A DNA stretch of 64,000 bases, taken from IMG/VR virus record IMGVR_UViG_3300010282_000326; one strand, given 5' to 3'. This document shows, piece by piece, positions 1 through 64,000 of the stretch. How positions within the stretch are numbered: the stretch's first letter is position 1; each line of letters begins with the position of its first letter. The notes under the pieces are model-generated. The model saw only the letters and a list, made by a program, of their open reading frames with translations. It searched no databases and was not told where the DNA came from. Source of the stretch: an uncultured virus (IMG/VR IMGVR_UViG_3300010282_000326) (lineage: Duplodnaviria; Heunggongvirae; Uroviricota; Caudoviricetes). A program made the position numbers and the translations under genes.

Positions 1-486
1 ATGCATAGTATTAGATATCTTGTTAGAGTTTCATATACAAATTTAGATGGTATCAATGACCATCAGGATTATTCTTTTTTAGCTGAAACTAAAGAAGATG
101 CAAAGAAGATTGCACGAGTATTATTTCAATCTGATTACGGAGATTACGGAGACCTAAAGATAGGGGTAAAGGTTATAACTCCAGACCAATCTGAAGTTCA
201 AATGGTAAATCGACAGTTGATTGATGTATATGGTGCAGTTAAAAGTAGTTTTAGAGATTTAACTTATAAACTATTTCTCGATAATTTTAAGAACTTCAAT
301 GGTTATGATTTGAAGTTTGCTTCACATTATTTAGAATTCAAGTTTAAGTTCAGAGGTTTTATTTGTAAAGCAGTTTGGAATGATGGGGTATCCAAAATTG
401 ATGAATCTGAGTTAGTGTTTGAAGCATCAAATAATCGTGTTTATGTTATAAGAGATGAATGTACTTCGGTTTTGATTGGAAATTAG
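1..486 (+). CDS. hypothetical protein (upstream context lies outside the window)
   Basis: 161-aa ORF starting with ATG at base 1; no recognisable motif. Confidence 0.7.
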   Translation: MHSIRYLVRVSYTNLDGINDHQDYSFLAETKEDAKKIARVLFQSDYGDYGDLKIGVKVITPDQSEVQMVNRQLIDVYGAVKSSFRDLTYKLFLDNFKNFNGYDLKFASHYLEFKFKFRGFICKAVWNDGVSKIDESELVFEASNNRVYVIRDECTSVLIGN

Positions 487-648
487 TAACTTATAGTTTG
501 AGAAAGAAACAGAAAAGAAAAGTAACATACTAAAGTTAATAAAGACGCTTTTGTATGTTACTTTTATTATTGCAATGAAGATACTGTACCTAGAGCAGTA
601 TCATTTATATAAATTAAAAGTATATGATTTAAGAAGGGGGACATCTTT

Positions 649-1725
649 ATGAGAAAGAGATTTAGTTTCCTACTCACTTTAGTACTATTACTTGCTTGTT
701 TTTATGTGCCAAGTTTTAGTACAATTTCTGTTCATGCAGCAGCAGATGTAACAACTTGTCCATATTGTGGTGCAGCTATGTCACCAGCTACAGATGCAAA
801 TGGGAAGTATATGTATAAGGTTAAGCCTACTTGTACTAAAGCAGGTTCTATGATTTATCGTTGTACTAGAGTTTTTGATAATGGTGGTAAATGTGGTGGA
901 CAAGGGTTTAAGTCAGTACCAGCAACTGGACATGATTGGGTTGCTATAACTTCAGAAAATGCAAATAAGTATAATGTTAAATCAACAGCTACTTGCACAA
1001 AGAAGGGAGACTCTGTTAGGTATTGTAAAAGTTGCCATAAGCATGAAGTAACAAGTAAAAAAGCAAATTATGTTGGGGGTACTTATTATTTCAGTTTAAA
1101 AGATGGACATAGACTTGCAGGAAAACCAGAAAGTGGGGTTGAGGGTGTTGATTATGTAAGTTATAAATTACAGTCAAAGGGTAATCATGTTTATACTTCA
1201 GCAGTTAGTGGGATTAATTCAGTTGTAGCTAATTACTTTAGTAAGGTTACAAAGCAGCCCACAACAACAAAGAAGGGTACTAAGAAGGATACTTGTTTAA
1301 TTTGTGGTAAGACACATACTACTGTATTAAGTAAGTTAAAGGCACCGACAGCTAAGGCAGAAATCAGCGATAAAATAGAGGATTTTACAGCAGAAAACGG
1401 GGGTACAAAGAAGCTTAGAGTCAGCTATAATAAGCCAGAAGCCAGTGATGAGAATGAGAATGCTACCAAATTTATTTATATCATAGAATATTCCAGAACA
1501 GATAAATTCCCAAGTAGCAGTTCAGCTTATTCTACAAATTTGAAATTAAATAATGCAGATAAGAAGAAAGTATTTATCAGGACAACGAAATCTACAAGTC
1601 TTACAGTAAAGAAGTTAAAGGCTGGAAAGTATTATGTAAGAGTTCGTTATGGAGTATATAGTGGTGCAAAGCGTAACTATATTTACTCTAAGTGGTCGAG
1701 TGTCAAGAGTGTTACAATTAAGTAA
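649..1725 (+). CDS. secreted/surface protein with Cys/His-rich repeats and a C-terminal FN3-like domain
   Basis: Signal peptide ending VHA; repeated PTCTKAG / ATCTKKG / CxxC segments typical of clostridial surface proteins; ends YYVRVR...YSKWSSVKSVTIK as in FN3-type domains. Confidence 0.7.
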   Translation: MRKRFSFLLTLVLLLACFYVPSFSTISVHAAADVTTCPYCGAAMSPATDANGKYMYKVKPTCTKAGSMIYRCTRVFDNGGKCGGQGFKSVPATGHDWVAITSENANKYNVKSTATCTKKGDSVRYCKSCHKHEVTSKKANYVGGTYYFSLKDGHRLAGKPESGVEGVDYVSYKLQSKGNHVYTSAVSGINSVVANYFSKVTKQPTTTKKGTKKDTCLICGKTHTTVLSKLKAPTAKAEISDKIEDFTAENGGTKKLRVSYNKPEASDENENATKFIYIIEYSRTDKFPSSSSAYSTNLKLNNADKKKVFIRTTKSTSLTVKKLKAGKYYVRVRYGVYSGAKRNYIYSKWSSVKSVTIK

Positions 1726-1739
1726 GTAAATAAGTTTCT

Positions 1740-1773
1740 AAAAGGATGGTGTAGTAATACATCATCCTTTTTT
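1740..1773 (+). terminator. intrinsic terminator
   Basis: AAAAGGATGGTGTA / TACATCATCCTTTT hairpin followed by a T-run. Confidence 0.8.
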
Positions 1774-1823
1774 ATTTTATAATATTTTAATATATTATAT
1801 AGTTTATTTAGGAGGTCAAACTA

Positions 1824-3623
1824 ATGCAAAAATTATATAATGAGATTATGAAAACATTTAATAAAACTAAATTACAAACTGTTGAGGAACTTGTAAAAAG
1901 TGATTCTTTTTATTTTGAGCAAATTAAGACTAAATTAACTAATGGAGGTTTTAATATTACTACATTGAGTTCAAAGCAGGTTGTAATTTTATTTTTTGCA
2001 TTAGTAGACATATTATTTATTGTTAAAGATGATAAGTTCTATTTAGTTACTATGTGTGAGGATAAAATTAAAGAGTTATTTAGACTTGGTAGAATTATAC
2101 CAAGAAAGGACGAGAGTTCTTATTATGATAAGACAAAAGAGATTTTATCATCAAATACAAAGGATAATATTAATGAGTATTTAAGTAATGGTAAGTTTAA
2201 ATTTATCAAATTGAATGACTTAGCTTCAGCAAGAGATACATTTTTCTTATGTAGTTTAGCTACTATGAAGCCTTATCCAGATTTGAAATCTGAGAAAGTT
2301 TATACTATGTCTTGTATGAGTGATTTTCATAATACTCTTTACAATAAATTAATGTCGGAGAGTTATAAGATAGTTACTGATACGGATACTTTCGTATGTC
2401 AAAATAAGGGTGCTACTGTTAGAAGTCTTGTAACTAGTGGTAAGCTTGTAACAAAAACGTCAGATAACTTAGTGATGGAAATATTTTTATGGAAAATAAA
2501 GAGTTATGAGGTTTTTTCTGAAAATGATATAGTTCAGAAGCTATTGAGTGGGGTATGCATTTATGATGGAGTCAAGATAACACTAAATAGAGACATATTA
2601 CAAACATATTATGGGGCAGACTTATACTCAAAGCTTGAAAGTGAGGGTGTTAGGCGAAGATATTGTCTTGAAGAATTGCTATTTTTAGGGGAAAAACAGA
2701 AAAATGTTGATTACTATTTAAAGAAATATGGTCTTAAGTCTGAATGTAAGGATATATACAGTTTACAAAATGAATTAAAAGAATTTACTAAAAAGGATAA
2801 AGTTTATAATAGTGGGCTTATTCATGCTCGTATTTTAGATAGTAAAGAAAGTCTTTTAACAGGTCATAAGCAACTTTATAAAACAATAAATCTACAAAAA
2901 GTGAAAGAACATAATTTTAGTGAAGTTTCGGATATAAGCACAGTTTTACCTAAAGTCTATACATATTCTGCTATTAGTGATAAGTTTGGTTATGCTTGTG
3001 TAGATATAAATGCTACATCAGAGGAGACTGCATTAAAGTATGGAGAAAGGTTATTCACAAAGCATTTTGGTAAACCAATAAAATTTGAGGGACTTCAAGT
3101 AGGGGTAGAGTTAATTAAAGGTAGTCCTAAATATATTTTAGGTATTGAGGAGCAACATATTTTGTATAATTCTATAAAACTTGGGTATACTAACTTTAAT
3201 AGCTATAAAGATACTATATATTCTATATGTAGAAGAAATAAAATAGCTTGGTGTACAGATGAGCATATAAAGTTTGTATTTATTAATCAACTTGCTATGA
3301 TAAAGGCTGATTCAAAGGCTTTAGAGTTATCAGATGTTATTATAGGCTTAATAGACTTTTTAAATAAAATAAAGACACCAGTTTTAGCACAAAAGAGTTT
3401 AAATGAAGAATATCTTAAGATAGCAGTAAGACGTGCAAGATTGGAATTTAAGAATATAAATAATCAACTACCGTCAACAGATGGATATTATGTGCAAGAA
3501 TCGAAAGATGGTAAATTTATAAAAACAGATTATGCCAGATTTAAGGTACTTGATAATAAGCTTTCCACTCTGGTAGAGGTTTATTTCTATGATAAATTTC
3601 TTTGTAAAAAGAGGTTCAAGTAA
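1824..3623 (+). CDS. hypothetical protein
   Basis: 599-aa ORF with AGGAGG RBS; no motif recognised. Confidence 0.8.
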   Translation: MQKLYNEIMKTFNKTKLQTVEELVKSDSFYFEQIKTKLTNGGFNITTLSSKQVVILFFALVDILFIVKDDKFYLVTMCEDKIKELFRLGRIIPRKDESSYYDKTKEILSSNTKDNINEYLSNGKFKFIKLNDLASARDTFFLCSLATMKPYPDLKSEKVYTMSCMSDFHNTLYNKLMSESYKIVTDTDTFVCQNKGATVRSLVTSGKLVTKTSDNLVMEIFLWKIKSYEVFSENDIVQKLLSGVCIYDGVKITLNRDILQTYYGADLYSKLESEGVRRRYCLEELLFLGEKQKNVDYYLKKYGLKSECKDIYSLQNELKEFTKKDKVYNSGLIHARILDSKESLLTGHKQLYKTINLQKVKEHNFSEVSDISTVLPKVYTYSAISDKFGYACVDINATSEETALKYGERLFTKHFGKPIKFEGLQVGVELIKGSPKYILGIEEQHILYNSIKLGYTNFNSYKDTIYSICRRNKIAWCTDEHIKFVFINQLAMIKADSKALELSDVIIGLIDFLNKIKTPVLAQKSLNEEYLKIAVRRARLEFKNINNQLPSTDGYYVQESKDGKFIKTDYARFKVLDNKLSTLVEVYFYDKFLCKKRFK

Positions 3624-3802
3624 AGTAGGGGTAGTTTTATATTTTCAATTTGAGAATGTCTTGAATTATGTGATATTGTAATAAATTGGTTAATTCTTTG
3701 GTTTATATTTCGGATTTTTACAGTTTATAAAGCGTTATTGAGAAAGGCTTTGATATTATGTATATAAAATAATAGTTTTGAATTTTTAGGGAGTTAGTTT
3801 AA

Positions 3803-5416
3803 ATGCTTATAGAATATGTTGAATATTTAAAGCAATTAAATAATAAGCTTATCAGACAGGGTATTAACTTAGGTGTTAATTTTGATGTTGATGAGCATCA
3901 TTTAGAAGAGCAGGTAACTATTTTTGAGCAGTATCTGTTCTTTAATCATGTCTTAGATGTAAGTGATAGTATGTATTCTATTAAGGATTTAAGTGGTTTT
4001 GAGGAATCAGATTTAAATGAATTTTTAAGAGAGAAATTAACTAAAGAGTATGAGTCAGAATGGAATGAGAGACTTCGTAAGTTAACAGAGCAGCCTAAAG
4101 ATGCTGGAAAGGTATCAGATGAACCTATAGAGGTAATATCTAAAAGAAAAATTGAAATGTTTACTGAATCTTTGGGTTTATCAGACACACCAGTTCAAAC
4201 TTGGGGTAGTTCTCAAACATCTTTTGAATTTGATGATGAGGATGAAGATGACTATGAAGATTTTGATGAAGATTCTTATGATGAGGAAGAAGAATATGAG
4301 AATATAAATACTTCTGAAGATTCTCAGTATGAATTTGAATTTGAAGATGAGGACGAGGATGAAGAAGACTCTGAAGATGATGATGAATATGAGGATGTTT
4401 ATGATAACGAAGAGGAATTAGACGAAGATTCTGATGAAGATTGGGGTGATTATTCTTCAGACGATACTGATGATGATGAATATGCTGATAATGTTAGTGA
4501 TTCTGAAAATTCTTTTGAATTTGAAGATGATGAAGATGAATATGATGAAGATGATGATTTATATGAGTCAGAAGAAGAGGATGAATACGATGATGAGGAC
4601 AAGTATGAGTCAGAAGATGATGAGTATGATGATGAAGATGAGTACGAATCCGAAGACGATGAAGAATATGATGATGAAGATGAGTATGAGTCCGAGGATG
4701 AAGATGATGAATATTTAGACGATGATGAAGATGAATATGAGTCCGAAGAAGATGATGAGGATGAGTATGAGTCCGAAGATGACGAAGATGAGTATGATGA
4801 CGAGGATGATTATTCTTCTGAAGACGATGAATATGATGATGAAGATGAGTATGAGTCAGAAGACGAAGAATATGATGATGAAGATGAATATGAGTCTGAA
4901 GATGAAGAGTATGATTCAGAGGATGATGAATACGATGATGAGGATGATTATTCCTCTGAAGATGACGATGATATAGAATATGATGATGAAGATGAGTATG
5001 AATCTGAGGAAGATGATGAAGACGAATACGAGTCTGAAGATGATGAATATGATGACGAGGATGATTATTCTTCTGAAGATGATGAAGAATATGATGATGA
5101 AGAAGATTTCGAATCTGAAGACGATGAGGATTATGAGTCAGAAGATGACGATGATGACTATAGTTCTGAAGAAGATGATGAAGATGATGATTTCTTCGAT
5201 GAATATAGTGATGAAAGTCTTAATATAGATAAAAATATGCCATTTGGTGGCTTGAATGGTAGTAGTGGTTCAAGACAGAATATAAATAGTGATTTGAATG
5301 CTAATTCAATGAATATACAAAGCAATCTTCCTCGTAAAGAGGATGAAGTCGCTGATAAAATGGTAGAAAGTGTAAATAAAGGTATGGATGCTTTATTTAG
5401 TAAGTTTAATCTTTAA
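3803..5416 (+). CDS. extremely acidic low-complexity protein
   Basis: About 330 residues of D/E/Y/S repeats (YDDEDEYESE) between globular-looking ends. Confidence 0.85.
   Translation: MLIEYVEYLKQLNNKLIRQGINLGVNFDVDEHHLEEQVTIFEQYLFFNHVLDVSDSMYSIKDLSGFEESDLNEFLREKLTKEYESEWNERLRKLTEQPKDAGKVSDEPIEVISKRKIEMFTESLGLSDTPVQTWGSSQTSFEFDDEDEDDYEDFDEDSYDEEEEYENINTSEDSQYEFEFEDEDEDEEDSEDDDEYEDVYDNEEELDEDSDEDWGDYSSDDTDDDEYADNVSDSENSFEFEDDEDEYDEDDDLYESEEEDEYDDEDKYESEDDEYDDEDEYESEDDEEYDDEDEYESEDEDDEYLDDDEDEYESEEDDEDEYESEDDEDEYDDEDDYSSEDDEYDDEDEYESEDEEYDDEDEYESEDEEYDSEDDEYDDEDDYSSEDDDDIEYDDEDEYESEEDDEDEYESEDDEYDDEDDYSSEDDEEYDDEEDFESEDDEDYESEDDDDDYSSEEDDEDDDFFDEYSDESLNIDKNMPFGGLNGSSGSRQNINSDLNANSMNIQSNLPRKEDEVADKMVESVNKGMDALFSKFNL
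4520..5210 (+). repeat. imperfect coding tandem repeats (about 30-40 bp units encoding YDDEDEYESED)
   Basis: Recurrent GATGATGAAGATGAGTATGAGTC-like units. Confidence 0.8.
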
Positions 5417-5479
5417 GGTTAATATTGCTTGTCCAGCAATTAACATAAAAATATTTTTTAAATTTAGGAGGTACTCATA

Positions 5480-6448
5480 ATGAGAACAAACGGACAGATT
5501 ACAAGAATTGCAAATGAGATTTTTGCAAATTCACAGGAAGGTCTTAACAAGCTTGTTGAGACAAAGAAGGATGCTGTAAAGTCACTTAAGAAGGCTGATG
5601 TAGCACAGGGCATTGCTATTATTCAGGATATCGTTAGTGCAGTTGATACAATTCTTAAGGGAGCTTATGCTGAGGGAGTTGCACTTCCTGCACATCTTAC
5701 AAAGATTGCTTATTCAGAAGAGAAGCTTGATGTTATTACAGTTTCAGTAAGAAGCAGACTTAAGGCAGCAACAAAGTATCGTAAGGATACAGAAATCGTA
5801 GTTGATGATAATATCGTTGCAGCAGTTGGTAAGGCTCTTACAGATTCTCTGTATGAGATGTTCTACATCGAGCAGGCTAATGAGAATATCGTTGAGCTGA
5901 ATGCTAAAATCGAAGAGATTTGCACAGCTAATGAGATTCCTTTCACATTCGGATTTGCTGTTGATGCTGAGAGCGATGCTTATGTACTCAGTATTGATAA
6001 TAACAAGGTTGTATTCAATGCTTCTATTTCAGCAGCTCATTCTATTTCAGAGCTTGGTATCTTCAAGGGCGGAGATGAGTACAATGAACTCGTAGCTAAG
6101 GAAGCTACTGAGAAGCTTGTTAACTCTCTCAAGGCTGTTCAGTCTACAACACAGATTATCAAGGCAGATATCGCTGTTATCAAGACAGTAACTGGTGTTT
6201 CTACAAAGAAGAGAGCATCAAAGCTCATTCGTGGTTCTTACCACAGAAATGCTAGATATCTTGACAGATTCAAGGAAGGTGTTGCTTACTTTGATGAGAC
6301 AGTTAAGATTGGCAAGGAAGAGGTTGAGGTATTTGCTCTTGTTAATAAGGCTGAGGATGGTACAGTTACAGTTGTGCTTGACCCATTCAATGTAAAGGAC
6401 AACTTCAAGGTAGACTTCGATGTTGTAAAGGCTATCAAGAAGTTCTAA
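5480..6448 (+). CDS. hypothetical protein, probably highly expressed
   Basis: AGGAGG RBS; strong use of AAG/TTC/ATC/AAC codons compared with neighbouring genes. Confidence 0.85.
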   Translation: MRTNGQITRIANEIFANSQEGLNKLVETKKDAVKSLKKADVAQGIAIIQDIVSAVDTILKGAYAEGVALPAHLTKIAYSEEKLDVITVSVRSRLKAATKYRKDTEIVVDDNIVAAVGKALTDSLYEMFYIEQANENIVELNAKIEEICTANEIPFTFGFAVDAESDAYVLSIDNNKVVFNASISAAHSISELGIFKGGDEYNELVAKEATEKLVNSLKAVQSTTQIIKADIAVIKTVTGVSTKKRASKLIRGSYHRNARYLDRFKEGVAYFDETVKIGKEEVEVFALVNKAEDGTVTVVLDPFNVKDNFKVDFDVVKAIKKF

Positions 6449-6468
6449 GTATAAGGGGGTAGATTGTC

Positions 6469-7248
6469 ATGTCTGATAATTTCAATACCCCTATAGGTGG
6501 AGATGATGACTGGGGAGACTATGATATGTCGAACCAGTCAGAAACTTCCCAAGATGATTGGGGTACTTCACCGCAATATGACAATCCAGACGCTGATAAT
6601 TGGGATACTACATCTTATAGTGATGAAACAGATTCAGATGAGTCTGATAACTTTGCTAGTTTTGATGATAATGCTGATGAGAATCCAGATTCTTATTGGG
6701 AACAACAGGAATCATTTACTCAGAATGATAATCCACAAGTACAGAACCAACAGCCTACTGAGAGAAAGAAGTTAGGTTATAAAGGTACTGGTTTGGTAGT
6801 TGGTGGTGCTTTTATTCTTTTAGCACTTATACTCATGGTAATGGGTAAAGCTAAAATAAATAAGAAGCCACAGCAAACAACTTCTCAGACTCAGCAACAG
6901 GCAACTGAAGCTCCAGCAAATACTGCACAAAGTTCTGAACAAGCTCAGCCAACTCAAGCAAATGATGGTTCAGTTATGTTACAGAGTGTTGCAGAAAATA
7001 TAACTTTAGATTATTCGGGCGATGTTTTATCGGCAAACGGTAAAATAAGCAATAAGTTAAGGTTTACGCAAGGTAATCAGGTTATATATTGTTTGGAAGT
7101 AACTATTGCAGTTGGTACGAGTTCAGAAACTGTGCGATATTATTGTAATTTTGCAACTTATAATGCAGTAAGTAAAGGTGATTTAGTTGTTGTAAAGTAT
7201 CAGCAGATTCAGGATAGTTATATATCAGTTAATGAAATCACGAAGTAG
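6469..7248 (+). CDS. bitopic membrane protein with acidic N-terminus and beta-rich C-terminal domain
   Basis: DDWG-rich N-terminus, one TM segment (GLVVGGAFILLALILMVM), Q/T linker. Confidence 0.8.
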   Translation: MSDNFNTPIGGDDDWGDYDMSNQSETSQDDWGTSPQYDNPDADNWDTTSYSDETDSDESDNFASFDDNADENPDSYWEQQESFTQNDNPQVQNQQPTERKKLGYKGTGLVVGGAFILLALILMVMGKAKINKKPQQTTSQTQQQATEAPANTAQSSEQAQPTQANDGSVMLQSVAENITLDYSGDVLSANGKISNKLRFTQGNQVIYCLEVTIAVGTSSETVRYYCNFATYNAVSKGDLVVVKYQQIQDSYISVNEITK

Positions 7249-7278
7249 GTCTAGTATCTTTTGTGCTAGACCTTTTTT
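7247..7278 (+). terminator. intrinsic terminator
   Basis: AGGTCTAGTA / TGCTAGACCT hairpin plus T-run. Confidence 0.7.
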
Positions 7279-7297
7279 CTTAAAGGAGAGTTTTATA

Positions 7298-8047
7298 ATG
7301 AGAAAGAAGATTCTTTTAGTATCGAGTTTAGTTTGTATGATGATGTTAAGTGCTTGTGGGGGTAGTGTAGGTACAGTTAATGATACTCAATCTGCAAGTG
7401 CAACAGAAGCAAGTTCTGAGATTGCAGCTTCATCAGAGACAACAGAAGCTCCTCCAGAAGAGGAATTCCATCAGGAAGTTGAAGAAGTTGTATTAGATAC
7501 TGCTTCAATCAGTGATGCTAAGGACTACTTTACTTTAAATGAGTTAACTATAAGTAAGCCAGGTGACTTTAGTATTGCAGCAAATAATGATAAGAAGTTA
7601 GATGGTAATATTGCTATCAAGTCGACTAAGACAGAGGATGGTAAAACTATTGTAGGTACTGTAACTGTTCCTTTAACAGATGCGTTAAAGGCTGAAGATG
7701 TGGATGTTACTCAGTGGTTAAACTTTGGTTTTATTGACCAGTTTACTGGTGCTTGTGTTGTTCTTAACGGTGAAGACCCAGTATATGCAGAGTTGATACC
7801 AGAAGGTGTGACTACTTCGATTACAATAGAAAGTGAAAGAGTTGTTGATGACTCTAATTACACTTTTAAGGTTACTGTAGATGTACCAAAGGATTATGAG
7901 TATGCTACTTTCTTCTTAGTTGGCTCAGATAAGGATTTAAACGATAAGGTTTCTTACAATAACTTTGTTAATGATATTGAGAAATTATATCCAAGTGGTA
8001 TCGAGGATGTCTTATCTAAGTACACAATTACTTATTATCAGGAGTAA
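7298..8047 (+). CDS. lipoprotein
   Basis: Start reassigned to ATG 7298 after AAGGAG; lipobox MLSAC. Confidence 0.8.
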   Translation: MRKKILLVSSLVCMMMLSACGGSVGTVNDTQSASATEASSEIAASSETTEAPPEEEFHQEVEEVVLDTASISDAKDYFTLNELTISKPGDFSIAANNDKKLDGNIAIKSTKTEDGKTIVGTVTVPLTDALKAEDVDVTQWLNFGFIDQFTGACVVLNGEDPVYAELIPEGVTTSITIESERVVDDSNYTFKVTVDVPKDYEYATFFLVGSDKDLNDKVSYNNFVNDIEKLYPSGIEDVLSKYTITYYQE

Positions 8048-8061
8048 TTTTTATATTTTTG

Positions 8062-8087
8062 AAAGGCTCATGTATTTGAGCCTTTTT
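8062..8087 (+). terminator. intrinsic terminator
   Basis: AAAGGCTCA / TGAGCCTTT hairpin plus T-run. Confidence 0.75.
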
Positions 8088-8284
8088 ATTTTGCTTTAGA
8101 TTTGGCATTATTATATAGTAGTTTTTACGATAATATTATAAAAAACTGAAAGTTTTTGAATTATAGTTTTGTTTAGAGTCATTTTTTAAAGGTTATTTTT
8201 CAATTCACAAGTTCTCAAAAAATAATTTACTTATAGTTGATTTTTCGATTCTTGAAAAAATATAAAAGAATTTGCAAAAATCTG

Positions 8285-8313
8285 TTGACAAACTTAATGG
8301 GGTATGGTAAATT
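8285..8313 (+). promoter_or_regulatory. sigmaA-type promoter
   Basis: TTGACA, 17-bp spacer, TAAATT with extended TG. Confidence 0.55.
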
Positions 8314-8360
8314 ACTCTTGTGTTCAACAGTGAACGATGCTTTAGTTATTCGGTCTTGGT

Positions 8361-8412
8361 TGTTGATAGTGTTGATAACTTTGTGGATAACTTTAGTTGA
8401 AAATGTTGAAAA
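8361..8412. promoter_or_regulatory. cluster of co-oriented DnaA boxes (origin-like or DnaA-regulated site)
   Basis: TGTGGATAA at 8382 is the perfect reverse complement of TTATCCACA; TGTTGATAA 8370, TGTTGATAG 8361, TGTTGAAAA 8404; in an AT-rich 520-bp intergenic region. Confidence 0.65.
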
Positions 8413-8439
8413 CTTTTTTCAAAAAATTATAAAAAAGAC

Positions 8440-8468
8440 TTGCAATCCTTTTACGAAAGAGTTATACT
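8440..8468 (+). promoter_or_regulatory. sigmaA-type promoter for the 8571 gene
   Basis: TTGCAA, 17-bp spacer, TATACT. Confidence 0.6.
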
Positions 8469-8570
8469 TCATAATGTAATCGAAAAGGAAATGCTGATTA
8501 CAAAATAGTATATAAGTGCTTTGCAAGAAGCGTTATATAAATAAAATATTTTATCAAGGAGGGTAATGTT

Positions 8571-9314
8571 ATGGCATTATCAGAAGCAATTCAGGAGAAG
8601 AAGCCTGAAGTAGGAACAAAGACAGTTGGTGGAAATTCTAAGTCAGATGCTTTCAAGGCACAGGGTGCAGCACTCAGAGCACAGATGAGTGAAGACCAGA
8701 AGCAGGTTGAGGGTTCTAAGAGAGATAAGGTTGCTTTCGTAGCAGCACTTGGTGACCCTAACAAGAAGCAGAGCCGTGTTGAAGGTAAAGAGGCTAAGCC
8801 ATCTTATATGGTTGTTGGATATCAGTTCAAGGTTCTTGAGGACACTACTGTTCCATCAGCACCTCTTAAGCCAGATTTCAAGACACTTCTCGATGTTGAT
8901 ACTATCACAGAAGTACCTGTTAAGGCTGGTACAGTTGTATCTCTTAACCTTATCGAGACTGGTGCTTTCATTTCAAGACCTGAGTATGCAGGTAGCTTCA
9001 CAGGTGAAGGTGTTGAGGTTTCCCTTATCGCTAAGATTTCTAAGGACAGAGAAGATCCTAAGCCAGCACTTCGTATGAGTTCAGGTAATGGCTCTATTAA
9101 GTCTAACATGGTTCTTATCGCAGATATGGTTACTGATGCAGAAGGCAAGGCTAGACCTCAGATTAAGGAAGAGTTCGCTGAGAAGTTTGGTGTGCTTTAC
9201 AAGAAGAAGAGAACTACAAAGGGCAAGGGAGTTGCAGGTGGCAACGCAGCAGGCGAGTCTGCAAAGGATATCGCAGCAGCATTCAATGCTCTTTACAAGT
9301 CAAAGATGGCTTAA
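8571..9314 (+). CDS. hypothetical protein, probably highly expressed, basic C-terminal region
   Basis: AAGGAGGG RBS, own promoter and terminator, strongly biased codons. Confidence 0.85.
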   Translation: MALSEAIQEKKPEVGTKTVGGNSKSDAFKAQGAALRAQMSEDQKQVEGSKRDKVAFVAALGDPNKKQSRVEGKEAKPSYMVVGYQFKVLEDTTVPSAPLKPDFKTLLDVDTITEVPVKAGTVVSLNLIETGAFISRPEYAGSFTGEGVEVSLIAKISKDREDPKPALRMSSGNGSIKSNMVLIADMVTDAEGKARPQIKEEFAEKFGVLYKKKRTTKGKGVAGGNAAGESAKDIAAAFNALYKSKMA

Positions 9315-9344
9315 TCGAGTATTCCGATTCAGTTCACAATACGG

Positions 9345-9379
9345 AAAGCCTAGTCAGGTTTTGGCTAGGCTTTTCTTTT
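9345..9379 (+). terminator. intrinsic terminator
   Basis: AAAGCCTAGTCA / TGGCTAGGCTTT hairpin plus T-run. Confidence 0.8.
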
Positions 9380-9428
9380 AAATTTCATTTTGTTACAAAA
9401 GTGTTATAAGTTAAGGAGTGATTATTAT

Positions 9429-10181
9429 ATGCAAGAGAAGTCACTAACAAGTTCTGTGGCTAGTTGGTTTAAGGACTTGAAAGATTATTGGATGTTATAC
9501 TTCAAGTTGAAGTTTTATAAGGTAGGATTGTTTTTTCAGAATGCAAAGAGATTAAATCTCTGGGGTAGATTCTTACTTAAAATTGAAAGTATTGTAATTT
9601 TTACATTATTTATAATAACTATTATAGGTAAAAGGATAAAAGAGTCTGCAATATATAAATGGTTTGTAAAAACTAGATTTTATAAAATGTGCAGACATTA
9701 TAGTATTCGATTTAAGAAAGCAGTTGGTTATTATAAACTGAAAGTTCTTAAATTTAGTAATAAATGTGTAACAAATATAATCGATGCAAGAGAGGATTAT
9801 ATTGATAGAATAGAAGATAGTTCTAAACTGGAAAAAATATTAAAAATTAATGACTCAAATAGAAAGTATAAAGTTGATTATACTCCGACAGATATATCAG
9901 CTTGTGATAAATATGCTTCCAGTTTAGGTTTAGAAATATATTACATCGTTTATGATAATGCAAGGGCTAAAGAATATGGTAGTCAGAGAAAGATTAAATC
10001 TGATACAAATGTGTTGTTTAGTTTATCAGGTATAGATAGCATAACAAAGAAGTATGGAAAGAATGCAATAATCGATATAGTTGGGGTAGATAATAAAAGT
10101 ATTCAGCATAGTATCTTCCATTATGAAAGACATATTGAAGGTTTTTATTTAGACTTCCTTTCAAATATTGAGTGTGCTTAA
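9429..10181 (+). CDS. hypothetical protein with possible TM segment
   Basis: Start reassigned to ATG 9429 after AAGGAG; hydrophobic IVIFTLFIITII. Confidence 0.7.
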   Translation: MQEKSLTSSVASWFKDLKDYWMLYFKLKFYKVGLFFQNAKRLNLWGRFLLKIESIVIFTLFIITIIGKRIKESAIYKWFVKTRFYKMCRHYSIRFKKAVGYYKLKVLKFSNKCVTNIIDAREDYIDRIEDSSKLEKILKINDSNRKYKVDYTPTDISACDKYASSLGLEIYYIVYDNARAKEYGSQRKIKSDTNVLFSLSGIDSITKKYGKNAIIDIVGVDNKSIQHSIFHYERHIEGFYLDFLSNIECA

Positions 10182-10187
10182 GTATTG

Positions 10188-10219
10188 AAAAAGACTTGAC
10201 TTTTTGTCAGGTCTTTTTT
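10188..10219 (+). terminator. intrinsic terminator (possibly bidirectional)
   Basis: AAAAAGACTTGAC / GTCAGGTCTTTTT. Confidence 0.65.
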
Positions 10220-10263
10220 GATATATTGTATAATATTTAGATTTCAATTTGGAGGTGTTTATT

Positions 10264-11553
10264 ATGGAAGATATGGAAAATCTACCTTATCATAGAAAGT
10301 ATCGACCAAATACATTAACTAAATATATAGGTAATGAAAAGCTTAAAGAGACTGCTATGGCAGCATTACAGGGTAATAAGCGACCTCAGGTTATTTTATT
10401 ATATGGAGATTCTGGTTGTGGTAAAACCACTTTTGCTCGACTGCTTGCTAAGGAGTATTCTTGTGAGAATAGAGATGATGAGCATGGTGCTTGTGGAGAA
10501 TGTCCTAACTGTCAGATGATAGATGAATATATAGTCACTGGTAATTTGGATATGATAACTAATATACAAGAAATTGATATCACAGACCAAAGTGGTAAGA
10601 ATGATTTATCTGCTATCTTAGAGGATATGATGTTACCTACTTATGGAAATGAGTGGAAGATTTATATTCTTGATGAAGCACATCAGGCTTCTCAGGCATT
10701 ACAGAATAGACTTCTTAAGATTACAGAAGAGCCACCAGAACATGTGCTTATAATGTTTTGTACTACTAATCCAGAGAAGTTGATTCCTACACTTAAGAAT
10801 AGATGTCAATTACAACTTCATGTTCAAAAGCCTAAAGTTAAGGAATTAGCAGGTTTACTTCGTTATGTTTGTCAATGTGAACAAGTTGAATATGATATGC
10901 GAGGTCTTGAGTTTATAGCAAACAGAGGCGAATTAACCATAAGAACTGCATTACAGAATCTTCAACAGGTAGTTACGGAGCAACAGTGTGCAGATTATAA
11001 TAGTGCAACTAAGGTATTCGAGACAATTTCTAATGCACTTATTATGGATATTTTTACAGCATTAAAATCCAAGGACGTTTTTAGATTCGTAACTCTCCTT
11101 TACGAAATAAAGGCGAAAATGGATTTAACTGTGTTCTTGACTGAGTTGAAAGGCTTTGTTATTCGAGGTATCTATACTATCAATGGCATAACTTTAGATG
11201 GAGTTTCTGATAATGAGTTGAAGGTATATCGAAATTTATTTGGTGATTTAGGGGTATCTCAAATCAGTTATTTACTTAAAAGATTGCTTAGTTTAGATAC
11301 GAGAAATCTTGAAATAGAACTACTTTCTTTGGGGTATGCAGGTTTGGATTTACCAGTACAAGAAGAGAAAAAAGATGTTGTAATTAAGCCTATTGAAGGT
11401 GAGTTAGCTTTAGAAGAGAAAAATGCAAATTCAGTCATTAAAGAGAAACGAGAGGCTGATTATGATAAAGGTGTTGAGAATGCATCTAATATGATGCAGG
11501 CAGCAAGTATTGAGTCCATTTTAAGTATGGGTGGTTCTTTAGTTAATAAATGA
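10264..11553 (+). CDS. dnaX: DNA polymerase III gamma/tau-like clamp-loader subunit
   Basis: RKYRP N-terminal motif, Walker A GDSGCGKTT, C4 zinc motif, Walker B DEAH, LLKITEEPP, NRC in place of SRC; start reassigned after GGAGG. Confidence 0.9.
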   Translation: MEDMENLPYHRKYRPNTLTKYIGNEKLKETAMAALQGNKRPQVILLYGDSGCGKTTFARLLAKEYSCENRDDEHGACGECPNCQMIDEYIVTGNLDMITNIQEIDITDQSGKNDLSAILEDMMLPTYGNEWKIYILDEAHQASQALQNRLLKITEEPPEHVLIMFCTTNPEKLIPTLKNRCQLQLHVQKPKVKELAGLLRYVCQCEQVEYDMRGLEFIANRGELTIRTALQNLQQVVTEQQCADYNSATKVFETISNALIMDIFTALKSKDVFRFVTLLYEIKAKMDLTVFLTELKGFVIRGIYTINGITLDGVSDNELKVYRNLFGDLGVSQISYLLKRLLSLDTRNLEIELLSLGYAGLDLPVQEEKKDVVIKPIEGELALEEKNANSVIKEKREADYDKGVENASNMMQAASIESILSMGGSLVNK

Positions 11554-11622
11554 TTCTTTAATTTATTAATAAATTCCTTGTAGCGTTTTTCTACAAAAAA
11601 CTAAATAAGGAGGTAAAGAGCT

Positions 11623-12432
11623 ATGAAGATTGCTACAAAGAGTCAAAGACTGTTCAGCAGAATGCTTCTTGTTTTTTGCATGATGAGTATCATTGCATTT
11701 GCAAGCCCAGTGTTAATTCATGCTGAAGGTGGTCTAAGTGGTGACGGCATTGGCAGTTCTACTACTGAAGATGGTGGTAATTCTGGCGATGACGATTCAA
11801 TTTCTGATTATCTCAAGGGGTACACTCCAGTTACCGATGAGAATATGCAGAAAGCATCTAAGTTGGCTGGACCGATTGCAAGTGCTATCGGTACCGTATC
11901 AGGTTTCATTATTATTGTAGTAAGTGCAGGAATTTTTCTTGTAACAGCCTTAGACCTATGTTATATAGGTTTACCATTTACTCGTAATATGCTTGCCCCT
12001 CAAGCTGTAGGTGGAGGTGCACCTATGGGAGGCATGGGCATGGGTATGGGAGGTATGGGTGGCATGATGGGAGGTGCTGGAGCACAACCTCAGCCACGCA
12101 AATGGGTTTCAGATGAAGCAATCCAAGCAGTTGCTATGGCTAACCCTCAAGGTGGAGCAATGGGTGGCTCACCTATGATGGGTGGAGGCATGGGAATGGG
12201 TATGGGTGCTATGGGAGGCATGGGTGCTATGGGAGGCGGTCAGCCAGTACCTACCAAGTCTGTTATCCTCACATACCTTAAAAAGAGGTCATTCTTCATA
12301 ATTGTATTTACAATCTGTACAATTCTTCTTATGAGTTCTGTATTTACAGATTGTGGTATAAATCTTGCAGAGTTACTTTACAAAGTACTTAACAAGTTTA
12401 ATGGAGAAATCTCTAATGTATCTGTTGATTAA
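11623..12432 (+). CDS. membrane protein, paralogue family member 1, with Gly/Met-rich loops
   Basis: Signal peptide and TM helices; motif ALDLCYIGLP...WVSDEA..AV...YLKKR shared with the 14189 and 15125 genes. Confidence 0.8.
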   Translation: MKIATKSQRLFSRMLLVFCMMSIIAFASPVLIHAEGGLSGDGIGSSTTEDGGNSGDDDSISDYLKGYTPVTDENMQKASKLAGPIASAIGTVSGFIIIVVSAGIFLVTALDLCYIGLPFTRNMLAPQAVGGGAPMGGMGMGMGGMGGMMGGAGAQPQPRKWVSDEAIQAVAMANPQGGAMGGSPMMGGGMGMGMGAMGGMGAMGGGQPVPTKSVILTYLKKRSFFIIVFTICTILLMSSVFTDCGINLAELLYKVLNKFNGEISNVSVD

Positions 12433-12460
12433 TCAGATATAACAAAATAATCATATTTTT

Positions 12461-12496
12461 GGTGAGAGAATGAAAATTTCTCTCACCTTTCTTTTT
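12461..12496 (+). terminator. intrinsic terminator
   Basis: GGTGAGAGAA / TTCTCTCACC hairpin plus T-rich tail. Confidence 0.75.
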
Positions 12497-12557
12497 ATTT
12501 ATCTGATATCTAAATATTTTACATGATTGTTTTTTAGTAGAAAGTTGGTGATTTTCT

Positions 12558-12833
12558 ATGGAAATTTTTAGAGCATTATTAGATTCTGCAAAGAAGAAAG
12601 ATTCAACTCCAATGGAAAGATTGGAGGTAAATCGTGTAAGAACTACTATTGAGGATTTATGTGAGGAACACCTTACTAATAGTGATGACCTATTTAAGTT
12701 TGAGGCATTACCATCAGCGATTGATGCTGTTTTAGCTACACTTGAGGGTGAGAAGTTCCAAGAGAAGTATGAATTTCAACAGGTAGATGAAACTATTTTT
12801 GTTGTCAGATTGAAAGAGTTAAATATTCTTTAG
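12558..12833 (+). CDS. hypothetical protein
   Basis: 91-aa ORF at the head of a long operon. Confidence 0.75.
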   Translation: MEIFRALLDSAKKKDSTPMERLEVNRVRTTIEDLCEEHLTNSDDLFKFEALPSAIDAVLATLEGEKFQEKYEFQQVDETIFVVRLKELNIL

Positions 12834-12845
12834 GTTGGTGATTAT

Positions 12846-13358
12846 ATGGAAATGGATAAAACAAGTATAGCTATTAAGGTTTATGTGATAGCTGAAGAGT
12901 ATGGTGTTCCTCGCACTATAGTTAAATCTATAATTTCAAGTTATATTGATTATTGTAAAGATTTGATTTTACATGGAGAAAGGGTTGACTTTGTTGGGCT
13001 AGTTTCTGTAGTTCCAGATGTTCAAGTAGAGACTTATAATTCAACTCTTGCATTTGAGTGTACTAAACTTGCAGATGTTTTAGGAATTCCATATAATACT
13101 GTATTTATTATAATAAGAGAATATATTAATGGACTTATAGATGAATTATTAAATGGAAAGTCCGTAGAAATAAGGGGTATCGTTACTATGAAACCTTATT
13201 ATGAGAATGATAAGATTGGTGGAATACACGCTTCAATTTCTACGAGTATTAAAAAAGCATTATCTTTAATTGATTCTCCAGTTTCTTTTGTTCGTGTTCA
13301 TACACATAAGTTATTAAAGTATAATTTACAACAAGTTAATTCAAAGTTAGCTTCGTAA
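12846..13358 (+). CDS. tandem HU/IHF-like DNA-binding protein
   Basis: Two HU-like repeats: IAEEYGVP...LILHGERVDFVGLVSV and LADVLGIP...LLNGKSVEIRGIVTM. Confidence 0.55.
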   Translation: MEMDKTSIAIKVYVIAEEYGVPRTIVKSIISSYIDYCKDLILHGERVDFVGLVSVVPDVQVETYNSTLAFECTKLADVLGIPYNTVFIIIREYINGLIDELLNGKSVEIRGIVTMKPYYENDKIGGIHASISTSIKKALSLIDSPVSFVRVHTHKLLKYNLQQVNSKLAS

Positions 13359-13407
13359 AAGTAAATATAAAAATAATTATTATGTAGTTGTAAGGTGGTG
13401 TTAGGAT

Positions 13408-14160
13408 TTGACTGGTAAGACACACAAAGCAGGTGGAATGTTATGTAGTATAATAGGATTCGCAATCCTGCGAGAAAAAGGTCTTTTACTGCCAGAGGTT
13501 AGTGAAGGAATTCAGTGGTTAGTTATGTATCCATTCTGTATATGGGGTAGTCTAGCAAGTGATTTAGACCATAATCCAGATTCAATACCGATGAAGGATA
13601 TTCCTAGTACAGCAGTGAATAAAGTATTACATTTAACACACCCTTTAGTCAAGACAATAGAAAAGGCTTCATCAGAAAGCGAGAGAAAAAAGAATGTAGT
13701 TTATCAAGGTGCTAAGTTCCTAGATGCTAAGCATAGAAGTTGGCAAACTCATTCAGATTTAACACTTTATGTGTTAATAGGGCTTCTTTATTGTATTATG
13801 AATAATAAGTTCACATTTCTTTCTGCTTTAGATGTTTCTTTACTATCAATTGTATTAATGGGAATTTCGTTAGGTATAATAGCACATTTCATACTGGATA
13901 TGATAACGCCAGAAGGGGTATGGTGTATACCATTTGTTTTGGTCAATGCTTTTTTAGGAATATTTAATCCTAGACTAAAAATATTACCTGAGAAGATACA
14001 TTTCGTACCTCATAAGAAATTCTTTGCAACAGGTGGTAAATGGGAAGAGTTTATACAAAAAGTTCTTAAATGGGCTACAATAGTAGCAAGTATTTGGTTC
14101 TTCTTTACTCTTCTAGTACCAGATTGGAAATCGTTAATACCTTTTACTATTTCATTTTAG
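13408..14160 (+). CDS. membrane-bound metal-dependent hydrolase (YdjM-like)
   Basis: TH...GSLASDLDH...HRSWQTHS...HFILDMITPEG motifs; TTG start. Confidence 0.8.
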   Translation: MTGKTHKAGGMLCSIIGFAILREKGLLLPEVSEGIQWLVMYPFCIWGSLASDLDHNPDSIPMKDIPSTAVNKVLHLTHPLVKTIEKASSESERKKNVVYQGAKFLDAKHRSWQTHSDLTLYVLIGLLYCIMNNKFTFLSALDVSLLSIVLMGISLGIIAHFILDMITPEGVWCIPFVLVNAFLGIFNPRLKILPEKIHFVPHKKFFATGGKWEEFIQKVLKWATIVASIWFFFTLLVPDWKSLIPFTISF

Positions 14161-14188
14161 AAGAATAAATTTTAAGGAGGACATTGTT

Positions 14189-15097
14189 ATGAAGGTAACA
14201 AAAAGAAGCCAAAAAGTTTTGGCTATCATAATGTTGAGTCTTATGATGTTAGGCTCATTTATGTATCTTAAGCCTAAAGCAGGCGGTGCAGATACGAGTG
14301 CAGCAGAGGCTGAAGCAGCATTAAAGACTGCAGTTTATCAGGGTTCTATAACCACATCTTACGATATGCTTGATTTCGCAACTGATGAGTTCAAGACAGA
14401 AGGTGGTGGTTTCAAGCTTTACACTAGCATTTCTAATTACGATAATTACATTAATGCAGATGTATTTAGTACATTAAAAGCTGGTGAGAAGCAGAAGTTC
14501 TTAAAAGATGAGCTTCAGATTGGTAATGCTATGGTTTATGCTACTGAGAATGATGACCCATTAGGTGGTGGTGTTACATCTGATACACTTAATGGTATGC
14601 TTCAGACTTTACAGGATAAGTCAGGTATGGGTTCTCAGCTTTTAGCTACACTGCTTAGTGAAACTAAGCCAGATTATGCAACAGCAAATAGATTATATAA
14701 GCCATTCAGTGGTGTAGTTGGTACAATACTTGGTGTTATATCAATTCTCATTATGGCACTCTTAGGTATAACAATGGCACTTGATATTGCATTTATCGTT
14801 ATCCCTGCATTCCAGCTTATTATGGGTGGAGATGATGGTGGAAATGGTAAAGAGGGTAGTAAGTTCTCTAAGCTTATTTCAGTTGAAGCTCGTAATGCAG
14901 TAAATGCAGCCGAAGGTGGCGGAGGTGCAGGTGGTCAAGATGGCTCAGGACATAAGATGGCACTTGGTATATATTTCAAGGCTAGATGGAAAGGCTTAGT
15001 TATTCTTGGTATCTGTTTGTTATACTTAGTACAAGGTCAGATTTACAGCTTTGTAGCTTGGGTAATAGACCTTTTAAGTGGTTTCTTAGGTTTCTAA
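14189..15097 (+). CDS. membrane protein, paralogue family member 2
   Basis: ALDIAFIVIPAFQ...ISVEARNAV...YFKAR...CLLYLVQG. Confidence 0.8.
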   Translation: MKVTKRSQKVLAIIMLSLMMLGSFMYLKPKAGGADTSAAEAEAALKTAVYQGSITTSYDMLDFATDEFKTEGGGFKLYTSISNYDNYINADVFSTLKAGEKQKFLKDELQIGNAMVYATENDDPLGGGVTSDTLNGMLQTLQDKSGMGSQLLATLLSETKPDYATANRLYKPFSGVVGTILGVISILIMALLGITMALDIAFIVIPAFQLIMGGDDGGNGKEGSKFSKLISVEARNAVNAAEGGGGAGGQDGSGHKMALGIYFKARWKGLVILGICLLYLVQGQIYSFVAWVIDLLSGFLGF

Positions 15098-15124
15098 GTT
15101 TTTACTCATTAGGAGGTAGTGTAT

Positions 15125-15997
15125 ATGAGAAGGATTTTGAGTTCTGTTTTAGCACTACTCTTAATAATGGGGGTAGTCGTAAGACTATCCCCATTTTATT
15201 ATGTTAATGCTAGTGCTAATCCAACAATAACAATTGATGCAGGAAATACAACAGAAGTTAGCAAGATACAAGATTGTTGTATTCAAATAAATGACGATAT
15301 TAAAACAGATGTTTTAACTGGTAAGTCAGGTAATAAAAGTCAACAAGAACTTCAGTGGGATTATCTTGAATATAAGCTTGAAGCAGGTACTGGGGTTTCT
15401 AAAGGTGCAAAAACTACTATTACAATTACTATAAATCAAACAAGATATAAGGCTTTAAGTCAGGAGAAGCGACAAGACTTAATGGAGATAGCTTTAACAG
15501 GGATTCAGAATAGTGGTATGAGTACTACAAATAGAAATAAAATGTATAATTTCGTTTCTAAATCTGATGAGGCTACTGCAAGTTTAGTAAGACAGTTAAG
15601 TAATGATGTGAATGCTGATTTTGGTGAGGCTTATTCAATGTTTAAGCCATTTACAGGTGTTTTAGGTACTTTCTTAGGTGTTTTATCTTTATTGATATTT
15701 ATTTTACTTGGTATTACCGTAACTATAGATTTGGCTTATATTAACATACCAGCTTTCCAGATATTCTGTATGGGTGCTACAAAAGAGGAAAAGCCTAAGT
15801 TTGTTTCTATTGAAGCAGTTAATGCAGTTAAAGAGTCAGAAACAAAGCCAGACACAAGTTCTGGAGTAGCTTATTTCAGAATGAAGACAAAGCAATTTAT
15901 AGCTTTAGGTGTTTGCTTATTATATTTAGTTAGTGGTAAACTCTATGTATTGTTAGCAAATATAATTGACTACTTCCAAGGGGTATTACCAGATTAA
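15125..15997 (+). CDS. membrane protein, paralogue family member 3
   Basis: TIDLAYINIPAFQ...VSIEAVNAV...YFRMK...CLLYLVSG. Confidence 0.8.
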   Translation: MRRILSSVLALLLIMGVVVRLSPFYYVNASANPTITIDAGNTTEVSKIQDCCIQINDDIKTDVLTGKSGNKSQQELQWDYLEYKLEAGTGVSKGAKTTITITINQTRYKALSQEKRQDLMEIALTGIQNSGMSTTNRNKMYNFVSKSDEATASLVRQLSNDVNADFGEAYSMFKPFTGVLGTFLGVLSLLIFILLGITVTIDLAYINIPAFQIFCMGATKEEKPKFVSIEAVNAVKESETKPDTSSGVAYFRMKTKQFIALGVCLLYLVSGKLYVLLANIIDYFQGVLPD

Positions 15998-16016
15998 GTT
16001 AGAGGAGGTTTAACCT

Positions 16017-19000
16017 ATGTTAAGGTTGATACAAAAATACAATATAAAAAGGGGAATTGCATCTGTTCTTGCTTTGCTGATGCTTGTATCAGCTTTTGCT
16101 AGTATTAAGCCTTTAGATGCTAAGGCAGATTCAAATGACCGAAGGAAGACTTACTTAGAGCTTATGGCAGGTAAAGATTTAACTGATATAAGTGATGTTA
16201 GTGCATTAACGAGTGAGGATTTAAGATGTATAGCTTTATTCTTATCTAACTATTACTTACCTTTTTCTACAGTGTTAGATAATACTGATGCTGAGGTAGC
16301 AGCAAGCAATAAAGCTAATATGGTAGACTGTTTAAAGAAGATTGGTTTTGATGGAGAAGCAGCAGAACAAATTGTGGAAACAATTTATAAGCAGACTTTA
16401 GCTACTGCAAAGCCATTATATGTAGATGGTTTAGATGCTAATAGAACAATAGATTCAAGTGTGTCAGCTGATTGGACATCTTTTGGTTGGGGTAAAGACC
16501 ATAATGACCCAGGAGTTACTGGAAATTCTTTTAAGACACAGGATTATAAAGATCATGTAGGTGAAATGATTGATGACAAATACACTCCTTTAACATTATT
16601 TATTTGGGATTCAGTTATGAGAGACCAATCTGATAGACCATCAGATGGGTTAAATTCAGGAAATATAACTCTTTATTGGGATAATGATGGAACAATGCAA
16701 CCTTGTTTTAAGGTTGATAATTTAGTAAGAAACTTGTATATATCCATGACATCAACTCCAAATGGCTCAAGTCAAAAGAAAATGTCAGCTTGGGGTGACG
16801 GAGCTATGGGAAATGCAATGGCATTAATAAAAGGTGGAAAGACAGACACAGATGGGGTAGTTTTAGGTGCTGATGGTCAAGAGTTATCTGAAACAGAAAT
16901 TTATGCTTCATTTATCTTTACTGAGAAAATGTATGTAGACTGGGTTGGTAATATAGTAGCTGATTTAGGTACACATAGAGTAGTAGTTTTTCCAGCAGCT
17001 TGTAATCCTTATGTATTTTCACATATAGGTGAGGCTACTTCAACAGATGCAGCTGATTTAAGCCCACATGCTAATTTAATATCTGTTCAGACACAACAAA
17101 TGATAAAGAGAATGGGTAGTTGGTTTGATGTTGATGACAGTGGTTTAATTACTAGTTCAACTAATGGTGTTGCATCTATATTAACTGAAGTAGCTTCATT
17201 AGACCCAGATTATCAAACTAAGCATGACCTAAAAACTGGTGGTTATTTGTTATCTAGTAGTTTTAAGATACAATCAGAAATGAAGATGTCATATAATAAT
17301 ACTAAGCAAGTTACATGGGATTCTTATGAGAAGTTTTGGGGTGGTAATACATCTAAGGATTCAGCAAAACAATTGAAGAAAAGAGCTGCAGATATGAAGA
17401 TTTCTGGTACATATCCATATGATAACCCAGATGATGATTGGGCTGCAGATGGCGAATTCAATATGAGTTTTAGGACTGTAGTATTAGGTAATAAAGATAC
17501 TGTTTCAACATATTTAGTATATAAATCTATACCTAATGTAGATGAGTTAGAGGATGATGCTTTAGGTAGTCAGTCTTTTGTTGTAAATGATTTTATGAAG
17601 TCTAATTTGAAAGAGACTCCATATTTTAACTCTGTTCAGAGTGATATAGGTGCAGGAAAGTTCAAAGTTTTTACTGCGAATGCTTCTGATTCTGCTGAGT
17701 TGGCAAACTACTTTATAAGTTATGCTTTTGCTTATGCAAATAAAGATGCTGTAAATGGTGAGAGTTATAAAGGTAGTGAAGCTAAATATTATGTTGATAT
17801 AAAGTTTAATGATATCTTCCCTAATACTGATGGTGAGGCTATTGAGTGGGAAACAAATTCACATACTGGTGATAAAGTTATGAGTTTTGTTTACTATTTA
17901 TTACATCCAGTTGAAGGTGCAGCTTATGTAGCAACTTTATTTAAGAATAAAGTTTCAGGTATTATTGTAGGTTGGCATGAAGATGTAGTAGGTGGTACAG
18001 ATTCAAATTATACAACAGGTATGACAAAGTACTTAGGATTCACGGGGTATGCTACGAGTCCAAGTTTATATGATATAGATTGGATAGCAGGTATTTTAGA
18101 TACCTATAATAATCTTATAGTTTATGTAATAATATTGTTATGTGTGATATTGTTATGCTATGTATTAATAGGTAGTTTAACAATACAAAGAGGTGTAATT
18201 GGTGTATTTTGTTTTGCAATATTAGCGTTTTTACCTCCAGTTGCTATTAATGCAAGTGTAGAAATGATAAATAGAACTTGTGATAGTATTTATAGTAGTA
18301 AATTTGATTATTGGGCTATATGTCAGGTGGAGGGCTATTTACCTAAATTAAATGCAATTCAACAAGCTGATAATGTTAATGATTATATAGCAGCTTTAAT
18401 GGATATAAAGACTGTTAATGATAGTATTGCTGGTGAGTCAGAGTCTACATTCTCAGGTGTTAAATTAAAGTGGGTATCACCTAAGAAATTTAATGATATG
18501 ACAGCAGTAACAAATGAATTATCGGAGTCACAGCAAATGTCATCAACATTTTCTCCTACTTTTATTCATGTATTATCAAATTCTTTAGCTTCTACAAATT
18601 CAACTGAGGAATTTGTTCAAGATGCAGATTACTTATATAGAGATTATTTAGATATTTATAGGTATGCTTCAACAAGTTATAATTTATATACTACATTTAA
18701 TTTAAATGACTCTATTAGGAAGTCAGGTACAAAAGTTTCACTTGATGGTGGTGATACTACAGTTAGTAATGCTATTTTAGCAGGTGCAAAAACATATAAT
18801 TCTGTTGGTGAGAACTGGTTATCTTGTACTTATGCTTATATCCCAGATTCAAGTGTTAAAGATACATTTAATCTTTCAAAAGATGGCATGGCTACACAGT
18901 TTGTACCTAGAAATATTAAGTACCTTGATAGTGGTTTAAACTTTGCAATGTTTGCTGTAGATGCTAATAGCCCTAAAGATAAAAATACAGCCTATTCAAG

Positions 19001-21785
19001 TTTATCTGATGATGTTAAAGGCACATCAAGTCTTGAGCATAGAAGAAAAGGATTTATGTATAATGGGGTTGATTATACAAATACTGCAAATACTGATTCA
19101 ATGGGAAATTACTACACTCAGAATGGTGGTTCTTTGGCAACAGGTTTGTTTATAAACTTTAATTATGTAGCTAATCAAACAGCAAGAAATTATTATTGGT
19201 TAGATTATAAATGTAATTATCAACCTAACTTTGAATTAAATGAGATATCATTAGCTTCTCCAAATACTTATTTTGGACTAACTAATGATACTTATAGTAT
19301 AACATTAAATGATTATTTAAGGTATGCAAATTTTGATACTTATAATACATCTACTGAGACGGGTGAGTTGCAATTAGACGATAATGGTAGACTTACTAAT
19401 TTATCTGCAGGAAGAGTTTATAAAGATTTATCTTCATTCTATTATGCTTTATATACTGAGTCACCTTATTACTTCTTTAACTACAATGTCAGAGACCAGT
19501 TAAATGTATCAAGAGTTGAGCCAATAGATTTAGATTCGGCAAAGGGTGCTTTATCTTCATATAATTATAATTATAGAGATTTAACATCCACTAAAGGTAA
19601 TTTAGCAGCATTATTCTTAAAGGATAATCAATCATATTTCTATAACTTACAGCCTAATGCAGGTGATGGTTATGGTGAGATGCGTGATTATATGAATTTC
19701 CACGATTTCTTCTATTATGTTTATCCTTTATTGCAATATGGTACAAGGACAGCTAAAGAATGGGATGACGAGTTTGGTTTATTCCTTTATGATGATTGTT
19801 CTTTACATTTTAACAATGACTGTACATTTTCATACGATGGGGTAGTTTATAAGAGTGTTCTTGATTCTGAGTTTAAGAAGAAATTAAAGGACATGGATGA
19901 TGAAGAAAAGTTTAAGTTTTGGCATAACTTTAATGTAAATGCTATTTATAATCAGTATAGTCCTTGGCTTGATGCAATGGAAGATTGTGATTATGCTAAG
20001 GCAGAAGAAATAACTGTAATGGGTAATAAGTTTACTGTTCAGAACCCATTAGACCCTACTACATATTTTAAGATGGATGAAAATAATAATATTACTGAAG
20101 GTAGATATATGGTATTCAGTAGGTCTGAAATGAAGTATTATGGTCTAGATTGGTCACAGTTGACTAAAGTAGAGCAGAAAATTATAACAGTTCAAGATAA
20201 TGTATATAATAAGACATTAAATATTATGAATTATTATACTTTATCTGATGAGACTTTAATAACTGAGTATGCTATGATTCAGCTATTTGAGTTCAATAAA
20301 GAGTTTAGTCAGGCAAATCTTATAGGTAATACTTATCAGTTATATCCTCAAGGTTATGAATTAAAGGCATTTACTTATGATTCATATTTAAGATTAATAG
20401 TAGCTGAAGCTAGTGGTGAGGATTTACAGACTACTGATGGTACAAGTATATATTCTAGAATAATTTCAAAGACAAGTATTTTCTTCGGAATATGTCTTTT
20501 AGTAAATGACTTCATAGCAGTTTATTTGATACCAGGTCTTAAGATTGCATTCTTAATTGCCTTATTCTTCTCAAGTATAGCACTGATAATTAGTTCTGCT
20601 GTCAAGTTAGAGTTAAATATAGCAGCAGCAGCTTGGAAGAGTTTAATTTCACCATTGCTTAGTTACTCATTAATTAGTATTGGTATGGCTTGGATAGTTA
20701 GCTTGTTTATGAGTAACGGAGCACAAGGGGTAGTCCAAACTGGTAAGACAGTTACATTAGGTGACCCTACAATGGCTATATTAGCTATGATTATAATAAA
20801 TACAGCAGTTTTAGTCCTTTATTGGAAAGTAGTTAAAAAGTGTATTAAAGATGTAATTACTTATGGTAAGGCTTTAGCTACAAGTATTGGTGGTGCTGTT
20901 GGAGGTGCTTTAGGTACTGTTGCAGCAGGAGCACTTAAGGGTAAGACTTCTGGAAAAGGTTCATATTCTGGTAATGCTTCTAATTCCGCTCAACAAAGAG
21001 GTAGAGATAATGCACCAGATGGAAAAGGTTCATCAGGAAATCTTGGTAGGTCGCTTGCAGGTGGTGCTTTAGGTGGGGCTGTAGCTGGTGATATGATTTC
21101 AGATACTATGAAAGATGAAATTGCTCGTCAGAATGCAAGAGAAGATGCTCGTAAGGGTATGAATAAGTATGACGAAAAGGCTATGGGTAAGCAAGAGGCT
21201 AAGGAAGATAAGTATCGTAAGAAGAGTGAAAAACTTTTCCATGATGCAGAAAAGGCTGAAGCTAATGGACATAGTGGTAGAGCTGAGCGAAAACTAAATA
21301 AAGCAGTCAAGAATGAAAATAAGATGAATAGAGCAAAGAAGTATCAGGCAAATATTCAAGAAAAAGGTAGATTTGGTGCATTTAAAGAAAGAACAAAAGA
21401 AAATATTGGTATTGTCGGTTCTAAGGCAGCCAAAGGTATTGGTGCAGTTAAATCTGCAGGAAGTAGTGCAGCTTATTCTGTAAAGAGTGGTGCAGTTGGT
21501 GAGAGACTTGGTAGTAGCATAAGAAAGACTGGAGAAGCAGGTCGAGCTACAGCTAAATTTGTAAGAAATGCACCAGCCAATATTAAGAAAGGTGCTATTG
21601 CAGGAACAAAGAAAATTGGTGGAGCAGTAGCAAAAGGTGCTGTTATAGGGCATAAAGTTGGCGAGGCAGGAAAAGCAGTAAGTAATTCTGTTGGAAAAGG
21701 TATCAGTAATGGTATGGCACGAACAGCAGGTGCTTATAAAAATAATGTAGCAGGCTTTAAGTCTGGACTAAAGGGTTCTAATTAA
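16017..21785 (+). CDS. giant polytopic membrane protein, candidate extended VirB6-like T4SS channel component
   Basis: 1922 aa; signal peptide, two TM clusters separated by large soluble domains, basic Gly/Ala/Lys tail; in the same region as the VirB4-like gene; the VirB6 label is contextual inference. Confidence 0.55.
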   Translation: MLRLIQKYNIKRGIASVLALLMLVSAFASIKPLDAKADSNDRRKTYLELMAGKDLTDISDVSALTSEDLRCIALFLSNYYLPFSTVLDNTDAEVAASNKANMVDCLKKIGFDGEAAEQIVETIYKQTLATAKPLYVDGLDANRTIDSSVSADWTSFGWGKDHNDPGVTGNSFKTQDYKDHVGEMIDDKYTPLTLFIWDSVMRDQSDRPSDGLNSGNITLYWDNDGTMQPCFKVDNLVRNLYISMTSTPNGSSQKKMSAWGDGAMGNAMALIKGGKTDTDGVVLGADGQELSETEIYASFIFTEKMYVDWVGNIVADLGTHRVVVFPAACNPYVFSHIGEATSTDAADLSPHANLISVQTQQMIKRMGSWFDVDDSGLITSSTNGVASILTEVASLDPDYQTKHDLKTGGYLLSSSFKIQSEMKMSYNNTKQVTWDSYEKFWGGNTSKDSAKQLKKRAADMKISGTYPYDNPDDDWAADGEFNMSFRTVVLGNKDTVSTYLVYKSIPNVDELEDDALGSQSFVVNDFMKSNLKETPYFNSVQSDIGAGKFKVFTANASDSAELANYFISYAFAYANKDAVNGESYKGSEAKYYVDIKFNDIFPNTDGEAIEWETNSHTGDKVMSFVYYLLHPVEGAAYVATLFKNKVSGIIVGWHEDVVGGTDSNYTTGMTKYLGFTGYATSPSLYDIDWIAGILDTYNNLIVYVIILLCVILLCYVLIGSLTIQRGVIGVFCFAILAFLPPVAINASVEMINRTCDSIYSSKFDYWAICQVEGYLPKLNAIQQADNVNDYIAALMDIKTVNDSIAGESESTFSGVKLKWVSPKKFNDMTAVTNELSESQQMSSTFSPTFIHVLSNSLASTNSTEEFVQDADYLYRDYLDIYRYASTSYNLYTTFNLNDSIRKSGTKVSLDGGDTTVSNAILAGAKTYNSVGENWLSCTYAYIPDSSVKDTFNLSKDGMATQFVPRNIKYLDSGLNFAMFAVDANSPKDKNTAYSSLSDDVKGTSSLEHRRKGFMYNGVDYTNTANTDSMGNYYTQNGGSLATGLFINFNYVANQTARNYYWLDYKCNYQPNFELNEISLASPNTYFGLTNDTYSITLNDYLRYANFDTYNTSTETGELQLDDNGRLTNLSAGRVYKDLSSFYYALYTESPYYFFNYNVRDQLNVSRVEPIDLDSAKGALSSYNYNYRDLTSTKGNLAALFLKDNQSYFYNLQPNAGDGYGEMRDYMNFHDFFYYVYPLLQYGTRTAKEWDDEFGLFLYDDCSLHFNNDCTFSYDGVVYKSVLDSEFKKKLKDMDDEEKFKFWHNFNVNAIYNQYSPWLDAMEDCDYAKAEEITVMGNKFTVQNPLDPTTYFKMDENNNITEGRYMVFSRSEMKYYGLDWSQLTKVEQKIITVQDNVYNKTLNIMNYYTLSDETLITEYAMIQLFEFNKEFSQANLIGNTYQLYPQGYELKAFTYDSYLRLIVAEASGEDLQTTDGTSIYSRIISKTSIFFGICLLVNDFIAVYLIPGLKIAFLIALFFSSIALIISSAVKLELNIAAAAWKSLISPLLSYSLISIGMAWIVSLFMSNGAQGVVQTGKTVTLGDPTMAILAMIIINTAVLVLYWKVVKKCIKDVITYGKALATSIGGAVGGALGTVAAGALKGKTSGKGSYSGNASNSAQQRGRDNAPDGKGSSGNLGRSLAGGALGGAVAGDMISDTMKDEIARQNAREDARKGMNKYDEKAMGKQEAKEDKYRKKSEKLFHDAEKAEANGHSGRAERKLNKAVKNENKMNRAKKYQANIQEKGRFGAFKERTKENIGIVGSKAAKGIGAVKSAGSSAAYSVKSGAVGERLGSSIRKTGEAGRATAKFVRNAPANIKKGAIAGTKKIGGAVAKGAVIGHKVGEAGKAVSNSVGKGISNGMARTAGAYKNNVAGFKSGLKGSN

Positions 21786-21800
21786 GGAGGTTAGTTTATT

Positions 21801-22985
21801 ATGGCGATGGATATGCGACCACAACCAGAGGATACAGCTATTAATATCCCAGTTACATTTGATTATCGTGGAGGTAAAAGTGCTAATGTTAAAGGTAATG
21901 TTATTGCTATAATAATATTCGTTTTAGTTCCAATAATCGTAACAGTTGGTATATTTAAGAGTTTAGACTTAGAACTTTGGCAAAAGTTTCTATACTCAGG
22001 GGTAGTTTTATATGTAGGTTTGTTTTTAATAAGATTCTTTATATTGAAAGAAACATATTATAGTGATGTATATGAGACACTTAAGGCTAAAGATTTTAGA
22101 TTAAAAACAAATGAAATATGGCAGATTTTTGATATTGACTCTAATTACCCTTACATTTCTTATTTTAGAAATGGTTATAAAGGAATTTTTGTCAAAATGG
22201 AAAAAGATGTTATAACTGGTAAGCCAGAAACAGCTATGTATGACCATTATGAAGCTATCGCAGATGCGTATAATGTAGCTCATTCCTTAAATATGAACAT
22301 TATACATATTGATTATATGGATAATATTGGTAATGACCCAAGATTACAAACAATGTATGATGATTTGGCTGAAGTAAGTAATATGGATATGCAAGACTTA
22401 CTTATTGACATCTATTCTTATTTACAAGATAATATGAGTATGAACTATGCTAGTTTTGATATCTATTTGTTCTTAACAAGAGATAACCTAAATAATTTTA
22501 CTTACAATGTTCAGAGTGTTGTAAGTAGAATGTTAGGTGGTAACTTTATTACTTATAAAATCTTAGATAGAAATGATATTTCGAGTGTTTGTACTGCATT
22601 ATTTAATTTACATGACTTCAGTGTATTTGAAGCTTGTGAGAATGTATTACAAACAACCTCACATTCAGGTATTATACCTATAAGTGTCATACATCCAGAT
22701 GGAACTGAGGATAAGTTAAATAAAACTCAAGCAGAAAAACGAGCTGAAGCTCAAGAAAAAGCTAGAAAGCAGAAAGAGGCTTTACAAGAAGCTGAGAGAG
22801 AAAAGCAGAGAGCAAAGCTTAAGAAGAAAGGTTTACTTAAAGAACCTGTTATTGATAACACAGAATTAGATATATTTATGGACACAGGGGTACTTACAAG
22901 CGATATGAATCCTAATAAACCTATCTTTAATGATAAGAAATCAGAAGAGTCTAATGATGATGAAGATATAGACTTATTTGGTTAA
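21801..22985 (+). CDS. two-TM protein with soluble domain (PrgI/VirB3-like by context)
   Basis: Two N-terminal TM helices, coiled-coil segment, acidic tail ending DIDLFG. Confidence 0.5.
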   Translation: MAMDMRPQPEDTAINIPVTFDYRGGKSANVKGNVIAIIIFVLVPIIVTVGIFKSLDLELWQKFLYSGVVLYVGLFLIRFFILKETYYSDVYETLKAKDFRLKTNEIWQIFDIDSNYPYISYFRNGYKGIFVKMEKDVITGKPETAMYDHYEAIADAYNVAHSLNMNIIHIDYMDNIGNDPRLQTMYDDLAEVSNMDMQDLLIDIYSYLQDNMSMNYASFDIYLFLTRDNLNNFTYNVQSVVSRMLGGNFITYKILDRNDISSVCTALFNLHDFSVFEACENVLQTTSHSGIIPISVIHPDGTEDKLNKTQAEKRAEAQEKARKQKEALQEAEREKQRAKLKKKGLLKEPVIDNTELDIFMDTGVLTSDMNPNKPIFNDKKSEESNDDEDIDLFG

Positions 22986-22990
22986 AAATC

Positions 22991-23040
22991 AATATCAAGT
23001 TGGGGTAGTTTCGTACTACCTTAACTTGATATTATTTTTT
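22991..23040 (+). terminator. long intrinsic terminator
   Basis: AATATCAAGTTGGGGTAGT / ACTACCTTAACTTGATATT hairpin plus T-run. Confidence 0.8.
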
Positions 23041-23124
23041 ATTAGTGGATATTTTTGTAATTTAATCGTTGAATAGTTTGATTTAAGTACTTTATTTTTC
23101 AATATTATATATGAGGTGATAATT

Positions 23125-25290
23125 ATGAAATTAGCGTTAGTTTTAGGGACTAGTCAAGGACAGGCTGTAAAGCCAAGATTAGAGGGGGTAAAGGATAATT
23201 TAGATATAGATATCTATGATAATATTCCAAAGTTCATAGATTTGGCATTTAAGAAAAATACTAAGTATGATAGAATATTAATTTTATCTACCATGCTTAA
23301 GACAAATACAATATTAGAAGACCTTTATAACTATTGGTCAAGTACTTCAAAGGAAACGCAGATTGTTGTTTTATGTAGAAAAGGTAAAGACGAGGGGGTA
23401 GCTAATACTTTCTTACAAGTATTCAAGACAACTGTTGCAGCAGTTATGTTTGTAGATAAAACAACAGTGCAGGTTCTTTCTGAAGCAGCTATATTACCAC
23501 CTATTAAGATTACTGAGAAGTATGGTATTAAGGATTATTTAAATGTCGAGACTGAAGAGGCTATATATGAAGAGCCAGAACCAGAAGTTAAGGAAGTTAA
23601 ACCAGAACCTCAGAAGAAAAAGGGTGGTTTTTTGAGTGGTTTATTTGGTGGAAAGAAAGCAGAACCTCAGAAGCCAGTTCAAAATACACAGCAACAGAAT
23701 GATGTTAATCAAGAGAATAATCAAAATGATTATCAAGAAGATTATCAGAATGATGAATATCAAAATGATAATTATGATGATGATTATCAAGAAGAATATC
23801 AGGATGATGGCTATCAAGATGATAATTATCAGGATGAAGATTATCAAGAAAACTATCAGGAAGATGATTATCAAGAAGAATATCAGGATGATGGTTATCA
23901 AGATGATAATAATCAAGAAAATTATCAGGATACTACATCAGATGATGTACAACAGGAGCAAGTTCAGGAAGATGATTTTGATTATACTGATGATGATACC
24001 AGTTTTTCAAATGAGCCAGTAGAAAATGATTTTTCGGAAAATATACATGATGAAGCTCAGGTACTGACAGCTGATTTAAATCCTTTCATTAATAAGCAAG
24101 TTACAACTCCAGAAGATAAAAAGGAAAGTGTACAGGAGTTTGTAGAAAATAATATAAGCCAGCCAAATTTAGATGGCAATACAGAAAGTTCTGTTGTAGA
24201 GGATATACCGATACAACCTAAAAAAGAGAAGATACCTAAGCAGCATACAAGTTCTGTAGAGGTTGAAGAAGTTGATGAAGATTTTTCGTCTTTCTCTATG
24301 GGAAGTTCTAATGCTTTTACTGAAGATACTTCAGAATTGGATAATGACTTTATCCCAGAAACAGTTGATGAAGACTTCGGAGCACAAACATTTAGAGATA
24401 CTCAGAGTAGAAAGCAACAGCAGAGACCTACAGAAGTAGCTGATGTAGATGAGGATTTGGGTGACTTAAGTGTTGCTAGTGCTGAGGAGGCATATAGACA
24501 AGCTAATGAGCAACCAAAGGTTATAGTTAAGGAAGTTGTTAGAGAAGTTGAGAAGCCAGTTTTAGGTTCAAGTGGAAATACTTTACGAGGAGTTCTTGGG
24601 GGTAGACTTCATAAGACAATAATTGTAACAGGAGACAGAGGTACTGGTGTTACAACAACTGCACTTATGTTAGCTAAGGAGTTTGCTAAAAAGGTAAAAG
24701 TGCTATACTTTGATTGTGATGTGGTTAATCATGGTCTACTGAGTTATATTGATTATAGCACTTTTAGGGATTATGAAAATATACACATGCAAGGTGTTAA
24801 GTTGTGTAGAAAAAATAGTGCATTTCCAAATTGTGTAGTTAGTTATGACACTAATCTTGATATATTAACAACAGATTATAGTTGTGATACAACTGATGAA
24901 GAGTTAGAGATAGCTCAAGGAGTAGTTGCAGAAAATGTAGAAAAGTATGGGGTAGTTATTGTTGATTGCCCAGTTTCTAAGTTACATTGTATTCAAGATT
25001 TGGTTCTTATTGGTAATGGTATTATATGTGTTGAAGAGTCAAAGCGTGGCTTTATGAATATGCTTTGTCAGTTTGAGGGTAGTCCTTTAGCAATGAGATA
25101 TAAGAGAACTTTAGCTAATAAGGGTACTATGTTTGTAACAAAGAATAATAAGAATACAGATTTAAAGAAGCTTATTAAGTATATCAGTGATTTATTTGCT
25201 TCTGATGGTGCAGATTGGTTAAATATGCCTACCATTCAATTTAATGGTAAGTTAAATGATAAAATTATCAATGAAGTTTTAGAGAGCTAG
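23125..25290 (+). CDS. MinD/ParA/CpaE-like protein with long acidic linker
   Basis: C-terminal IIVTGDRGTGVTT (deviant Walker A), LYFDCD, VVIVDCP; internal KKKGGFLSGLFGG resembles the MinD membrane-targeting helix. Confidence 0.65.
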   Translation: MKLALVLGTSQGQAVKPRLEGVKDNLDIDIYDNIPKFIDLAFKKNTKYDRILILSTMLKTNTILEDLYNYWSSTSKETQIVVLCRKGKDEGVANTFLQVFKTTVAAVMFVDKTTVQVLSEAAILPPIKITEKYGIKDYLNVETEEAIYEEPEPEVKEVKPEPQKKKGGFLSGLFGGKKAEPQKPVQNTQQQNDVNQENNQNDYQEDYQNDEYQNDNYDDDYQEEYQDDGYQDDNYQDEDYQENYQEDDYQEEYQDDGYQDDNNQENYQDTTSDDVQQEQVQEDDFDYTDDDTSFSNEPVENDFSENIHDEAQVLTADLNPFINKQVTTPEDKKESVQEFVENNISQPNLDGNTESSVVEDIPIQPKKEKIPKQHTSSVEVEEVDEDFSSFSMGSSNAFTEDTSELDNDFIPETVDEDFGAQTFRDTQSRKQQQRPTEVADVDEDLGDLSVASAEEAYRQANEQPKVIVKEVVREVEKPVLGSSGNTLRGVLGGRLHKTIIVTGDRGTGVTTTALMLAKEFAKKVKVLYFDCDVVNHGLLSYIDYSTFRDYENIHMQGVKLCRKNSAFPNCVVSYDTNLDILTTDYSCDTTDEELEIAQGVVAENVEKYGVVIVDCPVSKLHCIQDLVLIGNGIICVEESKRGFMNMLCQFEGSPLAMRYKRTLANKGTMFVTKNNKNTDLKKLIKYISDLFASDGADWLNMPTIQFNGKLNDKIINEVLES
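23700..23935 (+). repeat. coding repeats of Q(D/E)(D/E)xY type (15-bp units)
   Basis: TATCAAGAAGA / TATCAGGATGA units. Confidence 0.7.
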
Positions 25291-25303
25291 TAGGAGGTAG
25301 TTT

Positions 25304-26539
25304 ATGAAAGTTATAGTTTCAACTAAGTTAGAAGATATTTATGATAATTTTGTTCTTACGGATTCTCTTAAGAAGGTTAGAGAGATGCCAGGAGTTACAA
25401 CTCTTATACTAAATGATTGTATAGAGGGTGATTTCGATATAGGAGTTTTTATTTCTGAGTTCCACAAAAATGGTGTAAAACAGTTTGTTTATATAACTGA
25501 AAACCCATCGACAACTGTTAAGATGGTAATAAAAGGTGTTAATGGTTACTTTATTGAAGATGAGTTTTATCTTCAGGATGAAGAGGAACTTATGAGCCTT
25601 TTAGAAGAGCTTGGTCTTGAGGAAGATGGTAATAATTACTCATTAGCTACTTCTAATATCAAAGTTATAAGCGACTTTATGCAGGCTTTTGCTAGGGGTG
25701 AGGATAGGATTAAAGCTCCAGTTTATCTTGAACAGGTTTCCACTGCTGTTAATGAACTTGTAGAGATTAATCACAATCAGGAACTTCAGATTTCAGCAAT
25801 GGGTACAAGTGCTATTGAGGTGTTTGAGAAAGCAAGTTCTATAATTAAGGCTATGGATACACAGAGAAAGAACATCGAAAAGCAGTTACAAGAGTTGGAG
25901 GATAATCAAAATAATGCACCAACGAGAGTTAATTTAAGTAATAGTTTGATGTTTTGGCAGCCATATAGGTATGTTGGTAATACAAAGATTCTTCTTATCA
26001 GAGAGTTAAGTGCTTGTAGATACCTCACATCATTCACTTTGGGGTACTTACATCATTTACATTATGAGATGAATAAGCGTGTAAAGCTTGTTATTTGTAG
26101 ACAGAAGGCACAGGGTTTAGCTTTAAGATATAATCATGAAATGTTTACATTTATAAATTCTGATAATGCAAATATGTCATCATTATATGATAGTGAAATT
26201 ATAGTTACAGATAGTCCTAAGAAAGAGATAATGAAGGATTTACTTTCTAAGCCTTGTGACTTAATAATTGTACTTGATAGATTATTTGGAAATATGGATA
26301 TAGTTAGTGGTAAGATTACTGCAAAGGTTAATGCAATTAGTGGTAGAGGAGACTTACAGAGGTTTCATGTAAAGGCTGAGGATTGTATCTTTTCAGTAAC
26401 TGGTGTTAAGAATTCATTTTGTAACTTATTTACTATAAAAGAGTTTCCAGATGAAGTAGATGCTAGATATGCTTATTATAATCAGACTTTTGCTGATGCT
26501 TATGCTAAGTTTGATAAAAAAGTAGGTATTATAAAGTAG
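25304..26539 (+). CDS. hypothetical protein with central coiled coil
   Basis: AGGAGG RBS; lies between the MinD-like and VirB4-like genes. Confidence 0.8.
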   Translation: MKVIVSTKLEDIYDNFVLTDSLKKVREMPGVTTLILNDCIEGDFDIGVFISEFHKNGVKQFVYITENPSTTVKMVIKGVNGYFIEDEFYLQDEEELMSLLEELGLEEDGNNYSLATSNIKVISDFMQAFARGEDRIKAPVYLEQVSTAVNELVEINHNQELQISAMGTSAIEVFEKASSIIKAMDTQRKNIEKQLQELEDNQNNAPTRVNLSNSLMFWQPYRYVGNTKILLIRELSACRYLTSFTLGYLHHLHYEMNKRVKLVICRQKAQGLALRYNHEMFTFINSDNANMSSLYDSEIIVTDSPKKEIMKDLLSKPCDLIIVLDRLFGNMDIVSGKITAKVNAISGRGDLQRFHVKAEDCIFSVTGVKNSFCNLFTIKEFPDEVDARYAYYNQTFADAYAKFDKKVGIIK

Positions 26540-26551
26540 GAGGTTTGAGAT

Positions 26552-28681
26552 ATGGGTATACCATTTATAAGTAAGGGTTCAGAGCATCCAAAGCGAACAA
26601 TAAATTTTGTTCAGCTTTGGGATAAAATTGGAACATCTTACATAAAAAAGAATGACTCTAATTATGGCGAAACAAGAACATATAATATGTATGCAGACCT
26701 TTTAGGGTTTTATAGTGGAGAGGATAATGTGAGTTACATTTTTTCTATTGATGGTTATCCTAGAGAAATTGAAAATTCTTATGTGTCCACTTTAAGAAGA
26801 GAGTGTAAAGATGGAGTTAGAATTTCGTTTATAAGTCCTCTTGAGAAAACAGTTATTGAATGGAATTCTCCGCAGATTAGGGCTAAGTTAAGAACTTGGA
26901 GATTAATGGATAATGATGGGGAAGATGTTGATGAGTATAACCTTTTCCAGAACTTAAATATGTTAGATAGTCAGGATTGGAGAAAAGACAGTCTTGTTTA
27001 TCTTTCAACTTCTGAAATAAGAAGAAAGCGTAAACTTTTCAAGTTCAGAACTTTAATGATTATATCAGGAAAGCGAGGGGTAGATTTTAATAATTCTGTA
27101 AAAGAGATTGTCAATTTATGTAAGATAATGAATATTAAAATCTCAAGAGTTATCGGTGATATACCAGAGTATCTTAAAGTATTTAGTCCTTTTTCAAATA
27201 CTTTTGATAATAAGATATTAGATAAATGTGGTTGTATTACTATACCAGATGAATTACTTTCTAGATTTAATACTTATGCACAAGGTACAGTAGGAAGAAG
27301 TGGAATATATTGGGGTACTGATATTTATTCTGCATTCCCTTGTTTGAAACCAGTTAAAGCTACTACAGAGACTGCTGAGAACTGGTTGATAACAGCAGAA
27401 ACTGGTGGTGGTAAGTCATTCTTCGTTAAAGGTATTTTAGTTCAGCTTTTAGCAAAAGACTTATATAATGGTACAATAATGGATGTCGAAGGTTTTGAGT
27501 ATTTACCTTTAGCAAATTATTTATCGAATAATGATGATGTAGTTGTTCTTAATATGGGTGAAGGTTCTGGTGCTTATTATGACCCATTTGAGATTATGAT
27601 AACAGGAGATAAGGACTTGGATGGTGATATGTATTCATTAAGTACATCATTTACTTTATCTTTATTTAAGTGTTTACTTGGTTCAACTCAGGACGATGAT
27701 GAATGGGTTGATATTGTTATAAATGATGCAGTATCATTAACATACGGCAAAGCAGGGGTAGATGCTACTGATATGGATACTTGGAAAAATTCTCATGGCT
27801 TTACTATTTATGATGTTTATGATACTTTAAAGTCATTAAAATCTAATGGTAATGCTACAAGAGCTGTTGCAAGTATGTTTACACACTCATTATACGAGGA
27901 AAAGATGGGTGTAGGTAAAAAGCTTGATAAGAATGATGTTAATAGACTTATAAATGCTAATGAAGGCTATCAGAAAGCTATTGATATGTGTATAGCTAAG
28001 ATTTCTCGTTATTTTGAGCCTAACGGTGTTAGGGCTAGTTTATTTAGAAATCGTATAGATATAAAAGAAGTTCAGGATGCTAAGCTTGTTATTTGTTCAT
28101 TTGGTATGGCAGGTAAGTCACCTAATACAGTAGACCCGATACAGATGGCTTTGATGCAGTTATACTCAGCTAATATTTCACATTTAAGGTCAATATTTAG
28201 TAAGAACAATGGTAAGTTTAACTTTAAACTTTGGGAAGAGTTTCAGCGTTGGGGTGGTTTTCCAGATGCAGATAAAACTATAAATGTTGCTCTTACTGGT
28301 GGTCGTAAGTTAGGTGATATCAATATAATTATAACAAATAAGGTTATAGATATGCTTGAAGATGATAAGTTTGGTGTATTTTCCAATATAACTTCATTTG
28401 CCATAGGTGCTATAGGTGATGCTTATGTTAGAGAGGAACTTTGTAATCGTCTTACAATCCCTCAGATGGCACCAGAGTTGGATAAATTATCTAATGAGAA
28501 TAAAGATTTAGCTCTTTATGTTGAAGGTGATACTCTTATGTCAAATCCGTATAAGAAAGCATTTCTTATTGGACTTGATAGGACAATATATACAATATCT
28601 AAAATGATGATTCCTAAAGAGTTAAGAGAAAGCCATATCTTTAGAACAGGTATCGACTTAAAGAAGAAGGAGGAAAGTTAG
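26552..28681 (+). CDS. VirB4/TraE/TcpF-like conjugation ATPase
   Basis: ENWLITAETGGGKSFFVK Walker A, IMDVEGFEY, YYDPFE, Walker B-like LWEEFQ, GRKLG; about 700 aa. Confidence 0.8.
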   Translation: MGIPFISKGSEHPKRTINFVQLWDKIGTSYIKKNDSNYGETRTYNMYADLLGFYSGEDNVSYIFSIDGYPREIENSYVSTLRRECKDGVRISFISPLEKTVIEWNSPQIRAKLRTWRLMDNDGEDVDEYNLFQNLNMLDSQDWRKDSLVYLSTSEIRRKRKLFKFRTLMIISGKRGVDFNNSVKEIVNLCKIMNIKISRVIGDIPEYLKVFSPFSNTFDNKILDKCGCITIPDELLSRFNTYAQGTVGRSGIYWGTDIYSAFPCLKPVKATTETAENWLITAETGGGKSFFVKGILVQLLAKDLYNGTIMDVEGFEYLPLANYLSNNDDVVVLNMGEGSGAYYDPFEIMITGDKDLDGDMYSLSTSFTLSLFKCLLGSTQDDDEWVDIVINDAVSLTYGKAGVDATDMDTWKNSHGFTIYDVYDTLKSLKSNGNATRAVASMFTHSLYEEKMGVGKKLDKNDVNRLINANEGYQKAIDMCIAKISRYFEPNGVRASLFRNRIDIKEVQDAKLVICSFGMAGKSPNTVDPIQMALMQLYSANISHLRSIFSKNNGKFNFKLWEEFQRWGGFPDADKTINVALTGGRKLGDINIIITNKVIDMLEDDKFGVFSNITSFAIGAIGDAYVREELCNRLTIPQMAPELDKLSNENKDLALYVEGDTLMSNPYKKAFLIGLDRTIYTISKMMIPKELRESHIFRTGIDLKKKEES

Positions 28682-28683
28682 TT

Positions 28684-29664
28684 ATGAAGATAGGTAATTT
28701 TAATGTCAGTAAGAAAGCTCTTATAGTTATTGGAGTTTTGGTTGTCATTATTATCATTTCTTCCCTAGTGAGCAAGAAGAAACATAATGATGAGGTTAAG
28801 CGACAGCAAGCAGAGGCTTTAGCTAATCAGCAACAAAAAACAACTGAAGCAACAACAGAAAGGGAGGTACCAGATACAAAGGCTATGCTTCAAGAGAAGT
28901 ATAGAGAACTTTATGGTGAGCCCCCAGTTGGTTTTGAGTGGGATGCAACAGGTAATTTAATTGCTTTAGGTAATAATGAAGAGATGACTGCTGAAGATGT
29001 AGTTTATGTTTACATTCGAGCACTTTCAATATTGGATTTTGCAACTGCTCAAAGATACTCATCTCAAAGTTATGTAACTGATACTTATAATGACTATTAT
29101 TCAGCTGCAACTGCAGCTATTGTAGATTATTATAGTGCTTTTTCAAGAAAGCAATATAAATATGCCTTAACATCTATAGAGTTGTTAGATGTAGCCGATA
29201 CAGCGGTATTTGCTGATGGTACTGAGATGGTAACTCTTAATATAAAGGTTTGTGATTTAACAAATAAGGATTTTTGGAAGGCAGATAAGGAAACATTATT
29301 CGAGACTCTAAGAGAATATGATGAATTTGAGGCTGATGAAACAAAGAAGAATCAGTACATCTATGATTATATTTACCAAGCTTATGAAGATGGTAAAGCA
29401 GGTAAGAGAGTTGTACCAATAGAGATAGTTTTGTCTAAGGAAAATGCATCAGGTTGGCTAGTATCAAATGACAAGGAATTAGATGCAGTTTTAGGTTATG
29501 ATTGGGGTAATGATGTTGCTAATTATATAAATCAAGAATATACTTCTTGGTTAATTACAAAGAGAGTTGATGAACAAAAACAGGAAGTAGAAGATAAGCG
29601 TAAAGAGATAGAAAGTCAGAAGAATAAGTCTACTACTGAAACAGATGCAACGGAAGAGGATTAG
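28684..29664 (+). CDS. bitopic membrane protein (VirB8/TcpC-like by context)
   Basis: N-terminal TM, then AEDVVYVYIRAL...DFATAQRY...WLV pattern suggestive of an NTF2-like fold. Confidence 0.5.
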   Translation: MKIGNFNVSKKALIVIGVLVVIIIISSLVSKKKHNDEVKRQQAEALANQQQKTTEATTEREVPDTKAMLQEKYRELYGEPPVGFEWDATGNLIALGNNEEMTAEDVVYVYIRALSILDFATAQRYSSQSYVTDTYNDYYSAATAAIVDYYSAFSRKQYKYALTSIELLDVADTAVFADGTEMVTLNIKVCDLTNKDFWKADKETLFETLREYDEFEADETKKNQYIYDYIYQAYEDGKAGKRVVPIEIVLSKENASGWLVSNDKELDAVLGYDWGNDVANYINQEYTSWLITKRVDEQKQEVEDKRKEIESQKNKSTTETDATEED

Positions 29665-29666
29665 TT

Positions 29667-29813
29667 ATGGCGATTTTAATTTGTATTTTACTCTTATCAA
29701 CTGTATATGTAGCAAGTAACGAGAAGATACAAGATAGCTCTCGTAGTGGGTATTTTGTATTTGCAGGTATTTGTCTTGTTGCTTATATTGTATTTGGTTT
29801 ACTTTTAGCTTAA
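29667..29813 (+). CDS. 48-aa two-TM hydrophobic microprotein (absent from the ORF track)
   Basis: MAILICILLLSTVYVASNEKIQDSSRSGYFVFAGICLVAYIVFGLLLA; GAGGA RBS; fills the gap between two operon genes. Confidence 0.7.
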   Translation: MAILICILLLSTVYVASNEKIQDSSRSGYFVFAGICLVAYIVFGLLLA

Positions 29814-29830
29814 TGTAGGTAGGTGTTCAG

Positions 29831-31615
29831 ATGTTAGGTATAATTATAGGAATTTTTCTATTTCTTTTAACAATACCAATAAAGACTGTAGAACTTGGTA
29901 TGAAAGTAAAAGAAAAAGGGAAAAATATAAAGGATAAAATTAATAATACCTTATCATCTGATGGTGAGGGCGAAGGTTCAGATATCGGTAGTGTAATAAA
30001 AGGTGTAACTGGTACAGCAGGTGGTGCTGTAGGTAAAGCTAAAGGTGTTGCCAGTAAAGTTAATAGCTTGAACCCAAAGATAGGTTTTAAGGTAAAGAAT
30101 AAAAAGGGTAAAGCAACTGGTAAAAAAGGTCTTAAGGATAGTAAAGCAGGAAAAGCAGTTACAGTAGCAAAGAAAGGTATAAAATTAACTATCAAGGCTT
30201 TAAAGGCTTTAGTTATGTTTATTCGGTCTATTGCAGCTGTAATTTCTGCTTTAGGTGCTTTTACTACTTTAATAATAATTTTTTTGGTTTTAGTTTTAAT
30301 AGCAATAATAGCAGGAGTATTTTTAGTGGTATTAAATGATGGTGGTATTGCTGGAGATTCTTCCTCTACTGCTTCAGGTACAGATGCTCAGAGTGAAAGT
30401 TCAGATGGTGGTATGTCTGATGAAGAAGCAGCGGAATCTTGGTTAAAACACTGTGATAAAGTATATAAATTGATGTTAGACTCTAAGACTACTTATAGTC
30501 AAACTAATTGGACTAAAATAAAAATAGATGATAAAGAGTATAAATGGAGACCTGATTGTTCTGGTACAGTAGCGGTTTATCTTTGTTCTTATGGTGAAAT
30601 TGATAGTACATCACATACTGTAGGAACACTTGTAGAAGCAAGTTATAAGTCATTCCAAGTGTTACAAATTGGTAAGGATATAAAAGAACCAGATGATTTA
30701 AGGGCTGGAGATATTTTTGCAGCTACTGATAAACATGTGTTGATTATTACTAAATATGATGCAGATACAGATACAGCTTCAGGTTATAATATGCCAGGTA
30801 CTGGACATACTGTTGAAGAGTGGTCAAATAAAGTTACAAAGTCAGGAAATTACTTTAAGATTTCAGGAACAAGTAGTGGTAATTATGATTATGTAATAAG
30901 ACCTAAAGGATATAAGAAGGCAGCAAGTGGAGATTGGGTATTTTATTTCCAAGGTCAGTCACCATGGGGAAGTTGGGATTATACTGGTATTAATAGTGCA
31001 ACCTATCAAGGTCAAGCTTGCGGTTTAACTAGTACATCTATGGTTGTAGCAACTTATGCACAAAAGAATGGTGCTGATATTAATAAGGAAGTTACAGTTC
31101 ATAAAGGTTCAGATAGTGGTGGTTCTTCTTCAGACCCATCTGGAGCTTGTAGAAAAGTAGCAGGAGAAACAGCTAAAGTACCAATATACTCACCTCCAGC
31201 TCTTAGAGAAAAAGGTTATGAGAAGTTTGGATATATTCCTTATACAGCAGGAGAACGAGGTGCAATTCCAGATTTGATTAGTTTGTATCCAGAGTGTAAA
31301 ATAACTTGTACATCAGATAAAGATGGTGCAGTAGATTTAGATGAATTGGATAAGGTGTTAGCAAAAGGTGGTTGTATGATTGCTTGTTATGGTAAACCAC
31401 CATCAAAAGATGGAGTTGGTGTTTGGACTGAGCGGGGACATTATGTTGTAATAAGAGGTGGAAATCAAAAAGATGGATATGATGCAGCAGACCCAAATTT
31501 AAAGCATGATACAGGTGAGAGTGGTATAAAAGAATGGGCACCATATCGTGAGTGGAAATTTGATAAAGCTTATGTAGAAGATACAAGTTATTATTACTTT
31601 ATAGAACCAAAATAA
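29831..31615 (+). CDS. membrane-anchored cell-wall hydrolase with NlpC/P60-like and C39-like peptidase domains (VirB1-type role)
   Basis: PDCSG...LRAGDI...KHV (NlpC/P60-like), then YFQ...W...ACGLTSTSMVV...GHYVVI...ADP (C39-like). Confidence 0.7.
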   Translation: MLGIIIGIFLFLLTIPIKTVELGMKVKEKGKNIKDKINNTLSSDGEGEGSDIGSVIKGVTGTAGGAVGKAKGVASKVNSLNPKIGFKVKNKKGKATGKKGLKDSKAGKAVTVAKKGIKLTIKALKALVMFIRSIAAVISALGAFTTLIIIFLVLVLIAIIAGVFLVVLNDGGIAGDSSSTASGTDAQSESSDGGMSDEEAAESWLKHCDKVYKLMLDSKTTYSQTNWTKIKIDDKEYKWRPDCSGTVAVYLCSYGEIDSTSHTVGTLVEASYKSFQVLQIGKDIKEPDDLRAGDIFAATDKHVLIITKYDADTDTASGYNMPGTGHTVEEWSNKVTKSGNYFKISGTSSGNYDYVIRPKGYKKAASGDWVFYFQGQSPWGSWDYTGINSATYQGQACGLTSTSMVVATYAQKNGADINKEVTVHKGSDSGGSSSDPSGACRKVAGETAKVPIYSPPALREKGYEKFGYIPYTAGERGAIPDLISLYPECKITCTSDKDGAVDLDELDKVLAKGGCMIACYGKPPSKDGVGVWTERGHYVVIRGGNQKDGYDAADPNLKHDTGESGIKEWAPYREWKFDKAYVEDTSYYYFIEPK

Positions 31616-31628
31616 GTGGAGGTAGTTT

Positions 31629-32408
31629 ATGAAAAATCAAAAGTTAAAATTTATTATTGGGCTTGTAGTCATAGCCTTACTATTATTTAGTGTTATATTT
31701 ACACGAGTGCGAAAAAATAAGTTTCATTCAAATAACAGGGATAATATAGTTATTGACACAGATTCAAAGGAGTATTCTCAAGAGGAGTTAGATGCACTAA
31801 ATGAACCAATAGGGGGTATTGCTCCTTTAGAAGATACTTCAAGTGATACAGATGCAGTTACTGGTGAGTTAAATCAAGAAGAAGTAGATAAGGCTATTAA
31901 GGAGTTAAAAGAAGATAATGAGGTAGTGAAGCCAGATAAGACTACTGAAACCACTACAGAGGCTACTACAGAAGCAACTACAGAGTCATCAAGTGAAGAT
32001 GATGGTGGAGAAGGACTTGCAGCTAATGAGGATAAGGCATCACAGGTACCAGTTGCAAAGCCAGAATCTGAATCGGAAAAATATTGGCAGTCTTTTGTAG
32101 ATTCTGTGTCGACTGATATGTTTGAAGAAGTTGTATTTTCTGAGGCAATAGTTTCAGATGTAATTAAGGGTAATTTGCTTGGAAATATTTATGGTTGCCC
32201 ATTTACAACATCAGATTTTAGAAATATTTATAAAAATGGTTTTTTTGCTAATGTAACTGATTGTGAAATTTCCGAGTTAGATTATGGTGCTACAAGTTGT
32301 GTTGCTAAAATAACATTTGCTGATGGTTCTACAAAGAATTATAGTGTACATTTTGAATTAGATGAATTTGGTACACATATAAGTGATTTAGTTTGCACTG
32401 AGCAGTGA
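31629..32408 (+). CDS. bitopic membrane protein
   Basis: N-terminal TM, TTEA linker, acidic soluble domain. Confidence 0.8.
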   Translation: MKNQKLKFIIGLVVIALLLFSVIFTRVRKNKFHSNNRDNIVIDTDSKEYSQEELDALNEPIGGIAPLEDTSSDTDAVTGELNQEEVDKAIKELKEDNEVVKPDKTTETTTEATTEATTESSSEDDGGEGLAANEDKASQVPVAKPESESEKYWQSFVDSVSTDMFEEVVFSEAIVSDVIKGNLLGNIYGCPFTTSDFRNIYKNGFFANVTDCEISELDYGATSCVAKITFADGSTKNYSVHFELDEFGTHISDLVCTEQ

Positions 32409-32424
32409 TTAGGAGGTTAGTTAA

Positions 32425-34722
32425 ATGGGTATAGGAGATATGCATTCAAATGGGTTTGATGCTGATGCATCACGATATGAGAGAGAAAATAGGTTAAATC
32501 CTGCGGAATTTGCACCAGGTCAAGATGCAACATTCCAGCAGGATATTTTCGCTACTAGTTCAGTTCCAGCCAACACTGGTGAAATGGGAGATATATTTGG
32601 CTCAGGTGCAGGTGGTGGAGATATTTTTGGTGGTCAGAATGATATTTTTGGTGGTCAAGGTGGAAATTCTTTTGATGCATTCGGTGGTGCAGGCTTAAAT
32701 ATGCAAAACGGTATGAACCCTATGGGTATGCAAGGTCAGCAACAAGGTATGTCTGAGGAAGATAAATTTTGGAATGCTGTCGGTACAGGTGCTAAAGGTA
32801 CTATGAATTTCTTTAAAGATTTCACATCTTCATTCAAGGAAGTAACACCTTTATTTTGGCAGAAGTTTGGTTATAAATCAGCAGTAGTTGGTATAGTTGC
32901 TTTAGGTATTGGTATAGTTTTACGCTTGTTTGGTATTAAGGATGGTTTACAACTTGCTATTGGTGGTTGTCTAACTTCAGCAGTTGGTGTTATGACTATG
33001 ATGTTTAATACAGAAAAGGCTAAGACTTGTTCAAGTGATTATAAGAGTAGCAATAATACAATAACAGGTTTAAATACACAGCCAGCTATGGATTCTACTG
33101 GTTTTGATGATTTTTCAAATAATGAAGGTACAGAAGATTGGGGTAGTTCTCAAGGTGATGATTGGGGAAATGACTCAGCTGATGATTGGGGTGGCTCAGA
33201 TGATGAATGGGGCGATTCCGATGATGATTATAGTAGTGATGATGAAGATGAAGATTGGGATTTCGATGATAATGCTTTTGATTCAGGTGCTGATATGGAA
33301 CAAGTAAGTAAAGAAGATGCACTGAATGAAATGCAAGTTATAGATAAAGGTATGTACACAAGGCAGTATCTTTGGGATATGTTTACAAAGGTTTTACCTA
33401 CAATGAAGCCGAATTTTGCTACTATGAGAGAAATAGATGAAGATGATGATTCATTCTTAGAATGGGGTGATTCATTAAGAGAAGCAGCTCAGGTAGCAGG
33501 TTGTAAGGAAGAGTCCTTACCAGAGCTTTTAAGATTACAAGAAAATTTATTTACTATTATTCTTACTTGTGATAGACCTGTTGGTTTTAAGCCAGATGCA
33601 GTTGGTCAGGAATTAGCAAATATTTATGCGTATCAAGATGGAGAATTCAATGCAGGGGTATTTTCAAAAGTTGATACAGTTGGTAGTAAGTGTATAATAA
33701 CTATATTTACTGGTGCTTCAGCTATGATATCATTAAAGGATATGATGTTAGTTGAAAAAGATTTCTTCTTAAATGCTGATAATACAATTCCAGTAGTTTT
33801 AGGTGTAAATCAGTTAGGTAAGGTAATTAAAGCTGATTTTAGAAAACTTGAAAGTATTATAGTTACTGGTATGCCCCGTTCAGGTAAGTCTTGGTTTGTT
33901 CAGGCTGTTTTAACTCAAATGTGTGCTTTCTTATCACCTAAAGAGTTAACATTTTATATTTGTGACCCTAAAGAGGGTATATCAGATTTTAAGTCTTTCT
34001 GTTTACCTCATGTAAAGAAGTTTGTTAGTGGTGATGCAGCTATTGTTAAGACTTTGAAAAACATTGTAAGAGTAGAAGGACCGAGACGTAAGAAACTTAT
34101 TGGAGATGCAGGTTTTGTTAATATTTGGGATTATAAAGAAAGATACCCAGATGTCGAGATACCTATATTATATGTGGTAATTGATGAGGTAGTTACTCTT
34201 GCTGAAAGAATGGATAAGGAAGTAAAGAAAGAATTTATGGGGTACTTAATTGAGTTAATTTCTCAGTTACCTGCTTTAGGTATCAGAGCATTTCTCGTAC
34301 CTCATGTAATTAAGAATGATATTATACCAAAAACAGCTACAGACTTAGTGCCTTGCAAGATTTCAGTTAAGGGTGATGCAGACCATATTGAAAAAGCAAC
34401 AGGTTCTAAGCCTAAAGATTTCCCTTATAAACTTTCAAATGCAGGTGATATGGCTGTTAAGTTATCAAATGTACCTGAGACTATGTATGTACATGGACCA
34501 GCTTTAACTAAGAGTAATCCAGAAAATAATGAGTTATTTGATTATATGCGTAGAGTTTGGGGAAAACTTGAGCCAGAGACTTTACTTGATTCAGTTGCAG
34601 CTAATGAAGAAAATGAGAAGGCTAATGAGGAAGTATTAAAACGATTACAAGTTGAGTCTGAGGATGGTGGGTTTAATCCTTTAGATGATGATAGTGATGA
34701 GGATTTTGATTTATTTGGTTAG
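32425..34722 (+). CDS. membrane-anchored FtsK/SpoIIIE-family ATPase (TcpA-like coupling protein or DNA translocase)
   Basis: Two TM helices; IPVVLG...SIIVTGMPRSGKS, FYICDPK, PILYVVIDEV, ALGIR motifs. Confidence 0.8.
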   Translation: MGIGDMHSNGFDADASRYERENRLNPAEFAPGQDATFQQDIFATSSVPANTGEMGDIFGSGAGGGDIFGGQNDIFGGQGGNSFDAFGGAGLNMQNGMNPMGMQGQQQGMSEEDKFWNAVGTGAKGTMNFFKDFTSSFKEVTPLFWQKFGYKSAVVGIVALGIGIVLRLFGIKDGLQLAIGGCLTSAVGVMTMMFNTEKAKTCSSDYKSSNNTITGLNTQPAMDSTGFDDFSNNEGTEDWGSSQGDDWGNDSADDWGGSDDEWGDSDDDYSSDDEDEDWDFDDNAFDSGADMEQVSKEDALNEMQVIDKGMYTRQYLWDMFTKVLPTMKPNFATMREIDEDDDSFLEWGDSLREAAQVAGCKEESLPELLRLQENLFTIILTCDRPVGFKPDAVGQELANIYAYQDGEFNAGVFSKVDTVGSKCIITIFTGASAMISLKDMMLVEKDFFLNADNTIPVVLGVNQLGKVIKADFRKLESIIVTGMPRSGKSWFVQAVLTQMCAFLSPKELTFYICDPKEGISDFKSFCLPHVKKFVSGDAAIVKTLKNIVRVEGPRRKKLIGDAGFVNIWDYKERYPDVEIPILYVVIDEVVTLAERMDKEVKKEFMGYLIELISQLPALGIRAFLVPHVIKNDIIPKTATDLVPCKISVKGDADHIEKATGSKPKDFPYKLSNAGDMAVKLSNVPETMYVHGPALTKSNPENNELFDYMRRVWGKLEPETLLDSVAANEENEKANEEVLKRLQVESEDGGFNPLDDDSDEDFDLFG

Positions 34723-34746
34723 TTTTTTAGATAATGGAGGTTAGTT

Positions 34747-36336
34747 ATGAAAAATTTACCAACCTTATATGAAGATTATCAAGAACTAATGTTGGACTTA
34801 AGTATATTTGGAAAAATTATTGAAGTTCCTCAACAAAGTCTAACTGATATGAAGGAATCTTTGTTTGAGGAATTCAAAAGAAGAAAGCCATTACCAACAT
34901 TAGAGGATGAAAGATATAAGTTAAGTAAGTTAGTGTCATCCGATTTTTTAATAGCTTATAATGAAGAAGTAGAACTACATGAAAATGAAAGTATAATAGA
35001 CTTTAGTAAATCTGAAAAATCTGAAAGAATTGATACAAGTATTGATGGTACTATATCAGATGAGATTAAGTCTTTATTTTCATATGAGCATCAAGTTAAG
35101 GAAATTGATAAAGAAGAAATTAAGAAGAAGTATATGTCTGATGATGAAGAGTTTATAGGTGGGGTAGCTTCTACAGAAAAGTTATTTAATTCTAGTCCAG
35201 AAAATAATAATTTAGTATTAAATGATGAGGAAATTGAAGGTTTGGGTAAATCGTTAGTTAATGAAGGTTTACAAGTTGATATGGATTTAGTTAATTCTGT
35301 AGGAACTGAAAGTTCTGAATTGAAAATAGAAGTTGATTCTGATATCTATGAGTCTAATGAAATATCTGTTGATGATGGAATTTCGGTAGATATAGATTTA
35401 GCTGATTCTGATGAAGATGATTCCTATGATGAAGATGAATCTTATGAGGAAGAAGATTCTTATGATGAAGTTGAGGAAGGTGACTCTTATTTAGAAGATG
35501 AGGAAGATGAGGAGGATGATTCTTACTCAGAGGATAGTGAAGATGGTGAAGACGAGTCTTATGATGAAGACGAGTCTTATGATGAAGATGAATCTTACGA
35601 TGAGGATGAGGAAGATGATTCCTATTCAGAAGATAGTGAAGATGACGAAGATGATTCCTATGGTGAAGATGATTCTTATGATGAAGACGAGGAAGATGAG
35701 TCTTACAATGATGAAGATGAGTCTTATGCTGAAGATGAGGAAGATGATTCCTATTCAGAGGATAGCGAAGATGACGAAGACGAGTCTTATGATGAAGATA
35801 ATGATGAAGACGAGTCTTACGATGAAGATGATGAAGACGAATCTTATGATGAAGATGAGGAAGATGATTCCTATTCAGAAGATAGTGAAGATGATGAAGA
35901 CAATTCTTATGATGAAGATGAGGAAGATGATTCCTATGAGGAGTCTGACATAAGTTATAAGGAAGAAATTGATAGTACTGTTGAAGAAGTTAAAGATACA
36001 AGTAATATAAATGTTATTGATGATAAAGTTCAAGCATCAAGTGTTGTTGATGCGATTTTTAATGATGATACAGATTTAGGTTTTGTGGATAAGTTAATTG
36101 AAGAGAATACTGAAATAAATATTCCACCTGCACCTATAATGAAAGAAGTTTCAACAAAAATAAATGCAGTAGAAACTGCACCTAAAGAGGAAGAGCCTAC
36201 TGATTTGCGTCAGTTTATAAGAAAGCATCCAAGGTGTGAAATTTCTTTTGCATTAAAATACTTTACCAAGAAGCAAATTAATGATGCAATAAAGATGGGT
36301 AAAGTGGTTAAAAAAGGTAATATATTAAAAATTTAA
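34747..36336 (+). CDS. very acidic repeat protein with a small basic C-terminal domain
   Basis: SYDEDEEDD repeats; tail LRQFIRKHPRCEISFALKYFTKKQINDAIKMGKVVKK. Confidence 0.85.
   Translation: MKNLPTLYEDYQELMLDLSIFGKIIEVPQQSLTDMKESLFEEFKRRKPLPTLEDERYKLSKLVSSDFLIAYNEEVELHENESIIDFSKSEKSERIDTSIDGTISDEIKSLFSYEHQVKEIDKEEIKKKYMSDDEEFIGGVASTEKLFNSSPENNNLVLNDEEIEGLGKSLVNEGLQVDMDLVNSVGTESSELKIEVDSDIYESNEISVDDGISVDIDLADSDEDDSYDEDESYEEEDSYDEVEEGDSYLEDEEDEEDDSYSEDSEDGEDESYDEDESYDEDESYDEDEEDDSYSEDSEDDEDDSYGEDDSYDEDEEDESYNDEDESYAEDEEDDSYSEDSEDDEDESYDEDNDEDESYDEDDEDESYDEDEEDDSYSEDSEDDEDNSYDEDEEDDSYEESDISYKEEIDSTVEEVKDTSNINVIDDKVQASSVVDAIFNDDTDLGFVDKLIEENTEINIPPAPIMKEVSTKINAVETAPKEEEPTDLRQFIRKHPRCEISFALKYFTKKQINDAIKMGKVVKKGNILKI
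35405..35945 (+). repeat. imperfect coding tandem repeats (SYDEDE / DDSYSEDSEDDE)
   Basis: GATGAGGAAGATGATTCCTATTCAGA recurs several times. Confidence 0.8.
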
Positions 36337-36348
36337 GGAGGCTTTAAG

Positions 36349-38613
36349 ATGAGGAAAAAGCGTTTAGTTGCGATGGGTTTAGTTTTATTGTTAACCTCAT
36401 CCATGTTGACAGGTTGTGGTGATACTCAGGATATCGAAAGTCTGAATAAGATGCAGTCTTTAAATTCTGAGTCAAATGCAAAGGATAATTACAAGTTATC
36501 CTATTCAGATAAGCAGGATATGATTTATGCTCAAGTTTCTGATAGAACTTTATTAGATTTATCTGCTTTGGATGCTTGTGATGATAATGAAGTCCAAGAA
36601 GTAGTCAATTATATGGATGCAGTTGATGCAGTGCTTGAAGGGGGTACTGCTAAAGAAGATGGAGTTATAGATTCAAAGTTTACTGATTATTTATTAGCAG
36701 AGTTTGAAAAGACTCCTTATTACTGGCAGAGGCAGAGAACAACTATAAGAGGTATTGATTCCTCGTCAAGAGCTATTGTTGTTGATGTTGTTTATCATAC
36801 TATCGATTTTGAGAAAACTGTTATTCCAGATAGTACAATAGCAAAGGGTTGTGATAATTATGATAAATTGATGGCAACAAGATATACAAGATATTGCTCA
36901 ATTCTTCAGACTAAGTATCAGAATCCACAGTCTGATTGGCAATCCCAGATGACACAGTTTGAAAAAGTTTATGGTAAGGCTTCTGATATTTATGAGTCAC
37001 AGAGAAATATAACTTTAACAGATACAGTTTTTGAAACTGGTAATCAAAGAACTTATAATGGTGTTATAGATACAGAGGCTGAAAAGTCAGGTGCTTCTAT
37101 GACAGTAAGATATGTATTAGTACCTAATTATGTTTTAGGTGTTAATTTAGGTCTTGTGTGTGAGCATATGTATGTAACTAATTATAAGTTGGATAATGAT
37201 GTTACAGAAGGTTTATCAATCTTCAACGAAGAGGGGTATGCTACTATAACAGATAATGTTTATGCATTATTATATAGTTATTTTACTGCTATAGATGAGG
37301 CAAATTTTGCAGGACTTTATAAACTGACAAGTAATTTTGAAAATATTGATAAATATTGGGATGATGTGTTTGATACAACTTACTTTAAGCATGAGAACTT
37401 TACTTTATCAGTATTTAGTATAAATGGTACAAATGTTACTTGTGGTGTTACAGTTGCAAGTAAAGTTCGTGGTAAGGGTACTGATATTACAATGCCTAAT
37501 TACAAAGATAGGTATTATTTTGAATTAGAGTTAAATGATGAGAAGTTAAAGGTTAAGAATATGGTACTTCTTAGTAGAGAAATTGTAGGTGAGCCTGCAA
37601 TTACTACTCAAGATGCTGGTACTTCTGGTTTTGCAGCTTCGATTGAACTTGATAACGATGATAAAGTTGCAATCGAAAACTTAATTTGTAACTTTGGTAG
37701 CTTACAGTTACTTGGTGATGTTACATCTGATGATTTTGGTGATGTAGTTGATATTTCCATGAGTGCTAATGATTTAAATTTACTTAAGGATAATATGATT
37801 ACTACAGTAGGTAGAGTTGCTACAAATAAAGATGCTGAAGGCGAAAATGATACAACAAAAGTTACTATAGATGCAAAGAAGAAGGTTGTATTCTTGCTTA
37901 ATTATATGCAAGGTACTTCAAATTATGCATCAGTTAAATGTAGAGAACTTTTCCAAGCAGATAATAATTCTATAACAGAAGCAACATCTGTATATGATTT
38001 CATTCTTAAGGGTGGTAAGTGGTATATTATGAAGTATGCACCAGAGAATGTTGTTAAGTTAGATACAACAAATCTTACAACAACTGGTTCATTATGCTTA
38101 GTTAGCCCAGGCAAGGTTGAGTCTTATACATCTCAGGTTAAGGGTACTGCTTCAACAAGTATAGATACTGCTTCAGATACCAGTGTATCTTTTGACCATG
38201 AAGTAAAGATGCCAGTATTGAAGTCAGGTACAAAAGAAGAAGGTGTTAAACTTTTAACTGGTTCTGATATTTCAGATGATACTTTTGCAGAGCAATTAAT
38301 TATGTATGGCTTTGGTGCAACAGATTTCGATGAAACTGGGGTAGAAGATGTTGATAGTCTTTTAAGTGATGGTAAGTCTTTACTTAAAGATGTTATTGCT
38401 TACTTTGAGAATGTAAATAGTGGTGCTTACACTGTTGATGATGAGGAAGATAGGTTAGCAGCTAAGGATGAACTTGCAAATAGATGTAGAGACTTCAGTA
38501 GCGATTTAAGAAATGCATCAGGTACTGTTGATACAGCAGATACTGGAGTTAGCTTTGATAACTTAGCAGATGCTTTTGCAAGCCTTGAGGATACTATGAT
38601 ACAAGCTAATTAG
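36349..38613 (+). CDS. large lipoprotein of the conjugation-like operon
   Basis: Lipobox MLTGC; 754 aa. Confidence 0.8.
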   Translation: MRKKRLVAMGLVLLLTSSMLTGCGDTQDIESLNKMQSLNSESNAKDNYKLSYSDKQDMIYAQVSDRTLLDLSALDACDDNEVQEVVNYMDAVDAVLEGGTAKEDGVIDSKFTDYLLAEFEKTPYYWQRQRTTIRGIDSSSRAIVVDVVYHTIDFEKTVIPDSTIAKGCDNYDKLMATRYTRYCSILQTKYQNPQSDWQSQMTQFEKVYGKASDIYESQRNITLTDTVFETGNQRTYNGVIDTEAEKSGASMTVRYVLVPNYVLGVNLGLVCEHMYVTNYKLDNDVTEGLSIFNEEGYATITDNVYALLYSYFTAIDEANFAGLYKLTSNFENIDKYWDDVFDTTYFKHENFTLSVFSINGTNVTCGVTVASKVRGKGTDITMPNYKDRYYFELELNDEKLKVKNMVLLSREIVGEPAITTQDAGTSGFAASIELDNDDKVAIENLICNFGSLQLLGDVTSDDFGDVVDISMSANDLNLLKDNMITTVGRVATNKDAEGENDTTKVTIDAKKKVVFLLNYMQGTSNYASVKCRELFQADNNSITEATSVYDFILKGGKWYIMKYAPENVVKLDTTNLTTTGSLCLVSPGKVESYTSQVKGTASTSIDTASDTSVSFDHEVKMPVLKSGTKEEGVKLLTGSDISDDTFAEQLIMYGFGATDFDETGVEDVDSLLSDGKSLLKDVIAYFENVNSGAYTVDDEEDRLAAKDELANRCRDFSSDLRNASGTVDTADTGVSFDNLADAFASLEDTMIQAN

Positions 38614-38622
38614 GAGTCGGAT

Positions 38623-38904
38623 ATGGAAATTACGAGGATTAAAGTAGATTCATTATCACCGAAAGAACCAAATACTTGTGCAGAATTTTCTATAACTTTT
38701 GATGATATGTTGGTAATACATAACATCAGAGTTATAGAAGGTAAGAAAGGCTTATTTATAGCATTTCCATCAAGTGGTGAAGCAAAGATAAAAGATAATC
38801 AAAAGAGATATTTTGATGTTGTTCATCCTACGAATCAAAAGTTCAGGCAAATAATAGAAGATGAAGTTCTTAAGAAGTATTATGATGAAGTAGCAAAAAA
38901 ATAG
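38623..38904 (+). CDS. spoVG: SpoVG-family nucleic-acid-binding protein
   Basis: MEITRIKV...SITFDDMLVIHNIRVIEGKKGLFIAFPS...YFDVVHP. Confidence 0.92.
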   Translation: MEITRIKVDSLSPKEPNTCAEFSITFDDMLVIHNIRVIEGKKGLFIAFPSSGEAKIKDNQKRYFDVVHPTNQKFRQIIEDEVLKKYYDEVAKK

Positions 38905-38910
38905 AAGTTT

Positions 38911-38946
38911 ATTAAGGCAGTCAGTAATGATTGCCTTAATTTTTTT
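38911..38946 (+). terminator. intrinsic terminator ending the 23.1-38.9 kb operon
   Basis: ATTAAGGCAGTCA / TGATTGCCTTAAT plus T-run. Confidence 0.8.
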
Positions 38947-38993
38947 ATTCATTTCTACTATAAATAAAAAAGTTATGGAGGTTTTATATAAAT

Positions 38994-40604
38994 ATGAATA
39001 GAGCAAAGGAAGTCACCTATTATAATGATAGGTATAAGGGTTCTCTTTCAGAGGATGTCTGTGATGCTGTAGAACAATTATTAGAGTTGGATTCAGAGAA
39101 TGGTGAGGTTACAGACCTTAAGCATTATATTTATAATATGTCCGATTCTGATGTTACTGATTATATAGAAACAATGGATGCTTTTGGTAGTTGCTTTAAG
39201 GAGTATAATAAACCTTTTGGTACATTGAGAGATGAGCAAACTGTTGGTATAGCCTTAATGTATTATGTAGGAAATTGTATTCTTGGCGATTCAGTTGGTA
39301 TGGGTAAAACTGTAGAAGTAGCAGGACTTTGTAATTTATTAAAGAATGAGTATAAACAAAGGGGTAAATCTTTCAGATACTTACTTTTAACTGAAAAGAA
39401 CTTAGCAGACCAAGTTCGTTCTGAGATGGTTAAGTTTACTGCTGATTATACAACACTTATACCAAGTGGTGAGAAAGATGTAATTGATTATTTTACCAGA
39501 AATAATCCTTTTGATGAAGAGTTAAAATATAGTGTTGTAGGTACTCATGCTTTGTTTACAACATCAGGATTTTTGGCTTGGCTTGAACAAGCTCGTACTT
39601 ATGGTAAGGGTTTCCCATTTGATATGTTAATTGTAGATGAAAGTTCACCTTTAGGTGGTAAGACTACAAATAATATTGTTCAAGGTTTTAAGAACATTAA
39701 GAAATATTTTAAGCGTATTGTATTTTTGAATGCTACACCATTTGAGTCTAAACTTGAAATATTTTTTAATCAATTAAACCTGTTAGATGATAAGTATTTA
39801 CCAACAAAAACTAATTTTCAAAAGCAATATGTTGTAATGGATTATAGGGGTATGTATCCAAAGCCAACAGGCAGGTATAAGAATCAGGCTGAGTTTAAGA
39901 GACTGATAGGTTATAGGTATTTTGCAAGAACTCGTAGGGATAAAGGTGCTGTTATGGAGGATTGTAAGGGTGGTATTGTTTATTCTCCATTATCAAAGAT
40001 ACAGAAAGAGTGGTTAGAAAAGACTCAGTTGAATAGAATGGTATATGATTGCCCTACTTATTTTGATGATACTATTGATTTCTGTATTGAGAATGTACCT
40101 AAGTTAGGTAGTTTGAATAATCTATTATTAAATGATTGTGCTGATGCAGATTCAATTTTAATCTTTTCTCACTTTAAGGAAACTCAGGCTCATCTTTCGA
40201 GATGGCTATCAAATAAGGGGTACTCTAATCGAGTTCTTAATGGTGAAACTAAAGATACAGATAGAGCCAATATTATTAAAGGTTTTAAGAATAAAGAATA
40301 TAAAATTTTGATTACAAATGTCCAGAAAGGTCTTAATTTTGGTGATTGTAATTATTGTATTTTCTTTAGTTTTGACCCTAACCCATCAAAAATGATACAG
40401 TTTGAGGGTAGAACTACGAGAAGTTTCGATATTATAGGAAAGAATGTTTATATTCTTTGTTCTTTAGGTAAGGAAAAAAGACAGTTGCTTGATGTTGTTA
40501 GACAGAGGGCTAAGGCTACAAGTGATATGACTAATACAGATTTATCTGTTGTTATGAGTATCTTATTAGGGGATGATTATAATGAAAATAATAAAGAAGA
40601 GTAA
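38994..40604 (+). CDS. SNF2-like superfamily 2 helicase
   Basis: ILGDSVGMGKT, LIVDESS, LNATP, GLNF, QFEGRTTR. Confidence 0.85.
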   Translation: MNRAKEVTYYNDRYKGSLSEDVCDAVEQLLELDSENGEVTDLKHYIYNMSDSDVTDYIETMDAFGSCFKEYNKPFGTLRDEQTVGIALMYYVGNCILGDSVGMGKTVEVAGLCNLLKNEYKQRGKSFRYLLLTEKNLADQVRSEMVKFTADYTTLIPSGEKDVIDYFTRNNPFDEELKYSVVGTHALFTTSGFLAWLEQARTYGKGFPFDMLIVDESSPLGGKTTNNIVQGFKNIKKYFKRIVFLNATPFESKLEIFFNQLNLLDDKYLPTKTNFQKQYVVMDYRGMYPKPTGRYKNQAEFKRLIGYRYFARTRRDKGAVMEDCKGGIVYSPLSKIQKEWLEKTQLNRMVYDCPTYFDDTIDFCIENVPKLGSLNNLLLNDCADADSILIFSHFKETQAHLSRWLSNKGYSNRVLNGETKDTDRANIIKGFKNKEYKILITNVQKGLNFGDCNYCIFFSFDPNPSKMIQFEGRTTRSFDIIGKNVYILCSLGKEKRQLLDVVRQRAKATSDMTNTDLSVVMSILLGDDYNENNKEE

Positions 40605-40920
40605 AGTAGATATTGATAAAGGTGTTTTTGAGAATATTGTGCGTGTTTATATTGATTATGTAAAGAAAAGTCTACCAGACCTTAACTTTAAAGAGTTGTC
40701 TGAATTATTTAGACATTCTTTATGTATATCATTAGGTCTTGATTCTAAAGGTTTTAATACTTATATTGATACTAATGCTATTGAATTCTCTAAAGTTTTA
40801 ACACCTTTATTGAAGGAACAGAATGTTTTATCAAAATCGAATGATTATAAAAGTGGTTTTCTTGAAGCTTGTATTCATTACATGGAGTTCAGTATAGAAA
40901 GGGCAGAGTATGGAAAATAA
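40582..40920 (+). CDS. hypothetical protein
   Basis: Overlaps both neighbours, consistent with translational coupling. Confidence 0.7.
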   Translation: MKIIKKSKVDIDKGVFENIVRVYIDYVKKSLPDLNFKELSELFRHSLCISLGLDSKGFNTYIDTNAIEFSKVLTPLLKEQNVLSKSNDYKSGFLEACIHYMEFSIERAEYGK

Positions 40921-41806
40921 GATATTTCAGTCTGAGAAGAAGGAATTTAAGACAAGTGATAGTAGTATTTATTCTTTTAAGGATTGTCCAAATAGATGTG
41001 TAGATGGGTATGTAGTAGACCCATACACACATAAAAGAAAATTATGTTCATATTGTGCTGAGAAGCGTAAGTCTTTAATCAAGACGAATAGTGTTGATAG
41101 CACTTCAAAGGCTTCTATAAAGGAGTTATTAAATCTTCCAGAATACTATTTGGGGTACGATTTTAATATCGATTCTGTTTTCCCAGATTATGCTATTAAG
41201 TATTTAGAAGAGACTTCTTTATTAGCAGTAAAAGAATTACTTAGTGATTTAGTTACAAAGGTATCAGTTGGAGATTTACCAAAAAGGTCTTATATGTTCA
41301 ATTTAGGCTCTAAAGTATATGAGACTAATTTTATTTATCCATATCTTATGAGAGCATACATGGTAGGGGTAACTGTGTCACCATTAGTTTATTCTTTAGA
41401 TTTAGTTAGTGCTAGAACTGCTTTAGAAGCAGGTATTGTTGATGAGTCTTTACCTTTTAAGTATAGAGATTTATTGAGGTCTGATATATGTATATGTGTT
41501 TTAGATGCAGGAGCAACAAAGGTTGATATTGGAGCAGTTAAAGGACTTATGCAGTTAAGGGCTTCAAATAATAAGCCTACTATAATATTTACAAATTTAT
41601 GGAATAGATTGATTGGAGATTTATGTGATGTTGAGGCTGATTCTATGAATGTAGCAAAACTTATTAGTGTAGAATATGTTAAAAGTAGTAATACTAAACA
41701 AGTAGAAGAGCCATCTGAACAGACTAAGATGAGAACTAAAGGAACCGTGTCAGAAATGAGTTCATCGGATTTCAGAAATCTTTTGAGTTCACATAATAAT
41801 TTGTAA
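40910..41806 (+). CDS. DnaC/DnaI/IstB-like protein with N-terminal Zn motif and degenerate ATPase
   Basis: CPNRC...CSYC; later DICICVLDAG...MQLRASNNKPTIIFTN resembles the loader-family R...PTIITSN motif; no intact Walker A. Confidence 0.5.
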   Translation: MENKIFQSEKKEFKTSDSSIYSFKDCPNRCVDGYVVDPYTHKRKLCSYCAEKRKSLIKTNSVDSTSKASIKELLNLPEYYLGYDFNIDSVFPDYAIKYLEETSLLAVKELLSDLVTKVSVGDLPKRSYMFNLGSKVYETNFIYPYLMRAYMVGVTVSPLVYSLDLVSARTALEAGIVDESLPFKYRDLLRSDICICVLDAGATKVDIGAVKGLMQLRASNNKPTIIFTNLWNRLIGDLCDVEADSMNVAKLISVEYVKSSNTKQVEEPSEQTKMRTKGTVSEMSSSDFRNLLSSHNNL

Positions 41807-41813
41807 TATAAAC

Positions 41814-41842
41814 TTGACTTTTTGTAAGAATTATGTTATAAT
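41814..41842 (+). promoter_or_regulatory. near-consensus sigmaA promoter
   Basis: TTGACT, 17-bp spacer, TATAAT with extended TG. Confidence 0.8.
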
Positions 41843-41848
41843 TACATC

Positions 41849-41936
41849 TGTAATTAGATAAAATATTTTATATTCTTCTTGCAATATCGCCATTCAAGAA
41901 CTGCTATATTTCCTCAGATATAGCAGTTCTTTTTTA
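41849..41936 (+). ncRNA. candidate small RNA (about 85-90 nt)
   Basis: Strong promoter directly upstream, 14-bp terminator hairpin downstream, no ORF in between. Confidence 0.45.
41896..41936 (+). terminator. intrinsic terminator
   Basis: AAGAACTGCTATAT / ATATAGCAGTTCTT plus T-run. Confidence 0.85.
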
Positions 41937-41963
41937 TGTCTAAAGTTAATTTATCAGATTGGC

Positions 41964-41992
41964 TTGACTTTTTGAAAGTTTTGTGTTATAAT
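41964..41992 (+). promoter_or_regulatory. sigmaA promoter of the topoisomerase B-subunit gene
   Basis: TTGACT, 17-bp spacer, TATAAT with extended TG. Confidence 0.8.
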
Positions 41993-42136
41993 AAATATGT
42001 TAAACTTAAAATTACGAGTTAATATAGGTTTAGAAAAGACTTTATTAACTTTAAAGTGTTCTTTTAAGTTTTATTATTTACATTGTATTAATAATTGGTG
42101 TAAATGTAATTTAATATAGTTTAAGGAGGATATAAA

Positions 42137-44323
42137 ATGTCAGAGATTCAGAATGATGATACAACACAGGCTTCTGCCACTCAATCTTATGGTGATGATA
42201 GTATTGAGTTACAGAAAGGTGAATCCAGTGTTCGACTCAGACCTGCGGTAATGCTTGGTTCTGATGGGCTTGATGGTGCTAGACATGGTTTTTCAGAAAT
42301 GTCAGGTAATGCTCTTGATGAGTATTCATGCTTAGATGATAACGATGAAAAGCATAAAAAGCAGTTAGACATCAAGTATTGGAAAGATGGTTCTTTGAGT
42401 ATTCGTGATTATGGTCGAGGTGTTCCGATGGGTTGGAATACTAAAGAACAGAATTGGAATTGGCACTGTGTATATAATATCTTATATGGTGGTGCTAAGT
42501 ATGAAACTCATCAGGCAAGACTTCAGCGTATAACAGATTGGAGTACATTTAATGATAAAGATTACAACTATCTTTATTCAGTTGGTTTGAATGGTCTTGG
42601 TGCAGCTTCTACACAGTTCACATCAGAGTATTTTGAGGTTGAGTCTTACAAAGAAGGCGAGTGTAAGAGAAGAAGCTACAGAAGGGGTAGACCTGTTGTA
42701 AATGGCGAAACCGTAAATCTTTATAGTGGAGATTGGACTATTGACAAGTTAAAAGCTCTTCCAGAGGAAGTTTCAAAAACTGATGAACCAGATGGTACTT
42801 ATGTACATTGGAAACCAGATGATACGATTTTCAGTGATACAAATATTGGTATAGATTGGCTGATTTCTAAGTGTAAAGATATTGCTAAGGTAGCTCATGT
42901 TACAATAAATATTGAAGACGAACATACTGGTCAGAAGTATGTATTTGAGAAAGGTACGATTCAGGATTTAGTTGTTGAGTATGCAGGCTCAAATGCAATT
43001 CGTGATGATGAAGGTAATCCAATCGTCTATTCAACAAATACCTTTACACATGGAAATATAAAGGTAAATAATAATCCTTTTGTTTATGTATTCAAGTGTG
43101 ATATAGCTTTCACACCAGTTACTGCAGAAGTAGATACAGTATGTTTCCATAACTCTGTGAGAATGACTTGGGGTTCACAGTATGATGCAGTTAATTCAGC
43201 ATTAGGTGCATTTTTTAACTCTAAGGCAAAGAGTAGAGGTGTCAAGCTTGAAGCTACTGATTACAGCGATTCTTTTGGGGTAGTTGTTAGTTCTCAGTCT
43301 AATTATGCTTCATTCAGGGGTCAGACAAAGGATGCAGTAGATAATAGTTTTATTTATACTGCAATACAGCAGGCTTTACTTGAAAAGCTTGAAGTTGAGT
43401 ATGGTAAAGGTAATGAAATTATTACAGATGCTGTTGAGCGTGTAATTCGAGAAGCTGAAATTCGTATAGCAAGTAAAGAAACAGCTAAGATTATGCGTGA
43501 AGCTAAGAAAGTTGCAAAAGAGAAAACTCCAGAAAAGTTCACAAGTTGTGATGCTTATGAAAATAAAGAGTATGATAAGGCTGAGTTATGGATTACAGAG
43601 GGTGATTCAGCTAAAGGCTCTATAAAGAATGCAAGAAATAAGGCTTTTCAGGCAATATATCCTATTAAAGGTAAAGGTATCAATGTTGCTAAGAAGTCTT
43701 TAAATAAGGTACTTAAGAATAAAAAGATTCGAGAAATCTTTGCTCTTATTGGTACAGGTTTCGATTTGAATATTAGAGGTGAAAAAACCTTTAATATCGA
43801 GGATTTGAGGTTTGATAAGATTATATTTGCTACTGATGCTGATGAGGATGGTTATCAGATTAGAGTGCTTTTGTTCCTTGTATTTTATAAACTTGCACCT
43901 CAGCTTATTCAGACTGGTCATGTTTATATTGCAGAAACACCTCGTTTCCGAATTGACCTTACTGATAATACATACAGATATGCAAAGGATGATAAAGAAA
44001 GAGATGCTATCCTTAAGGAATGTGTAGGTAGAATTAAGAAAGTTAGCCGATTCAAAGGACTTGGTGAGGTTAATGCAGATGTATTAAGAGAGACTACTGT
44101 ACATCCCGATACAAGAAATCTTATTCCTATCAATATCAACCTTGCAAATCAGGATGAATGCGATTTAATTGATGCAGTTTTCGGTGCTGATAAGTATAAG
44201 CAGAGAAAGAGTATCATCACATCTGTTCTTGGTTGTGACCTTGAGGATGTTATGGATGATGATGCATTAGTTCTTCAGGAAGATGAAGATGATGAGGATG
44301 AAGATAGTCTTGATGAAGAGTAA
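42137..44323 (+). CDS. type IIA topoisomerase B subunit (GyrB/ParE-like)
   Basis: VRLRP, DYGRGVP, GLNGLG, EGDSA, PIKGK, DADEDG, RFKGLGE. Confidence 0.93.
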   Translation: MSEIQNDDTTQASATQSYGDDSIELQKGESSVRLRPAVMLGSDGLDGARHGFSEMSGNALDEYSCLDDNDEKHKKQLDIKYWKDGSLSIRDYGRGVPMGWNTKEQNWNWHCVYNILYGGAKYETHQARLQRITDWSTFNDKDYNYLYSVGLNGLGAASTQFTSEYFEVESYKEGECKRRSYRRGRPVVNGETVNLYSGDWTIDKLKALPEEVSKTDEPDGTYVHWKPDDTIFSDTNIGIDWLISKCKDIAKVAHVTINIEDEHTGQKYVFEKGTIQDLVVEYAGSNAIRDDEGNPIVYSTNTFTHGNIKVNNNPFVYVFKCDIAFTPVTAEVDTVCFHNSVRMTWGSQYDAVNSALGAFFNSKAKSRGVKLEATDYSDSFGVVVSSQSNYASFRGQTKDAVDNSFIYTAIQQALLEKLEVEYGKGNEIITDAVERVIREAEIRIASKETAKIMREAKKVAKEKTPEKFTSCDAYENKEYDKAELWITEGDSAKGSIKNARNKAFQAIYPIKGKGINVAKKSLNKVLKNKKIREIFALIGTGFDLNIRGEKTFNIEDLRFDKIIFATDADEDGYQIRVLLFLVFYKLAPQLIQTGHVYIAETPRFRIDLTDNTYRYAKDDKERDAILKECVGRIKKVSRFKGLGEVNADVLRETTVHPDTRNLIPININLANQDECDLIDAVFGADKYKQRKSIITSVLGCDLEDVMDDDALVLQEDEDDEDEDSLDEE

Positions 44324-44329
44324 TCTTAA

Positions 44330-44361
44330 GGGGTACTCTGTTTAAGGAGTACCCTATTTTT
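44330..44361 (+). terminator. intrinsic terminator
   Basis: GGGTACTC / GAGTACCC plus T-run. Confidence 0.7.
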
Positions 44362-44379
44362 ATAGTTTAGGAGGTTTTT

Positions 44380-44994
44380 ATGAATAGTTTTATTTCTATA
44401 GACCTTGAGACTACTGGTTTTTCTACAGAAACTTGTGACATTATTGAAATTGGTGCTTGGAAAATAAAAGATGATGTTGTGGTCGACAAGTTTTGTTCGT
44501 TGGTACGACCTTATATTTATATTCCACGAAATATACAGCAGATAACTGGTATTACAATGGAAGATGTACAAGATTGCGAACCAATAGAGCCTAACCTCAT
44601 TAGTTTATTTGAATTTTGTGAGGATTTACCTTTTTTAGGTCATAATCTACAGTTCGATTATAGATTTTTACTTGCAAAGGGGAAAAATTTAGGTTTAGAT
44701 TTTAGTCTTGATGGTACGAGAACAGGGATTTGTACTTTAAAGCTCGCAAAAAGTCTTTTAAAGTTGGAGTCCAATCATTTATCAGATGTAGCTAGCCACT
44801 TTCAAATAAGTCTTGATGACTCTAAAGGTGGTTATCATAGAGCTGGATATGATTCTTATGTAACCAAGTTAATTTATGATAGATTCAAAGTTTACTATCC
44901 AATGGCTAATGGGGTAGTTCTACCAGAGTTGTTATCTATCGATGATAAAAAGTATGGAAAGGTGGTTAATAATGAAACGCTCTCATTTAGTTGA
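44380..44994 (+). CDS. DEDDh 3'-5' exonuclease (DnaQ/PolC-exonuclease-like)
   Basis: DLETTG, IIEIGA, GHNLQFD, HRAGYD. Confidence 0.9.
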   Translation: MNSFISIDLETTGFSTETCDIIEIGAWKIKDDVVVDKFCSLVRPYIYIPRNIQQITGITMEDVQDCEPIEPNLISLFEFCEDLPFLGHNLQFDYRFLLAKGKNLGLDFSLDGTRTGICTLKLAKSLLKLESNHLSDVASHFQISLDDSKGGYHRAGYDSYVTKLIYDRFKVYYPMANGVVLPELLSIDDKKYGKVVNNETLSFS

Positions 44995-45868
44995 ATTAGC
45001 TAATCGACACATTTTTCTTCAATATGCACTTAGCATACTGCCGATACTGCTAATATTAGTTTATGTTTTTTCTTATATGTATGATTTAATGGGTGTCTTT
45101 ACTGTAGTTACAACAAATGATACTATGGTAAAGCAACATCAAAATGCAGGATATATTGCTCTTGCAGATTCAATACAAGAAGAGGAGTCAGGTTATAAAG
45201 TCCATCTTGTTAGTGATAATAAAGATACAGTTGATGTTTATACTGGACAGACTATTTATACTGTAATGTTATCTAAGGATAAATGGTTCAGTATTACTAC
45301 TGAAAATAAGTCTATGCTTGTTCCTAAGCTCACATTTGTTAGAGACATAAAGGAAAAAGATGATGGTAGTTATGATGTCACAGTATTAGATAAAACAATA
45401 AATTGTAATGTTGGTGATATTTTATATGAAGTTTCTATTGCAGATTCTGGAAACTATATGCTTAGTTTTACAGATGATACAAGTGTAGAAGCTGATATGG
45501 TTGACAATCTTAATACAATTTTTGTAGGAAAGAATTATACAACTGTTGAAGTTTATGGTGCTTACACTACTGATGTGGATTCTCTTGAGTTGAGTTATGT
45601 AAGTGCATTACCGACAAATGATTTCTATTATGATGCTATGACTCATCAGTTGCTTAGAAATATCGAAGAAGGTATGGATAAAACTTTTATGATGGGTTCA
45701 AGGTTATACTTAGTTACAATTTGTATGATAATGTACTGGGTACTCGTCATATTATGTTTTAAAAATGGTCAGTTCACAATTTTAAGTAGGAAAGAACCAA
45801 CAATATTTATAGGAATAGCGGTAACTCTACTTGGGGTACTGTTCTTTGTTACTAAGAGTTTGTTGTAA
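44972..45868 (+). CDS. membrane protein
   Basis: One N-terminal and two C-terminal TM segments; start reassigned to ATG 44972. Confidence 0.75.
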   Translation: MKRSHLVELANRHIFLQYALSILPILLILVYVFSYMYDLMGVFTVVTTNDTMVKQHQNAGYIALADSIQEEESGYKVHLVSDNKDTVDVYTGQTIYTVMLSKDKWFSITTENKSMLVPKLTFVRDIKEKDDGSYDVTVLDKTINCNVGDILYEVSIADSGNYMLSFTDDTSVEADMVDNLNTIFVGKNYTTVEVYGAYTTDVDSLELSYVSALPTNDFYYDAMTHQLLRNIEEGMDKTFMMGSRLYLVTICMIMYWVLVILCFKNGQFTILSRKEPTIFIGIAVTLLGVLFFVTKSLL

Positions 45869-45883
45869 ATATGCGAGATAACC

Positions 45884-45912
45884 TTGACTTTTCTATAGGT
45901 TTATGGTATAAT
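45884..45912 (+). promoter_or_regulatory. sigmaA promoter of the topoisomerase A-subunit gene
   Basis: TTGACT, 17-bp spacer, TATAAT with extended TG. Confidence 0.8.
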
Positions 45913-46015
45913 AAGTATGTATGAAAAATGAAGTTTACTCTGAGTTCATACAAATTTTTCAAGGTAATTCTTGAGAAGAAATATAGAAAATAGAATATGT
46001 TTTAGGAGGTTTCTT

Positions 46016-48160
46016 ATGAGTGAAGAAAGTTTTGACTTATCCTCGATAAGTAGTGGAGTCCGATATCTTGCTGATGGATACTTCGATTATTGTAGTGAAG
46101 TTATCAGTGGTCGTGCTATTGCAGATTATCGAGATGGTCTAAAGCCAGTTCAGAGAAGAATTATAGTCACCCTTAAGAATGAAAAAGGCTTAGACTATAA
46201 GAAGAGTGCAAGAATTGCAGGAAATACGATGGCTTTACATCCTCATGGTGATGCAGCTATTTATGCAGCCTCAGTTTTAATGACAGATAAAAATGGTACT
46301 CTTGCATTTCCTCTTTTGAGTGGCTCAGGTAGTTTCGGTGGTGTATATAAGACAGACCCAGCAGCAGCCATGCGTTATACTGAGGTTAAGTTACATAGTA
46401 ATACCTTAAACGAGTATTTTGGAGAGTTAAATGGTGTTAGGTTTATTCCAAACTTCGATGCTACTCTTACAGAGCCAGAAGTACTTCCAGTTAGCTTTCC
46501 AGCAGTTCTTGTTAATTCATCAAGTGGTATTGCAGTAGGTTTCAGAACAAATACTCCATCATTTAATTTTAATGATGTGTGTGACCTTGTAACCGAGTAT
46601 ATAGATAATGGTAAATGTACTACAGTTATCTATCCAGACTTTGTAACTGGTGGTTACTATGTCAGAGATGAAAAAGAAGCTCTGAAACTTATGAAGTATG
46701 GTAAGGGAAGAATAAAACTCAGGGGTAGGTCAGTTATCAATGGTAAGAATATTGATGTAACTGAAGTGCCTTATGGTAAGACCATACAAGGTTTACTTAA
46801 GCAGATAAACGATAAAGACATCTCATGTATCAAGAGTGCTTATGATACTGATGACTTTGATAGTGGTATGCTTTTCTCTATCGTATGTACTGCCAAGAAT
46901 AGAACAGATGAAGCTCTTTATGAGTTGTATAAGAACACTGATTTTCAGTATACTTATAGTGCTGATATGACTGTTATTGTTGATGGAGCACCTAAACGAC
47001 TTGGAGTTTGGGATTTGATTGCTAATTGGGTTGCTTGGAGACGAGAAGTTCTTACTAAGGAATATACAGTAAGACTTGAGGCAGCTAATGATGCAATCAG
47101 AGAATCTGAGGCTTTTATGAATATCATAAAAGATGAAGAGAAGAAGATAAAGTTAGTAAATATAATTGCTCAAGAAGGCAGAGATGCAGGTTATAAGTTC
47201 ATAGAAGAGAACTATACGAGAGAAGAAGTTCCTGCTGACCTCATTCAGTTTGTTAGTTCAAGACGACTTCCAGATTACAATGATGGTGGTAAATATACTA
47301 AAGAGTATGAAGTACATAAGAATACTGTAGTTGGTCTTGAGAAGAGTCTTGCTAATATTGATGCAGTTATTAAGGCTCAAATGGAAGCCCTTAAGTTAAA
47401 ATATGGGGTAGCCATGAAGAGAAGAACTGAGATTACAGATACGGATTATGACTTCTCTGAGTCAACAACTAAGGAAGATGTAAAGGTAGAAGATACAAGT
47501 TCTTGTTACTACATCATCAAGAATGGTTTTATTAAAAAGCTCGCATTTACATCAGTTGATGAGTCTGCTGACTTCCAGTTCAGTGGTAAAGCAAATGATA
47601 CTATTGTAGCCATTGATAATTATGGAAGAATACTTCGAGTTTATTGTAATGACTTACCATTTGATTCTGTTTCAAATACTGGTCTTTATATTGCAAGGTA
47701 TTGTGGTATTGAAGCTCCAGATGATTATAGAATTATATGGGCAGGTAAGTTAGAGCCGAAAGAAGTAATGCTTCTGTATAAAGATGGTAATGTTGGCTTT
47801 ATCAATATGGAAGAGTGGATTGGCAATACTCGAAATGTCAGAGTGCTTGAAAGGGGTATTGCTTCAGGATATGCTGATTTAGTTGGTAAGGTATTTGAGG
47901 AAGTTCCCGATGTGCTTTATGTAACTGATACAAGTGGTCGACTTGCTTGGGTTGATACTGCTGATTTGAAGCGTAAAGACCGTACTGCCAGAACAAGAGC
48001 CTTTGTAACAAAGGGTGATGCTCTTATAGATAGCTATGCTTGTTATGGAAGAGATAAGGCAATGTTACTTTTGAATAATGCATCTAACTATTATGGTAAG
48101 CTGAAGGAAATAAACTTAACAGACTTTAGAGGTTCTGCTGAGGATTTCGTACTTATCTAA
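46016..48160 (+). CDS. type IIA topoisomerase A subunit (ParC/GyrA-like, no GyrA box seen)
   Basis: RAIAD.RDGLKPVQRR, KSAR, HPHGD, AAMRYTE (catalytic Tyr), GIAVG; start reassigned after AGGAGG. Confidence 0.93.
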   Translation: MSEESFDLSSISSGVRYLADGYFDYCSEVISGRAIADYRDGLKPVQRRIIVTLKNEKGLDYKKSARIAGNTMALHPHGDAAIYAASVLMTDKNGTLAFPLLSGSGSFGGVYKTDPAAAMRYTEVKLHSNTLNEYFGELNGVRFIPNFDATLTEPEVLPVSFPAVLVNSSSGIAVGFRTNTPSFNFNDVCDLVTEYIDNGKCTTVIYPDFVTGGYYVRDEKEALKLMKYGKGRIKLRGRSVINGKNIDVTEVPYGKTIQGLLKQINDKDISCIKSAYDTDDFDSGMLFSIVCTAKNRTDEALYELYKNTDFQYTYSADMTVIVDGAPKRLGVWDLIANWVAWRREVLTKEYTVRLEAANDAIRESEAFMNIIKDEEKKIKLVNIIAQEGRDAGYKFIEENYTREEVPADLIQFVSSRRLPDYNDGGKYTKEYEVHKNTVVGLEKSLANIDAVIKAQMEALKLKYGVAMKRRTEITDTDYDFSESTTKEDVKVEDTSSCYYIIKNGFIKKLAFTSVDESADFQFSGKANDTIVAIDNYGRILRVYCNDLPFDSVSNTGLYIARYCGIEAPDDYRIIWAGKLEPKEVMLLYKDGNVGFINMEEWIGNTRNVRVLERGIASGYADLVGKVFEEVPDVLYVTDTSGRLAWVDTADLKRKDRTARTRAFVTKGDALIDSYACYGRDKAMLLLNNASNYYGKLKEINLTDFRGSAEDFVLI

Positions 48161-48176
48161 TCAGGTTTTAAGTTAT

Positions 48177-48217
48177 AAGTAAGGGTATATAAAAACTAAT
48201 ATACCCTTACTTTATTT
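48177..48217 (+). terminator. intrinsic terminator
   Basis: AAGTAAGGGTATAT / ATATACCCTTACTT. Confidence 0.8.
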
Positions 48218-48261
48218 AATCTCATAATATTTTTAATATTAAATTAAAAAGGGGTGATATT

Positions 48262-48459
48262 ATGAGATTACTGTACTATAAGTTCTTATTAGCATTAAAA
48301 GATTGTAAGTATATTACTCAATCAAAAAATGTAATTTGCTCAAGAAATATAAAAACGGGCAGTTATATGTTTTGGTATATGGATAAGTTGCATTTAACAT
48401 TATTTGATTCTTGTAAAGACAAGGATAGAGCGAAATTCAAATTAAATGTTTTGATTTAA
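48262..48459 (+). CDS. small hypothetical protein
   Basis: GGGGTG RBS, 65 aa. Confidence 0.55.
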   Translation: MRLLYYKFLLALKDCKYITQSKNVICSRNIKTGSYMFWYMDKLHLTLFDSCKDKDRAKFKLNVLI

Positions 48460-48470
48460 GGAGTATTCTT

Positions 48471-49211
48471 ATGTTATTTCAGTGTGTAAAAACTTATATT
48501 GGAAGTAAACAGGTAGTAGCCAATTTTCCTAACAAAAAGAGTATAGTGTTACGGGGTAGTAACGGAGAACAGATTTTGTATGTACTTGAGAGTCTTTTAT
48601 CGCAAGATTATACAAATTATTATTTAGACCTTGATAGAAAGAATTTTGGCTTATCTTATACAGAATTAGAAAAGCCATCTCAGTTAGATTTTACGAATGG
48701 CTTTATTTTAGGTAAGGATAGAACAGTTACATTTACTGGTCAAGTTCCAGCAATACATTGTATAAGGTATGTTGGTGATGGTACTGTAAGAAGTTTTCTT
48801 AGTTCTAAAGAAAAGCTATTTAGTTCACTTGATATAAATACCAAGCACTATAATAGTATATTACCTTTAGCAGTTTGGATGCGAATGCTTGCAGTAGTAA
48901 ATGATATTTTAGGTTTCAAGTTTGTTGATTTTGTTGATGGAGATATAGCTTTCAAGTTTGATGAAAATTCTGAATATAGTATTGATGCACAAAAGTTAGT
49001 ATATACTTTGGTTTCTGAATGCTTTTTAACACCACAAGGTTATGCAAGGGTGCTTTTATTATCAAATTTAGATTACCTTACAGTAAAGCAGAAAGTGCAT
49101 CTTATAGAGAAGATTGATAATTTACAAGAACATAGTGCTTTGATTACTACTTGTGATATCAGTATTGATGATGTTTCAGATAATTCTGCAATAACTTTTT
49201 TAAATGTTTAG
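48471..49211 (+). CDS. hypothetical protein
   Basis: AAGGAG RBS, 246 aa. Confidence 0.75.
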   Translation: MLFQCVKTYIGSKQVVANFPNKKSIVLRGSNGEQILYVLESLLSQDYTNYYLDLDRKNFGLSYTELEKPSQLDFTNGFILGKDRTVTFTGQVPAIHCIRYVGDGTVRSFLSSKEKLFSSLDINTKHYNSILPLAVWMRMLAVVNDILGFKFVDFVDGDIAFKFDENSEYSIDAQKLVYTLVSECFLTPQGYARVLLLSNLDYLTVKQKVHLIEKIDNLQEHSALITTCDISIDDVSDNSAITFLNV

Positions 49212-49263
49212 TTATTGCTTAATTCAACTTATAATCTATATAAATTATTTAGGAGGTTTTGTA

Positions 49264-49935
49264 ATGGAAATTAATGTTAAAGGCTCTGCAAGTCAGTTAG
49301 TTGACCCAGATTATATGACTTGCCGTATTAGTTTATTTGGTGTTTCTGCAGAGAAGGAACTTGCTGAAGCAAGTGTACTTAGTAGTTATGATAAAGTTAA
49401 AGAGTTTTTTGAAAGTAATGAAATTACTGAAAGTCTTAGAACCTCATCTTATGTTATTTCAGAGGAATATGAGAAAGTAAGTAAGAAGTTCGCAGATGAA
49501 AATCCGAATTATAAGCCTAAGTTTCTTGCTTTCCATGTAACTCAGGTTCTTGTTATAGATATTCCTATGGATATTAAACTTGTTATGAATTTCATTAACA
49601 ATGTTGCAAAGGTAAAGGAAGTTCAGATTTCAGTTGAGTATTATATCAAGGATAAAACAGAGGCTCAGACAGCAGTTATGCTTAAAGCTTTTGAGAAGGC
49701 TAAGGAAAAGGCTGTTGCTCTTGCAAAGAAAGTTAAGCCTTTTATCAATGCTGAAGTTATAGAACCTACAATGGTTAGTTATGTAATTCATGATTACAAT
49801 CACAGAAGCAATTTCAGGGGTTGCAATCTTGATGGAGCATATTTCGGGGCTAGTTTAGCAAATAAAGTAGCCGATTCAATCGAACCACAAAAGATAAGCA
49901 TTTCTGAGGAAGTAATTACAAAGTGGGAAGTTTAA
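49264..49935 (+). CDS. SIMPL (DUF541) domain protein
   Basis: INVKGSA...VDPD; AFEKAKEKAVALA; IEPQKISISEEVITKWEV; start reassigned after AGGAGG. Confidence 0.75.
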   Translation: MEINVKGSASQLVDPDYMTCRISLFGVSAEKELAEASVLSSYDKVKEFFESNEITESLRTSSYVISEEYEKVSKKFADENPNYKPKFLAFHVTQVLVIDIPMDIKLVMNFINNVAKVKEVQISVEYYIKDKTEAQTAVMLKAFEKAKEKAVALAKKVKPFINAEVIEPTMVSYVIHDYNHRSNFRGCNLDGAYFGASLANKVADSIEPQKISISEEVITKWEV

Positions 49936-49962
49936 TTTTAGTTTATTAGGAGTGTTAGTTTG

Positions 49963-51456
49963 ATGGCTGAGGAAGTTTTTCTTACACCAGAAGAGAGGTT
50001 ATCAGACCTTAGTAATACACTTATTCAGAGTATTATAAAGTCTGATGATGTTTCCTTAAATAATAGAAGATTCTTATTTGGGCAGGTAACACCTAAAGTA
50101 TTTAAGGATGAGAACTATATAATTTATACAGTTTTTTATTCCTTTAAGGATAAGGGTATTACTCCAGATGAAGATTTCTTGAGGATGTATCTTCTTAGAA
50201 ATACAAAGTTAATAAAGGAAAGTGCTGAATACATTGATTTAAAGGCTTATGCAGACCTTGATGAAGACCCAAATACAGCTTATGTAGCAGCAGTTACAAA
50301 GCATTTTGTTCGTTTACAAGGTTTAGATGTTGCAGAACCAGAGCCTTTTCGTTTAGCTTTAGAAAAGTATAAGGTTGAGTTCAGTAATTATGAAATAAAT
50401 AAAGCATATTCGCAGGCAAAACTTATACTTTATGATGGATTACAAGTTGGAAGAAGATACTATCAGGGGTATGATGATTCTGTTGCTTATGTTAAGAAGA
50501 AAGTAGCTGATATTGAGGCAGTATTAAATCACACAACAGGTGTTGGTTTTATTGATTCAAGAACAGCAGGTATTGAAGATGATAGTAATGAGGCTAAACC
50601 AATTAAAATTGGTGATTTTGGTCTTATAAATGAGTTAAACGATTATTTGCAGGGGTATTTTACCTCATATTTCTATAGTGTATTGGCACCGACCAAAGGT
50701 GGTAAATCTAAGTTTACAGCTAGAGCAATTCATAACATAGCTATTGAGCATGGATATAATTGTTCAGTTTGGGCACACGAAGGTGGTTATAAGGCTTGGT
50801 GGGCACAGTTAAGGGCTATTCATTTTGAATATCTTTATATAAGAAATAAGAGTGAAAATGAAAGAGTAGCTCCACTATCCCAGAAAGATATACTTGAGGA
50901 TAGATATCCATCTGAGGAAATTCGTAGTTTGGAAAATGCTTCAAGGTTAGACTTATTTACAAATCCAAATTACGGGGTAATAAATATGATTGATAGACCA
51001 TTTAAGGTAGAAACATTCATAGATGAAATTGAAACCTCTGTTCAGTTAAATGACAGTAAAGCGGTACTTATCGACTATTTGCAGTTGATAGGTTGGGATA
51101 CTAAAGGTCTTTCAAAGCCACAAGCCATTGGTCAGGCTTATCAGGCATTACTTGCTTATTGTAAGAAGAGAAATGTTATGGCTATATCACCATCACAGTT
51201 TACTCAAGATTTCATGAATGAGATGGCTAAGTCGAGGGATGGTCAGAGTCATGAGGTTCGTACAGCAGGTGGTGAAAGTTCTGAGATTATAAGAACACCA
51301 GATATAAACATCGCTTTATATGCAAGTACAGAAGACCTTATGAGAAGGAAAATGACTATAATGTCTGTTCCATCTCGTTTAGCAGAGCCTTTCCCAAATA
51401 TAGAAATATATTGTGACCTTTGTAGTTGTGTATTTTCAAGTATAGGAGAAGAGTGA
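49963..51456 (+). CDS. DnaB-like (SF4) replicative helicase
   Basis: Walker A APTKGGKS, HE, Walker B VLIDYLQL, SPSQ, I.RTPD. Confidence 0.8.
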   Translation: MAEEVFLTPEERLSDLSNTLIQSIIKSDDVSLNNRRFLFGQVTPKVFKDENYIIYTVFYSFKDKGITPDEDFLRMYLLRNTKLIKESAEYIDLKAYADLDEDPNTAYVAAVTKHFVRLQGLDVAEPEPFRLALEKYKVEFSNYEINKAYSQAKLILYDGLQVGRRYYQGYDDSVAYVKKKVADIEAVLNHTTGVGFIDSRTAGIEDDSNEAKPIKIGDFGLINELNDYLQGYFTSYFYSVLAPTKGGKSKFTARAIHNIAIEHGYNCSVWAHEGGYKAWWAQLRAIHFEYLYIRNKSENERVAPLSQKDILEDRYPSEEIRSLENASRLDLFTNPNYGVINMIDRPFKVETFIDEIETSVQLNDSKAVLIDYLQLIGWDTKGLSKPQAIGQAYQALLAYCKKRNVMAISPSQFTQDFMNEMAKSRDGQSHEVRTAGGESSEIIRTPDINIALYASTEDLMRRKMTIMSVPSRLAEPFPNIEIYCDLCSCVFSSIGEE

Positions 51457-51695
51457 TGGGTTTTAAGGTAACAAGAAATGGTAGACAAGTTCGATATTGT
51501 CAATCAATGCAGGCTGTAAAAAGTTTTATAGATAGTTGTCTTACAGAGTTAAATCAAAAGTCTGTTAAAATAATTGATAGTAAAGTAGGCAATTATCAAA
51601 TTGAAGTATATGAGTATGAACAAGGGGTACGAGACGATTTTATAATCGAAGATGTAAGCTATCATATAAAAGCTTTAAGAGCAAGAACAGCTTAA
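51456..51695 (+). CDS. small hypothetical protein
   Basis: ATG overlaps the helicase TGA (TGATG). Confidence 0.65.
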   Translation: MGFKVTRNGRQVRYCQSMQAVKSFIDSCLTELNQKSVKIIDSKVGNYQIEVYEYEQGVRDDFIIEDVSYHIKALRARTA

Positions 51696-51942
51696 AAATT
51701 GAAGGTAATTTCGGTTTACCCTAGTTCTCTTGATAAAAGGTTTTTGGGTTTATTTTTTATAAAGTAGCCTATAAAGATAGTGTCAATTTAGACTCAAAAT
51801 GAAGTAAAAAATTCTTAAGATTTGGTCGATTTCAGAATTTTTTGGATTTTTTAATATTTTGAATATCAAAATATTTATCGTTGTAACTATGAAGGCTTGG
51901 CATTTAATTGAAAAGATATTTTTTCAAGAAAGGATGATTTGT

Positions 51943-52140
51943 ATGAAGATTAAAAAGGTTTGCAAAGTATTAGGGATTGTTTCAGGGGTAGTTGTTCTTG
52001 TGTATGTTGTAAAGAAAATCGTTGATGTTGTTAAATATGAGGATGACTTCTATGACGATGACTTTGAGGATTATTGTGATGATTTCGAAGATGATTTCGA
52101 TGATTATGATTCAGAGGAAGAATCTGATATAGATGCTTAA
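51943..52140 (+). CDS. small membrane protein with acidic tail
   Basis: AAGGA RBS; one TM then D/E-rich tail. Confidence 0.65.
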   Translation: MKIKKVCKVLGIVSGVVVLVYVVKKIVDVVKYEDDFYDDDFEDYCDDFEDDFDDYDSEEESDIDA

Positions 52141-52157
52141 ATGCAAGGGTTAAGTTT

Positions 52158-52194
52158 AAAGGGTTGTTTTAAGATAACAGCCCTTTTATTTTTT
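52158..52194 (+). terminator. intrinsic terminator
   Basis: AAAGGGTTGTT / AACAGCCCTTT plus T-run. Confidence 0.75.
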
Positions 52195-52273
52195 GAGAAT
52201 TGTAGTAATGATATTTTTTTAACTTAATTGTTGAAGAATTCGATTAAAGATTTAATTGATGGAAGGTGATACA

Positions 52274-52651
52274 ATGAAAATATCTGATATAATTGAAAAA
52301 ATTAAAAGTTCTGAAATTATCAAGCTGATAGCGGATGAAGCAGACATTCAAGGGGTAGAACGAGGAACAATACTTGGTTTCCGAGTTAAGGCTTATGATA
52401 TTGATAGTGATAGTTATAACTTCTATGATTTTAGTAAGAATATGGTAAAGGACATTAAGGAAATTACTGAGTATATCAATAGTAGTTATAAAAATATGAA
52501 TGCTGAAAAGTTACATTGGAAGAATGGCATTCTTCAAACAGATAATGAGGCTAATGGAACAGTTAAAGTTTTAGAACTGAAAGATCAGAATCATATTTTA
52601 AATGTATTACTTCCAGTAATTAGAGTTTGTAAGATAAAGGAGGCTAAATAA
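52274..52651 (+). CDS. hypothetical protein
   Basis: Start reassigned to ATG 52274; coupled to the next gene. Confidence 0.7.
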   Translation: MKISDIIEKIKSSEIIKLIADEADIQGVERGTILGFRVKAYDIDSDSYNFYDFSKNMVKDIKEITEYINSSYKNMNAEKLHWKNGILQTDNEANGTVKVLELKDQNHILNVLLPVIRVCKIKEAK

Positions 52652-55600
52652 TGTTTAAATTAGTGGGTGTAACTGAACAAGATGGACAAAAAGCCTTCGC
52701 AATATTAAATAGTGAGGGTACTATAGAAGCAATTACAGAAACCGATATGAAAATCGGTCTTAATTATAAATTAAATGTTGAAGGTGCTTCTTTAGATGAC
52801 TCAGGTGAGATAGTTTATAATCCAAGTTTGGATTTTAAAGAAGATGATGACGAAGAAGATTATGAGACAGAGTATGTTGAAGATGAAGATGATGAAGAAG
52901 ATTATGATGAGACTACAGATGAAATAGAGTTACAGCTTAGTAGATATGCTAAGCGTCTTACAAGTATAATGGAGAAGTCACCAGATGAAATTGTTGCACA
53001 GTTAAAAAATATTTGGGAGACAGGTTCAACTGAAACACTTGTGCAAGGTACTTCTGAAGAATATGGTGTTGTTCAATTTCAGGCTACTTATGAAGATGAA
53101 GATTATATTTGGGGTATTGATAATGAATGGTATGATGATTTAGATGATGCCATTGATGATTATATAGGCTTCATTAATGATTCAGATGGTACTGATTCTT
53201 ATGGAAATGATGAAGAAGAGTACGATGATGATATTGAAGAAGATGATGAGGAAGACTATGAAGATGCTTCTGATTTAAGTGAAGAAGAAGCTGAGGAGTT
53301 AAAGAGAGAACAGTGGGAAGAAGCCACTGATGGTAATGTATATTTTGATGGTGAGAATTTTGTATATAAGACAAATAAGATAATCTTACCAAACTTTAAT
53401 AATGGTGATTTTTCAGACCCGACAAAGAAGTTTTGGGGTAATGTTTCTGATTTTAATTTCGATGAAGATGATGAGACAGACTCTGATGTAGATAAAGCTA
53501 CATTATCTACACAAGAAAAGTTATTCTCATATTTAGATGAGAATAAGATGCAGTTACTCCAAAAATACTTTTTGTATATGAGCCAGTTTATATTTGAATT
53601 AGACAGAGGAAATATTGCGTTAAAACCGAGTAAAAAGGCTGATTTTGATGCAGTAAGGGCAGCAGGTAGAGACCTTGGACATAGTTGGTATTATGCAGGT
53701 TTTGTAGACATGGGTTACAGGGGTACTAGTGTATGTCCTAATTGTGGAGTTAGACTTAGATATAATGCAATTAGTAGTTGTTGCCATATGCCAGTTTATC
53801 GTTTAGATGTTGAAAAGGATGGTAAAACAACATTAGTTAATGATGATGGTAATGCATTAGGTGTTTGGAAGAGAACTCATAATGGTCAGTGTATAAAATG
53901 TGGTGCTAAATGTGATTGTGTTAGAACTAAGGTTGGTACTAGAGAAATAGATAGAAATTCAAATGACCTTATTTGTGCTAACTGTGGTACAGTTGTTCAG
54001 CAAAGTAATCACTATTGCACATTAAATCATCAGACAAGATTTATACATTTAGCTTGGGATATCACTAATAGTGATATGGAAACATTCAATGGTCAGGTTA
54101 TAAATGCAGACATAAATAATATTATCGAGTCAACAAACTGTATAAAGTTTGGTCTTGATTGTGTTGCTGATTTCTTTGAAATAGCTAAAGATAGTACGGC
54201 TTTTCAGGTACTTAAGAAAGTACAAACTACTTGTTGTACTGATATGGCAGAAATGGCTGAACTTTATGAAAGTCATAATGGTGATATATCAGAAATAAAT
54301 GATAGCTTTACAATATTAGATGATTTAGTACCGAAGTTAATATTAAAAGGTGTTAAATATACCTTTATGAAGAAGGATACCTACATTCCAACACAGTTAC
54401 TTAAGCTTTATGTTGAAATGAGAAAGGTTGGTTTACTTATTCCTCGTTCAATGATTAAGTTTATAAGAAACTATTTAGTTGACTGGAATTTAACAGAGGA
54501 TAAGTTCTCAGATGGCTCTAAGAAGTTTCAGCATTTAGGTAACTCTATTGGAAATATAAGTGGTGCTAAGAAAAACACAAATGATAGTTATGATAGTATC
54601 GGTAGAGTAGCTGAGGTGTTAAATGATGGTTGGAATAACATTCAAAATGTAATAGATAGTTGGAAAGCAGGTTATCAGCGTTGGGGTACTCCAAGTAATT
54701 TTACTTCAAGGTATCTTACAGCATTTTTCTTATATAAGTTATGTGGTTTTTATGAGTATGATGCAGAAAAGTACACAGATGAAGGTGGTAGAGGTAAAGG
54801 ACATCAAAAAGAACTTGCTGAGTTTTATTCGAGTTTGGATTCTTCAGTGAGAAAAGATTTTAATGTTATTGACTATAGTTATGATTTTGTATCTAAGTTA
54901 AATGATGTAGTGAATTATCTCGATATTGATTCTAACTTAGCTACTATACGAAAGGCACTTATGTCACCTCATATAAGTAAAAATTATGATGGAGTTTATG
55001 AGAAAGATTCTGAAAGAGAAGATTTTAATAAGGATGTTATAATGGCTTATAATGCAGACATCTTACTTAAGATTGCTGAACTTGAAAAGTTAACTGATTA
55101 TGCTTATTATAGAAAGATAATAAGAAATGAGTTAACTGTTACAATTGATGATTATAAAAATAGTATTCAGCCGATATTTTGGCTTGAAGAGCAAAGTAAG
55201 AACTTTAAGTCTTTTGCTGACAGCTATATTGATGAATTAGTCTTTAAGAAAAATGAAGCTGAAGCTATAGCAAAGCAGGAAAGAGAACAAGAAAGACAAA
55301 GAGAACTTGCTAAGATGCAGATGGAAGAGGAACTTAAAAAACAAGCTCAGGTTGTGCAGCAAGCTACTCCAGTTAGTAATTCACCTGCTAAAACAAAGAA
55401 AGAAGTTATTGATTGGTTATCTAATGCAGACCTCAGTGCACATAAGAGCAGTGAATTGGCAATTAAAATTCTTGATACTGTAAAAGGAAAAGATACTTGT
55501 ACTGATAATCAGTTTTATTACCTTAAAAAGTTATATGAGGAAGAATCTGGTATGAAGTTTGAAGGTACACAACAAGGTGGTAAAATGGCTTCAGCAGATA

Positions 55601-55773
55601 GTATTTCAGACGAGGATATAAAAGTAATTGATTATATGCTTGCACATAGAGACTTATTAGATGGTAAAACTTTAGCTATAATTGATTCTGTAAAGAAATA
55701 CGGAAAGGCTACAGAAAGACAAAGAAAGTATGTAGATATAGCTATTGAAAAGTATAAAGAAGTAGAAGGATGA
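52651..55773 (+). CDS. large protein with acidic N-terminus, Cys-rich zinc-ribbon region and duplicated C-terminal helical module
   Basis: CPNC, CIKC, CANC, CTLNH, FGLDC; C-terminal repeats ILDTVK...TDNQ and IIDSVK...TERQ. Confidence 0.8.
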   Translation: MFKLVGVTEQDGQKAFAILNSEGTIEAITETDMKIGLNYKLNVEGASLDDSGEIVYNPSLDFKEDDDEEDYETEYVEDEDDEEDYDETTDEIELQLSRYAKRLTSIMEKSPDEIVAQLKNIWETGSTETLVQGTSEEYGVVQFQATYEDEDYIWGIDNEWYDDLDDAIDDYIGFINDSDGTDSYGNDEEEYDDDIEEDDEEDYEDASDLSEEEAEELKREQWEEATDGNVYFDGENFVYKTNKIILPNFNNGDFSDPTKKFWGNVSDFNFDEDDETDSDVDKATLSTQEKLFSYLDENKMQLLQKYFLYMSQFIFELDRGNIALKPSKKADFDAVRAAGRDLGHSWYYAGFVDMGYRGTSVCPNCGVRLRYNAISSCCHMPVYRLDVEKDGKTTLVNDDGNALGVWKRTHNGQCIKCGAKCDCVRTKVGTREIDRNSNDLICANCGTVVQQSNHYCTLNHQTRFIHLAWDITNSDMETFNGQVINADINNIIESTNCIKFGLDCVADFFEIAKDSTAFQVLKKVQTTCCTDMAEMAELYESHNGDISEINDSFTILDDLVPKLILKGVKYTFMKKDTYIPTQLLKLYVEMRKVGLLIPRSMIKFIRNYLVDWNLTEDKFSDGSKKFQHLGNSIGNISGAKKNTNDSYDSIGRVAEVLNDGWNNIQNVIDSWKAGYQRWGTPSNFTSRYLTAFFLYKLCGFYEYDAEKYTDEGGRGKGHQKELAEFYSSLDSSVRKDFNVIDYSYDFVSKLNDVVNYLDIDSNLATIRKALMSPHISKNYDGVYEKDSEREDFNKDVIMAYNADILLKIAELEKLTDYAYYRKIIRNELTVTIDDYKNSIQPIFWLEEQSKNFKSFADSYIDELVFKKNEAEAIAKQEREQERQRELAKMQMEEELKKQAQVVQQATPVSNSPAKTKKEVIDWLSNADLSAHKSSELAIKILDTVKGKDTCTDNQFYYLKKLYEEESGMKFEGTQQGGKMASADSISDEDIKVIDYMLAHRDLLDGKTLAIIDSVKKYGKATERQRKYVDIAIEKYKEVEG

Positions 55774-55777
55774 TATA

Positions 55778-56011
55778 ATGGTTAGGTATCGAATTGAAGT
55801 TTTAGCCCTTAATATTAATGGTTGGAATAGTGTAAGAGGAAAAATAGGTTATGTTTCACAATTTAATAATAGAGATTTCTCTTATAATTGCAATGATTTA
55901 CAAGCTCTCACTTTTGAGAACAAAAAAGATGCTGAAATAGCTTTGAGGATGGTTAAAGGGGTAGTTGAATACAAGAATTTACCTTGCAAAGTTTCTTTAG
56001 AGGCGTTCTAA
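55778..56011 (+). CDS. small hypothetical protein
   Basis: 77 aa, tightly packed in operon. Confidence 0.65.
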   Translation: MVRYRIEVLALNINGWNSVRGKIGYVSQFNNRDFSYNCNDLQALTFENKKDAEIALRMVKGVVEYKNLPCKVSLEAF

Positions 56012-56229
56012 TGGTTGATTTTAAGGTCATATTTTACAAAATACAGACATATCAAATGTCTAAGAGTGATTTTAATAGATTAGAAAAGAAGGTTAAAGAA
56101 GCTATTGCATTGTGTTTAATTCATGCTTATTCAAGAGACGAGGCTAAAATTTCAGTACTTATGAGGTATTATTTTGTAGGTAAAGAAAATAAACATATAT
56201 TAGAGGAGATGAAAGAAAAGTATGGTTAG
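56011..56229 (+). CDS. small hypothetical protein
   Basis: ATG overlaps the preceding TAA. Confidence 0.6.
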   Translation: MVDFKVIFYKIQTYQMSKSDFNRLEKKVKEAIALCLIHAYSRDEAKISVLMRYYFVGKENKHILEEMKEKYG

Positions 56230-56857
56230 TTATTTTGCAGCTAGTGAATTTAATAGTGAGTTTGGTAAGTTTAACCTTATCAGACTTTCAGATTTAGTAC
56301 CGCAGTCTTATGATAAGGGTACTGTAGAACAGCTTTATAGGACTCAAGTAGAAAATTTAAGTTTTAGCGAAGATTCCTTTGGAAAGTATAAAGATGATTC
56401 ATGTGAATATATGAGTAACTTTTATAAATCTGAGGGACTTAAAACTAATGATTACTTGTTAAAGTTTTATGAGGATGAAGTAGTTTTACGGTTTCGTGGA
56501 AGTAAAGATGGTTTTCGTTTCAAGCTTACAAATATAATGCCAGAGCGAGGTGCTTCTGATTCAGAACCAAGTTTTGTGCAGGAAAATGGATATTTTGGGG
56601 TAGAAACAAATTCTGAAGATATGTGTATTTTTGCAGGAGTTCCTTTATCAGAGGATTTTAATGGAGAGAAACATTTACATCTGCTTTTTATCTATAAAGA
56701 TGGGGATTACCTTTATTTAAACTTCTTAGTTGAGATAGAGGATTCTAAAATACGATTAAATGTTGTAATCGATTTAGAAGGTGAAGGTATTTATAAGGTG
56801 GTATCTAACCATAGAATGCATATTTTTGATGAATATATTGAGATTGCAGAGTTATGA
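56222..56857 (+). CDS. hypothetical protein
   Basis: 211 aa, overlaps the preceding gene. Confidence 0.75.
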   Translation: MVSYFAASEFNSEFGKFNLIRLSDLVPQSYDKGTVEQLYRTQVENLSFSEDSFGKYKDDSCEYMSNFYKSEGLKTNDYLLKFYEDEVVLRFRGSKDGFRFKLTNIMPERGASDSEPSFVQENGYFGVETNSEDMCIFAGVPLSEDFNGEKHLHLLFIYKDGDYLYLNFLVEIEDSKIRLNVVIDLEGEGIYKVVSNHRMHIFDEYIEIAEL

Positions 56858-56919
56858 TATTTAACTCGTAATATAAATGTAATTTTATTAGTATTTATTT
56901 TTGCAAGGAGGAATTAACA

Positions 56920-57618
56920 ATGTCTAATATCAAAGATGACACACAAGCAAAACAGAAGAGTCAACAGGCAGCTCAGAAGGCGAAACAGCTTCCTAGTAGC
57001 ACTCAGTATGCTATTGTTCAGGTTCTGCCAAATATATTAAATGGCTGTTTTTGGGGCTTTACAGACTTGAACGATATCAAGAAACATTATGAGGCTTTAA
57101 AGCAGGATAAGAATATTCAGGCAAGAAAGCTTGGTAATGCTTGTCTTTTAGAGGTTGAGCCATCTTATCTGCTTAAGGCAGTTCAGATGATTGATACTAA
57201 TGCTATCAATCAGAAGGATATCGAAGTTATGAAGAAGGCTATGTTTGATGCTGAATATGAATTTGAAAAGTTCATTATTCGTTCAGCTCAGAGTAAGTCA
57301 GGTTTTGGAGGTACTATAGGTATCTACTGTACCAATGATTCAACTGCAATCACATATAAAGGTACAAGATATCCTGCTTTCAGACTTAATCTTCAGAAAG
57401 TAGTTAAGTATCTGATGCAGTATAATTATGCAATACAGATAAATGGAAAGTTTATTCCAGCATCTCAAGCAGCTCAAAATGGACAGGCACTTTTTGAGGC
57501 TTTGAATTTGAGTCCAACAAATACTGGTGCATTCTTAAATATCAAGTACTTAGGTACTCCAGAGCAGGGCAAGCAATATGAAACACAGTTCAAGGCTAAG
57601 TATGGACTTAAGAAGTAG
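56920..57618 (+). CDS. hypothetical protein
   Basis: AAGGAGG RBS; followed by a terminator. Confidence 0.8.
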   Translation: MSNIKDDTQAKQKSQQAAQKAKQLPSSTQYAIVQVLPNILNGCFWGFTDLNDIKKHYEALKQDKNIQARKLGNACLLEVEPSYLLKAVQMIDTNAINQKDIEVMKKAMFDAEYEFEKFIIRSAQSKSGFGGTIGIYCTNDSTAITYKGTRYPAFRLNLQKVVKYLMQYNYAIQINGKFIPASQAAQNGQALFEALNLSPTNTGAFLNIKYLGTPEQGKQYETQFKAKYGLKK

Positions 57619-57645
57619 TGGAATTTTTTCACAATCTTCAATCAT

Positions 57646-57678
57646 AGGGGTAGTTCTCTGAGACTACCCCTTATTTTT
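57646..57678 (+). terminator. intrinsic terminator
   Basis: AGGGGTAGT / ACTACCCCT plus T-run. Confidence 0.8.
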
Positions 57679-57698
57679 GAATTTAGGGGGTTATTGAT

Positions 57699-58022
57699 AT
57701 GACAAGGAAACAATCAAGAAAAGTTGGTATAGCTGTAAGTATAATTATAATCTCAGTAATATTTATTATAGTTTTTGTTAAATTTAATAAATTACATAAT
57801 AAAATATTATCAAATGGTCAAGCTTTTACTGCTGAGTGTGTAAGAACTTATGAAGTTCAAGACCCACCAGATGAGCCTATACCTCAATCTGAGTTTAAGA
57901 TACTCACACCAGAGGAATATAGGGGTTATAGTATTGTAGAAGGACAAAAGTATAATGTAGGCGATACTATAAAAGGTAAGTTTGTTATAGAAGAAGGTAA
58001 TTTCGTTTATATTAAAGAGTAA
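57699..58022 (+). CDS. small membrane protein
   Basis: N-terminal TM segment. Confidence 0.7.
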   Translation: MTRKQSRKVGIAVSIIIISVIFIIVFVKFNKLHNKILSNGQAFTAECVRTYEVQDPPDEPIPQSEFKILTPEEYRGYSIVEGQKYNVGDTIKGKFVIEEGNFVYIKE

Positions 58023-58035
58023 AGGAGAGGTAGTT

Positions 58036-58143
58036 ATGCAGTTTTTAGTTGTTTTTATCCTATCAGTTATAGCTATATTTGATACAGCTTGTATTTTGGT
58101 TGCTTTGACACCAGATGAACTTGCAGAAGAGGTTAAATTATAA
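58036..58143 (+). CDS. 35-aa hydrophobic microprotein (absent from the ORF track)
   Basis: MQFLVVFILSVIAIFDTACILVALTPDELAEEVKL; GGAGAGG RBS; fills the operon gap. Confidence 0.55.
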   Translation: MQFLVVFILSVIAIFDTACILVALTPDELAEEVKL

Positions 58144-58146
58144 TCA

Positions 58147-58920
58147 ATGAAGATTTTTATTTTTCTTGGCTTGAGTATAGTTGCTTACATTGCATTTATG
58201 CAAATTATATTTAAGTTATTATTCAAAGTCAAGCAGTCTATAACAACAAAGTTCATATTAAAACTTATAACTTATGTAGGGGTATTCATAATAATTTTGG
58301 GGTATCTAAATCATTATGACCTTACAAAGAATGTAGGTAAAACATTATTTCAGAGTAGTGCAGTTATAGTTGCAATATTAACTTTTTCTGCACAAAAGTT
58401 CTTAGGTAATGTTATTTCAGGTATTGCTTTAACCTTTCAAAAGCCATTTGAACTTGGTGAGAAAGTGCAATTAAAGTCAACTGGAGGAAATATAGTTGTT
58501 GAGGGTTATATTATAGATATAACTATTAGACATACTTCAATTAAGCAAGTAGATGGTAAGGTTTGCTTAGTACCTAATAGTGTTATAGATGAGCTTGTTG
58601 TTGTAAATAGTAATACTCTTGAAAACATGGGGTATCCATTTTATATGTTTTGTAGTTTTGATTCTGATGTTGAATTAGCTATTGAGTTAATGCAGGAAGA
58701 GATTGATAAAAATAAACGAACAATAAAGACAGATGAAGTAACAAATAGAGTTCTTTGTTCAGAAGTTGCTGATGATGGTTTTAAGCTTCAGGCGATTATT
58801 TGGACAGATAATATAACAGATAACTTTAAGGCTTGTTCTGAATTAAGAATAAGTATATTTAAAGCTTGGCAAGAACATGGTATTGACATACCATATAAAA
58901 CAATAACAATAAAGGAGTAA
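58147..58920 (+). CDS. mscS: MscS-family mechanosensitive channel
   Basis: Three TMs; LGNVISGI...KPFELGE, EG...DITIRHT, VPNS, GIDIPY. Confidence 0.9.
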   Translation: MKIFIFLGLSIVAYIAFMQIIFKLLFKVKQSITTKFILKLITYVGVFIIILGYLNHYDLTKNVGKTLFQSSAVIVAILTFSAQKFLGNVISGIALTFQKPFELGEKVQLKSTGGNIVVEGYIIDITIRHTSIKQVDGKVCLVPNSVIDELVVVNSNTLENMGYPFYMFCSFDSDVELAIELMQEEIDKNKRTIKTDEVTNRVLCSEVADDGFKLQAIIWTDNITDNFKACSELRISIFKAWQEHGIDIPYKTITIKE

Positions 58921-58922
58921 AA

Positions 58923-59222
58923 ATGAGTATTCAGACAGTGATAGGTTTAATAGTATTGGGGTTTTTTGCAGCATTATTTATATTTACAATAATGGCTATG
59001 AAATATTACACTTCAGGTAAAAATGAGTGTACAGTTACTGCTAAAGTTGTTGAAATTATGGATTCTGCTGTTAATTTAAGTTATGGCTTTGGTGGAGAAT
59101 CTTACACCACTGAATTCAGTATAGATAAAGATTCATTCAAGTCTAAAAATCTAAAAGTTGGTGACTACTTAACTATTAAGGTAGATGCTAGACATCCGAA
59201 TAATATCATAAGTGGTTTTTAA
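58923..59222 (+). CDS. small membrane protein (DUF3592-like architecture)
   Basis: TM, then TAKVV...Y...KVGD...P. Confidence 0.6.
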   Translation: MSIQTVIGLIVLGFFAALFIFTIMAMKYYTSGKNECTVTAKVVEIMDSAVNLSYGFGGESYTTEFSIDKDSFKSKNLKVGDYLTIKVDARHPNNIISGF

Positions 59223-59231
59223 GGAGTTATT

Positions 59232-59381
59232 ATGACAGAGTGTGAATTGCAGAAAACTAAAGGTTGGGAATTATTCTTAATAAATGAATTACAAGGCTAT
59301 AAGGTATATATTAACTTAGATGAGAATAAGAAAGCAAGAGTAAAACAAGGGGTAGTTATAGAGGTAAGGGAAATTCTATGA
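59232..59381 (+). CDS. 49-aa hypothetical protein (absent from the ORF track)
   Basis: AAGGAG RBS; ATGA overlap with the next gene. Confidence 0.55.
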   Translation: MTECELQKTKGWELFLINELQGYKVYINLDENKKARVKQGVVIEVREIL

Positions 59382-60484
59382 AAGATAAGACTTTTTGGAC
59401 AATAGCTTTATCTTCTATAGTAACATTAGTATTAACTCTTTTAGCTGTTACAATAATGGATAATAGAGGCTTTCTTAAGCGGAAAGATGTAAATACTATC
59501 AATGCTTATGTTGAGGAAATACGAAAGAATTATTATACTGATGTTACAGATGAAGAATTAAAGAATAATATTTATCATAGCTTGTTTCGTGTGGATAAGT
59601 ATTCAGATTATCTTGATACAGAGGAATTTGATAAATTTATGAATAAAACTGATGATTTTGTTGGTATAGGTATTTATGTTGTTCAGCGTAGTTATGATAA
59701 CAAAGTTAAAGTTGCTGATGTTTATCCTAATTCACCAGCTTCAAAAGCTGATATTTATAAAGATGATATTATAGTTGCTATTGATGATGTAAATATAGAG
59801 TATCTTAGTTTGGATGAAATATCTGGAATGCTTCGTGGAGAGCCTGATACTGATGTTAAAGTAACATTAGTTAGAGAAAATGATACTTTAGAGAAAACAA
59901 TAACTCGTAAGGCTCTTGAATATGAGTTAGTTTCCAGCACAATGTATGATGATATACAGTATATAAAGATATACGAATTTTTTGGCGATGTTGCTGACCA
60001 GTTTAAGCAAGAATTAAATCCTAATGCTAAAGGTCTTGTAATTGACTTACGCAATAATACTGGTGGTGATGTTGATATTATGATAAAGGTTATTAGTTCT
60101 ATATTATCTAAAGATGAGTTAGTAACTTACACAGTAAGTAAAGATGATGTAAGAGTAGATTATAATACTATTGATGGTCAGTGTGTTTCTGAGGAGTTGC
60201 CAATTATACTTTTGGTAAATGAGAATACTGCTTCAGCAGCAGAGATGATGACAGCTTGCCTTATGGATTATAATCGAGTTAAAGTTATTGGAAATACAAC
60301 TTATGGAAAAGGGGTAGTTCAAACACTTATCACTGAAGGAAATATAGGTTTCAAGTTAACAACAGATATTTGGTATTCTCCAAATGGAAATTGTGTAGAC
60401 CAAGTTGGTATTAAACCAGACATATTAGAAGAAGATGTTGATAATCAGCTAATTTTAGCTTTAGATAAAATAAAAGAAGATTAA
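59378..60484 (+). CDS. S41 family C-terminal processing peptidase with PDZ domain
   Basis: DKYS, GIG PDZ motif, DLRNNTGG, TASAAE, TYGKGVVQ, GIKPD. Confidence 0.92.
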   Translation: MKDKTFWTIALSSIVTLVLTLLAVTIMDNRGFLKRKDVNTINAYVEEIRKNYYTDVTDEELKNNIYHSLFRVDKYSDYLDTEEFDKFMNKTDDFVGIGIYVVQRSYDNKVKVADVYPNSPASKADIYKDDIIVAIDDVNIEYLSLDEISGMLRGEPDTDVKVTLVRENDTLEKTITRKALEYELVSSTMYDDIQYIKIYEFFGDVADQFKQELNPNAKGLVIDLRNNTGGDVDIMIKVISSILSKDELVTYTVSKDDVRVDYNTIDGQCVSEELPIILLVNENTASAAEMMTACLMDYNRVKVIGNTTYGKGVVQTLITEGNIGFKLTTDIWYSPNGNCVDQVGIKPDILEEDVDNQLILALDKIKED

Positions 60485-60507
60485 TAGTGTTTATTTAAGA
60501 GGATAAA

Positions 60508-60705
60508 ATGTTCAAGGTAGGAGATACAGTTACAAGAAATGATGTTGAAAATGATAATGGTTGGTTTTTGTTAATGATTTGTGCAGATGAGTTTATTTAT
60601 GAGTCCAATGATTACTCATTGATGGTTTCTATAAAAGGTGATAGTGGAATTGTAAAAGAAACTCAAGAAAGAAAAAATAATTCTTTCAGTAAACGAGTTG
60701 TTTAA
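60508..60705 (+). CDS. small hypothetical protein
   Basis: GAGGA RBS, MFKVGD start. Confidence 0.6.
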   Translation: MFKVGDTVTRNDVENDNGWFLLMICADEFIYESNDYSLMVSIKGDSGIVKETQERKNNSFSKRVV

Positions 60706-60716
60706 GGAGTTAGTTG

Positions 60717-61277
60717 ATGACTTTAGTTGATTTTATTTTAACTTATGAAAGAGATGGAAAGATTGTTTGTAATCTTTTTGACTATTATGAAGAATTTATA
60801 AAGCCTTTAGATGAGAGATTTCGTAATCATAGTTACTATGAAAATGACTTAGTTCTCTGTTATCTTAAAGGACACGCTGATGTAAATCCATCTATGGGTT
60901 ATATCAATGATAAGTTTCATAAAGGTGTTAAACTTTGTCATTGTTTTGGTTGTGGTGCTACTTATAATGTAGTTCGATTAAATCAAGTCATTAGTAGTCA
61001 GTATTTTGATAAAGAACTTTCTGAAAAAGATTCATGTGTTGATTTAGCAAATAAATTTAACATTGATATATCTGAGTTTGATGAGCTTGCTGATGATGAC
61101 TATGAAGGAAAGTATCTTGCTAAATTAAGAAGAATTGAGCAATTAAAGCGTAGATATACTTTTAATGATTTTAAAGATAAACTTCTTGAGCAAAGAAGAG
61201 CAGGAAATGTTAATTTAAGTCAGGTAAATTCAGAGTGTGTTAAAATGATAGCAACAACAAAACAATTGTATGATTAG
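60717..61277 (+). CDS. stand-alone CHC2-type (primase-like) zinc-finger protein
   Basis: LC...H.DVNPS...CHCFGCG...CVDLA; too short to include a TOPRIM domain. Confidence 0.7.
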   Translation: MTLVDFILTYERDGKIVCNLFDYYEEFIKPLDERFRNHSYYENDLVLCYLKGHADVNPSMGYINDKFHKGVKLCHCFGCGATYNVVRLNQVISSQYFDKELSEKDSCVDLANKFNIDISEFDELADDDYEGKYLAKLRRIEQLKRRYTFNDFKDKLLEQRRAGNVNLSQVNSECVKMIATTKQLYD

Positions 61278-61286
61278 GAGGCTGTT

Positions 61287-61745
61287 ATGTTTGTAGTTGT
61301 TGATGACGATGGAAAAAATCTAAAAATTCTTGACACAGAAGATGGAGTAATAGAAACTTACCCTAAAGTAAAAGTTGTTTTACTTGCCAAGAGCATAAAT
61401 ATAATGGGGGTAGATGGTTCAAATATAAAAGTAACACCTTTAGATGGTTTTATTTGGACAATGTTTCATGTTGGTGATATAACAACAGCTATTCGATGTT
61501 TACCATTATATTGGGAAGTTGAACTTACTTGTCATAAGAAAATTGATTTCTTTTTAGAAAGACATACTTATACATTTTACTCATCAAATGCTAGAGGTAA
61601 GAAAGAATGGGCAAGGGAAGTTGATAATCGTTCAAAGACACATTCAAGTGGATATACAGATACAGAAATGGTAAAATGGATATGTGATTTATATCACAGA
61701 TATGGTGGTTTCAAAGAGATTACAGTTACCAAAGATGACCATTAA
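61287..61745 (+). CDS. hypothetical protein
   Basis: AGGAGG RBS, 152 aa. Confidence 0.75.
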   Translation: MFVVVDDDGKNLKILDTEDGVIETYPKVKVVLLAKSINIMGVDGSNIKVTPLDGFIWTMFHVGDITTAIRCLPLYWEVELTCHKKIDFFLERHTYTFYSSNARGKKEWAREVDNRSKTHSSGYTDTEMVKWICDLYHRYGGFKEITVTKDDH

Positions 61746-61783
61746 GGCATCTTAATATAATATTTTAAAGTTTGGAGGAAATT

Positions 61784-62986
61784 ATGGTAAAGAAAAAGTT
61801 GTTTTGTGGTTTAGTTGTGGGTGCACTTATGATTTCTATGTGTGCTTGCGGAAAGACAGAGAAAAGTGGCATGACTTCGGAACAGGCTAAGGAAGTCGCT
61901 TCTACATTGGTTTCAACTGTTACTGAAGCTGATAAAGAAGTTACTGCTGAAAGTTTGCTGAATGGTATCGACAGTGAAGCTCACAAAGAAGATACTATGA
62001 AAGCTAAAATGACTTTCGTAACCGATATGGAGTCAACAATGACTGAAGGCTCAAATGAAAAAGTAGCTTTCAAAATGAGTGCTGATATAGATGTTGTAGG
62101 AAATAAGACAGCATCTCATGCAACTGGAAACATGGCTATTGATGTTTTAGGAATGCAAAGCACTCAAGGGGTAGAAACCTACTCAGTTCTTGAAGATGAC
62201 GGTACAATTACAAATTACTCTTTAGACACCTTAAAGGGTGCTTGGACAAAGGAAGTGAATAGTGCAGGTAATTCTTTTGATACCAGTACTTATATGAATT
62301 CTATGAAGAGTGATTATTTTACAGACCTTAATCTTGAAGAAACAGAAGAGGGGTATGTAGTTACTGGTAATATCAGTGCAGGTTATCTTAGTGATTCTCT
62401 TATGGATGCAACTGGTGAGTATGCTAATATGACATCTGTAGATGATGAACAGCTTGTATTCGTAACCTTAACATTTGATAAGGATACAAAGGAGGTTAAG
62501 AAACTTGTATTTGATATGGGTAAGGCTATGGGTGATGCTGAAAAGCTCAATGTAAAAGAGTTTACTGTGACACTTGATATTCTTGGTTATAGTAAGGATG
62601 CTGTTGAAGTTCCAGAGAGTGTAAAAACTAATGCAGTTGATGCTTCTGAGTTAGAAGATGTTGAAACAAGTACTCAGAGTGATGCAGCTCTTGACCTTGA
62701 TAACACCCCACTCAATAAGTTATTTGGTCTTTCAGATAAGCCAGATGCTGAAGAAGTAAAGCTTTATGGAAATGGTAGTTTCGATAATGCTTCTGATGAT
62801 GTTGTAAATGTTATAGTTCAGTTATCCACTATGACAATGACAGAAATCAATGAAAAATATCTTGCAAAGTATTCAGAGCAGGATGACAATACAAAAGATG
62901 CTATAGCCTATATAGTTAAGGCAGGTTGGATAACTCTTGATGAAACCTCGGATGAGTTAACCGAACGAATTAAGAATTTAAAGTAG
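61784..62986 (+). CDS. lipoprotein (DUF6612-like beta-rich architecture)
   Basis: Lipobox MCAC; start reassigned after GGAGG. Confidence 0.75.
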   Translation: MVKKKLFCGLVVGALMISMCACGKTEKSGMTSEQAKEVASTLVSTVTEADKEVTAESLLNGIDSEAHKEDTMKAKMTFVTDMESTMTEGSNEKVAFKMSADIDVVGNKTASHATGNMAIDVLGMQSTQGVETYSVLEDDGTITNYSLDTLKGAWTKEVNSAGNSFDTSTYMNSMKSDYFTDLNLEETEEGYVVTGNISAGYLSDSLMDATGEYANMTSVDDEQLVFVTLTFDKDTKEVKKLVFDMGKAMGDAEKLNVKEFTVTLDILGYSKDAVEVPESVKTNAVDASELEDVETSTQSDAALDLDNTPLNKLFGLSDKPDAEEVKLYGNGSFDNASDDVVNVIVQLSTMTMTEINEKYLAKYSEQDDNTKDAIAYIVKAGWITLDETSDELTERIKNLK

Positions 62987-62990
62987 TCAC

Positions 62991-63028
62991 TAAGGGGTAG
63001 CATCTAAGGTGTTACCCCTTATTATTTT
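62991..63028 (+). terminator. intrinsic terminator
   Basis: TAAGGGGTAGCA / TGTTACCCCTTA. Confidence 0.75.
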
Positions 63029-63073
63029 AGGGGGAGAAATTGGGGTAGCCAATGTAAGTGAGGAAGAAGAATA

Positions 63074-63961
63074 ATGAGTTATGCTAATGTTATTATTGAA
63101 AAACCTACAGTGTTAAATTTATTTAAGACCATACCGAGTGGTATTGGTTTAGATATTGCCAAAAACCATTCAGGTATTACTATTTGGAATGGTGAGACTA
63201 TTGAAACTTATGGTTTCTCTATTGATGAGTATTCTAAGGATGATTATTTTGCTGAATATCGTATGAGAAAACAGTTTAAAGAGAAACTTACTAATATAGT
63301 TTGTGGTAGACATTTTGAGTATTGTGTTATAGAAGATGTATATGGTGGTGAGAATTTTGATACCACTAGGAAATTGCTTGCATTACAAACTGTAATTGAT
63401 GAATTGATTTTTTCAAGAATTTGTACTGTTGGTGAGTTCTATAGATGGAATGAACCTAAGTGGTCTAAATATACAAGAATGTTTTATAAACAAAAAGGAA
63501 AATTAAAGTCTAAAGTTGAAACACAAGGTATCTTAGATTTCCTTGAATTTGATTTTTACAAGGAACATTGTGAGGATAAGCCAGCTAAGAAGCGAGAAAT
63601 CTTTTTTGAGGATATTTGTGATTCTTGTGCAATATTGCTTTCTGTAGTCGCTTATAAAAAATTACAGTTAAATATTGCACAGTCAAGCTCTCTTAAGCTT
63701 TCTGATATTAAAATGTATTATATCGAGGATATTATGGATACTTATGGCTTTAAGGATAGAAGGATAGCTGAGGAAGCCTATATTTTGGCTGATATTAATA
63801 CAAGGAATATTGAGAAGGATATTTTACTATTAGCAGGTATGTATCCTAATGATGTTATTTGTGTGGAACTGCCAGTTGATAAGTTAGGTAACTTTGGTTT
63901 GAAGCATGGCTTTAAGTTTTACTCAAGTGGCGAGGGGTACTTGTTTTTCTATAAGAAATAA
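63074..63961 (+). CDS. RuvC-like (RNase H fold) Holliday junction resolvase with C-terminal extension
   Basis: GIGLDIAKNHSG, CVIED, K, EDICDSCAI catalytic pattern. Confidence 0.65.
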   Translation: MSYANVIIEKPTVLNLFKTIPSGIGLDIAKNHSGITIWNGETIETYGFSIDEYSKDDYFAEYRMRKQFKEKLTNIVCGRHFEYCVIEDVYGGENFDTTRKLLALQTVIDELIFSRICTVGEFYRWNEPKWSKYTRMFYKQKGKLKSKVETQGILDFLEFDFYKEHCEDKPAKKREIFFEDICDSCAILLSVVAYKKLQLNIAQSSSLKLSDIKMYYIEDIMDTYGFKDRRIAEEAYILADINTRNIEKDILLLAGMYPNDVICVELPVDKLGNFGLKHGFKFYSSGEGYLFFYKK

Positions 63962-64000
63962 ATATACTATTATATAAAATAGTTTAGGAGTGATTAAGCG

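Follow-up and report, generated by a model that had tools for sequence, protein, structure and literature searches.

The hexamer GGGGTA recurs on one strand throughout the 64-kb stretch of DNA analyzed here (the window) and is a signal of the nucleic acid itself, not an effect of codon or amino acid usage. This conclusion is well supported by the equal use of the word in the three reading frames, its 4.8-fold excess over synonymous shuffling, its even spacing, and the conservation of the word despite turnover of its sites. Our best explanation, put forward tentatively, is that a split DnaG-type primase encoded by the element recognizes GGGGTA and starts synthesis there; it would work with a DnaB-like helicase.

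Abundance, polarity, and spacing of the motif

An exact count gives 85 GGGGTA on the plus strand and 3 on the minus strand, matching the hand count of an earlier sequence-only reading of this DNA (about 85, with about 3 TACCCC). All 11 positions given as examples in that reading, as well as 27312, are in the computed site list, and its spacing of about 750 bp agrees with the mean gap. In 100 dinucleotide shuffles with both strands pooled, the mean was 11.0 (sd 3.4, maximum 20), and none reached 88. The array and two hairpins associated with it are as follows.

163..63939, plus strand: 85 GGGGTA sites forming an array (consensus W-GGGG-TA-K); gaps average 759 nt and reach at most 2309 nt
57647..57670, plus strand: terminator-like hairpin AGGGGTAG...CTACCCCT, then a T run; the 5' arm is a plus-strand motif and the 3' arm the minus-strand match at 57665
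62994..63018, plus strand: second terminator-like hairpin built from the motif, AGGGGTAG...CTACCCCT, then a T run; plus site 62994, minus site 63013

The minus-strand matches lie at 6486 (30 nt past a plus-strand site), 57665, and 63013, the last two being the 3' arms of the hairpins, just as two of the TACCCC had been placed in terminator stems. Most hexamers starting with GGGG (85 of 134, or 63%; previously put at two thirds) are GGGGTA, compared with only 8 GGGGTG. The plus-strand sites are distributed over frame 0 (37), frame 1 (25), frame 2 (15), and intergenic DNA (8), the latter making up 5% of the window (approximately 3.3 kb). The earlier description of the motif as present in all frames and between genes thus holds, and its frame calls for 11251, 26041, and 27312 are correct.

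Within coding sequences, GGGGTA occurs 77 times against 16.1 ± 3.4 expected from 500 synonymous shuffles (maximum 27; z 17.8) and ranks first among all hexamers relative to this expectation. The enrichment therefore survives the very test that the sequence-only reading had named as able to refute it. TACCCC is not depleted (1 in coding sequences versus 0.67 under the shuffle), so the strand asymmetry reflects enrichment on the plus strand. Among 240 codon-compatible positions, for which 15.7 sites are expected in total, the word fills 37 of 114 in frame 0, 25 of 82 in frame 1, and 15 of 44 in frame 2 (about 32% each), and 52 of the 91 GGG codons of the window sit within it. Realization independent of frame excludes a translational reading and leaves a reading in RNA unaffected.

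The spacing is also more even than random, a further check that had been suggested. The coefficient of variation (CV) of the gaps is 0.64 versus 0.98 for random placement, a value as low being reached in none of 5000 simulations, and the largest gap of 2309 nt compares with a random mean of 3731 (P 0.007). When sites were redrawn only among the 240 codon-compatible positions, the contrast persisted (CV 0.625 versus 1.0; 0 of 5000). Even spacing is expected if each stretch of template needs a site.

Strong G-over-C skew and co-oriented genes can produce many polar words, and the motif could in principle be a by-product of biases in mutation, codon pairs, or composition, without any reader. However, the other polar words are accounted for by coding (GATGATGA, 54 versus 55.5; GAAGATGA, 64 versus 49.9 under the synonymous shuffle), and words one mismatch away are near shuffle level (TGGGTA, 20 versus 22.8; GTGGTA, 41 versus 37.1), whereas GGGGTA is not. 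The over-even spacing, the discrete variants with three, four, or five G described below, and the lack of the motif in AT-rich, skewed, co-oriented control DNA also speak against a by-product. We consider this explanation extremely improbable, contradicted as it is by the shuffle, spacing, and variant-class results.

Relationship to pXO16 and the pattern on complete replicons

Judged from its proteins, the window is distantly related to pXO16 and collinear with it, and belongs to a giant conjugative element of the pXO16 family. The sequence-only reading had spoken of an element without placing it in this family. pXO16 (pBTHD789-1, NC_018516.1) is a 350-kb conjugative plasmid of B. thuringiensis sv. 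israelensis, whereas the window derives from a ruminant-gut element. Collinear homologues in pXO16 were identified for 22 of 57 window proteins (24% to 46% identity), and both DNAs have all genes on one strand and the same GGGGTA polarity; no nucleotide similarity was found between them. Relatives were gathered with the DnaB-like helicase as the family marker. The window genes relevant to the argument are listed here.

10249..11553, plus strand: DnaX-like clamp-loader ATPase (Pfam DNA_pol3_delta2, E 1e-30; 39% to 42% identity with pXO16 and the 180-kb element described below)
26552..28681, plus strand: VirB4/HerA-like conjugation ATPase, with a homologue within the pXO16 transfer region
32425..34722, plus strand: FtsK/SpoIIIE-family ATPase, coupling-protein-like, 765 aa, motor domain only
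38994..40604, plus strand: SNF2-family helicase of the conserved replication-side module
42137..44323, plus strand: GyrB/ParE-like type II topoisomerase subunit
44380..44994, plus strand: DnaQ-like 3'-5' exonuclease (RNase_T family)
45971..48160, plus strand: GyrA/ParC-like subunit; top database match pXO16, 37.6% identity
49960..51456, plus strand: DnaB-like replicative helicase, 498 aa (PHROG 19 'DnaB-like replicative helicase', E 9e-13)
60714..61277, plus strand: stand-alone DnaG-type CHC2 zinc-binding protein without a Toprim domain, 187 aa; candidate reader of the motif

pXO16 has 658 GGGGTA on the coding strand and 5 on the opposite strand, right round the circle, with 40 to 54 per 25-kb bin and positive G-over-C skew in all bins. 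The map of polarity against skew on a complete replicon that the earlier reading called for thus shows a single polarity. Spacing is again over-even (CV 0.71; largest gap 2071, against 3768 when sites are placed at random; none of 5000 simulations gave so low a value), and the flanks differ slightly from those of the window, with A at -1 (70%) and a fifth G excluded. A complete 180-kb IMG/VR element (UViG) has 246 versus 6, and 65 related loci pooled have 1466 versus 25. All family members examined, the window, pXO16, and the UViG among them, have their genes oriented like the motif. Individual sites are not conserved: in 12 orthologue pairs, 3 of 25 window sites are common to pXO16 and 1 of 25 to the UViG. 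Our literature search found no published mention of the motif.

The earlier claim of a polar signal at the DNA level holds insofar as the signal is noncoding and resides in the nucleic acid; the restriction to DNA does not follow, since genes co-oriented with the motif are also compatible with a reading in RNA. RNA polymerase, or a cofactor, might read the sense-strand word on non-template DNA during elongation, in the manner of ops; alternatively, an RNA-binding protein or a nuclease might read it as GGGGUA in every mRNA. The word might then tag the element's own transcripts or sustain long co-directional transcription. The ops element includes GGTAG, which resembles the motif; the element encodes SpoVG, a nucleic-acid-binding protein; and both terminator-like hairpins have the motif as their 5' arm. 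However, a NusG/RfaH-type domain was found in neither pXO16 nor the UViG, and the density of evenly spaced sites, one every 0.5 to 0.8 kb or so, far exceeds that of a loading site used once per operon. Likeness to a Shine-Dalgarno sequence fails for the invariant TA (8 GGGGTG versus 85 GGGGTA), and the GGTATC class of variants has no such likeness. We regard a transcriptional or RNA-level role as unlikely, although it is the strongest of the alternatives.

Controls for host and module

Judged from proxy controls, the motif is not a host trait. Controls were co-resident B. thuringiensis plasmids and MAG contigs, which stand in for a Bacillus chromosome, and a C. difficile origin region. In this host-side DNA the comparison asked for by the sequence-only reading revealed no enrichment: per strand, pBtoxis has 19 and 15 GGGGTA and pBtic235 has 15 and 21, and the C. 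difficile oriC region has 6 and 3 in 50 kb. Relative L019 (5 versus 0 in 5.6 kb) comes from an Oscillospiraceae MAG in which 81 kb of contigs have 7, 4 sense and 3 antisense. These counts bear on the suggestion that GGGGTA acts like Chi, taming a helicase-nuclease (host AddAB/RecBCD or an enzyme of the element), guarding rolling-circle tails or broken forks, and boosting recombination. Its polarity matches the presumed direction of replication, as does that of Chi, and pXO16 and the UViG each encode one UvrD-family helicase. However, the host-side proxies are neither enriched nor polar, and the UvrD-family ORFs (719 to 745 aa) are of PcrA/UvrD and not AddA/RecB size. The word is also common to elements of Bacilli and those associated with gut Clostridia and differs between close relatives, making a Chi-like role quite improbable.

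KOPS/SRS/TRS-like motor guidance, the other role proposed earlier, appears improbable as well, if somewhat less so. The motif would orient a DNA motor (the FtsK-family coupling ATPase or the SNF2 ATPase) for one-way pumping in transfer or segregation. It is polar and over-represented like KOPS, and an FtsK/SpoIIIE-family ATPase is encoded in the window. Even spacing at about 0.5 kb is not known as a property of KOPS. Both complete replicons keep one polarity throughout, which leaves no point of convergence, and Pfam identifies a motor domain and no gamma domain in the 765-aa ATPase. C. difficile CD160 has only the conjugation module in common with the window (7 of 57 proteins, among them the VirB4-like ATPase at 42% and the FtsK-like ATPase at 43%, the latter closer than in pXO16 at 38%); it has no DnaB-like gene and none of the GGTA variants is enriched; the same absence of enriched variants was found in a Lachnospiraceae contig with the FtsK-like ATPase (L023). 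Published work on pXO16 describes transfer of 350 kb in about 3.5 to 4 min with no relaxase or oriT identified (PMC6199540, PMC9673590), and KOPS and FtsK are described as co-evolving (PMC3384302), both of which would suit a motor guide; mobilization by pXO16 of plasmids without any transfer functions (PMC9673590) would not.

The distribution across relatives fits a motif that tracks the replication module and not the conjugation module. In one Lachnospiraceae MAG, two distant DnaB-like genes occur along with two zinc-binding ORFs of the stand-alone type, yet about 30 kb of its contigs, possibly not all from one element, show no GGTA-type enrichment.

Lineage variants and a candidate primase

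The motif differs by lineage around a GGTA core: GGGTA (G3), GGGGTA (G4), GGGGGTA (G5), and GGTATC. In the G5 class, GGGGGTA was observed 34 and 31 times versus about 1 expected, and sites with exactly four G are depleted. Words of the G4, G5, GGTATC, and weak classes occur at 1.2 to 2.8 per kb independent of their chance level; the shorter G3 word is denser (3.2 to 5.2 per kb). Six changes of motif class map onto the DnaB-like tree. Elements of Bacilli and those associated with gut Clostridia have GGGGTA in common, yet close relatives can carry different words (G4 versus G5), a pattern that fits a reader encoded by the element better than host AddAB. We infer that such a reader probably co-evolves with the word.

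The replicative helicase and CHC2 zinc finger recognized in the sequence-only reading are both borne out. The DnaB-like protein has 42% to 45% identity with its homologues in pXO16 and the UViG; Pfam DnaB_C is below the cut-off (21.5 bits), and the family profile matches only DnaB in the PDB (E 6e-4). The window CHC2 protein matches PF01807 weakly (16.3 bits), its pXO16 and UViG homologues above the cut-off (44.8 and 48.8 bits). All 14 aligned members keep the ligands C49, H54, C77, and C80, and the family profile matches only the DnaG zinc-binding domains 1D0Q and 2AU3. Of the 67 sequences inspected, 49 have the CHC2 gene downstream of the one for the DnaB-like protein. pXO16 and the UViG each encode one Toprim_2 protein (approximately 262 to 275 aa); a catalytic Toprim gene is absent from the window.

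The observed statistics, conservation, lineage variants, and gene content suggest a reader, a primer, and a direction of replication as follows. Genes, G-over-C excess, and motif lie on one strand round the replicon, which suggests that this strand is always displaced as single-stranded DNA; it could be the lagging-strand template of a unidirectional fork, a rolling-circle tail, or the transferred strand. The DnaB-like helicase would travel 5'->3' along it while the split primase, consisting of the CHC2 protein and the separate small Toprim protein, scans the extruded strand. Synthesis would start opposite the T of 5'-GGGGTA-3', the 3' A serving as a cryptic base, giving a predicted primer pppACCCC (pppA, then Cs) that would be stable in a genome of 32% G+C. 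Since so long and G-rich a site arises by chance about once per 6 kb, selection would have added sites at synonymous positions of every frame and between genes, to one per 0.35 to 0.8 kb with gaps of at most about 2.3 kb.

The role as a primase site, first suggested in the sequence-only reading, thus remains the best, if tentative, fit, because the motif tracks the replication module and its GTA core matches the d(YTA) rule of Firmicute DnaG. Genes are all co-oriented with the motif, so the replication strand is inseparable from the transcription strand, and the direction of replication is deduced from skew. We know of no primase site (3 to 5 nt) as long as this G-counting site of 6 to 8 nt. 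In a T7 control, three known primase words were found 161 times on the plus and 159 times on the minus strand (CV 0.92 to 1.0), only a mild excess, which offers no precedent for the pattern of GGGGTA. The two zinc-finger residues before HCFGC, which set specificity in DnaG, do not track motif class (IF in G4, G3, and weak).

Comparison with known systems

The uptake sequences of Neisseria and Pasteurellaceae (DUS/USS) occur about once per kb, over-evenly, inside coding DNA, and often paired in terminator hairpins. However, they are 9 to 12 nt long and lie on both strands, unlike GGGGTA, and we know of no competence-type receptor for pXO16-like elements. Chi (RecBCD/AddAB) is likewise polar, over-represented, and co-oriented with replication, but it is a property of the host chromosome, whereas GGGGTA is not an enriched word in host-side DNA and varies between close relatives. 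KOPS (FtsK), SRS (SpoIIIE), and other architecture-imparting polar oligomers are over-represented, strand-polar words under selection that co-evolve with their reader, as described in PMC3384302. Their strand changes at the origin and at dif, and a gamma domain recognizes them on duplex DNA; for GGGGTA neither such a change nor a gamma domain was found, motif density is far higher, and relatives with the ATPase lack the motif.

Close parallels are the sites of T7 gp4 (5'-GGGTC, TGGTC, GTGTC) and Firmicute DnaG, which like the proposed site are short words on a single-stranded template, with a start opposite T that gives pppA and a 3' base that is read and not copied. Firmicute DnaG begins synthesis at the central T of d(CTA) or d(TTA); its zinc-binding domain determines specificity and can work in trans (PMC2978363), roles for which the CHC2 protein is the candidate here. 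T7 gp4 makes ACCC from a GGGTC-containing template and ACCA from 3'-CTGGT-5' (PMC9198812), and the G run of the motif would similarly template a C-rich primer; the AtTwinkle site, 5'-(G/C)GGA-3', is given as having two cryptic bases (PMC5737085). The motif differs from the T7 and DnaG sites in its length of 6 to 8 nt, its counting of Gs, and the predicted split of its primase into zinc-binding and Toprim proteins, and, unlike the sites of T7 in its own genome (161 versus 159), it shows strong enrichment, even spacing, and a restriction to one strand.

Enrichment of GGGGTA on one strand of the window

The 64-kb window contains 85 copies of the hexamer GGGGTA on its + strand against 3 on its - strand, as the sequence-only reading had estimated by hand, and every position that it quoted is among the sites found. 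Its estimate that two thirds of GGGG runs are followed by TA also agrees with the exact count (85 of 134 GGGG-starting hexamers). Dinucleotide shuffles held 11.0 +/- 3.4 copies on both strands together, and the observed 88 was reached in 0 of 100. Base composition is 30-36% G+C, G exceeds C in each 4-kb segment (skew +0.23 to +0.40), and all long ORFs are on the + strand. Because coding alone makes many words polar in the window, a codon-preserving test was essential, and for this we used 57 + strand ORFs covering 94.9% of the window. These coding sequences contain 77 sites, compared with 16.1 +/- 3.4 in 500 synonymous-codon shuffles (maximum 27); GGGGTA ranks first among all hexamers, followed by its own overlapping sub-words. 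Codon usage thus does not explain the motif, as had been argued earlier. Other strongly polar words are accounted for by coding (GATGATGA, 54 observed and 55.5 in the shuffle; GAAGATGA, 64 and 49.9), and neighbors with one mismatch are not enriched (TGGGTA, 20 and 22.8; GTGGTA, 41 and 37.1). A second tier of polar words above the synonymous shuffle comprises GACCCA (14 vs 0 on the other strand), AGACCC (11 vs 0), and CAGACC (16 vs 2; 2.7 expected in the coding sequences).

The reverse word TACCCC is not depleted in coding sequences (1 vs 0.67 in the synonymous shuffle), so the strand asymmetry reflects enrichment on the + strand rather than avoidance on the - strand. Orientation avoidance of the kind associated with type III restriction was rejected on the same grounds. 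Pausing at internal Shine-Dalgarno-like sequences was also rejected, since the TA is invariant and GGGGTG is rare. Coding sites fall in all three frames (37, 25, and 15 in frames 0, 1, and 2), with another 8 in the intergenic 5% of the window, and two of the three minus-strand matches each form the 3' arm of a AGGGGTAG...CTACCCCT hairpin with a T run after it; both the frame distribution and the terminator stems had been noted from the sequence alone. Among 240 protein-compatible positions, 77 are realized, where 15.7 are expected from codon usage, and the realized fraction is about 32% in each frame (37/114, 25/82, and 15/44). More than half of the GGG codons in the window genes (52 of 91) lie inside a motif. 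There are 12 sites in the accessory left end (1-8.5 kb), which lacks homologues in the relatives, and others occur in likely cargo genes (MscS-like, S41 peptidase). Cell-type cargo genes lie among the replication genes of the window, and each carries or adjoins motif sites:

38623-38904: SpoVG
58147-58920: MscS-type channel
59378-60484: S41 PDZ peptidase
49204-49935: SIMPL/DUF541 protein

Identity of the replicon and its relatives

Most of the window proteins match no Pfam family. Those that do include a DnaX-like clamp loader, a SNF2 helicase, GyrB- and GyrA-like subunits, a DnaQ-like exonuclease, and a DnaB-like helicase, together with a VirB4/HerA-like ATPase, an FtsK/SpoIIIE-family ATPase, SpoVG, MscS, and an S41 peptidase. 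The window has no nucleotide match in plasmid and phage collections, and tRNA and Rfam scans of it returned nothing. The best match of the GyrA-like protein (37.6%) is on pBTHD789-1, the 350-kb Bacillus thuringiensis plasmid pXO16, which has collinear homologues of 22 of the 57 window proteins (24-46% identity, coding-strand 118-177 kb). A complete IMG/VR element of 179,785 bp with terminal repeats (IMGVR_UViG_3300045988_154631, hereafter the UViG) matches 21 of the 57. By these homologies the window replicon belongs to the pXO16 family of giant conjugative elements. The long ORFs of the window share a single orientation, as do all coding sequences of pXO16 (PMC6199540). According to reviews, this plasmid has few homologues in databases, is suspected of being phage-like, and is transferred in single-stranded form through a distant type IV secretion system (T4SS); its minimal transfer time is 3.5-4 min, and its relaxase and oriT have not been identified (PMC6199540, PMC9673590). 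The 'Hodor' megaplasmids are a different family (44.6-47.1% G+C, Rep_3), and the terms 'strand', 'skew', and 'orientation' do not occur in the searchable text of that report (PMC12934698).

Window DNA is present in assemblies from several studies that are labelled bovine, sheep, or other gut metagenome (gut/rumen-type), with no RNA dataset among those listed as containing it. A genome scan with the single FtsK-like protein as query found no relatives. Two records filed as viruses, the UViG (direct terminal repeats, rated 100% complete) and IMGVR_UViG_3300011936_000138, are collinear pXO16-like elements with conjugation ATPases. Two large window proteins are not assigned to any family: one of 1922 aa (16017-21785) with homologues in pXO16 and the UViG, and one of 1040 aa (52651-55773) with only a weak TFIIB-type zinc-ribbon match. 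The N-terminus of the FtsK-family ATPase (32425-34722) is long and of low complexity, first G/Q/N-rich and then very acidic (D/E/W repeats), with membrane-like segments ahead of the motor domain, a layout common to the pXO16 homologue.

The motif across the family

In pXO16, GGGGTA occurs 658 times on the coding strand and 5 times on the other, and 658 of its 870 GGGG runs continue with TA. Mapped against GC skew on this complete replicon, a check of the kind that the sequence-only reading had proposed, the motif keeps its polarity throughout, with 40-54 sites in each 25-kb bin and positive skew in every bin. The UViG has 246 sites on one strand and 6 on the other, with 6-18 per 10 kb, all on one strand. 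Synonymous shuffles of approximate ORFs gave 95.4 +/- 9.5 for pXO16 (479 observed) and 54.0 +/- 6.1 for the UViG (220 observed). This lack of a polarity switch at an origin or terminus bears on the suggestion that the motif orients a DNA translocase, in the manner of KOPS or SRS. The window does encode an FtsK-family ATPase. However, the only Pfam domain in this 765-aa protein is FtsK_SpoIIIE (residues 448-598), with no FtsK gamma (winged-helix) domain, and two loci with an FtsK-like gene (L021 and L023) have observed counts close to expectation for all GGTA variants. A translocase guide is therefore improbable.

Using a profile of the DnaB-like helicase, we collected 63 metagenome and 2 viral-collection loci with 25-75% identity. 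These 65 loci (1.06 Mb) hold 1466 GGGGTA against 25 on the opposite strand, with the + strand in excess in all 65; because many are nearly identical copies recovered from different samples, the number of independent cases is below 65. De novo ranking of words showed that a GGTA core is constant and that the flanks are lineage-specific.

Motif classes in the family (class; word; members; enrichment or count)
G4; (A/T)GGGGTA(G/T); window clade and pXO16; reference class
G4; GGGGTAT(C); large G4 clade; 3.4-6.2-fold for the exact-four-G word
G5; GGGGGTA; L051 and L062; 34 and 31 observed, about 1 expected, with exactly-four-G sites depleted 0.4-0.5-fold
G3; (A)GGGTA(T); 12 loci; 1.7-2.9-fold
GGTATC; GGTATC / GCGGTATC; L104, L105, and L107; 40-47 vs 0-2 on the other strand
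Weak; GGGTATT; 28%-identity clade; weak enrichment

On a tree of the DnaB-like helicase (52 rows), the classes require 6 changes, compared with a mean of 22.7 when shuffled. Word density is 1.2-2.8 per kb in the G4, G5, GGTATC, and weak classes despite an about 30-fold range in chance expectation, and it is higher (3.2-5.2 per kb) for the G3 class, whose GGGTA word is shorter. Together, the class changes and the density pattern point to a reader that the element itself encodes and that co-evolves with its site, and to selection acting on the density of sites. The polar signal is real, strongly selected, and family-wide, and its word evolves with lineage.

Since the strands of transcription and presumed replication coincide in every member, a transcription or RNA-level signal, read perhaps on the non-template strand, stays as the second reading, although an unlikely one. 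An ops-like element recognized by a NusG paralogue would predict one site per leader, but the density is about 1.3-1.9 per kb, and PF02357 was found in 0 of the 2 replicons searched (pXO16 and the UViG).

Host and related sequences as controls

GGGGTA is not enriched on plasmids that share the B. thuringiensis host with pXO16: there are 19 and 15 copies on the two strands of pBtoxis (128 kb) and 15 and 21 on those of pBtic235 (235 kb). The first ten contigs of an Oscillospiraceae metagenome-assembled genome (MAG) have 7 sites in 81 kb (4 sense and 3 antisense), while the closest T4SS relative of the window, which lies in the same MAG, has 5 vs 0 in 5.6 kb. These host proxies (plasmids and MAG contigs) lack the over-representation and skew expected of a Chi-like site, which we consider very improbable. 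Each of pXO16 and the UViG has one UvrD-family helicase, whose length (719-745 aa) is that of PcrA/UvrD and not of AddA/RecB.

Although filed as a C. difficile plasmid, the PLSDB record NZ_CP149720.1 (163 kb) resembles the origin region of a chromosome, with dnaA, dnaN, recF, gyrBA, rpmH, rnpA, ribosomal protein genes, and dnaB. It was rejected as a relative and kept only as a control; its first 50 kb (1-50000), with co-oriented genes and a skew as strong as that of the window, has 6+3 sites. The C. difficile CD160 contig L021 is co-oriented and encodes 7 of the 57 window proteins, including the VirB4-like (42%) and FtsK-like (43%) ATPases; no member of the DnaB-like family was found in the CD160 genome, and no GGTA variant is enriched on this contig. 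Contigs C248, C347, C161, and C322 of a Lachnospiraceae MAG (G003) carry two stand-alone zinc-binding genes of the family along with two distant DnaB-like ones, so two elements or strains may be present. GGTA-type enrichment is absent from about 30 kb of these candidate contigs, which counts against a simple gene-motif rule. The top words of L023, a Lachnospiraceae MAG contig, were rejected as a polar motif because they derive from eight tandem copies of an 18-bp unit containing ATGACCCTGGC (4920-5064), in a coding region adjoining conjugation genes.

Spacing and turnover of sites

Sites in the window are spaced more evenly than a Poisson process would give, a check that the sequence-only reading had called for. 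The coefficient of variation (CV) of the gaps is 0.64 compared with 0.98 for random placement, and none of 5000 simulations gave a value so low. The longest gap measures 2309 compared with a random mean of 3731 (P 0.007), and only 3 gaps are shorter than 100 nt where 10.3 are expected. The result is kept when positions are drawn only from the 240 compatible ones (CV 0.625 vs 1.0). In pXO16, gaps average 531 with a CV of 0.71, and the largest is 2071 compared with 3768 under random placement (0 of 5000 simulations as low). Individual sites are not kept in place: among the 25 window sites compared in 12 orthologue pairs, only 3 align with a pXO16 site and 1 with a UViG site.

A candidate reader

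The sequence-only reading had the element carrying its own DnaB and a CHC2 zinc finger. Both genes are present, but the window zinc-binding protein alone scores 16.3 bits, under the Pfam cut-off of 24.9, and the Toprim protein lies outside the window-homologous part of the relatives.

60714-61277, + strand: stand-alone DnaG-type CHC2 zinc-binding protein, 187 aa (PF01807 profile, ligands)
Window 60714-61277, pXO16 44525-45310, UViG 136018-136776: putative split primase (zinc-binding and Toprim_2 proteins)

Scores of 44.8 and 48.8 bits were obtained for the pXO16 and UViG homologues, each the sole match in its replicon. All 14 aligned members have the zinc ligands C49, H54, C77, and C80, and a profile of the family matches only the solved DnaG zinc-binding domains 1D0Q (E 6e-9) and 2AU3. 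From these profile matches and ligands, the protein is assigned to the DnaG-type CHC2 zinc-binding domains (PF01807). Of the 67 sequences examined, 49 carry its gene 4-11 kb downstream of the DnaB-like one, and most of the others do not extend far enough to contain it. Both pXO16 and the UViG encode one Toprim_2 protein of about 262-275 aa; a Pol III alpha domain was found in neither, nor a full-length DnaG in the family replicons examined. The primase of the family therefore looks split, with the zinc-binding protein near the DnaB-like gene and the Toprim_2 protein far off on the replicon. A complex prediction for the DnaB-like helicase and the zinc-binding protein (score 0.09, mark 0.32) speaks neither for nor against their association. 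The beta4 residues of the zinc finger follow no simple covariation rule with motif class, for which independent contrasts are too few, and the residues that determine DnaG specificity do not track it.

Function of the motif

Among the three roles put forward from the sequence alone, the translocase guide and the Chi-like site are disfavored, and a primase site is the most likely reading, held tentatively. By analogy with known primases, 5'-GGGGTA-3' would template pppACCCC, with the 3' A cryptic, and the G3 and G5 classes would yield ACCC and ACCCCC. The motif strand, which is G-rich and gene-sense, would be the one needing repeated priming, whether behind a fork moving with transcription, on a rolling-circle tail, or as the transferred strand. 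This strand is the same around whole replicons, which fits a unidirectional fork co-directional with the genes, and the absence of a polarity switch fits unidirectional or rolling-circle replication. Because chance gives one site per about 6 kb at 32% G+C, selection would have to add sites and keep gaps short.

Extending the primase reading, we propose with similar caution a replicon-wide 'priming code' in giant one-strand mobile elements of the Firmicutes (about 130-350 kb, in Bacillus and associated with gut Clostridia), in which a split DnaG-type primase needs a 6- to 8-nt G-run-TA site, and specificity and code co-evolve in discrete steps. One site per 0.35-0.8 kb would be selected into the displaced strand via synonymous codons, spacers, and terminator stems. 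The steps would be GGGTA, GGGGTA, GGGGGTA, and GGTATC, with predicted primers from pppAC3 to pppAC5.

The main texts searched on pXO16, over-represented hexamers, primase sites, and skewed oligomers contain no description of the motif (the original pXO16 sequence paper is outside this scope), and a 658-to-5 polar hexamer covering pXO16 seems to be unreported in that literature. This plasmid has been studied for decades, with very fast transfer, no recognized relaxase or oriT, and all genes on one strand. The motif offers a sequence handle on the replication or DNA hand-over of giant elements and predicts the displaced strand, as well as primers if the primase reading is right. The G3, G4, G5, and GGTATC classes form a natural specificity series for DNA recognition by a zinc-finger primase or another reader. 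In metagenomes, the motif also serves as an easy marker by which to find and bin members of a large, poorly annotated family, including records filed as viruses.

Comparison with known primases

To our knowledge, the motif is longer than known primase sites. The GTA core of all motif classes is compatible, though compatibility is all it shows, with the d(YTA) of Firmicute DnaG, which initiates on the central T of d(CTA) or d(TTA) and whose zinc-binding domain sets specificity and can act in trans (PMC2978363). Primase gp4 of phage T7 synthesizes ACCC and ACCA at G-rich pentamers whose 3' base is cryptic (PMC9198812), and AtTwinkle recognizes (G/C)GGA with two cryptic bases (PMC5737085). In contrast to GGGGTA, the T7 primase sites in T7's own genome have no polarity or clear enrichment (161 vs 159, CV 0.92-1.0), so T7, which we considered as a precedent for primase-site enrichment, provides none for a primase footprint. 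If the priming code is true, these elements would be the first replicons with primer start sites readable from sequence, and the motif the first genome-wide primase footprint.

Follow-up and report, generated by a model that had tools for sequence, protein, structure and literature searches.

Gene content and layout of the window

The stretch of DNA analyzed here (the window) comprises 64 of the approximately 273 kb of its own contig, and all window counts given below refer to these 64 kb. We found 54 open reading frames (ORFs) of at least 100 amino acids, 47 of which tile the plus strand; the other seven (four on the minus strand and three on the plus strand) are nested within longer plus-strand ORFs. 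The GC content is 28 to 37%, and the GC skew is positive (+0.19 to +0.44) in 32 of 32 two-kb bins; third codon positions give +0.40 and intergenic DNA +0.37. About two-thirds of the window proteins are orphans, with no family match. The nine gene types named in a preliminary description of this DNA (DnaX-, DnaB-, DnaC/DnaI- and DnaQ-like, primase zinc finger, both type II topoisomerase subunits, RuvC-like and SNF2) are all present, all on the plus strand and among mostly orphan genes, as judged from family matches, folds and relatives (Table 1). The same description noted that they lie outside their usual chromosomal neighborhoods, and indeed recR, rplI and dnaA-dnaN-recF are missing beside the replication genes, which adjoin orphans instead.

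Table 1. Features of the window, with the evidence for each. G001, G002 and G408 are uncultured IMG/VR contigs; percentages are amino acid identities.
Feature	Position	Strand	Evidence
Backbone gene, the first that has a homologue in pXO16	8571..9314	+	29.5% to pXO16 230517-231338, 28.8% to G001 59500-60312 (blastp)
DnaX-like clamp-loader ATPase	10249..11553	+	Pfam DNA_pol3_delta2 1.2e-30; PHROG clamp loader phrog_5846 2.6e-51; Walker A at residue 53, CxxC at 82; 39% to pXO16, 42% to G001
Weak HU-like DNA-binding protein	12846..13358	+	Pfam Bac_DNA_binding 6.9e-5 (marginal); homologues in pXO16, G001, G002
YdjM-like membrane metal-dependent hydrolase	13408..14160	+	Pfam YdjM 3.9e-10
Two conserved secreted/membrane proteins	14189-15097, 15119-15997	+	30-41%, same position in pXO16, G001, G002
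Giant 1922-aa putative surface/membrane protein of transfer region	16017..21785	+	Hydrophobic segments; positional homologues
Conserved membrane protein	21801..22985	+	33-39% to pXO16, G001, G002
Acidic-repeat protein, weak ParA/CbiA-like C-terminal domain	23116..25290	+	Pfam CbiA 4e-4 (below cut-off)
Conserved backbone protein	25304..26539	+	29% to pXO16 210899-212137; homologues in G001, G002
VirB4-like conjugative ATPase, best family marker	26552..28681	+	44.4% to pXO16 copies (99% of length)
Conserved membrane-anchored protein	28684..29664	+	36-40% to pXO16, G001, G002; N-terminal hydrophobic segment
FtsK/SpoIIIE-type ATPase	32425..34722	+	Pfam FtsK_SpoIIIE 4.5e-13; phrog_1358 2.8e-29; NCBIfam EssC/EccC/FtsK motor domain
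SNF2-family helicase	38994..40604	+	Pfam SNF2-rel_dom 1.2e-10, Helicase_C 1.1e-14; 42% to pXO16, 44% to G001
Predicted DnaC/DnaI-like helicase-loader fold, N-terminal four-Cys module	40910..41806	+	AlphaFold model and Foldseek
Two tandem near-consensus sigma-70-type promoters	41813-41842, 41963-41992	+	Upstream of topoisomerase B subunit
Terminator-like hairpin	41896-41931		Between the tandem promoters
Type IIA topoisomerase B subunit (GyrB/ParE-like)	42137..44323	+	Pfam Toprim, DNA_gyraseB, GyrB_C; phrog_28877 1.1e-113; 46% to pXO16
DnaQ-like 3'-5' exonuclease	44380..44994	+	Pfam RNase_T 5.5e-18; phrog_192 1.5e-34
Third promoter copy	45883..45912	+	Upstream of topoisomerase A subunit
Type IIA topoisomerase A subunit (GyrA/ParC-like)	45971..48160	+	Pfam DNA_topoisoIV 3.9e-83
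Cargo: SIMPL/DUF541 protein, outside shared backbone	49204..49935	+	Pfam SIMPL 2.9e-16
Putative DnaB-like replicative helicase	49960..51456	+	phrog_19 9.2e-13; Walker A at residue 243
Conserved backbone protein	56920..57618	+	24-28%, same place in pXO16, G001, G002
Cargo: MscS-type channel (58147-58920) and S41 peptidase with PDZ domain (59378-60484)	58147..60484	+	Pfam
Putative stand-alone primase-type CHC2 zinc-finger protein	60714..61277	+	Weak: Pfam CHC2 E 0.0086; TIGR dnaG 4e-4
Predicted RuvC-like Holliday-junction resolvase with extra C-terminal domain	63074..63961	+	AF2 pLDDT 94.6; 10/10 best PDB matches RuvC

Replication and DNA-handling genes

Some of the replication proteins are assigned by standard family matches and others less directly. 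The identity of the putative helicase loader rests on its predicted fold: the AF2 model (pLDDT 77) gave as best Foldseek matches DnaC (6qem_G, 3.4e-6), followed by DnaI and IstB, and a profile match to DnaC was obtained at E 0.052. The protein has no family match and the motif scan found no standard Walker A, while residues C26, C30, C46 and C49 are invariant. The RuvC-like protein, also without a family match, is likewise identified through its predicted fold; D27, E87, D180 and D183 do not vary among 47 sequences, and its homologue in G408 matches phrog_159 (9.4e-15). The DnaB-like and primase zinc-finger assignments rest on weak family matches and on relatives. The former scores 21.5 bits against Pfam DnaB_C (cut-off, 27) and is 42% identical to a pXO16 gene product annotated by NCBI as DnaB-like. 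The G001 homologue of the zinc-finger protein matches CHC2 at 6.1e-11, and a separate Toprim/DNAG_N protein is coded elsewhere in that contig; the split is also present in G408, where the counterpart matches primase PHROGs. By inference, the window protein would be one half of a split primase.

In the topoisomerase A subunit, the motif R135-Y136-T137 is invariant in 33 sequences. Its database form has 714 amino acids, which probably places the true start 15 codons downstream. The phylogenetic tree placed the window clade with pXO16, G001 and G002 in a clade of 28 rows (support 100, stem 0.84), separate from all 40 cellular sequences sampled. The three promoters around the topoisomerase genes share a 30-nt pattern (three matches versus zero expected), the tandem pair having TTGACT-17-TATAAT with TG (11 of 12 positions). 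The DnaQ-like gene does not belong to the core, because blastp found no homologue in pXO16, G001, G002 or G408.

Transfer region and cargo

The VirB4-like protein gave a profile match to the VirB4 structure 4ag5 (2.3e-5), as well as matches to the NCBIfam models VirB4_plasma (2.8e-9) and conju_CD1110 (2.1e-7), both far below their cut-offs. The second ATPase, whose pXO16 homologue is annotated as FtsK/SpoIIIE, is a candidate coupling or DNA-pumping motor. The 1922-residue protein has no family match (Pfam, PHROG and NCBIfam), and its homologues in pXO16, G001, G002 and G408 are found in the same place, with sizes of 1589 to 1834 residues. Both members of the secreted/membrane pair match one single G408 protein, and the pXO16 homologue of the YdjM-like protein carries the annotation metal-dependent hydrolase. 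The acidic-repeat protein (repeats at 23700-23960) has a weak homologue in G001; a motif scan found no Walker A in it. No relaxase or oriT was recognizable in the window.

Among the cargo, the SIMPL/DUF541 protein has no homologue in pXO16, G001, G002 or G408, and the MscS channel has one elsewhere in G408 and none in the other three.

A gene order common to pXO16 and uncultured relatives

Using the 47 window proteins as queries (blastp, E<=1e-4), we found that positions 8571-63961 are collinear with one segment, running from 231338 down to 172218, of pXO16 (NC_018516.1), a closed 349.6-kb conjugative plasmid of Bacillus thuringiensis sv. israelensis. Homologues of 21 proteins are found there, at 24 to 46% identity, and the remaining 26 have none in pXO16. 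Three uncultured IMG/VR "virus" contigs have this gene order in common: G001 (24 of 47 homologues) and G002 (20 of 47), all collinear, and G408 (13, of which 11 are collinear), a closed circle of 264.6 kb whose ends overlap by 55 identical bases. With pXO16 itself, G001 shares 52 proteins and G002 shares 42. The preliminary description had proposed a dispersed private replisome; the replication genes were borne out, and their random dispersal was not, since they lie on a conserved collinear backbone common to pXO16. The window thus appears, from its sequence, to be a very divergent relative of pXO16 that holds the conserved core of the lineage.

One-strand coding extends to the relatives: by our own ORF calls, the figures are 47 of 47 tiling ORFs in the window, 131/133 in G001, 131/131 in G002, 387/395 in pXO16 and 216/222 in G408. 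The sign of the GC skew is constant over the two closed circles (174 of 174 two-kb bins in pXO16 and 132 of 132 in G408). The VirB4-like marker retrieved 602 clusters at E<=1e-10, and the marker proteins define hundreds of clusters, with contigs of up to about 590 kb. Co-oriented genes and a strong GC skew also mark the leading strand of Bacillota chromosomes, and some relatives lie on contigs as large as 545 and 589 kb. Both points would suit a piece of a small chromosome, from an uncultured bacterium with a reduced genome, in which the window genes are the sole replication genes. However, the 64 kb contain no tRNA, rRNA, ribosomal protein or core metabolic genes and gave zero Rfam matches, so that the ribosomal operons named beforehand as evidence against a giant element did not appear. 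The proportion of orphans and a gene order that is that of a plasmid also speak against such a chromosome, as does the DNA polymerase of the relatives: the Pfam profile DNA_pol_A was present in four of five, and DNA_pol3_alpha in none (as a control, both profiles match in 10 of 14 known genomes). We consider the small chromosome extremely unlikely. Instead of DnaE or PolC, which the preliminary description named as search targets for the rest of the contig, the relatives use a family A polymerase.

Virus, integrated element, or plasmid

IMG/VR lists all seven related contigs as viral, most of the window proteins that can be named match PHROG replication families, and the authors of the pXO16 work proposed a "phage-like nature" from its one-way orientation and many paralogues, according to the extract of that source (PMC6199540). 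A jumbo phage or phage-plasmid would have its virion genes outside the window or too divergent for detection, possibly hidden among the orphans, with the FtsK-type and HerA/VirB4-type ATPases serving to fill a capsid with DNA instead of delivering it to a recipient cell. Small domains of phage type do occur in the relatives: two G408 proteins have a domain of approximately 100 to 170 residues matching PHROG "minor tail," "tail" or "virion structural" families, one has an endolysin-type domain, and a "phage tail lysozyme" domain is found in G001. We infer that these are cell-wall hydrolase domains.

The claim that no virion genes appear held in the window, where 0 of 47 proteins match PHROG head, packaging, connector or tail families, and scans of 93 of 133 ORFs in G001 and of 171 of 222 in the closed G408 found no capsid, portal or terminase PHROG. 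Among 72,556 plasmid and 50,697 phage records, the VirB4-like protein matched 21 plasmids, all from Bacillus (10 are pXO16-sized, at the 44.4% identity of Table 1), and the DnaB-like protein 12, also all from Bacillus; neither matched any phage record. The best structural and family matches of the window ATPase are to conjugative VirB4. As for pXO16, the one cultured member, the extracts of the published accounts (PMC6199540, PMC9673590) describe a conjugative 350-kb plasmid (pBTHD789-1, NC_018516) whose transfer, shown experimentally, proceeds as single-stranded DNA, and from which phage plaques were never isolated. Taken together, these results make a phage unlikely.

The IMG/VR label "provirus" on G001, G002, G409 and G410 (two other related contigs are labeled "linear" and one has terminal repeats; CheckV completeness is 73% and 61% for two of the "proviruses") would agree with a giant ICE or defective prophage integrated in a bacterial chromosome rather than a free replicon, and the window stops short of the contig ends. 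Against this, the window has no match to integrase or recombinase families (Pfam, PHROG and NCBIfam searches). From end to end, G001 and G002 are coded on a single strand and contain pXO16 homologues, which leaves no visible chromosomal flank, and both pXO16 and G408 form closed circles. The VirB4-like marker was absent from 802 sampled genomes (0 of 401 from Lachnospiraceae and 0 of 401 from that phylum), and passive copying would hardly account for an element with a complete outfit of helicase and loader, primase, clamp loader and topoisomerase. An integrated element is therefore very unlikely.

Considering that pXO16 is the closest sequenced relative of the gene order, that plasmid matches are confined to Bacillus and that the recorded contig carrying the window proteins measures 272,762 bp, the megaplasmid-class reading of the preliminary description gains support. 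It seems likely that the window represents about one-quarter of a plasmid-like element from a ruminant-gut bacterium, giant in size (at least 273 kb), probably extrachromosomal, and sharing a deep lineage with pXO16.

Proposed working of the element

In the extracts of PMC6199540 and PMC9673590, every pXO16 CDS has the same orientation and few homologues are recorded. Its 25-kb tip locus, whose 16 CDS code among others for two ATPases and a cell-wall hydrolase, is located within the "replication region," and the reviews know of no relaxase or oriT; MOB-suite types the plasmid as non-mobilizable. The lineage backbone in the window would consist of two interleaved modules. The putative transfer module (approximately 13.4 to 38.6 kb) would comprise the VirB4-like and FtsK/SpoIIIE-type ATPases, the membrane and secreted proteins and the 1922-residue surface protein; by position and homology, it may correspond to that part of pXO16 where the two tip ATPases are coded. 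The replication and DNA-handling module would comprise the DnaX-like protein, the DnaB-like helicase with its DnaC/DnaI-like partner, the split-primase zinc finger, the DnaQ-like exonuclease, both topoisomerase subunits, the SNF2 helicase and the RuvC-like protein. By analogy with the relatives, the rest of the contig would be expected to contain genes for a family A DNA polymerase and a clamp-like protein, for a ligase and the Toprim half of the primase, and for partition proteins of the ParM and ParB types.

The sigma-A RNA polymerase of the host would transcribe the genes from the consensus promoters, and the element would then make most of its own replisome and therefore depend little on the host. 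Untangling the large circles and separating them may be the work of the topoisomerase and resolvase. The one-way genes and the constant skew sign in the two closed relatives fit a circle that is replicated and transcribed one way only, with both processes in the same direction, and one-way transcription alone could also produce the uniform skew. Membership in the pXO16 kind, the family A polymerase of the relatives and the conserved backbone were all unforeseen in the preliminary description. The kind itself is already known, though barely understood, and its uncultured member described here would spread by conjugation-like transfer, without a capsid.

Shared backbone with the conjugative plasmid pXO16

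We found 54 ORFs of at least 100 aa in the window, 47 of which tile the + strand with a coding density of 90%, the other seven being nested within longer + strand ORFs. Only about 15 of the 47 tiling proteins gave a credible family match (Pfam, PHROGs, NCBIfam); the others are orphans, among which signal-like or membrane segments are frequent and long acidic D/E/Y repeats occur in some. Neither tRNA or tmRNA genes nor Rfam families were found in the window, and a blastn search of 42137-48160 against plasmids and phages gave no match.

A tblastn search of 72,556 plasmids with the VirB4-like ATPase (26552-28681) matched 21 records, all from Bacillus, ten of which are pXO16-sized plasmids of B. 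thuringiensis (44.4% identity over 99% of the protein). The available sections of two papers identify NC_018516 (pBTHD789-1) as pXO16 and describe it as a low-copy, conjugative plasmid of 350 kb (PMC6199540, PMC9673590), its host being B. thuringiensis sv. israelensis; all its coding sequences have a common orientation, and few have database homologues (PMC6199540). When the whole plasmid was compared at the protein level, 21 of the 47 window proteins had pXO16 homologues (24-46% identity), in one unbroken order from position 231338 of the plasmid down to 172218. This order begins with a backbone protein, the DnaX-like protein, four small proteins, two secreted proteins, and a giant protein, continues with membrane proteins, the VirB4-like and FtsK-like ATPases, the SNF2 helicase, and the DnaC/I-like protein, and ends with the B and A subunits of topoisomerase II, the DnaB-like helicase, a further backbone protein, the primase finger, and the RuvC-like protein.

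Scanning IMG/VR with the topoisomerase A profile (alignment A1) recovered uncultured relatives, as contigs sharing several window genes. Contigs G001 (140,467 bp) and G002 (128,669 bp) share 24 and 20 of the 47 window proteins, respectively, in the same order and have 52 and 42 proteins in common with pXO16. The VirB4-like gene is present in all five further contigs (G407-G411), among them G408 (264,603 bp), whose first 55 bases are identical to its last 55, as expected of a circle opened by the assembler. G408 has counterparts of 13 window proteins, 11 of which follow the backbone order, and this order is the same in G001, G002, and G408. Coding is concentrated on one strand throughout: 47 of 47 tiling ORFs in the window and, by our own simple greedy calls of ORFs of at least 80 aa, 387 of 395 in pXO16, 131 of 133 in G001, 131 of 131 in G002, and 216 of 222 in G408.

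The window resembles pXO16 in its GC content (32-33%, versus 33% in the plasmid), in having nearly all genes on one strand, and in consisting mostly of orphans, and no relaxase is recognised in either. It differs in that 26 of its 47 proteins have no counterpart in the plasmid, including the DnaQ-like protein, a 1040-aa orphan, the MscS channel, and the S41 peptidase. The habitats are also different, anaerobic ruminant gut for the window and an aerobic spore-former for pXO16, and so are the sizes, since pXO16 has 349.6 kb and contigs related to the window reach about 590 kb (database metadata place the window's own proteins on a contig of 272,762 bp). Gene order, strand use, and marker proteins all place the window in the pXO16 kind, as a very divergent member from another habitat, which supports the proposal of the preliminary description that this is a megaplasmid-class element.

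Two plasmids of ~216 kb from Bacillus velezensis / amyloliquefaciens (NZ_CP076292.1 and NZ_CP071971.1) match the VirB4-like (26%) and DnaB-like (22%) proteins and, judging by these similarities, could be additional cultured relatives at a greater distance. For nine Bacillus plasmids of 136-156 kb, the match is limited to the VirB4-like protein (23%).

Several window genes look like lineage-specific additions to the backbone, judging by their distribution. The genes for the DnaQ-like protein, a SIMPL protein (49204-49935), and the S41 peptidase, which carries a PDZ domain, have no counterpart in pXO16, G001, G002, or G408; the MscS channel (within 58147-60484) has none in pXO16, G001, or G002 and has a homologue elsewhere in G408. 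Two orphans of 131 and 1040 aa (52256-55773) occupy the gap that separates the DnaB-like gene from the following shared backbone gene, and in the matching interval G001 has a 406-aa protein with a phage-tail-lysozyme domain. The 1040-aa orphan (52651-55773) has three CxxC pairs and a weak TFIIB-type zinc ribbon, beyond which no Pfam, PHROG, or NCBIfam family was found; it gave no PDB match and no usable Atlas match, and its sole similarity, a weak one, is to a 994-aa protein of G408.

Replication and DNA-handling genes

The replication and DNA-handling gene types named in the preliminary description are present, and their assignment is solid by sequence for the DnaX-like protein, SNF2, both topoisomerase II subunits, and the DnaQ-like exonuclease. 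The DnaB-like helicase has 42% identity to a pXO16 gene annotated as DnaB-like by NCBI. Of the parts of a DnaG primase, the zinc finger alone was found within the window; in the relatives, the Toprim catalytic half is a separate, distant gene, so that the primase appears to be split into zinc-finger and Toprim genes.

Features of the window and of its relatives (L246, L247, and L254 to L289 style handles denote pieces of the relatives' sequence; all other coordinates are window positions)
Feature	Coordinates	Strand	Support
DnaX-like clamp loader	10249-11553	+	Sequence, above Pfam cut-off
SNF2 helicase	38994-40604	+	Sequence
DnaC/I-like protein	40910-41806	+	Predicted fold; no family match by sequence
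Type IIA topoisomerase B	42137-44323	+	Sequence
DnaQ-like exonuclease	44380-44994	+	Sequence, above Pfam cut-off
Type IIA topoisomerase A	45971-48160	+	Sequence
DnaB-like helicase	49960-51456	+	PHROG DnaB family (9.2e-13); Walker A; Pfam below cut-off
Primase zinc finger	60714-61277	+	Weak match in window; G001 homologue CHC2 (6.1e-11)
RuvC-like resolvase	63074-63961	+	Predicted fold and conserved tetrad
Promoter copies	41813-41842, 41963-41992, 45883-45912	+	Pattern: 3 matches versus 0 expected
1350-1475-aa orphan	L247:12027-16454 (G001), L254:1258-5640 (G002), L289:13018-17061 (G408), L259:3490-7812 (pXO16)		

The DnaC/I-like protein was aligned with 12 of its 13 homologues and with those of G001 and G002 (alignment A6, 15 rows). 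Its model (pLDDT 77, pTM 0.72) has as best matches E. coli DnaC in the DnaBC complex (3.4e-6), DnaI of S. aureus and others, and IstB, with TM scores of 0.39/0.46 for the match to DnaC, DnaI, and IstB. Four invariant cysteines lie close to the N-terminus, an arrangement reminiscent of DnaI, and a motif scan found no standard Walker A (GxxxxGK[ST]). The predicted fold is DnaC/DnaI-like, and the protein may be unable to hydrolyse ATP.

An exhaustive search with the RuvC-like protein recovered 183 representatives at E<=0.001, and the D-E-D-D tetrad (D27, E87, D180, and D183) is invariant in the 47-row alignment. There was no Pfam match, and since the sequence profile (A3) found nothing in PDB, the identity was settled by a fold search: the model (pLDDT 94.6) has an RNase H-like fold with an extra C-terminal domain, and RuvC resolvases make up all ten of its best PDB matches (target-normalised TM 0.57-0.67). 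The G408 homologue belongs to the PHROG 'RuvC-like' family (9.4e-15).

No C-family polymerase (DnaE/PolC) was found in the window. Among five relatives, DNA_pol3_alpha (PF07733) was found in none and Pfam DNA_pol_A in four, both closed ones included, in scans whose two controls were both positive in 10 of 14 known genomes. Since the relatives lack a C-family polymerase, the replisome of the element is predicted, by analogy, not to be of the Pol III type. The G001 and G408 scans found a family A polymerase, a clamp-like protein, and the Toprim half of the primase; the relatives also carry repair-type proteins (NAD-ligase-like, RNase H, RecJ-like, UvrD-like, RecD-like, and SbcCD-like), partition proteins of the ParM/actin and ParB-HNH types, and an ArdC-like anti-restriction protein.

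In G001, a Ser/Thr protein kinase, a PP2C phosphatase, and an FHA-domain protein are found in a row (84286-87552, or 4286-7552 of the piece L246). The kinase and the phosphatase have homologues in pXO16, and the three genes constitute a putative signalling trio conserved in the lineage.

Transfer machinery

Conjugative self-transfer of pXO16 is accompanied by cell aggregation. The transfer system of pXO16 has been located in the tip locus, which has 25 kb and 16 coding sequences, encodes two ATPases and a cell-wall hydrolase, and is situated within the presumed replication region of the plasmid, according to the available parts of two papers (PMC6199540, PMC9673590). The machine is distantly T4SS-like, as in pCW3, and sends single-stranded DNA (PMC6199540); the accessible text of the 2022 review gives no known relaxase or oriT for pXO16 (PMC9673590). 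The plasmid nevertheless mobilises non-mobilisable plasmids and up to 791 kb of chromosome (PMC6199540, PMC9673590).

The VirB4-like ATPase of the window has a profile match to the VirB4 structure 4ag5 (2.3e-5). Its scores against the NCBIfam VirB4 models are 2.8e-9 (35 bits, cut-off 590) and 2.1e-7 (30 bits, cut-off 325), and Pfam DUF87 and AAA_10 also remain below their cut-offs. The FtsK-like ATPase has an FtsK_SpoIIIE domain (49.6 bits, cut-off 24) and is a candidate coupling protein of the VirD4/TraG or FtsK/TcpA type. In the matching part of pXO16, the homologues of these two proteins are the only ones that could be the 'two ATPases' of tip, which makes the window proteins homologues of candidate tip ATPases. 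The cell-wall hydrolase of pXO16 is TipB (PMC9673590). No cell-wall hydrolase family was found in the window (Pfam, PHROGs, NCBIfam); lysozyme or endolysin-type domains are present in G001 and G408. Relaxase families were likewise absent from the 64-kb window, both among all 47 proteins (Pfam) and among the 40 scanned with NCBIfam.

This set is similar to the Tcp system of pCW3 and to ICEBs1/Tn916, in which a VirB4-like protein also stands among membrane proteins with an FtsK/SpoIIIE-type ATPase replacing VirD4. Unlike in those systems, the window VirB4 scores far under the family cut-offs, no relaxase, VirB6-type, or hydrolase family is recognisable, and the cluster embeds a 1922-aa protein and acidic-repeat proteins. 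By its gene content, the element is predicted to work in the manner of the Gram-positive conjugative plasmids that pair VirB4 with FtsK, with scores below the family cut-offs and no recognisable relaxase.

Very long acidic tracts rich in D/E/Y/S are found in three window proteins (3803-5416, 23116-25290, and 34747-36336), two of them inside the transfer cluster; the repeats occupy 23700-23960 in the second protein and 35400-35940 in the third.

Another protein of the relatives is an orphan of 1350-1475 aa with an invariant Walker A-like GSRSGKG and a DE motif, for which its alignment (A5) gave no Pfam, PHROG, or PDB match. We considered it as a hidden Pol III alpha subunit and rejected this option, given the lack of a PDB match and the Walker A and DE motifs, which point to a P-loop NTPase. 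From these motifs, the orphan could be a third ATPase of the lineage, very divergent and acting in transfer or as a translocase.

Are these elements phages?

IMG/VR files G001, G002, and G407-G411 as viruses or proviruses with CheckV completeness estimates. These completeness figures and the labels 'provirus', 'linear', and 'direct terminal repeats' argue for the related contigs being viruses, as does a domain of ~100-170 residues that two G408 proteins share with 'minor tail', 'tail', or 'virion structural' families. For pXO16 itself a 'phage-like nature' has been proposed, yet no plaques were obtained, as far as the available text of that paper goes (PMC6199540). However, scans for virion families of PHROGs in the window, G001, and G408 recovered no such module. 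There was no head, packaging, connector, or tail match among 93 of the 133 ORFs of G001 (mostly those without a window homologue) and no capsid, portal, or terminase match among 171 of the 222 ORFs of G408. In the window, as the preliminary description had noted, virion genes are missing: none of the 47 proteins matched a PHROG structural family, capsid, portal, and terminase included, with the limit that highly divergent versions could escape PHROGs. G408 also has one protein with an endolysin-type domain and an RNA ligase that PHROGs likewise files under 'tail'; we infer that its tail-type and endolysin-type domains are wall-degrading domains, which conjugation systems also need.

The closest comparison is with jumbo phages. 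As in these, the element has its own clamp loader, helicase, primase, topoisomerase II, and RuvC-like enzyme (plus a family A polymerase in the relatives), would depend little on the host for replication, and is filed as viral by IMG/VR. Unlike in jumbo phages, no capsid, portal, terminase, or tail module was recognised in the two relatives scanned, one of them closed, there is a conjugative VirB4-like ATPase, and two markers, this ATPase and the DnaB-like protein, have no match among 50,697 phage records. The element is not a recognisable phage, and the filing of pXO16-like contigs in IMG/VR is likely a systematic misfiling of giant plasmids.

Strand bias and transcription

The GC content of the window varies between 28 and 37% in 2-kb bins, and GC skew is positive in all 32 of them (+0.19 to +0.44). 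The skew reaches +0.40 at third codon positions and +0.37 in intergenic sequence, which indicates a mutational strand bias and not a by-product of amino-acid usage. In the closed circles, too, the sign of the skew is constant across all 2-kb bins (174 of 174 for pXO16, 132 of 132 for G408), and neither pXO16 (350 kb) nor G408 (265 kb) has a visible skew switch at an origin or terminus, something unusual for replicons of such size. Uniform strand use and skew would fit one-way replication proceeding along with transcription. One-way transcription alone could also produce a uniform skew.

We found three copies of one near-consensus extended -10 promoter (CTTGACTTTT ... TGnTATAAT, that is, TTGACT, 17 nt, and TG-n-TATAAT). 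The first two are in tandem upstream of the topoisomerase II B gene, separated by a terminator-like hairpin (41896-41931), and the third is upstream of the topoisomerase II A gene; hairpin-plus-T terminators follow several window genes. Given these near-consensus promoters and terminators, the genes are probably transcribed in discrete units by the main sigma factor of the host. The promoter-terminator-promoter layout before topoisomerase II B might correspond to a small RNA or an attenuator.

Breadth and age of the lineage

The topoisomerase A subunit has relatives in at least 119 clusters (48-80% identity, about 710-860 aa) on contigs of up to 545 kb, and a member of one cluster is on a 589-kb contig. 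The VirB4-like ATPase has 602 clusters at E<=1e-10, the best 120 of which have 64-94% identity and come from contigs of up to 499 kb; the protein cluster search found no close cellular counterpart. A single-protein scan with the GyrA-like protein found nothing in genome contigs or viral contigs. Among the matches listed in the A1 profile scans of genome and metagenome contigs there were ordinary GyrA/ParC proteins of at most 46% identity and no topoisomerase A relatives in the 50-80% range.

A FastTree phylogeny of topoisomerase A was built from 114 sequences, comprising the window, every fifth of the P0002-P0120 clusters, pXO16, G001, G002, G408, the first 40 of 63 genome-derived sequences, and the first 45 of 70 other viral sequences; the 61 metagenome-derived rows did not enter the tree, and support values are SH-like only. 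The window clade was grouped with a support of 99 and, together with pXO16, G001, and G002, forms a 28-row clade (support 100, stem length 0.84). All 40 cellular sequences were placed outside this clade, and G408 fell in a second group alongside other viral contigs. The separation of the 28-row clade from the cellular sequences argues that the topoisomerases are an old lineage belonging to the elements themselves and not recent loans from the host.

In its available sections, the 2022 review calls pXO16 'the unique conjugative master' and reports only pXO16 copies among 1,168 plasmids of the Bacillus cereus group (PMC9673590). We tentatively propose that pXO16 is the only cultured member of a large and old lineage of capsid-less giant replicons (~0.13-0.6 Mb) that is common in animal guts and at present catalogued as viral. 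Its body plan would include every gene on one strand and a skew of one sign all around the circle, hence one-way replication co-directional with transcription; a hybrid, self-encoded replisome in which a family A polymerase works with a clamp loader of the DnaX type, a clamp, a pair of DnaB/DnaI-like proteins, and a primase in two parts; a type IIA topoisomerase lineage of its own; and a transfer machine with VirB4 and FtsK but no relaxase. The Inocle elements of the oral cavity may belong to this lineage as a branch. Taken jointly, the lineage, its body plan, and the possible Inocle branch are a proposal to which we give somewhat less than an even chance.

Inocles are giant extrachromosomal elements of oral streptococci, with 245-368 kb and a GC content of 32% in three of four taxa; according to the available parts of their description, the conserved genes include an exonuclease, DNA gyrase, 'DNA polymerase III', a RecD-like protein, RecJ, and DinG, the marker InoC has a Replic_Relax domain, and ORF orientation and skew switch at the origin and terminus (PMC12340149). 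Compared by this description, their size, GC content, and list of conserved genes overlap the pXO16-type backbone of the window, G001, and G408. The differences are the habitat, oral versus ruminant gut, and the switch in orientation and skew, for which pXO16 and G408 have no equivalent. Replic_Relax (PF13814) was not found in the window or in any of pXO16, G001, and G002.

Habitat and host

Near-identical words of the region 42137-51456 were found in 13 sequencing runs from seven studies, with shares of 0.23-0.62; the source sample may be among them, and two pairs of runs with equal size could be duplicates. By label, six runs are from bovine gut, one from sheep gut, one from gut, and one from a metagenome, and four are unlabelled. 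Runs X10-X14 (shares of 0.05-0.10) and X19-X22 (0.00) were excluded from this evidence. The VirB4-like marker was not found in five named Clostridia, 401 Lachnospiraceae, or 401 genomes sampled from that phylum. The closest cellular GyrA among the matches listed is from Lachnospiraceae (37-38%), but this similarity is uninformative on the host, since pXO16 is equally near.

Proposed working and significance

The element would supply its own helicase, a loader-like partner, primase, clamp loader, and exonuclease and, by analogy with the relatives, also a clamp and a family A polymerase. The type IIA topoisomerase would remove supercoils and unlink the daughter circles of a quarter-megabase replicon, the RuvC-like enzyme would resolve recombination joints and dimers, and the SNF2 helicase might remodel stalled forks or incoming DNA. 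The transfer channel would be built from the VirB4-like and FtsK-type ATPases together with what lies between them, namely the membrane proteins and the giant surface protein.

The kind is already known from pXO16 but barely explored; the window is a new member, and the interesting part is the breadth of the group. In the literature searched, with subscription journals outside its coverage, we found no description of metagenomic relatives of pXO16, a plasmid whose body plan is found again in gut metagenomes, in hundreds of protein clusters on contigs of up to about 590 kb. Virus catalogues are thus probably counting giant plasmids as phages. The conserved core of ~20 genes (24-46% identity) indicates which pXO16 orphans to knock out first, and the circles with one coding strand and one skew sign make it possible to test for one-way replication in replicons of very large size.

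Follow-up and report, generated by a model that had tools for sequence, protein, structure and literature searches.

A probable pXO16-like conjugation module in a large family of giant elements with co-oriented genes

The window analyzed here, i.e. the whole stretch of 64,000 nucleotides from an uncultured virus (IMGVR_UViG_3300010282_000326), contains a cluster of 18 co-oriented ORFs at 11,623-38,904 (Table 1). In this range, every ORF of at least 80 aa that is not contained in a longer frame is on the + strand, and the units are bounded by terminator-like hairpins at 12461, 22991 and 38911, the last one marking the end of the cluster. The co-oriented transfer-type cluster reported by the initial annotation was confirmed by ORF strand and domain searches, while no gene of the module scores above the curated threshold of any T4SS family.

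Table 1. Features of the module and its neighbors in the window.
Feature	Position	Strand	Basis
Clamp-loader-like AAA+ ATPase, directly upstream	10249..11553	+	Pfam DNA_pol3_delta2 1.2e-30
Signal peptide and TM protein with Gly/Met-rich region, first gene of the module	11623..12432	+	
Terminator-like hairpin after the first gene	12461..12487	+	10-pair stem, then T run
Conserved 91-aa cytoplasmic protein	12558..12833	+	35% identity over 85 aa to pXO16 homologue, equivalent position
HU/IHF-like DNA-binding protein	12846..13358	+	Bac_DNA_binding 23.5 bits (cut-off 22.4), two stretches
YdjM-family membrane metal-dependent hydrolase	13408..14160	+	PF04307 3.9e-10, 39.9 bits
Paralogue A: signal peptide, extracellular domain, two C-terminal TM helices	14189..15097	+	
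Paralogue B, architecture like A	15119..15997	+	36% over 191 aa to pXO16
1,922-aa polytopic membrane protein	16017..21785	+	7 hydrophobic segments
Two-TM protein, cytoplasmic domain, acidic C-terminal DIDLFG tail	21801..22985	+	34% over 324 aa to pXO16
Terminator-like hairpin between two transcription units, one GGGGTA copy inside	22991..23033	+	19 pairs
Cytoplasmic protein, C-terminal ParA/MinD-like domain	23116..25290	+	CbiA 4e-4, AAA_31 1.5e-3, both below cut-off
Conserved 411-aa cytoplasmic protein, always adjoining the VirB4-like gene	25304..26539	+	29% over 425 aa to pXO16
VirB4-like ATPase, Walker A GGGKS	26552..28681	+	44.4% identity to pXO16 over 99% of length
Bitopic membrane protein, extracellular domain	28684..29664	+	One TM, 12-30
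Predicted membrane-anchored cell-wall hydrolase	29831..31615	+	Three hydrophobic segments; papain-type (DCSG...H) and Peptidase_C39_2-like domains
Bitopic protein, acidic Thr/Glu-rich linker	31629..32408	+	Hydrophobic-segment prediction
FtsK/SpoIIIE-type coupling ATPase	32425..34722	+	PF01580 4.5e-13, 49.6 bits (cut-off 24)
Highly acidic repeat protein, small conserved C-terminal domain	34747..36336	+	Repeat search
754-aa lipoprotein	36349..38613	+	Lipobox LTGC at residue 20
SpoVG-family nucleic-acid-binding protein, last gene of the unit	38623..38904	+	PF04026 3.9e-25
Terminator-like hairpin closing the module	38911..38940	+	13-pair stem and T run
SNF2-type helicase, immediately downstream	38994..40604	+	SNF2-rel_dom and Helicase_C
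Polar GGGGTA motif	1..64000	+	85 copies on +, 3 on -

Two ATPases are encoded in the cluster. For the VirB4-like protein, Pfam gave DUF87 (22.1 bits) and AAA_10 (17.5; cut-off 27.5), both below cut-off, and NCBIfam gave VirB4_plasma (2.8e-9; 35 bits vs a cut-off of 590) and conju_CD1110 (2.1e-7; 29.6 bits vs 325). Its predicted model has low confidence (pLDDT 49.8); when this was searched with Foldseek, VirB4 of T. pseudethanolicus accounted for six of the seven matches at E <= 0.001, headed by 4ag5/4ag6. A profile of 16 relatives searched by sequence against solved chains had no match at E <= 1. The VirB4 kinship proposed initially is weak but consistent. The FtsK/SpoIIIE ATPase was confirmed as membrane-anchored by its Pfam match together with a hydrophobic segment at residues 148-166, and shows a low-complexity N-terminus, the anchor, an acidic linker, a motor running to the C-terminus and an acidic DFDLFG tail. 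It has a PHROG FtsK-like match (2.8e-29), and a second PHROG motor match covers residues 425-742 of 765, which leaves about 20 acidic residues. Neither FtsK_gamma nor another DNA-reading domain was found in this protein at E <= 0.01. The best solved relatives are 6o1w (“DNA translocase coupling protein”, 2.1e-6), which we take to be TcpA of pCW3, and FtsK 2ius (6.8e-6), and the protein shares 38% identity over 459 aa with the FtsK-domain protein of pXO16. Its strongest NCBIfam match is type VII secretion EssC (2.7e-13), so this ATPase alone is no proof of DNA transport.

Many of the other genes encode envelope proteins. The first gene product, with hydrophobic segments at 14-32, 92-110 and 219-237, has 34.5% identity over 220 aa to its pXO16 neighbor and is weakly related to paralogues A and B, as seen in weak cross-matches to their pXO16 homologues. 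The two paralogues share 32% over 176 aa (3.5e-23), and A is 32% identical to its pXO16 homologue; A is a candidate surface or pilin-like channel subunit, and B is of like kind. The 1,922-aa protein noticed initially is indeed a membrane protein, whose extracellular part comprises two large regions and whose tail is rich in Lys, Gly and Ala. It matches an 1,834-aa pXO16 protein at 34-35% identity in blocks, and is a candidate channel scaffold with a VirB6/TcpH-like role. The bitopic proteins and lipoproteins claimed initially were recovered as two bitopic proteins, the first with 36% identity over 281 aa to pXO16, and one lipoprotein, which matches C. difficile CD160 at 27.5% over 596 aa.

The wall hydrolase had been described as a dual peptidase. 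The C-terminal part of this claim held: Peptidase_C39_2 scores 20.2 bits in the window and 32 in a 73%-identical relative (cut-off 24), and it was matched in 8 of 24 relatives, four of them above cut-off. The first domain is read as papain-type from the DCSG...H motif, picked out by eye, and a weak CHAP match in one relative. This hydrolase has no counterpart in pXO16 at 1e-5. The protein described as MinD-like consists of an N-terminal domain, a long acidic Q/D/E/Y repeat (tandem coding repeats) and a ParA/MinD-like C-terminus. The likeness stands as a weak CbiA/ParA match (20.8 bits, below cut-off), but the P-loop read from the translation is degenerate (GDRGTGVTT) and lacks the lysine, and the protein is probably a non-catalytic scaffold or positioning factor. 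The C-terminus of the acidic repeat protein weakly matches a pXO16 neighbor (E 0.013), and family searches with the 411-aa and 91-aa proteins gave no match.

Besides, several genes in and around the cluster may relate to DNA handling. The clamp-loader-like protein (PHROG clamp loader 2.6e-51) has 39% identity to an “AAA family ATPase” of pXO16 in matching position; it is part of the collinear backbone and lies outside the transfer machine proper. The HU-like protein, for which the Pfam support is weaker but consistent, is 31% identical to its pXO16 homologue and is a candidate DNA-processing accessory. The YdjM-like hydrolase and SpoVG of the initial annotation were both recovered by Pfam. The former is 31% identical to a pXO16 “metal-dependent hydrolase” and has 587 relatives and invariant His/Asp columns, and its confident predicted model (pLDDT 91.1) had no informative match among solved structures. 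A SpoVG gene occupies the equivalent position in pXO16, and the SNF2 helicase shares 42% identity with a pXO16 “DEAD/DEAH box helicase”.

The matches to pXO16 are systematic. This is a 350-kb plasmid of B. thuringiensis sv. israelensis, represented here by NZ_CP083136.1 (349,599 bp) and nine near-identical records of about 349.6 kb, and the VirB4-like protein matches all ten (E 1e-170). At E <= 1e-5, 12 of the 18 ORFs in the range match pXO16 with 29-44% identity in collinear order. For the whole window, 22 of 53 ORFs match, all of them collinear over pXO16 185,079-244,016, and no window match falls outside 185-244 kb. According to a review (PMC9673590), the pXO16 tip locus (“transfer of israelensis plasmid”) was delimited bioinformatically and experimentally as 25 kb with 16 CDSs, encodes two ATPases and a wall hydrolase, and forms a novel T4SS whose relaxase and oriT were still to be identified in 2022. 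This and another review add that pXO16 transfers ssDNA (PMC6199540), that its minimal transfer time is 3.5-4 min and it mobilizes plasmids without mob and oriT (PMC9673590, PMC6199540), and that the mobilized plasmids need an intact, correctly oriented single-strand origin (PMC6199540; PMC9673590). PLSDB types pXO16 as “non-mobilizable”.

Giant elements with co-oriented genes form a large family that includes the window, and we found 66 metagenome loci of this family on contigs of up to 388 kb. The core of the module also occurs in bins of Oscillospiraceae and Lachnospiraceae and in a contig from a C. difficile isolate, and the window's own VirB4-like protein is indexed under a contig of 272,762 bp. 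Conservation was counted in 38 metagenome loci of at least 21 kb (long relatives). The two-TM protein, the 411-aa protein and the VirB4-like and FtsK-like ATPases are each kept in order and strand in all of them (38 of 38), followed by the giant 1,922-aa protein (36 of 38), the SNF2 helicase (35 of 38, order kept), the first bitopic protein (31 of 38) and the acidic repeat protein (28 of 38). The ParA/MinD-like protein and the lipoprotein are each present in 20 of 38, and the wall hydrolase and the second bitopic protein each in just 3 of 38.

The GGGGTA motif is strongly strand-polar in this family. Dinucleotide shuffles of the window predict 11.0 +/- 3.4 copies on both strands combined, far below the observed number, and within 11,623-38,904 there are 31 copies on + and 0 on -. 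Copies in the window are spaced about 760 bp on average, in every codon phase and in intergenic segments too. The 66 relatives have a ratio of 1,459:48 and the whole of pXO16 one of 658:5, with 41-57 copies in each 25 kb, and the polarity never switches along the replicon. It turned out that the polar hexamer of the initial annotation is real and family-wide, while nothing ties it to the ATPase. The motif sits on the strand with G>C, which would be the lagging-strand template if the skew reports replication direction. In being strand-polar and replicon-wide it resembles KOPS, SRS and Chi, which seem to lie far below its density (one per 0.5-0.76 kb) and its polarity in pXO16 (>100:1). The core GGGTA is similar to the recognition sites of phage T7 primase, which are of the 5'-GGGTC-3' class, and differs from them by the last base.

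Taken together, 11.6-38.9 kb is very probably a conjugation module, homologous to tip gene for gene, of a pXO16-like giant extrachromosomal element whose host would be a low-GC gut-type member of Clostridia. Homology, collinearity, domain content and conservation across the family are direct observations; for the window's copy we infer every functional role and the activity itself, function resting on pXO16 experiments as told in the two reviews. The initial annotation was right about a divergent Gram-positive T4SS-like system on giant elements that includes an FtsK-type ATPase but shows no relaxase. Its T4SS-like transfer reading is supported, but two further parts of the interpretation are not. 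It is not an undescribed class, for the system is the tip type of pXO16, published as a novel T4SS (PMC9673590); the other part, relaxase-independent dsDNA transfer, is considered below.

None of the 52 window ORFs scanned matched a relaxase family (18 at E <= 0.01; 34 at E <= 0.001), and the whole 349,599-bp pXO16 record had 0 matches at E <= 1 to PF03432, PF02486, PF01076, PF03389, PF08751, PF13814 and PF07514 or to tyrosine recombinase PF00589, in searches where control genomes gave matches. A conventional or atypical (TcpM-like) relaxase with an oriT elsewhere on the ~272-kb replicon would make this an ordinary relaxase-dependent T4SS. The window covers 64 of about 273 kb and many of its ORFs have no detectable family, and the pCW3 relaxase is atypical and was overlooked for long. 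We nevertheless regard this as unlikely in view of the complete pXO16 sequence, its “non-mobilizable” type and the specialists' position in 2022 cited above. The dsDNA idea supposes that the FtsK-type ATPase reads the polar hexamer as KOPS or SRS are read and pumps duplex without a relaxase, as Streptomyces TraB does. It would suit the missing relaxase families, a motif that covers the whole element without a switch of polarity, and the minimal transfer time of pXO16 with its mobilization of plasmids lacking mob and oriT. However, it is unsupported because in all 38 long relatives the FtsK-like ATPase is accompanied by the VirB4-like ATPase and membrane proteins, and a TraB-type pump needs neither this second ATPase nor the at least 10 conserved membrane proteins, and because the FtsK-like protein shows no gamma or other DNA-reading domain at E <= 0.01, with some 20 acidic residues after the motor match. 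Against it also stand the ssDNA transfer of pXO16 and the demand for an oriented single-strand origin, a GGGGTA density that seems far above that of KOPS or SRS, and the absence of a converging dif-like switch, which leave it very improbable.

The least credible reading, with hardly any probability in our estimate, is that the cluster, instead of transferring DNA, secretes proteins or assembles surface structures (type VII-like, with an EssC-like FtsK ATPase) or is a giant-phage device. The EssC match agrees with it, as does the phage-like character of the element, with all genes co-oriented and its own replisome genes; for one paralogue, the closest ESM Atlas cluster bears a viral label (score 0.85), which is a lead only. 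But PHROG searches with 52 ORFs gave no virion or packaging family, 50,697 phage records contained no tblastn match to the VirB4-like protein, a VirB4-like ATPase is a hallmark of T4SS, and the homologous pXO16 locus is experimentally tied to conjugation according to the reviews (PMC9673590).

For the conjugation module, a working model can be proposed. The 1,922-aa protein, the two signal-peptide/two-TM paralogues, the bitopic proteins and the lipoprotein would form an envelope-spanning channel, with the membrane-anchored C39/papain-type hydrolase opening the peptidoglycan locally. The VirB4-like ATPase might power assembly or transport, and the FtsK/SpoIIIE-type ATPase may have the coupling role of TcpA in pCW3, delivering DNA to the channel. 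Scaffolding could fall to the acidic repeat proteins and to the ParA-like protein, whose P-loop is dead. For DNA processing, the candidates are the HU-like and 91-aa proteins, SpoVG, the YdjM-type hydrolase and the neighboring SNF2 helicase, and ssDNA would be the transferred substrate if judged from the homology to pXO16.

Among known systems, Streptomyces TraB/clt shares a central FtsK-like ATPase and the lack of a relaxase. TraB essentially acts alone, and its C-terminal DNA-binding domain reads the local clt repeat, whereas the window has a conserved VirB4-like ATPase and many membrane proteins, and no such C-terminal domain was seen in its FtsK-like protein. The Tn916/ICEBs1-type T4SS (MPF_FA/FATA) is similar in its VirB4-like protein, coupling ATPase, wall hydrolase, VirB6-like polytopic protein and small bitopic proteins, but its conju_CD1110 VirB4 model falls far below cut-off here, and the scanned window ORFs and pXO16 have no MOB_T/Rep_trans relaxase. 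A review sets pXO16 beside pCW3 Tcp of C. perfringens (PMC6199540). In Tcp, as here, an FtsK/SpoIIIE-type coupling protein replaces VirD4, next to a VirB4-like ATPase, a large polytopic membrane protein and peptidoglycan hydrolases; similarity in sequence appears limited to the ATPase cores. A relaxase and an oriT-binding protein are known from pCW3 but not from the window. The closest system is pXO16 tip, which differs in its Bacillus host, the nearest binned relatives of the window being Oscillospiraceae, Clostridia, C. difficile and Lachnospiraceae. The wall hydrolase, acidic proteins, second bitopic protein and lipoprotein have no clear counterpart in pXO16, which also lacks the C-terminal D(I/F)DLFG tails and has extra genes between the giant and two-TM proteins. 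Both share one gene order, with the clamp loader, small membrane proteins, YdjM-like hydrolase, paralogue pair and giant membrane protein followed by the two-TM, 411-aa, VirB4-like, bitopic and FtsK-like proteins, SpoVG and SNF2 helicase, together with all genes co-oriented, positive GC skew throughout, no detectable relaxase and the polar GGGGTA.

All long ORFs of the window lie on the + strand, G+C is about 33%, and GC skew is positive in each 2-kb bin (+0.19 to +0.44). Between 11,623 and 38,904 there are 18 ORFs, when those nested inside longer frames are left out, and terminator-like hairpins split them into three units, the last hairpin ending the module directly after SpoVG. The ORFs, domains and hairpin boundaries bear out the co-oriented transfer module described in the initial annotation. 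Hydrophobicity analysis gave several bitopic proteins, and there is a lone lipoprotein; the FtsK-like protein has a single hydrophobic anchor segment (residues 148-166). The two proteins in front of the giant protein are paralogous (32% identity, 3.5e-23), and both combine a signal peptide with a pair of helices at the C-terminus. A clamp loader is located upstream of the module. Downstream of it come an SNF2 helicase, the two subunits of a topoisomerase II (GyrB-like and GyrA-like), an exonuclease of the RNase T type and a DnaB-like helicase. With such replication genes of its own and its co-oriented long ORFs, the window has the traits of a giant element, and the protein index places its VirB4-like protein on a contig of 272,762 bp. 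None of the 52 window ORFs scanned against PHROGs matched a virion or packaging family.

Features of the module and its surroundings, with the number of loci (among 38) that hold a relative in the same order and strand
Feature	Coordinates	Strand	Evidence	Loci
Terminator-like hairpin	12461-12487
HU domain protein, borderline	12846-13358	+	Pfam, 23.5 bits (cut-off 22.4)
YdjM-type protein	13408-14160	+	Pfam, 3.9e-10
Paralogous protein	14189-15097	+
Paralogous protein	15119-15997	+
Giant protein (1,922 aa, polytopic)	16017-21785	+	Seven hydrophobic segments	36
Two-TM protein	21801-22985	+		38
Terminator-like hairpin	22991-23033
ParA-like protein	23116-25290	+	Pfam ParA/CbiA, sub-threshold	20
411-aa protein	25304-26539	+		38
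VirB4-like protein	26552-28681	+	Pfam DUF87/AAA_10, sub-threshold	38
Bitopic protein	28684-29664	+		31
Wall hydrolase	29831-31615	+		3
Second bitopic protein	31629-32408	+
FtsK-like ATPase	32425-34722	+	Pfam FtsK_SpoIIIE (PF01580), 4.5e-13, above cut-off	38
Acidic protein	34747-36336	+		28
Lipoprotein	36349-38613	+	Lipobox LTGC	20
SpoVG	38623-38904	+	Pfam, 3.9e-25	13
Terminator-like hairpin	38911-38940
SNF2 helicase	38994-40604	+		35
46-nt direct repeat, first copy	41797-41842
Strong terminator-like hairpin	41896-41931
46-nt direct repeat, second copy	41947-41992
SIMPL/DUF541 protein	49204-49935	+
MscS-type mechanosensitive channel	58147-58920	+
S41 (PDZ) peptidase	59378-60484	+
CHC2 zinc-finger protein	60714-61277	+	Zn_ribbon_DnaG, E 0.0086 (weak)
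Conserved neighbour	63074-63961	+

In a repeat search of 9,000-42,500, acidic repeats within coding sequence and terminator hairpins were all that turned up; neither an inverted repeat resembling an oriT nor an array of the clt kind was found. Promoter-like sites were not enriched over shuffles (79 vs 95.5 +/- 8.1; 69 vs 69.4 +/- 7.7). Directly upstream of the GyrB-like gene there is a 46-nt direct repeat with a hairpin between its copies, and the repeat contains two near-consensus promoters (TTGACT, 17-nt spacer, TG, TATAAT; 11 of 12 matches). Besides, a mechanosensitive channel, a peptidase and a SIMPL/DUF541 protein are found amid the replication genes.

With the VirB4-like protein as query, tblastn against PLSDB gave ten Bacillus thuringiensis plasmids of about 349.6 kb (44.4% identity, E 1e-170, with 99% of the query aligned), which are pXO16 according to their length and the accessions named in reviews, as well as weaker matches (23-26% identity) in Bacillus plasmids of 136-216 kb. 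In the annotated region of the pXO16 copy NZ_CP083136.1 the gene order is identical, with the VirB4-like gene in the same locus position; the FtsK-like gene is downstream of it in both, and its product shares 38.3% identity over 459 aa (E 2.7e-106). Altogether, 12 of the 18 module ORFs match pXO16 at E <= 1e-5 (29-44% identity) with order and strand kept, and for the whole window 22 of 53 ORFs match, all collinear, 8,571-63,961 corresponding to pXO16 185,079-244,016. At this threshold no match was found for the C39/papain-type wall hydrolase, the second bitopic protein and the lipoprotein. The acidic protein has a weak C-terminal match (E 0.013), the ParA-like protein matches with its N-terminus alone (5e-4), and SpoVG gave no tblastn match, yet pXO16 has a gene annotated as SpoVG at that position. 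Used as a DNA query, the VirB4-like/FtsK-like region 26552-34722 had no match in plasmids or phages, and tblastn with the VirB4-like protein had none in phage records.

Two reviews (PMC9673590, PMC6199540) describe pXO16 as a plasmid of 350 kb whose CDSs all point the same way and which is suspected to be phage-like; to them it is a rarity within the B. cereus group, and its transfer machine is unique. It mobilises plasmids without mob and oriT, for which an intact and correctly oriented single-strand origin is required. According to the former (PMC9673590), conjugative transfer of pXO16 depends on the tip locus, which covers 25 kb and 16 CDSs within the replication region, was delimited by bioinformatics and experiment, and carries two ATPases and a wall hydrolase, while relaxase and oriT 'remain unidentified'. 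Judged by the sequence comparison, the region is a real, well-delimited, putative transfer module of this already described tip type, and the roles of all its proteins are predicted ones. The initial annotation had regarded it as a poorly described class; its type is a published one.

The family turned out to be large. A word-indexed protein search with the VirB4-like protein scored 7,997 candidates and gave 602 clusters at E <= 1e-5, and among the best 120 of these clusters the identity is at least 64% and contigs reach 499,233 bp. In species genomes, VirB4 relatives occur in Clostridioides difficile CD160 (42% identity) and in one bin each of Oscillospiraceae (59%), Clostridia (51%) and Lachnospiraceae (31-32%), and a metagenome scan yielded 66 loci (VirB4 identity 33-77%, contigs up to 388,124 bp). 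Single-protein scans of species-genome and viral contigs confirmed no relative, whereas alignment-based scans did. Gene recurrence was scored, from the giant protein onward, in the 38 of 66 loci that are at least 21 kb long, with 10-kb flanks (see the table); ORFs of at least 150 aa in these loci number 509 on the + strand and 21 on the - strand. The conserved core consists of the giant, two-TM, 411-aa, VirB4-like and FtsK-like proteins and the SNF2 helicase, while the wall hydrolase and the acidic scaffolds are replaceable parts that vary across the family. It is the diversity of the family (66 loci) that lets core and replaceable parts be told apart. The C. difficile CD160 isolate also holds the module core, on a 40-kb contig with 25% G+C that contains the two-TM, ParA-like, 411-aa, VirB4-like (42%) and FtsK-like (43%) proteins and the lipoprotein. 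The pXO16-type machine extends, in the same gene order, to giant elements of gut-type Clostridia; in the open literature searched, no description of pXO16-like elements in Clostridia or metagenomes was found.

For the individual proteins, the name "VirB4-like" is accepted in the sense of a remote relationship, and membership by curated standards is not claimed: the protein scores 35.2 bits against VirB4_plasma (cut-off 590), 29.6 against conju_CD1110 (325) and 17.5 against AAA_10 (27.5), and with a profile of 16 relatives no chain of known structure was matched by sequence at E <= 1. Its AF2 model, made from a shallow alignment, is poor (pLDDT 49.8), and among the seven Foldseek matches of this low-confidence model at E <= 0.001, six are the VirB4 of Thermoanaerobacter pseudethanolicus (1.4e-6 to 3.2e-4) and one is the DndH C-domain. 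For the FtsK-like motor, whose PHROG match spans residues 425-742 of 765, the best solved relatives are 6o1w, a 'DNA translocase coupling protein' (2.1e-6), and then FtsK 2ius (6.8e-6). The C-terminal domain of the wall hydrolase is Peptidase_C39_2-like and the first domain is putatively papain-like, by its motif; the sequence found nothing useful in the PDB. Low-complexity words probably swamped the first homologue search with this protein, which gave two proteins, while an exhaustive search with the last 404 residues gave 28 representatives. One relative, P0255, has a near-threshold T4SS_pilin match (PF18895; 25.5 bits vs 26.6) in its N-terminal membrane region.

The YdjM family may be related to P1 nuclease or phospholipase C, in which case the YdjM-type protein would be a candidate nicking enzyme. 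Its model is confident (pLDDT 91.1); the best Foldseek E-value is 0.43, and VIA-align gave generic helical matches alone (best Z 7.0). The first of the two paralogous proteins matched only unnamed clusters in the ESM Atlas, all below 0.9. In the ParA-like protein, which carries a long Q/D/E/Y tandem repeat, the P-loop reads GDRGTGVTT without the lysine, so this ParA/MinD-like domain is probably no ATPase. The two-TM protein and the FtsK-like ATPase have in common an acidic tail ending in D(I/F)DLFG, perhaps a shared docking peptide, whereas their pXO16 homologues have different C-terminal ends. What is more, the stand-alone DnaG-type CHC2 zinc-finger protein near the end of the window is homologous to an annotated CHC2 protein of pXO16; together with its conserved neighbour it is collinear with pXO16 genes at 242.5-244.0 kb, and the primase apparently consists of more than one polypeptide.

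The polar hexamer reported initially is real. GGGGTA occurs 85 times on the + strand and 3 times on the - strand of the window, while dinucleotide shuffles expect 11.0 +/- 3.4 on both strands together; neighbouring copies are 759 bp apart on average, each 4-kb bin holds 2-7 of them, and TA follows 85 of 120 GGGG runs. Inside ORFs every codon phase is represented (35, 25 and 15 copies), and a further 10 copies are intergenic. The 75 copies inside ORFs compare with 7.7 +/- 2.6 under codon permutation and 17.8 +/- 3.4 under synonymous shuffling with the proteins kept, a 4- to 10-fold enrichment over codon-aware controls. Against a first-order Markov model it is the top over-represented hexamer in both the window (z 23.5) and pXO16 (z 73.6). 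Since the reverse complement is only as rare as expected, the polarity stems from enrichment on one strand. The hexamers with the highest raw skew (GATGAT, TGATGA, GAAGAT, etc.) were rejected as signals, because they consist of Asp/Glu codons from acidic genes that all point the same way and their counts match the Markov expectation.

Complete pXO16 has 658 copies of GGGGTA on its gene strand as opposed to 5 on the other strand, at 41-57 copies per 25-kb bin and without a polarity switch; there the motif can be extended to the consensus AGGGGTA(G/T), and 34 of 34 10-kb bins have a positive GC skew. The 66 metagenome loci (1.09 Mb) contain 1,459 copies on the + strand vs 48 on the - strand, and 3,404 vs 197 of the core GGGTA. 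Among the 47 loci of at least 12 kb, a GGGTA-containing hexamer ranks in the top three over-represented ones in 42 and first in 33, the exceptions being L031, L034, L039, L040 and L041; GGGTAT(C), AGGGTA and CGGGTA variants dominate in some sub-clades. The C. difficile and Lachnospiraceae loci have little or no GGGGTA. The latter (L006, 12.5 kb) has none and carries a polar repeat of its own, ATGACCCTGGCT-like (TGACCC 13:2, CCCTGGC 8:0); different sub-clades may have different polar motifs. Generally, a one-strand GGGTA-core motif is common to the family and is not shown by the host-matched control plasmid pBtoxis (10 vs 5 GGGGTA in a 50-kb stretch). A literature search with the hexamer returned mostly primer sequences, and the motif may be mentioned in the subscription literature on pXO16.

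Since a Bacillus plasmid and elements of Clostridia have the motif in common and another plasmid of the Bacillus host does not share it, an element-encoded reader is more likely than a host one. The idea, raised initially, that the FtsK-like ATPase is this reader is not supported, given that the protein shows no domain for it. The guess we favour, if tentatively, is that GGGGTA would mark the points where a primase starts on the lagging-strand template, this template also being, on that view, the strand that is transferred. It is suggested by the likeness of the core to the primase site of phage T7, which is of the GGGTC class and differs in the last base, by the separate DnaG-type CHC2 protein encoded in the window and pXO16, and by the consideration that a six-base site would by chance be too rare at 33% G+C for priming about every kilobase. 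Strand-specific nick or entry sites and a Chi-like signal are possible alternatives, and so is an RNA-level signal, because all genes are co-oriented and the motif is on every transcript.

A more far-reaching version, which we consider rather improbable, is that the GGGTA-core motif would be the missing cis-acting signal itself, a distributed site that recurs at intervals of ~0.5-0.8 kb along one strand of the entire element and is read by an element-encoded enzyme, either as primase start on the lagging-strand template (which would also be transferred) or for strand-specific nicking or entry, so that a single oriT and a classical relaxase would be unneeded. If true, this would explain why searches of pXO16 have found neither oriT nor relaxase, why a giant replicon can quickly become duplex in the recipient, and the retention of the motif from Bacillus to gut Clostridia. 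The motif itself is a concrete, testable handle on the start of replication or transfer in these elements.

The initial view of a T4SS-like system without visible relaxase agrees with our searches: no relaxase was found among the 52 window ORFs scanned, and the complete pXO16 record has no match at E <= 1 to Relaxase, Rep_trans, Mob_Pre, MobA_MobL, TrwC, Replic_Relax, TraI_2 or Phage_integrase (PF00589), searches which did give matches in control genomes. The module differs from the canonical Gram-positive T4SS (MPF_FA/FATA; Tn916, ICEBs1 and pCW3 types) on two points, namely VirB4 scores below the cut-offs of the curated models and, in the window and complete pXO16, the lack of a detected MOB relaxase.

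The same lack could also be read as a dsDNA pump driven by the FtsK-like ATPase, as the initial annotation suggested, but we regard this as very unlikely. In the Streptomyces TraB type the ATPase suffices without a VirB4/T4SS channel, whereas here the VirB4-like, giant, two-TM and 411-aa proteins accompany that ATPase in 36-38 of the 38 relatives. TraB also has a C-terminal DNA-recognition domain, and on the FtsK-like ATPase no such domain was seen, FtsK_gamma/HTH families of Pfam being absent at E <= 0.01. As for the FtsK/SpoIIIE chromosome translocases, their polar motif converges on the terminus, while GGGGTA in pXO16 keeps one orientation all round the circle.
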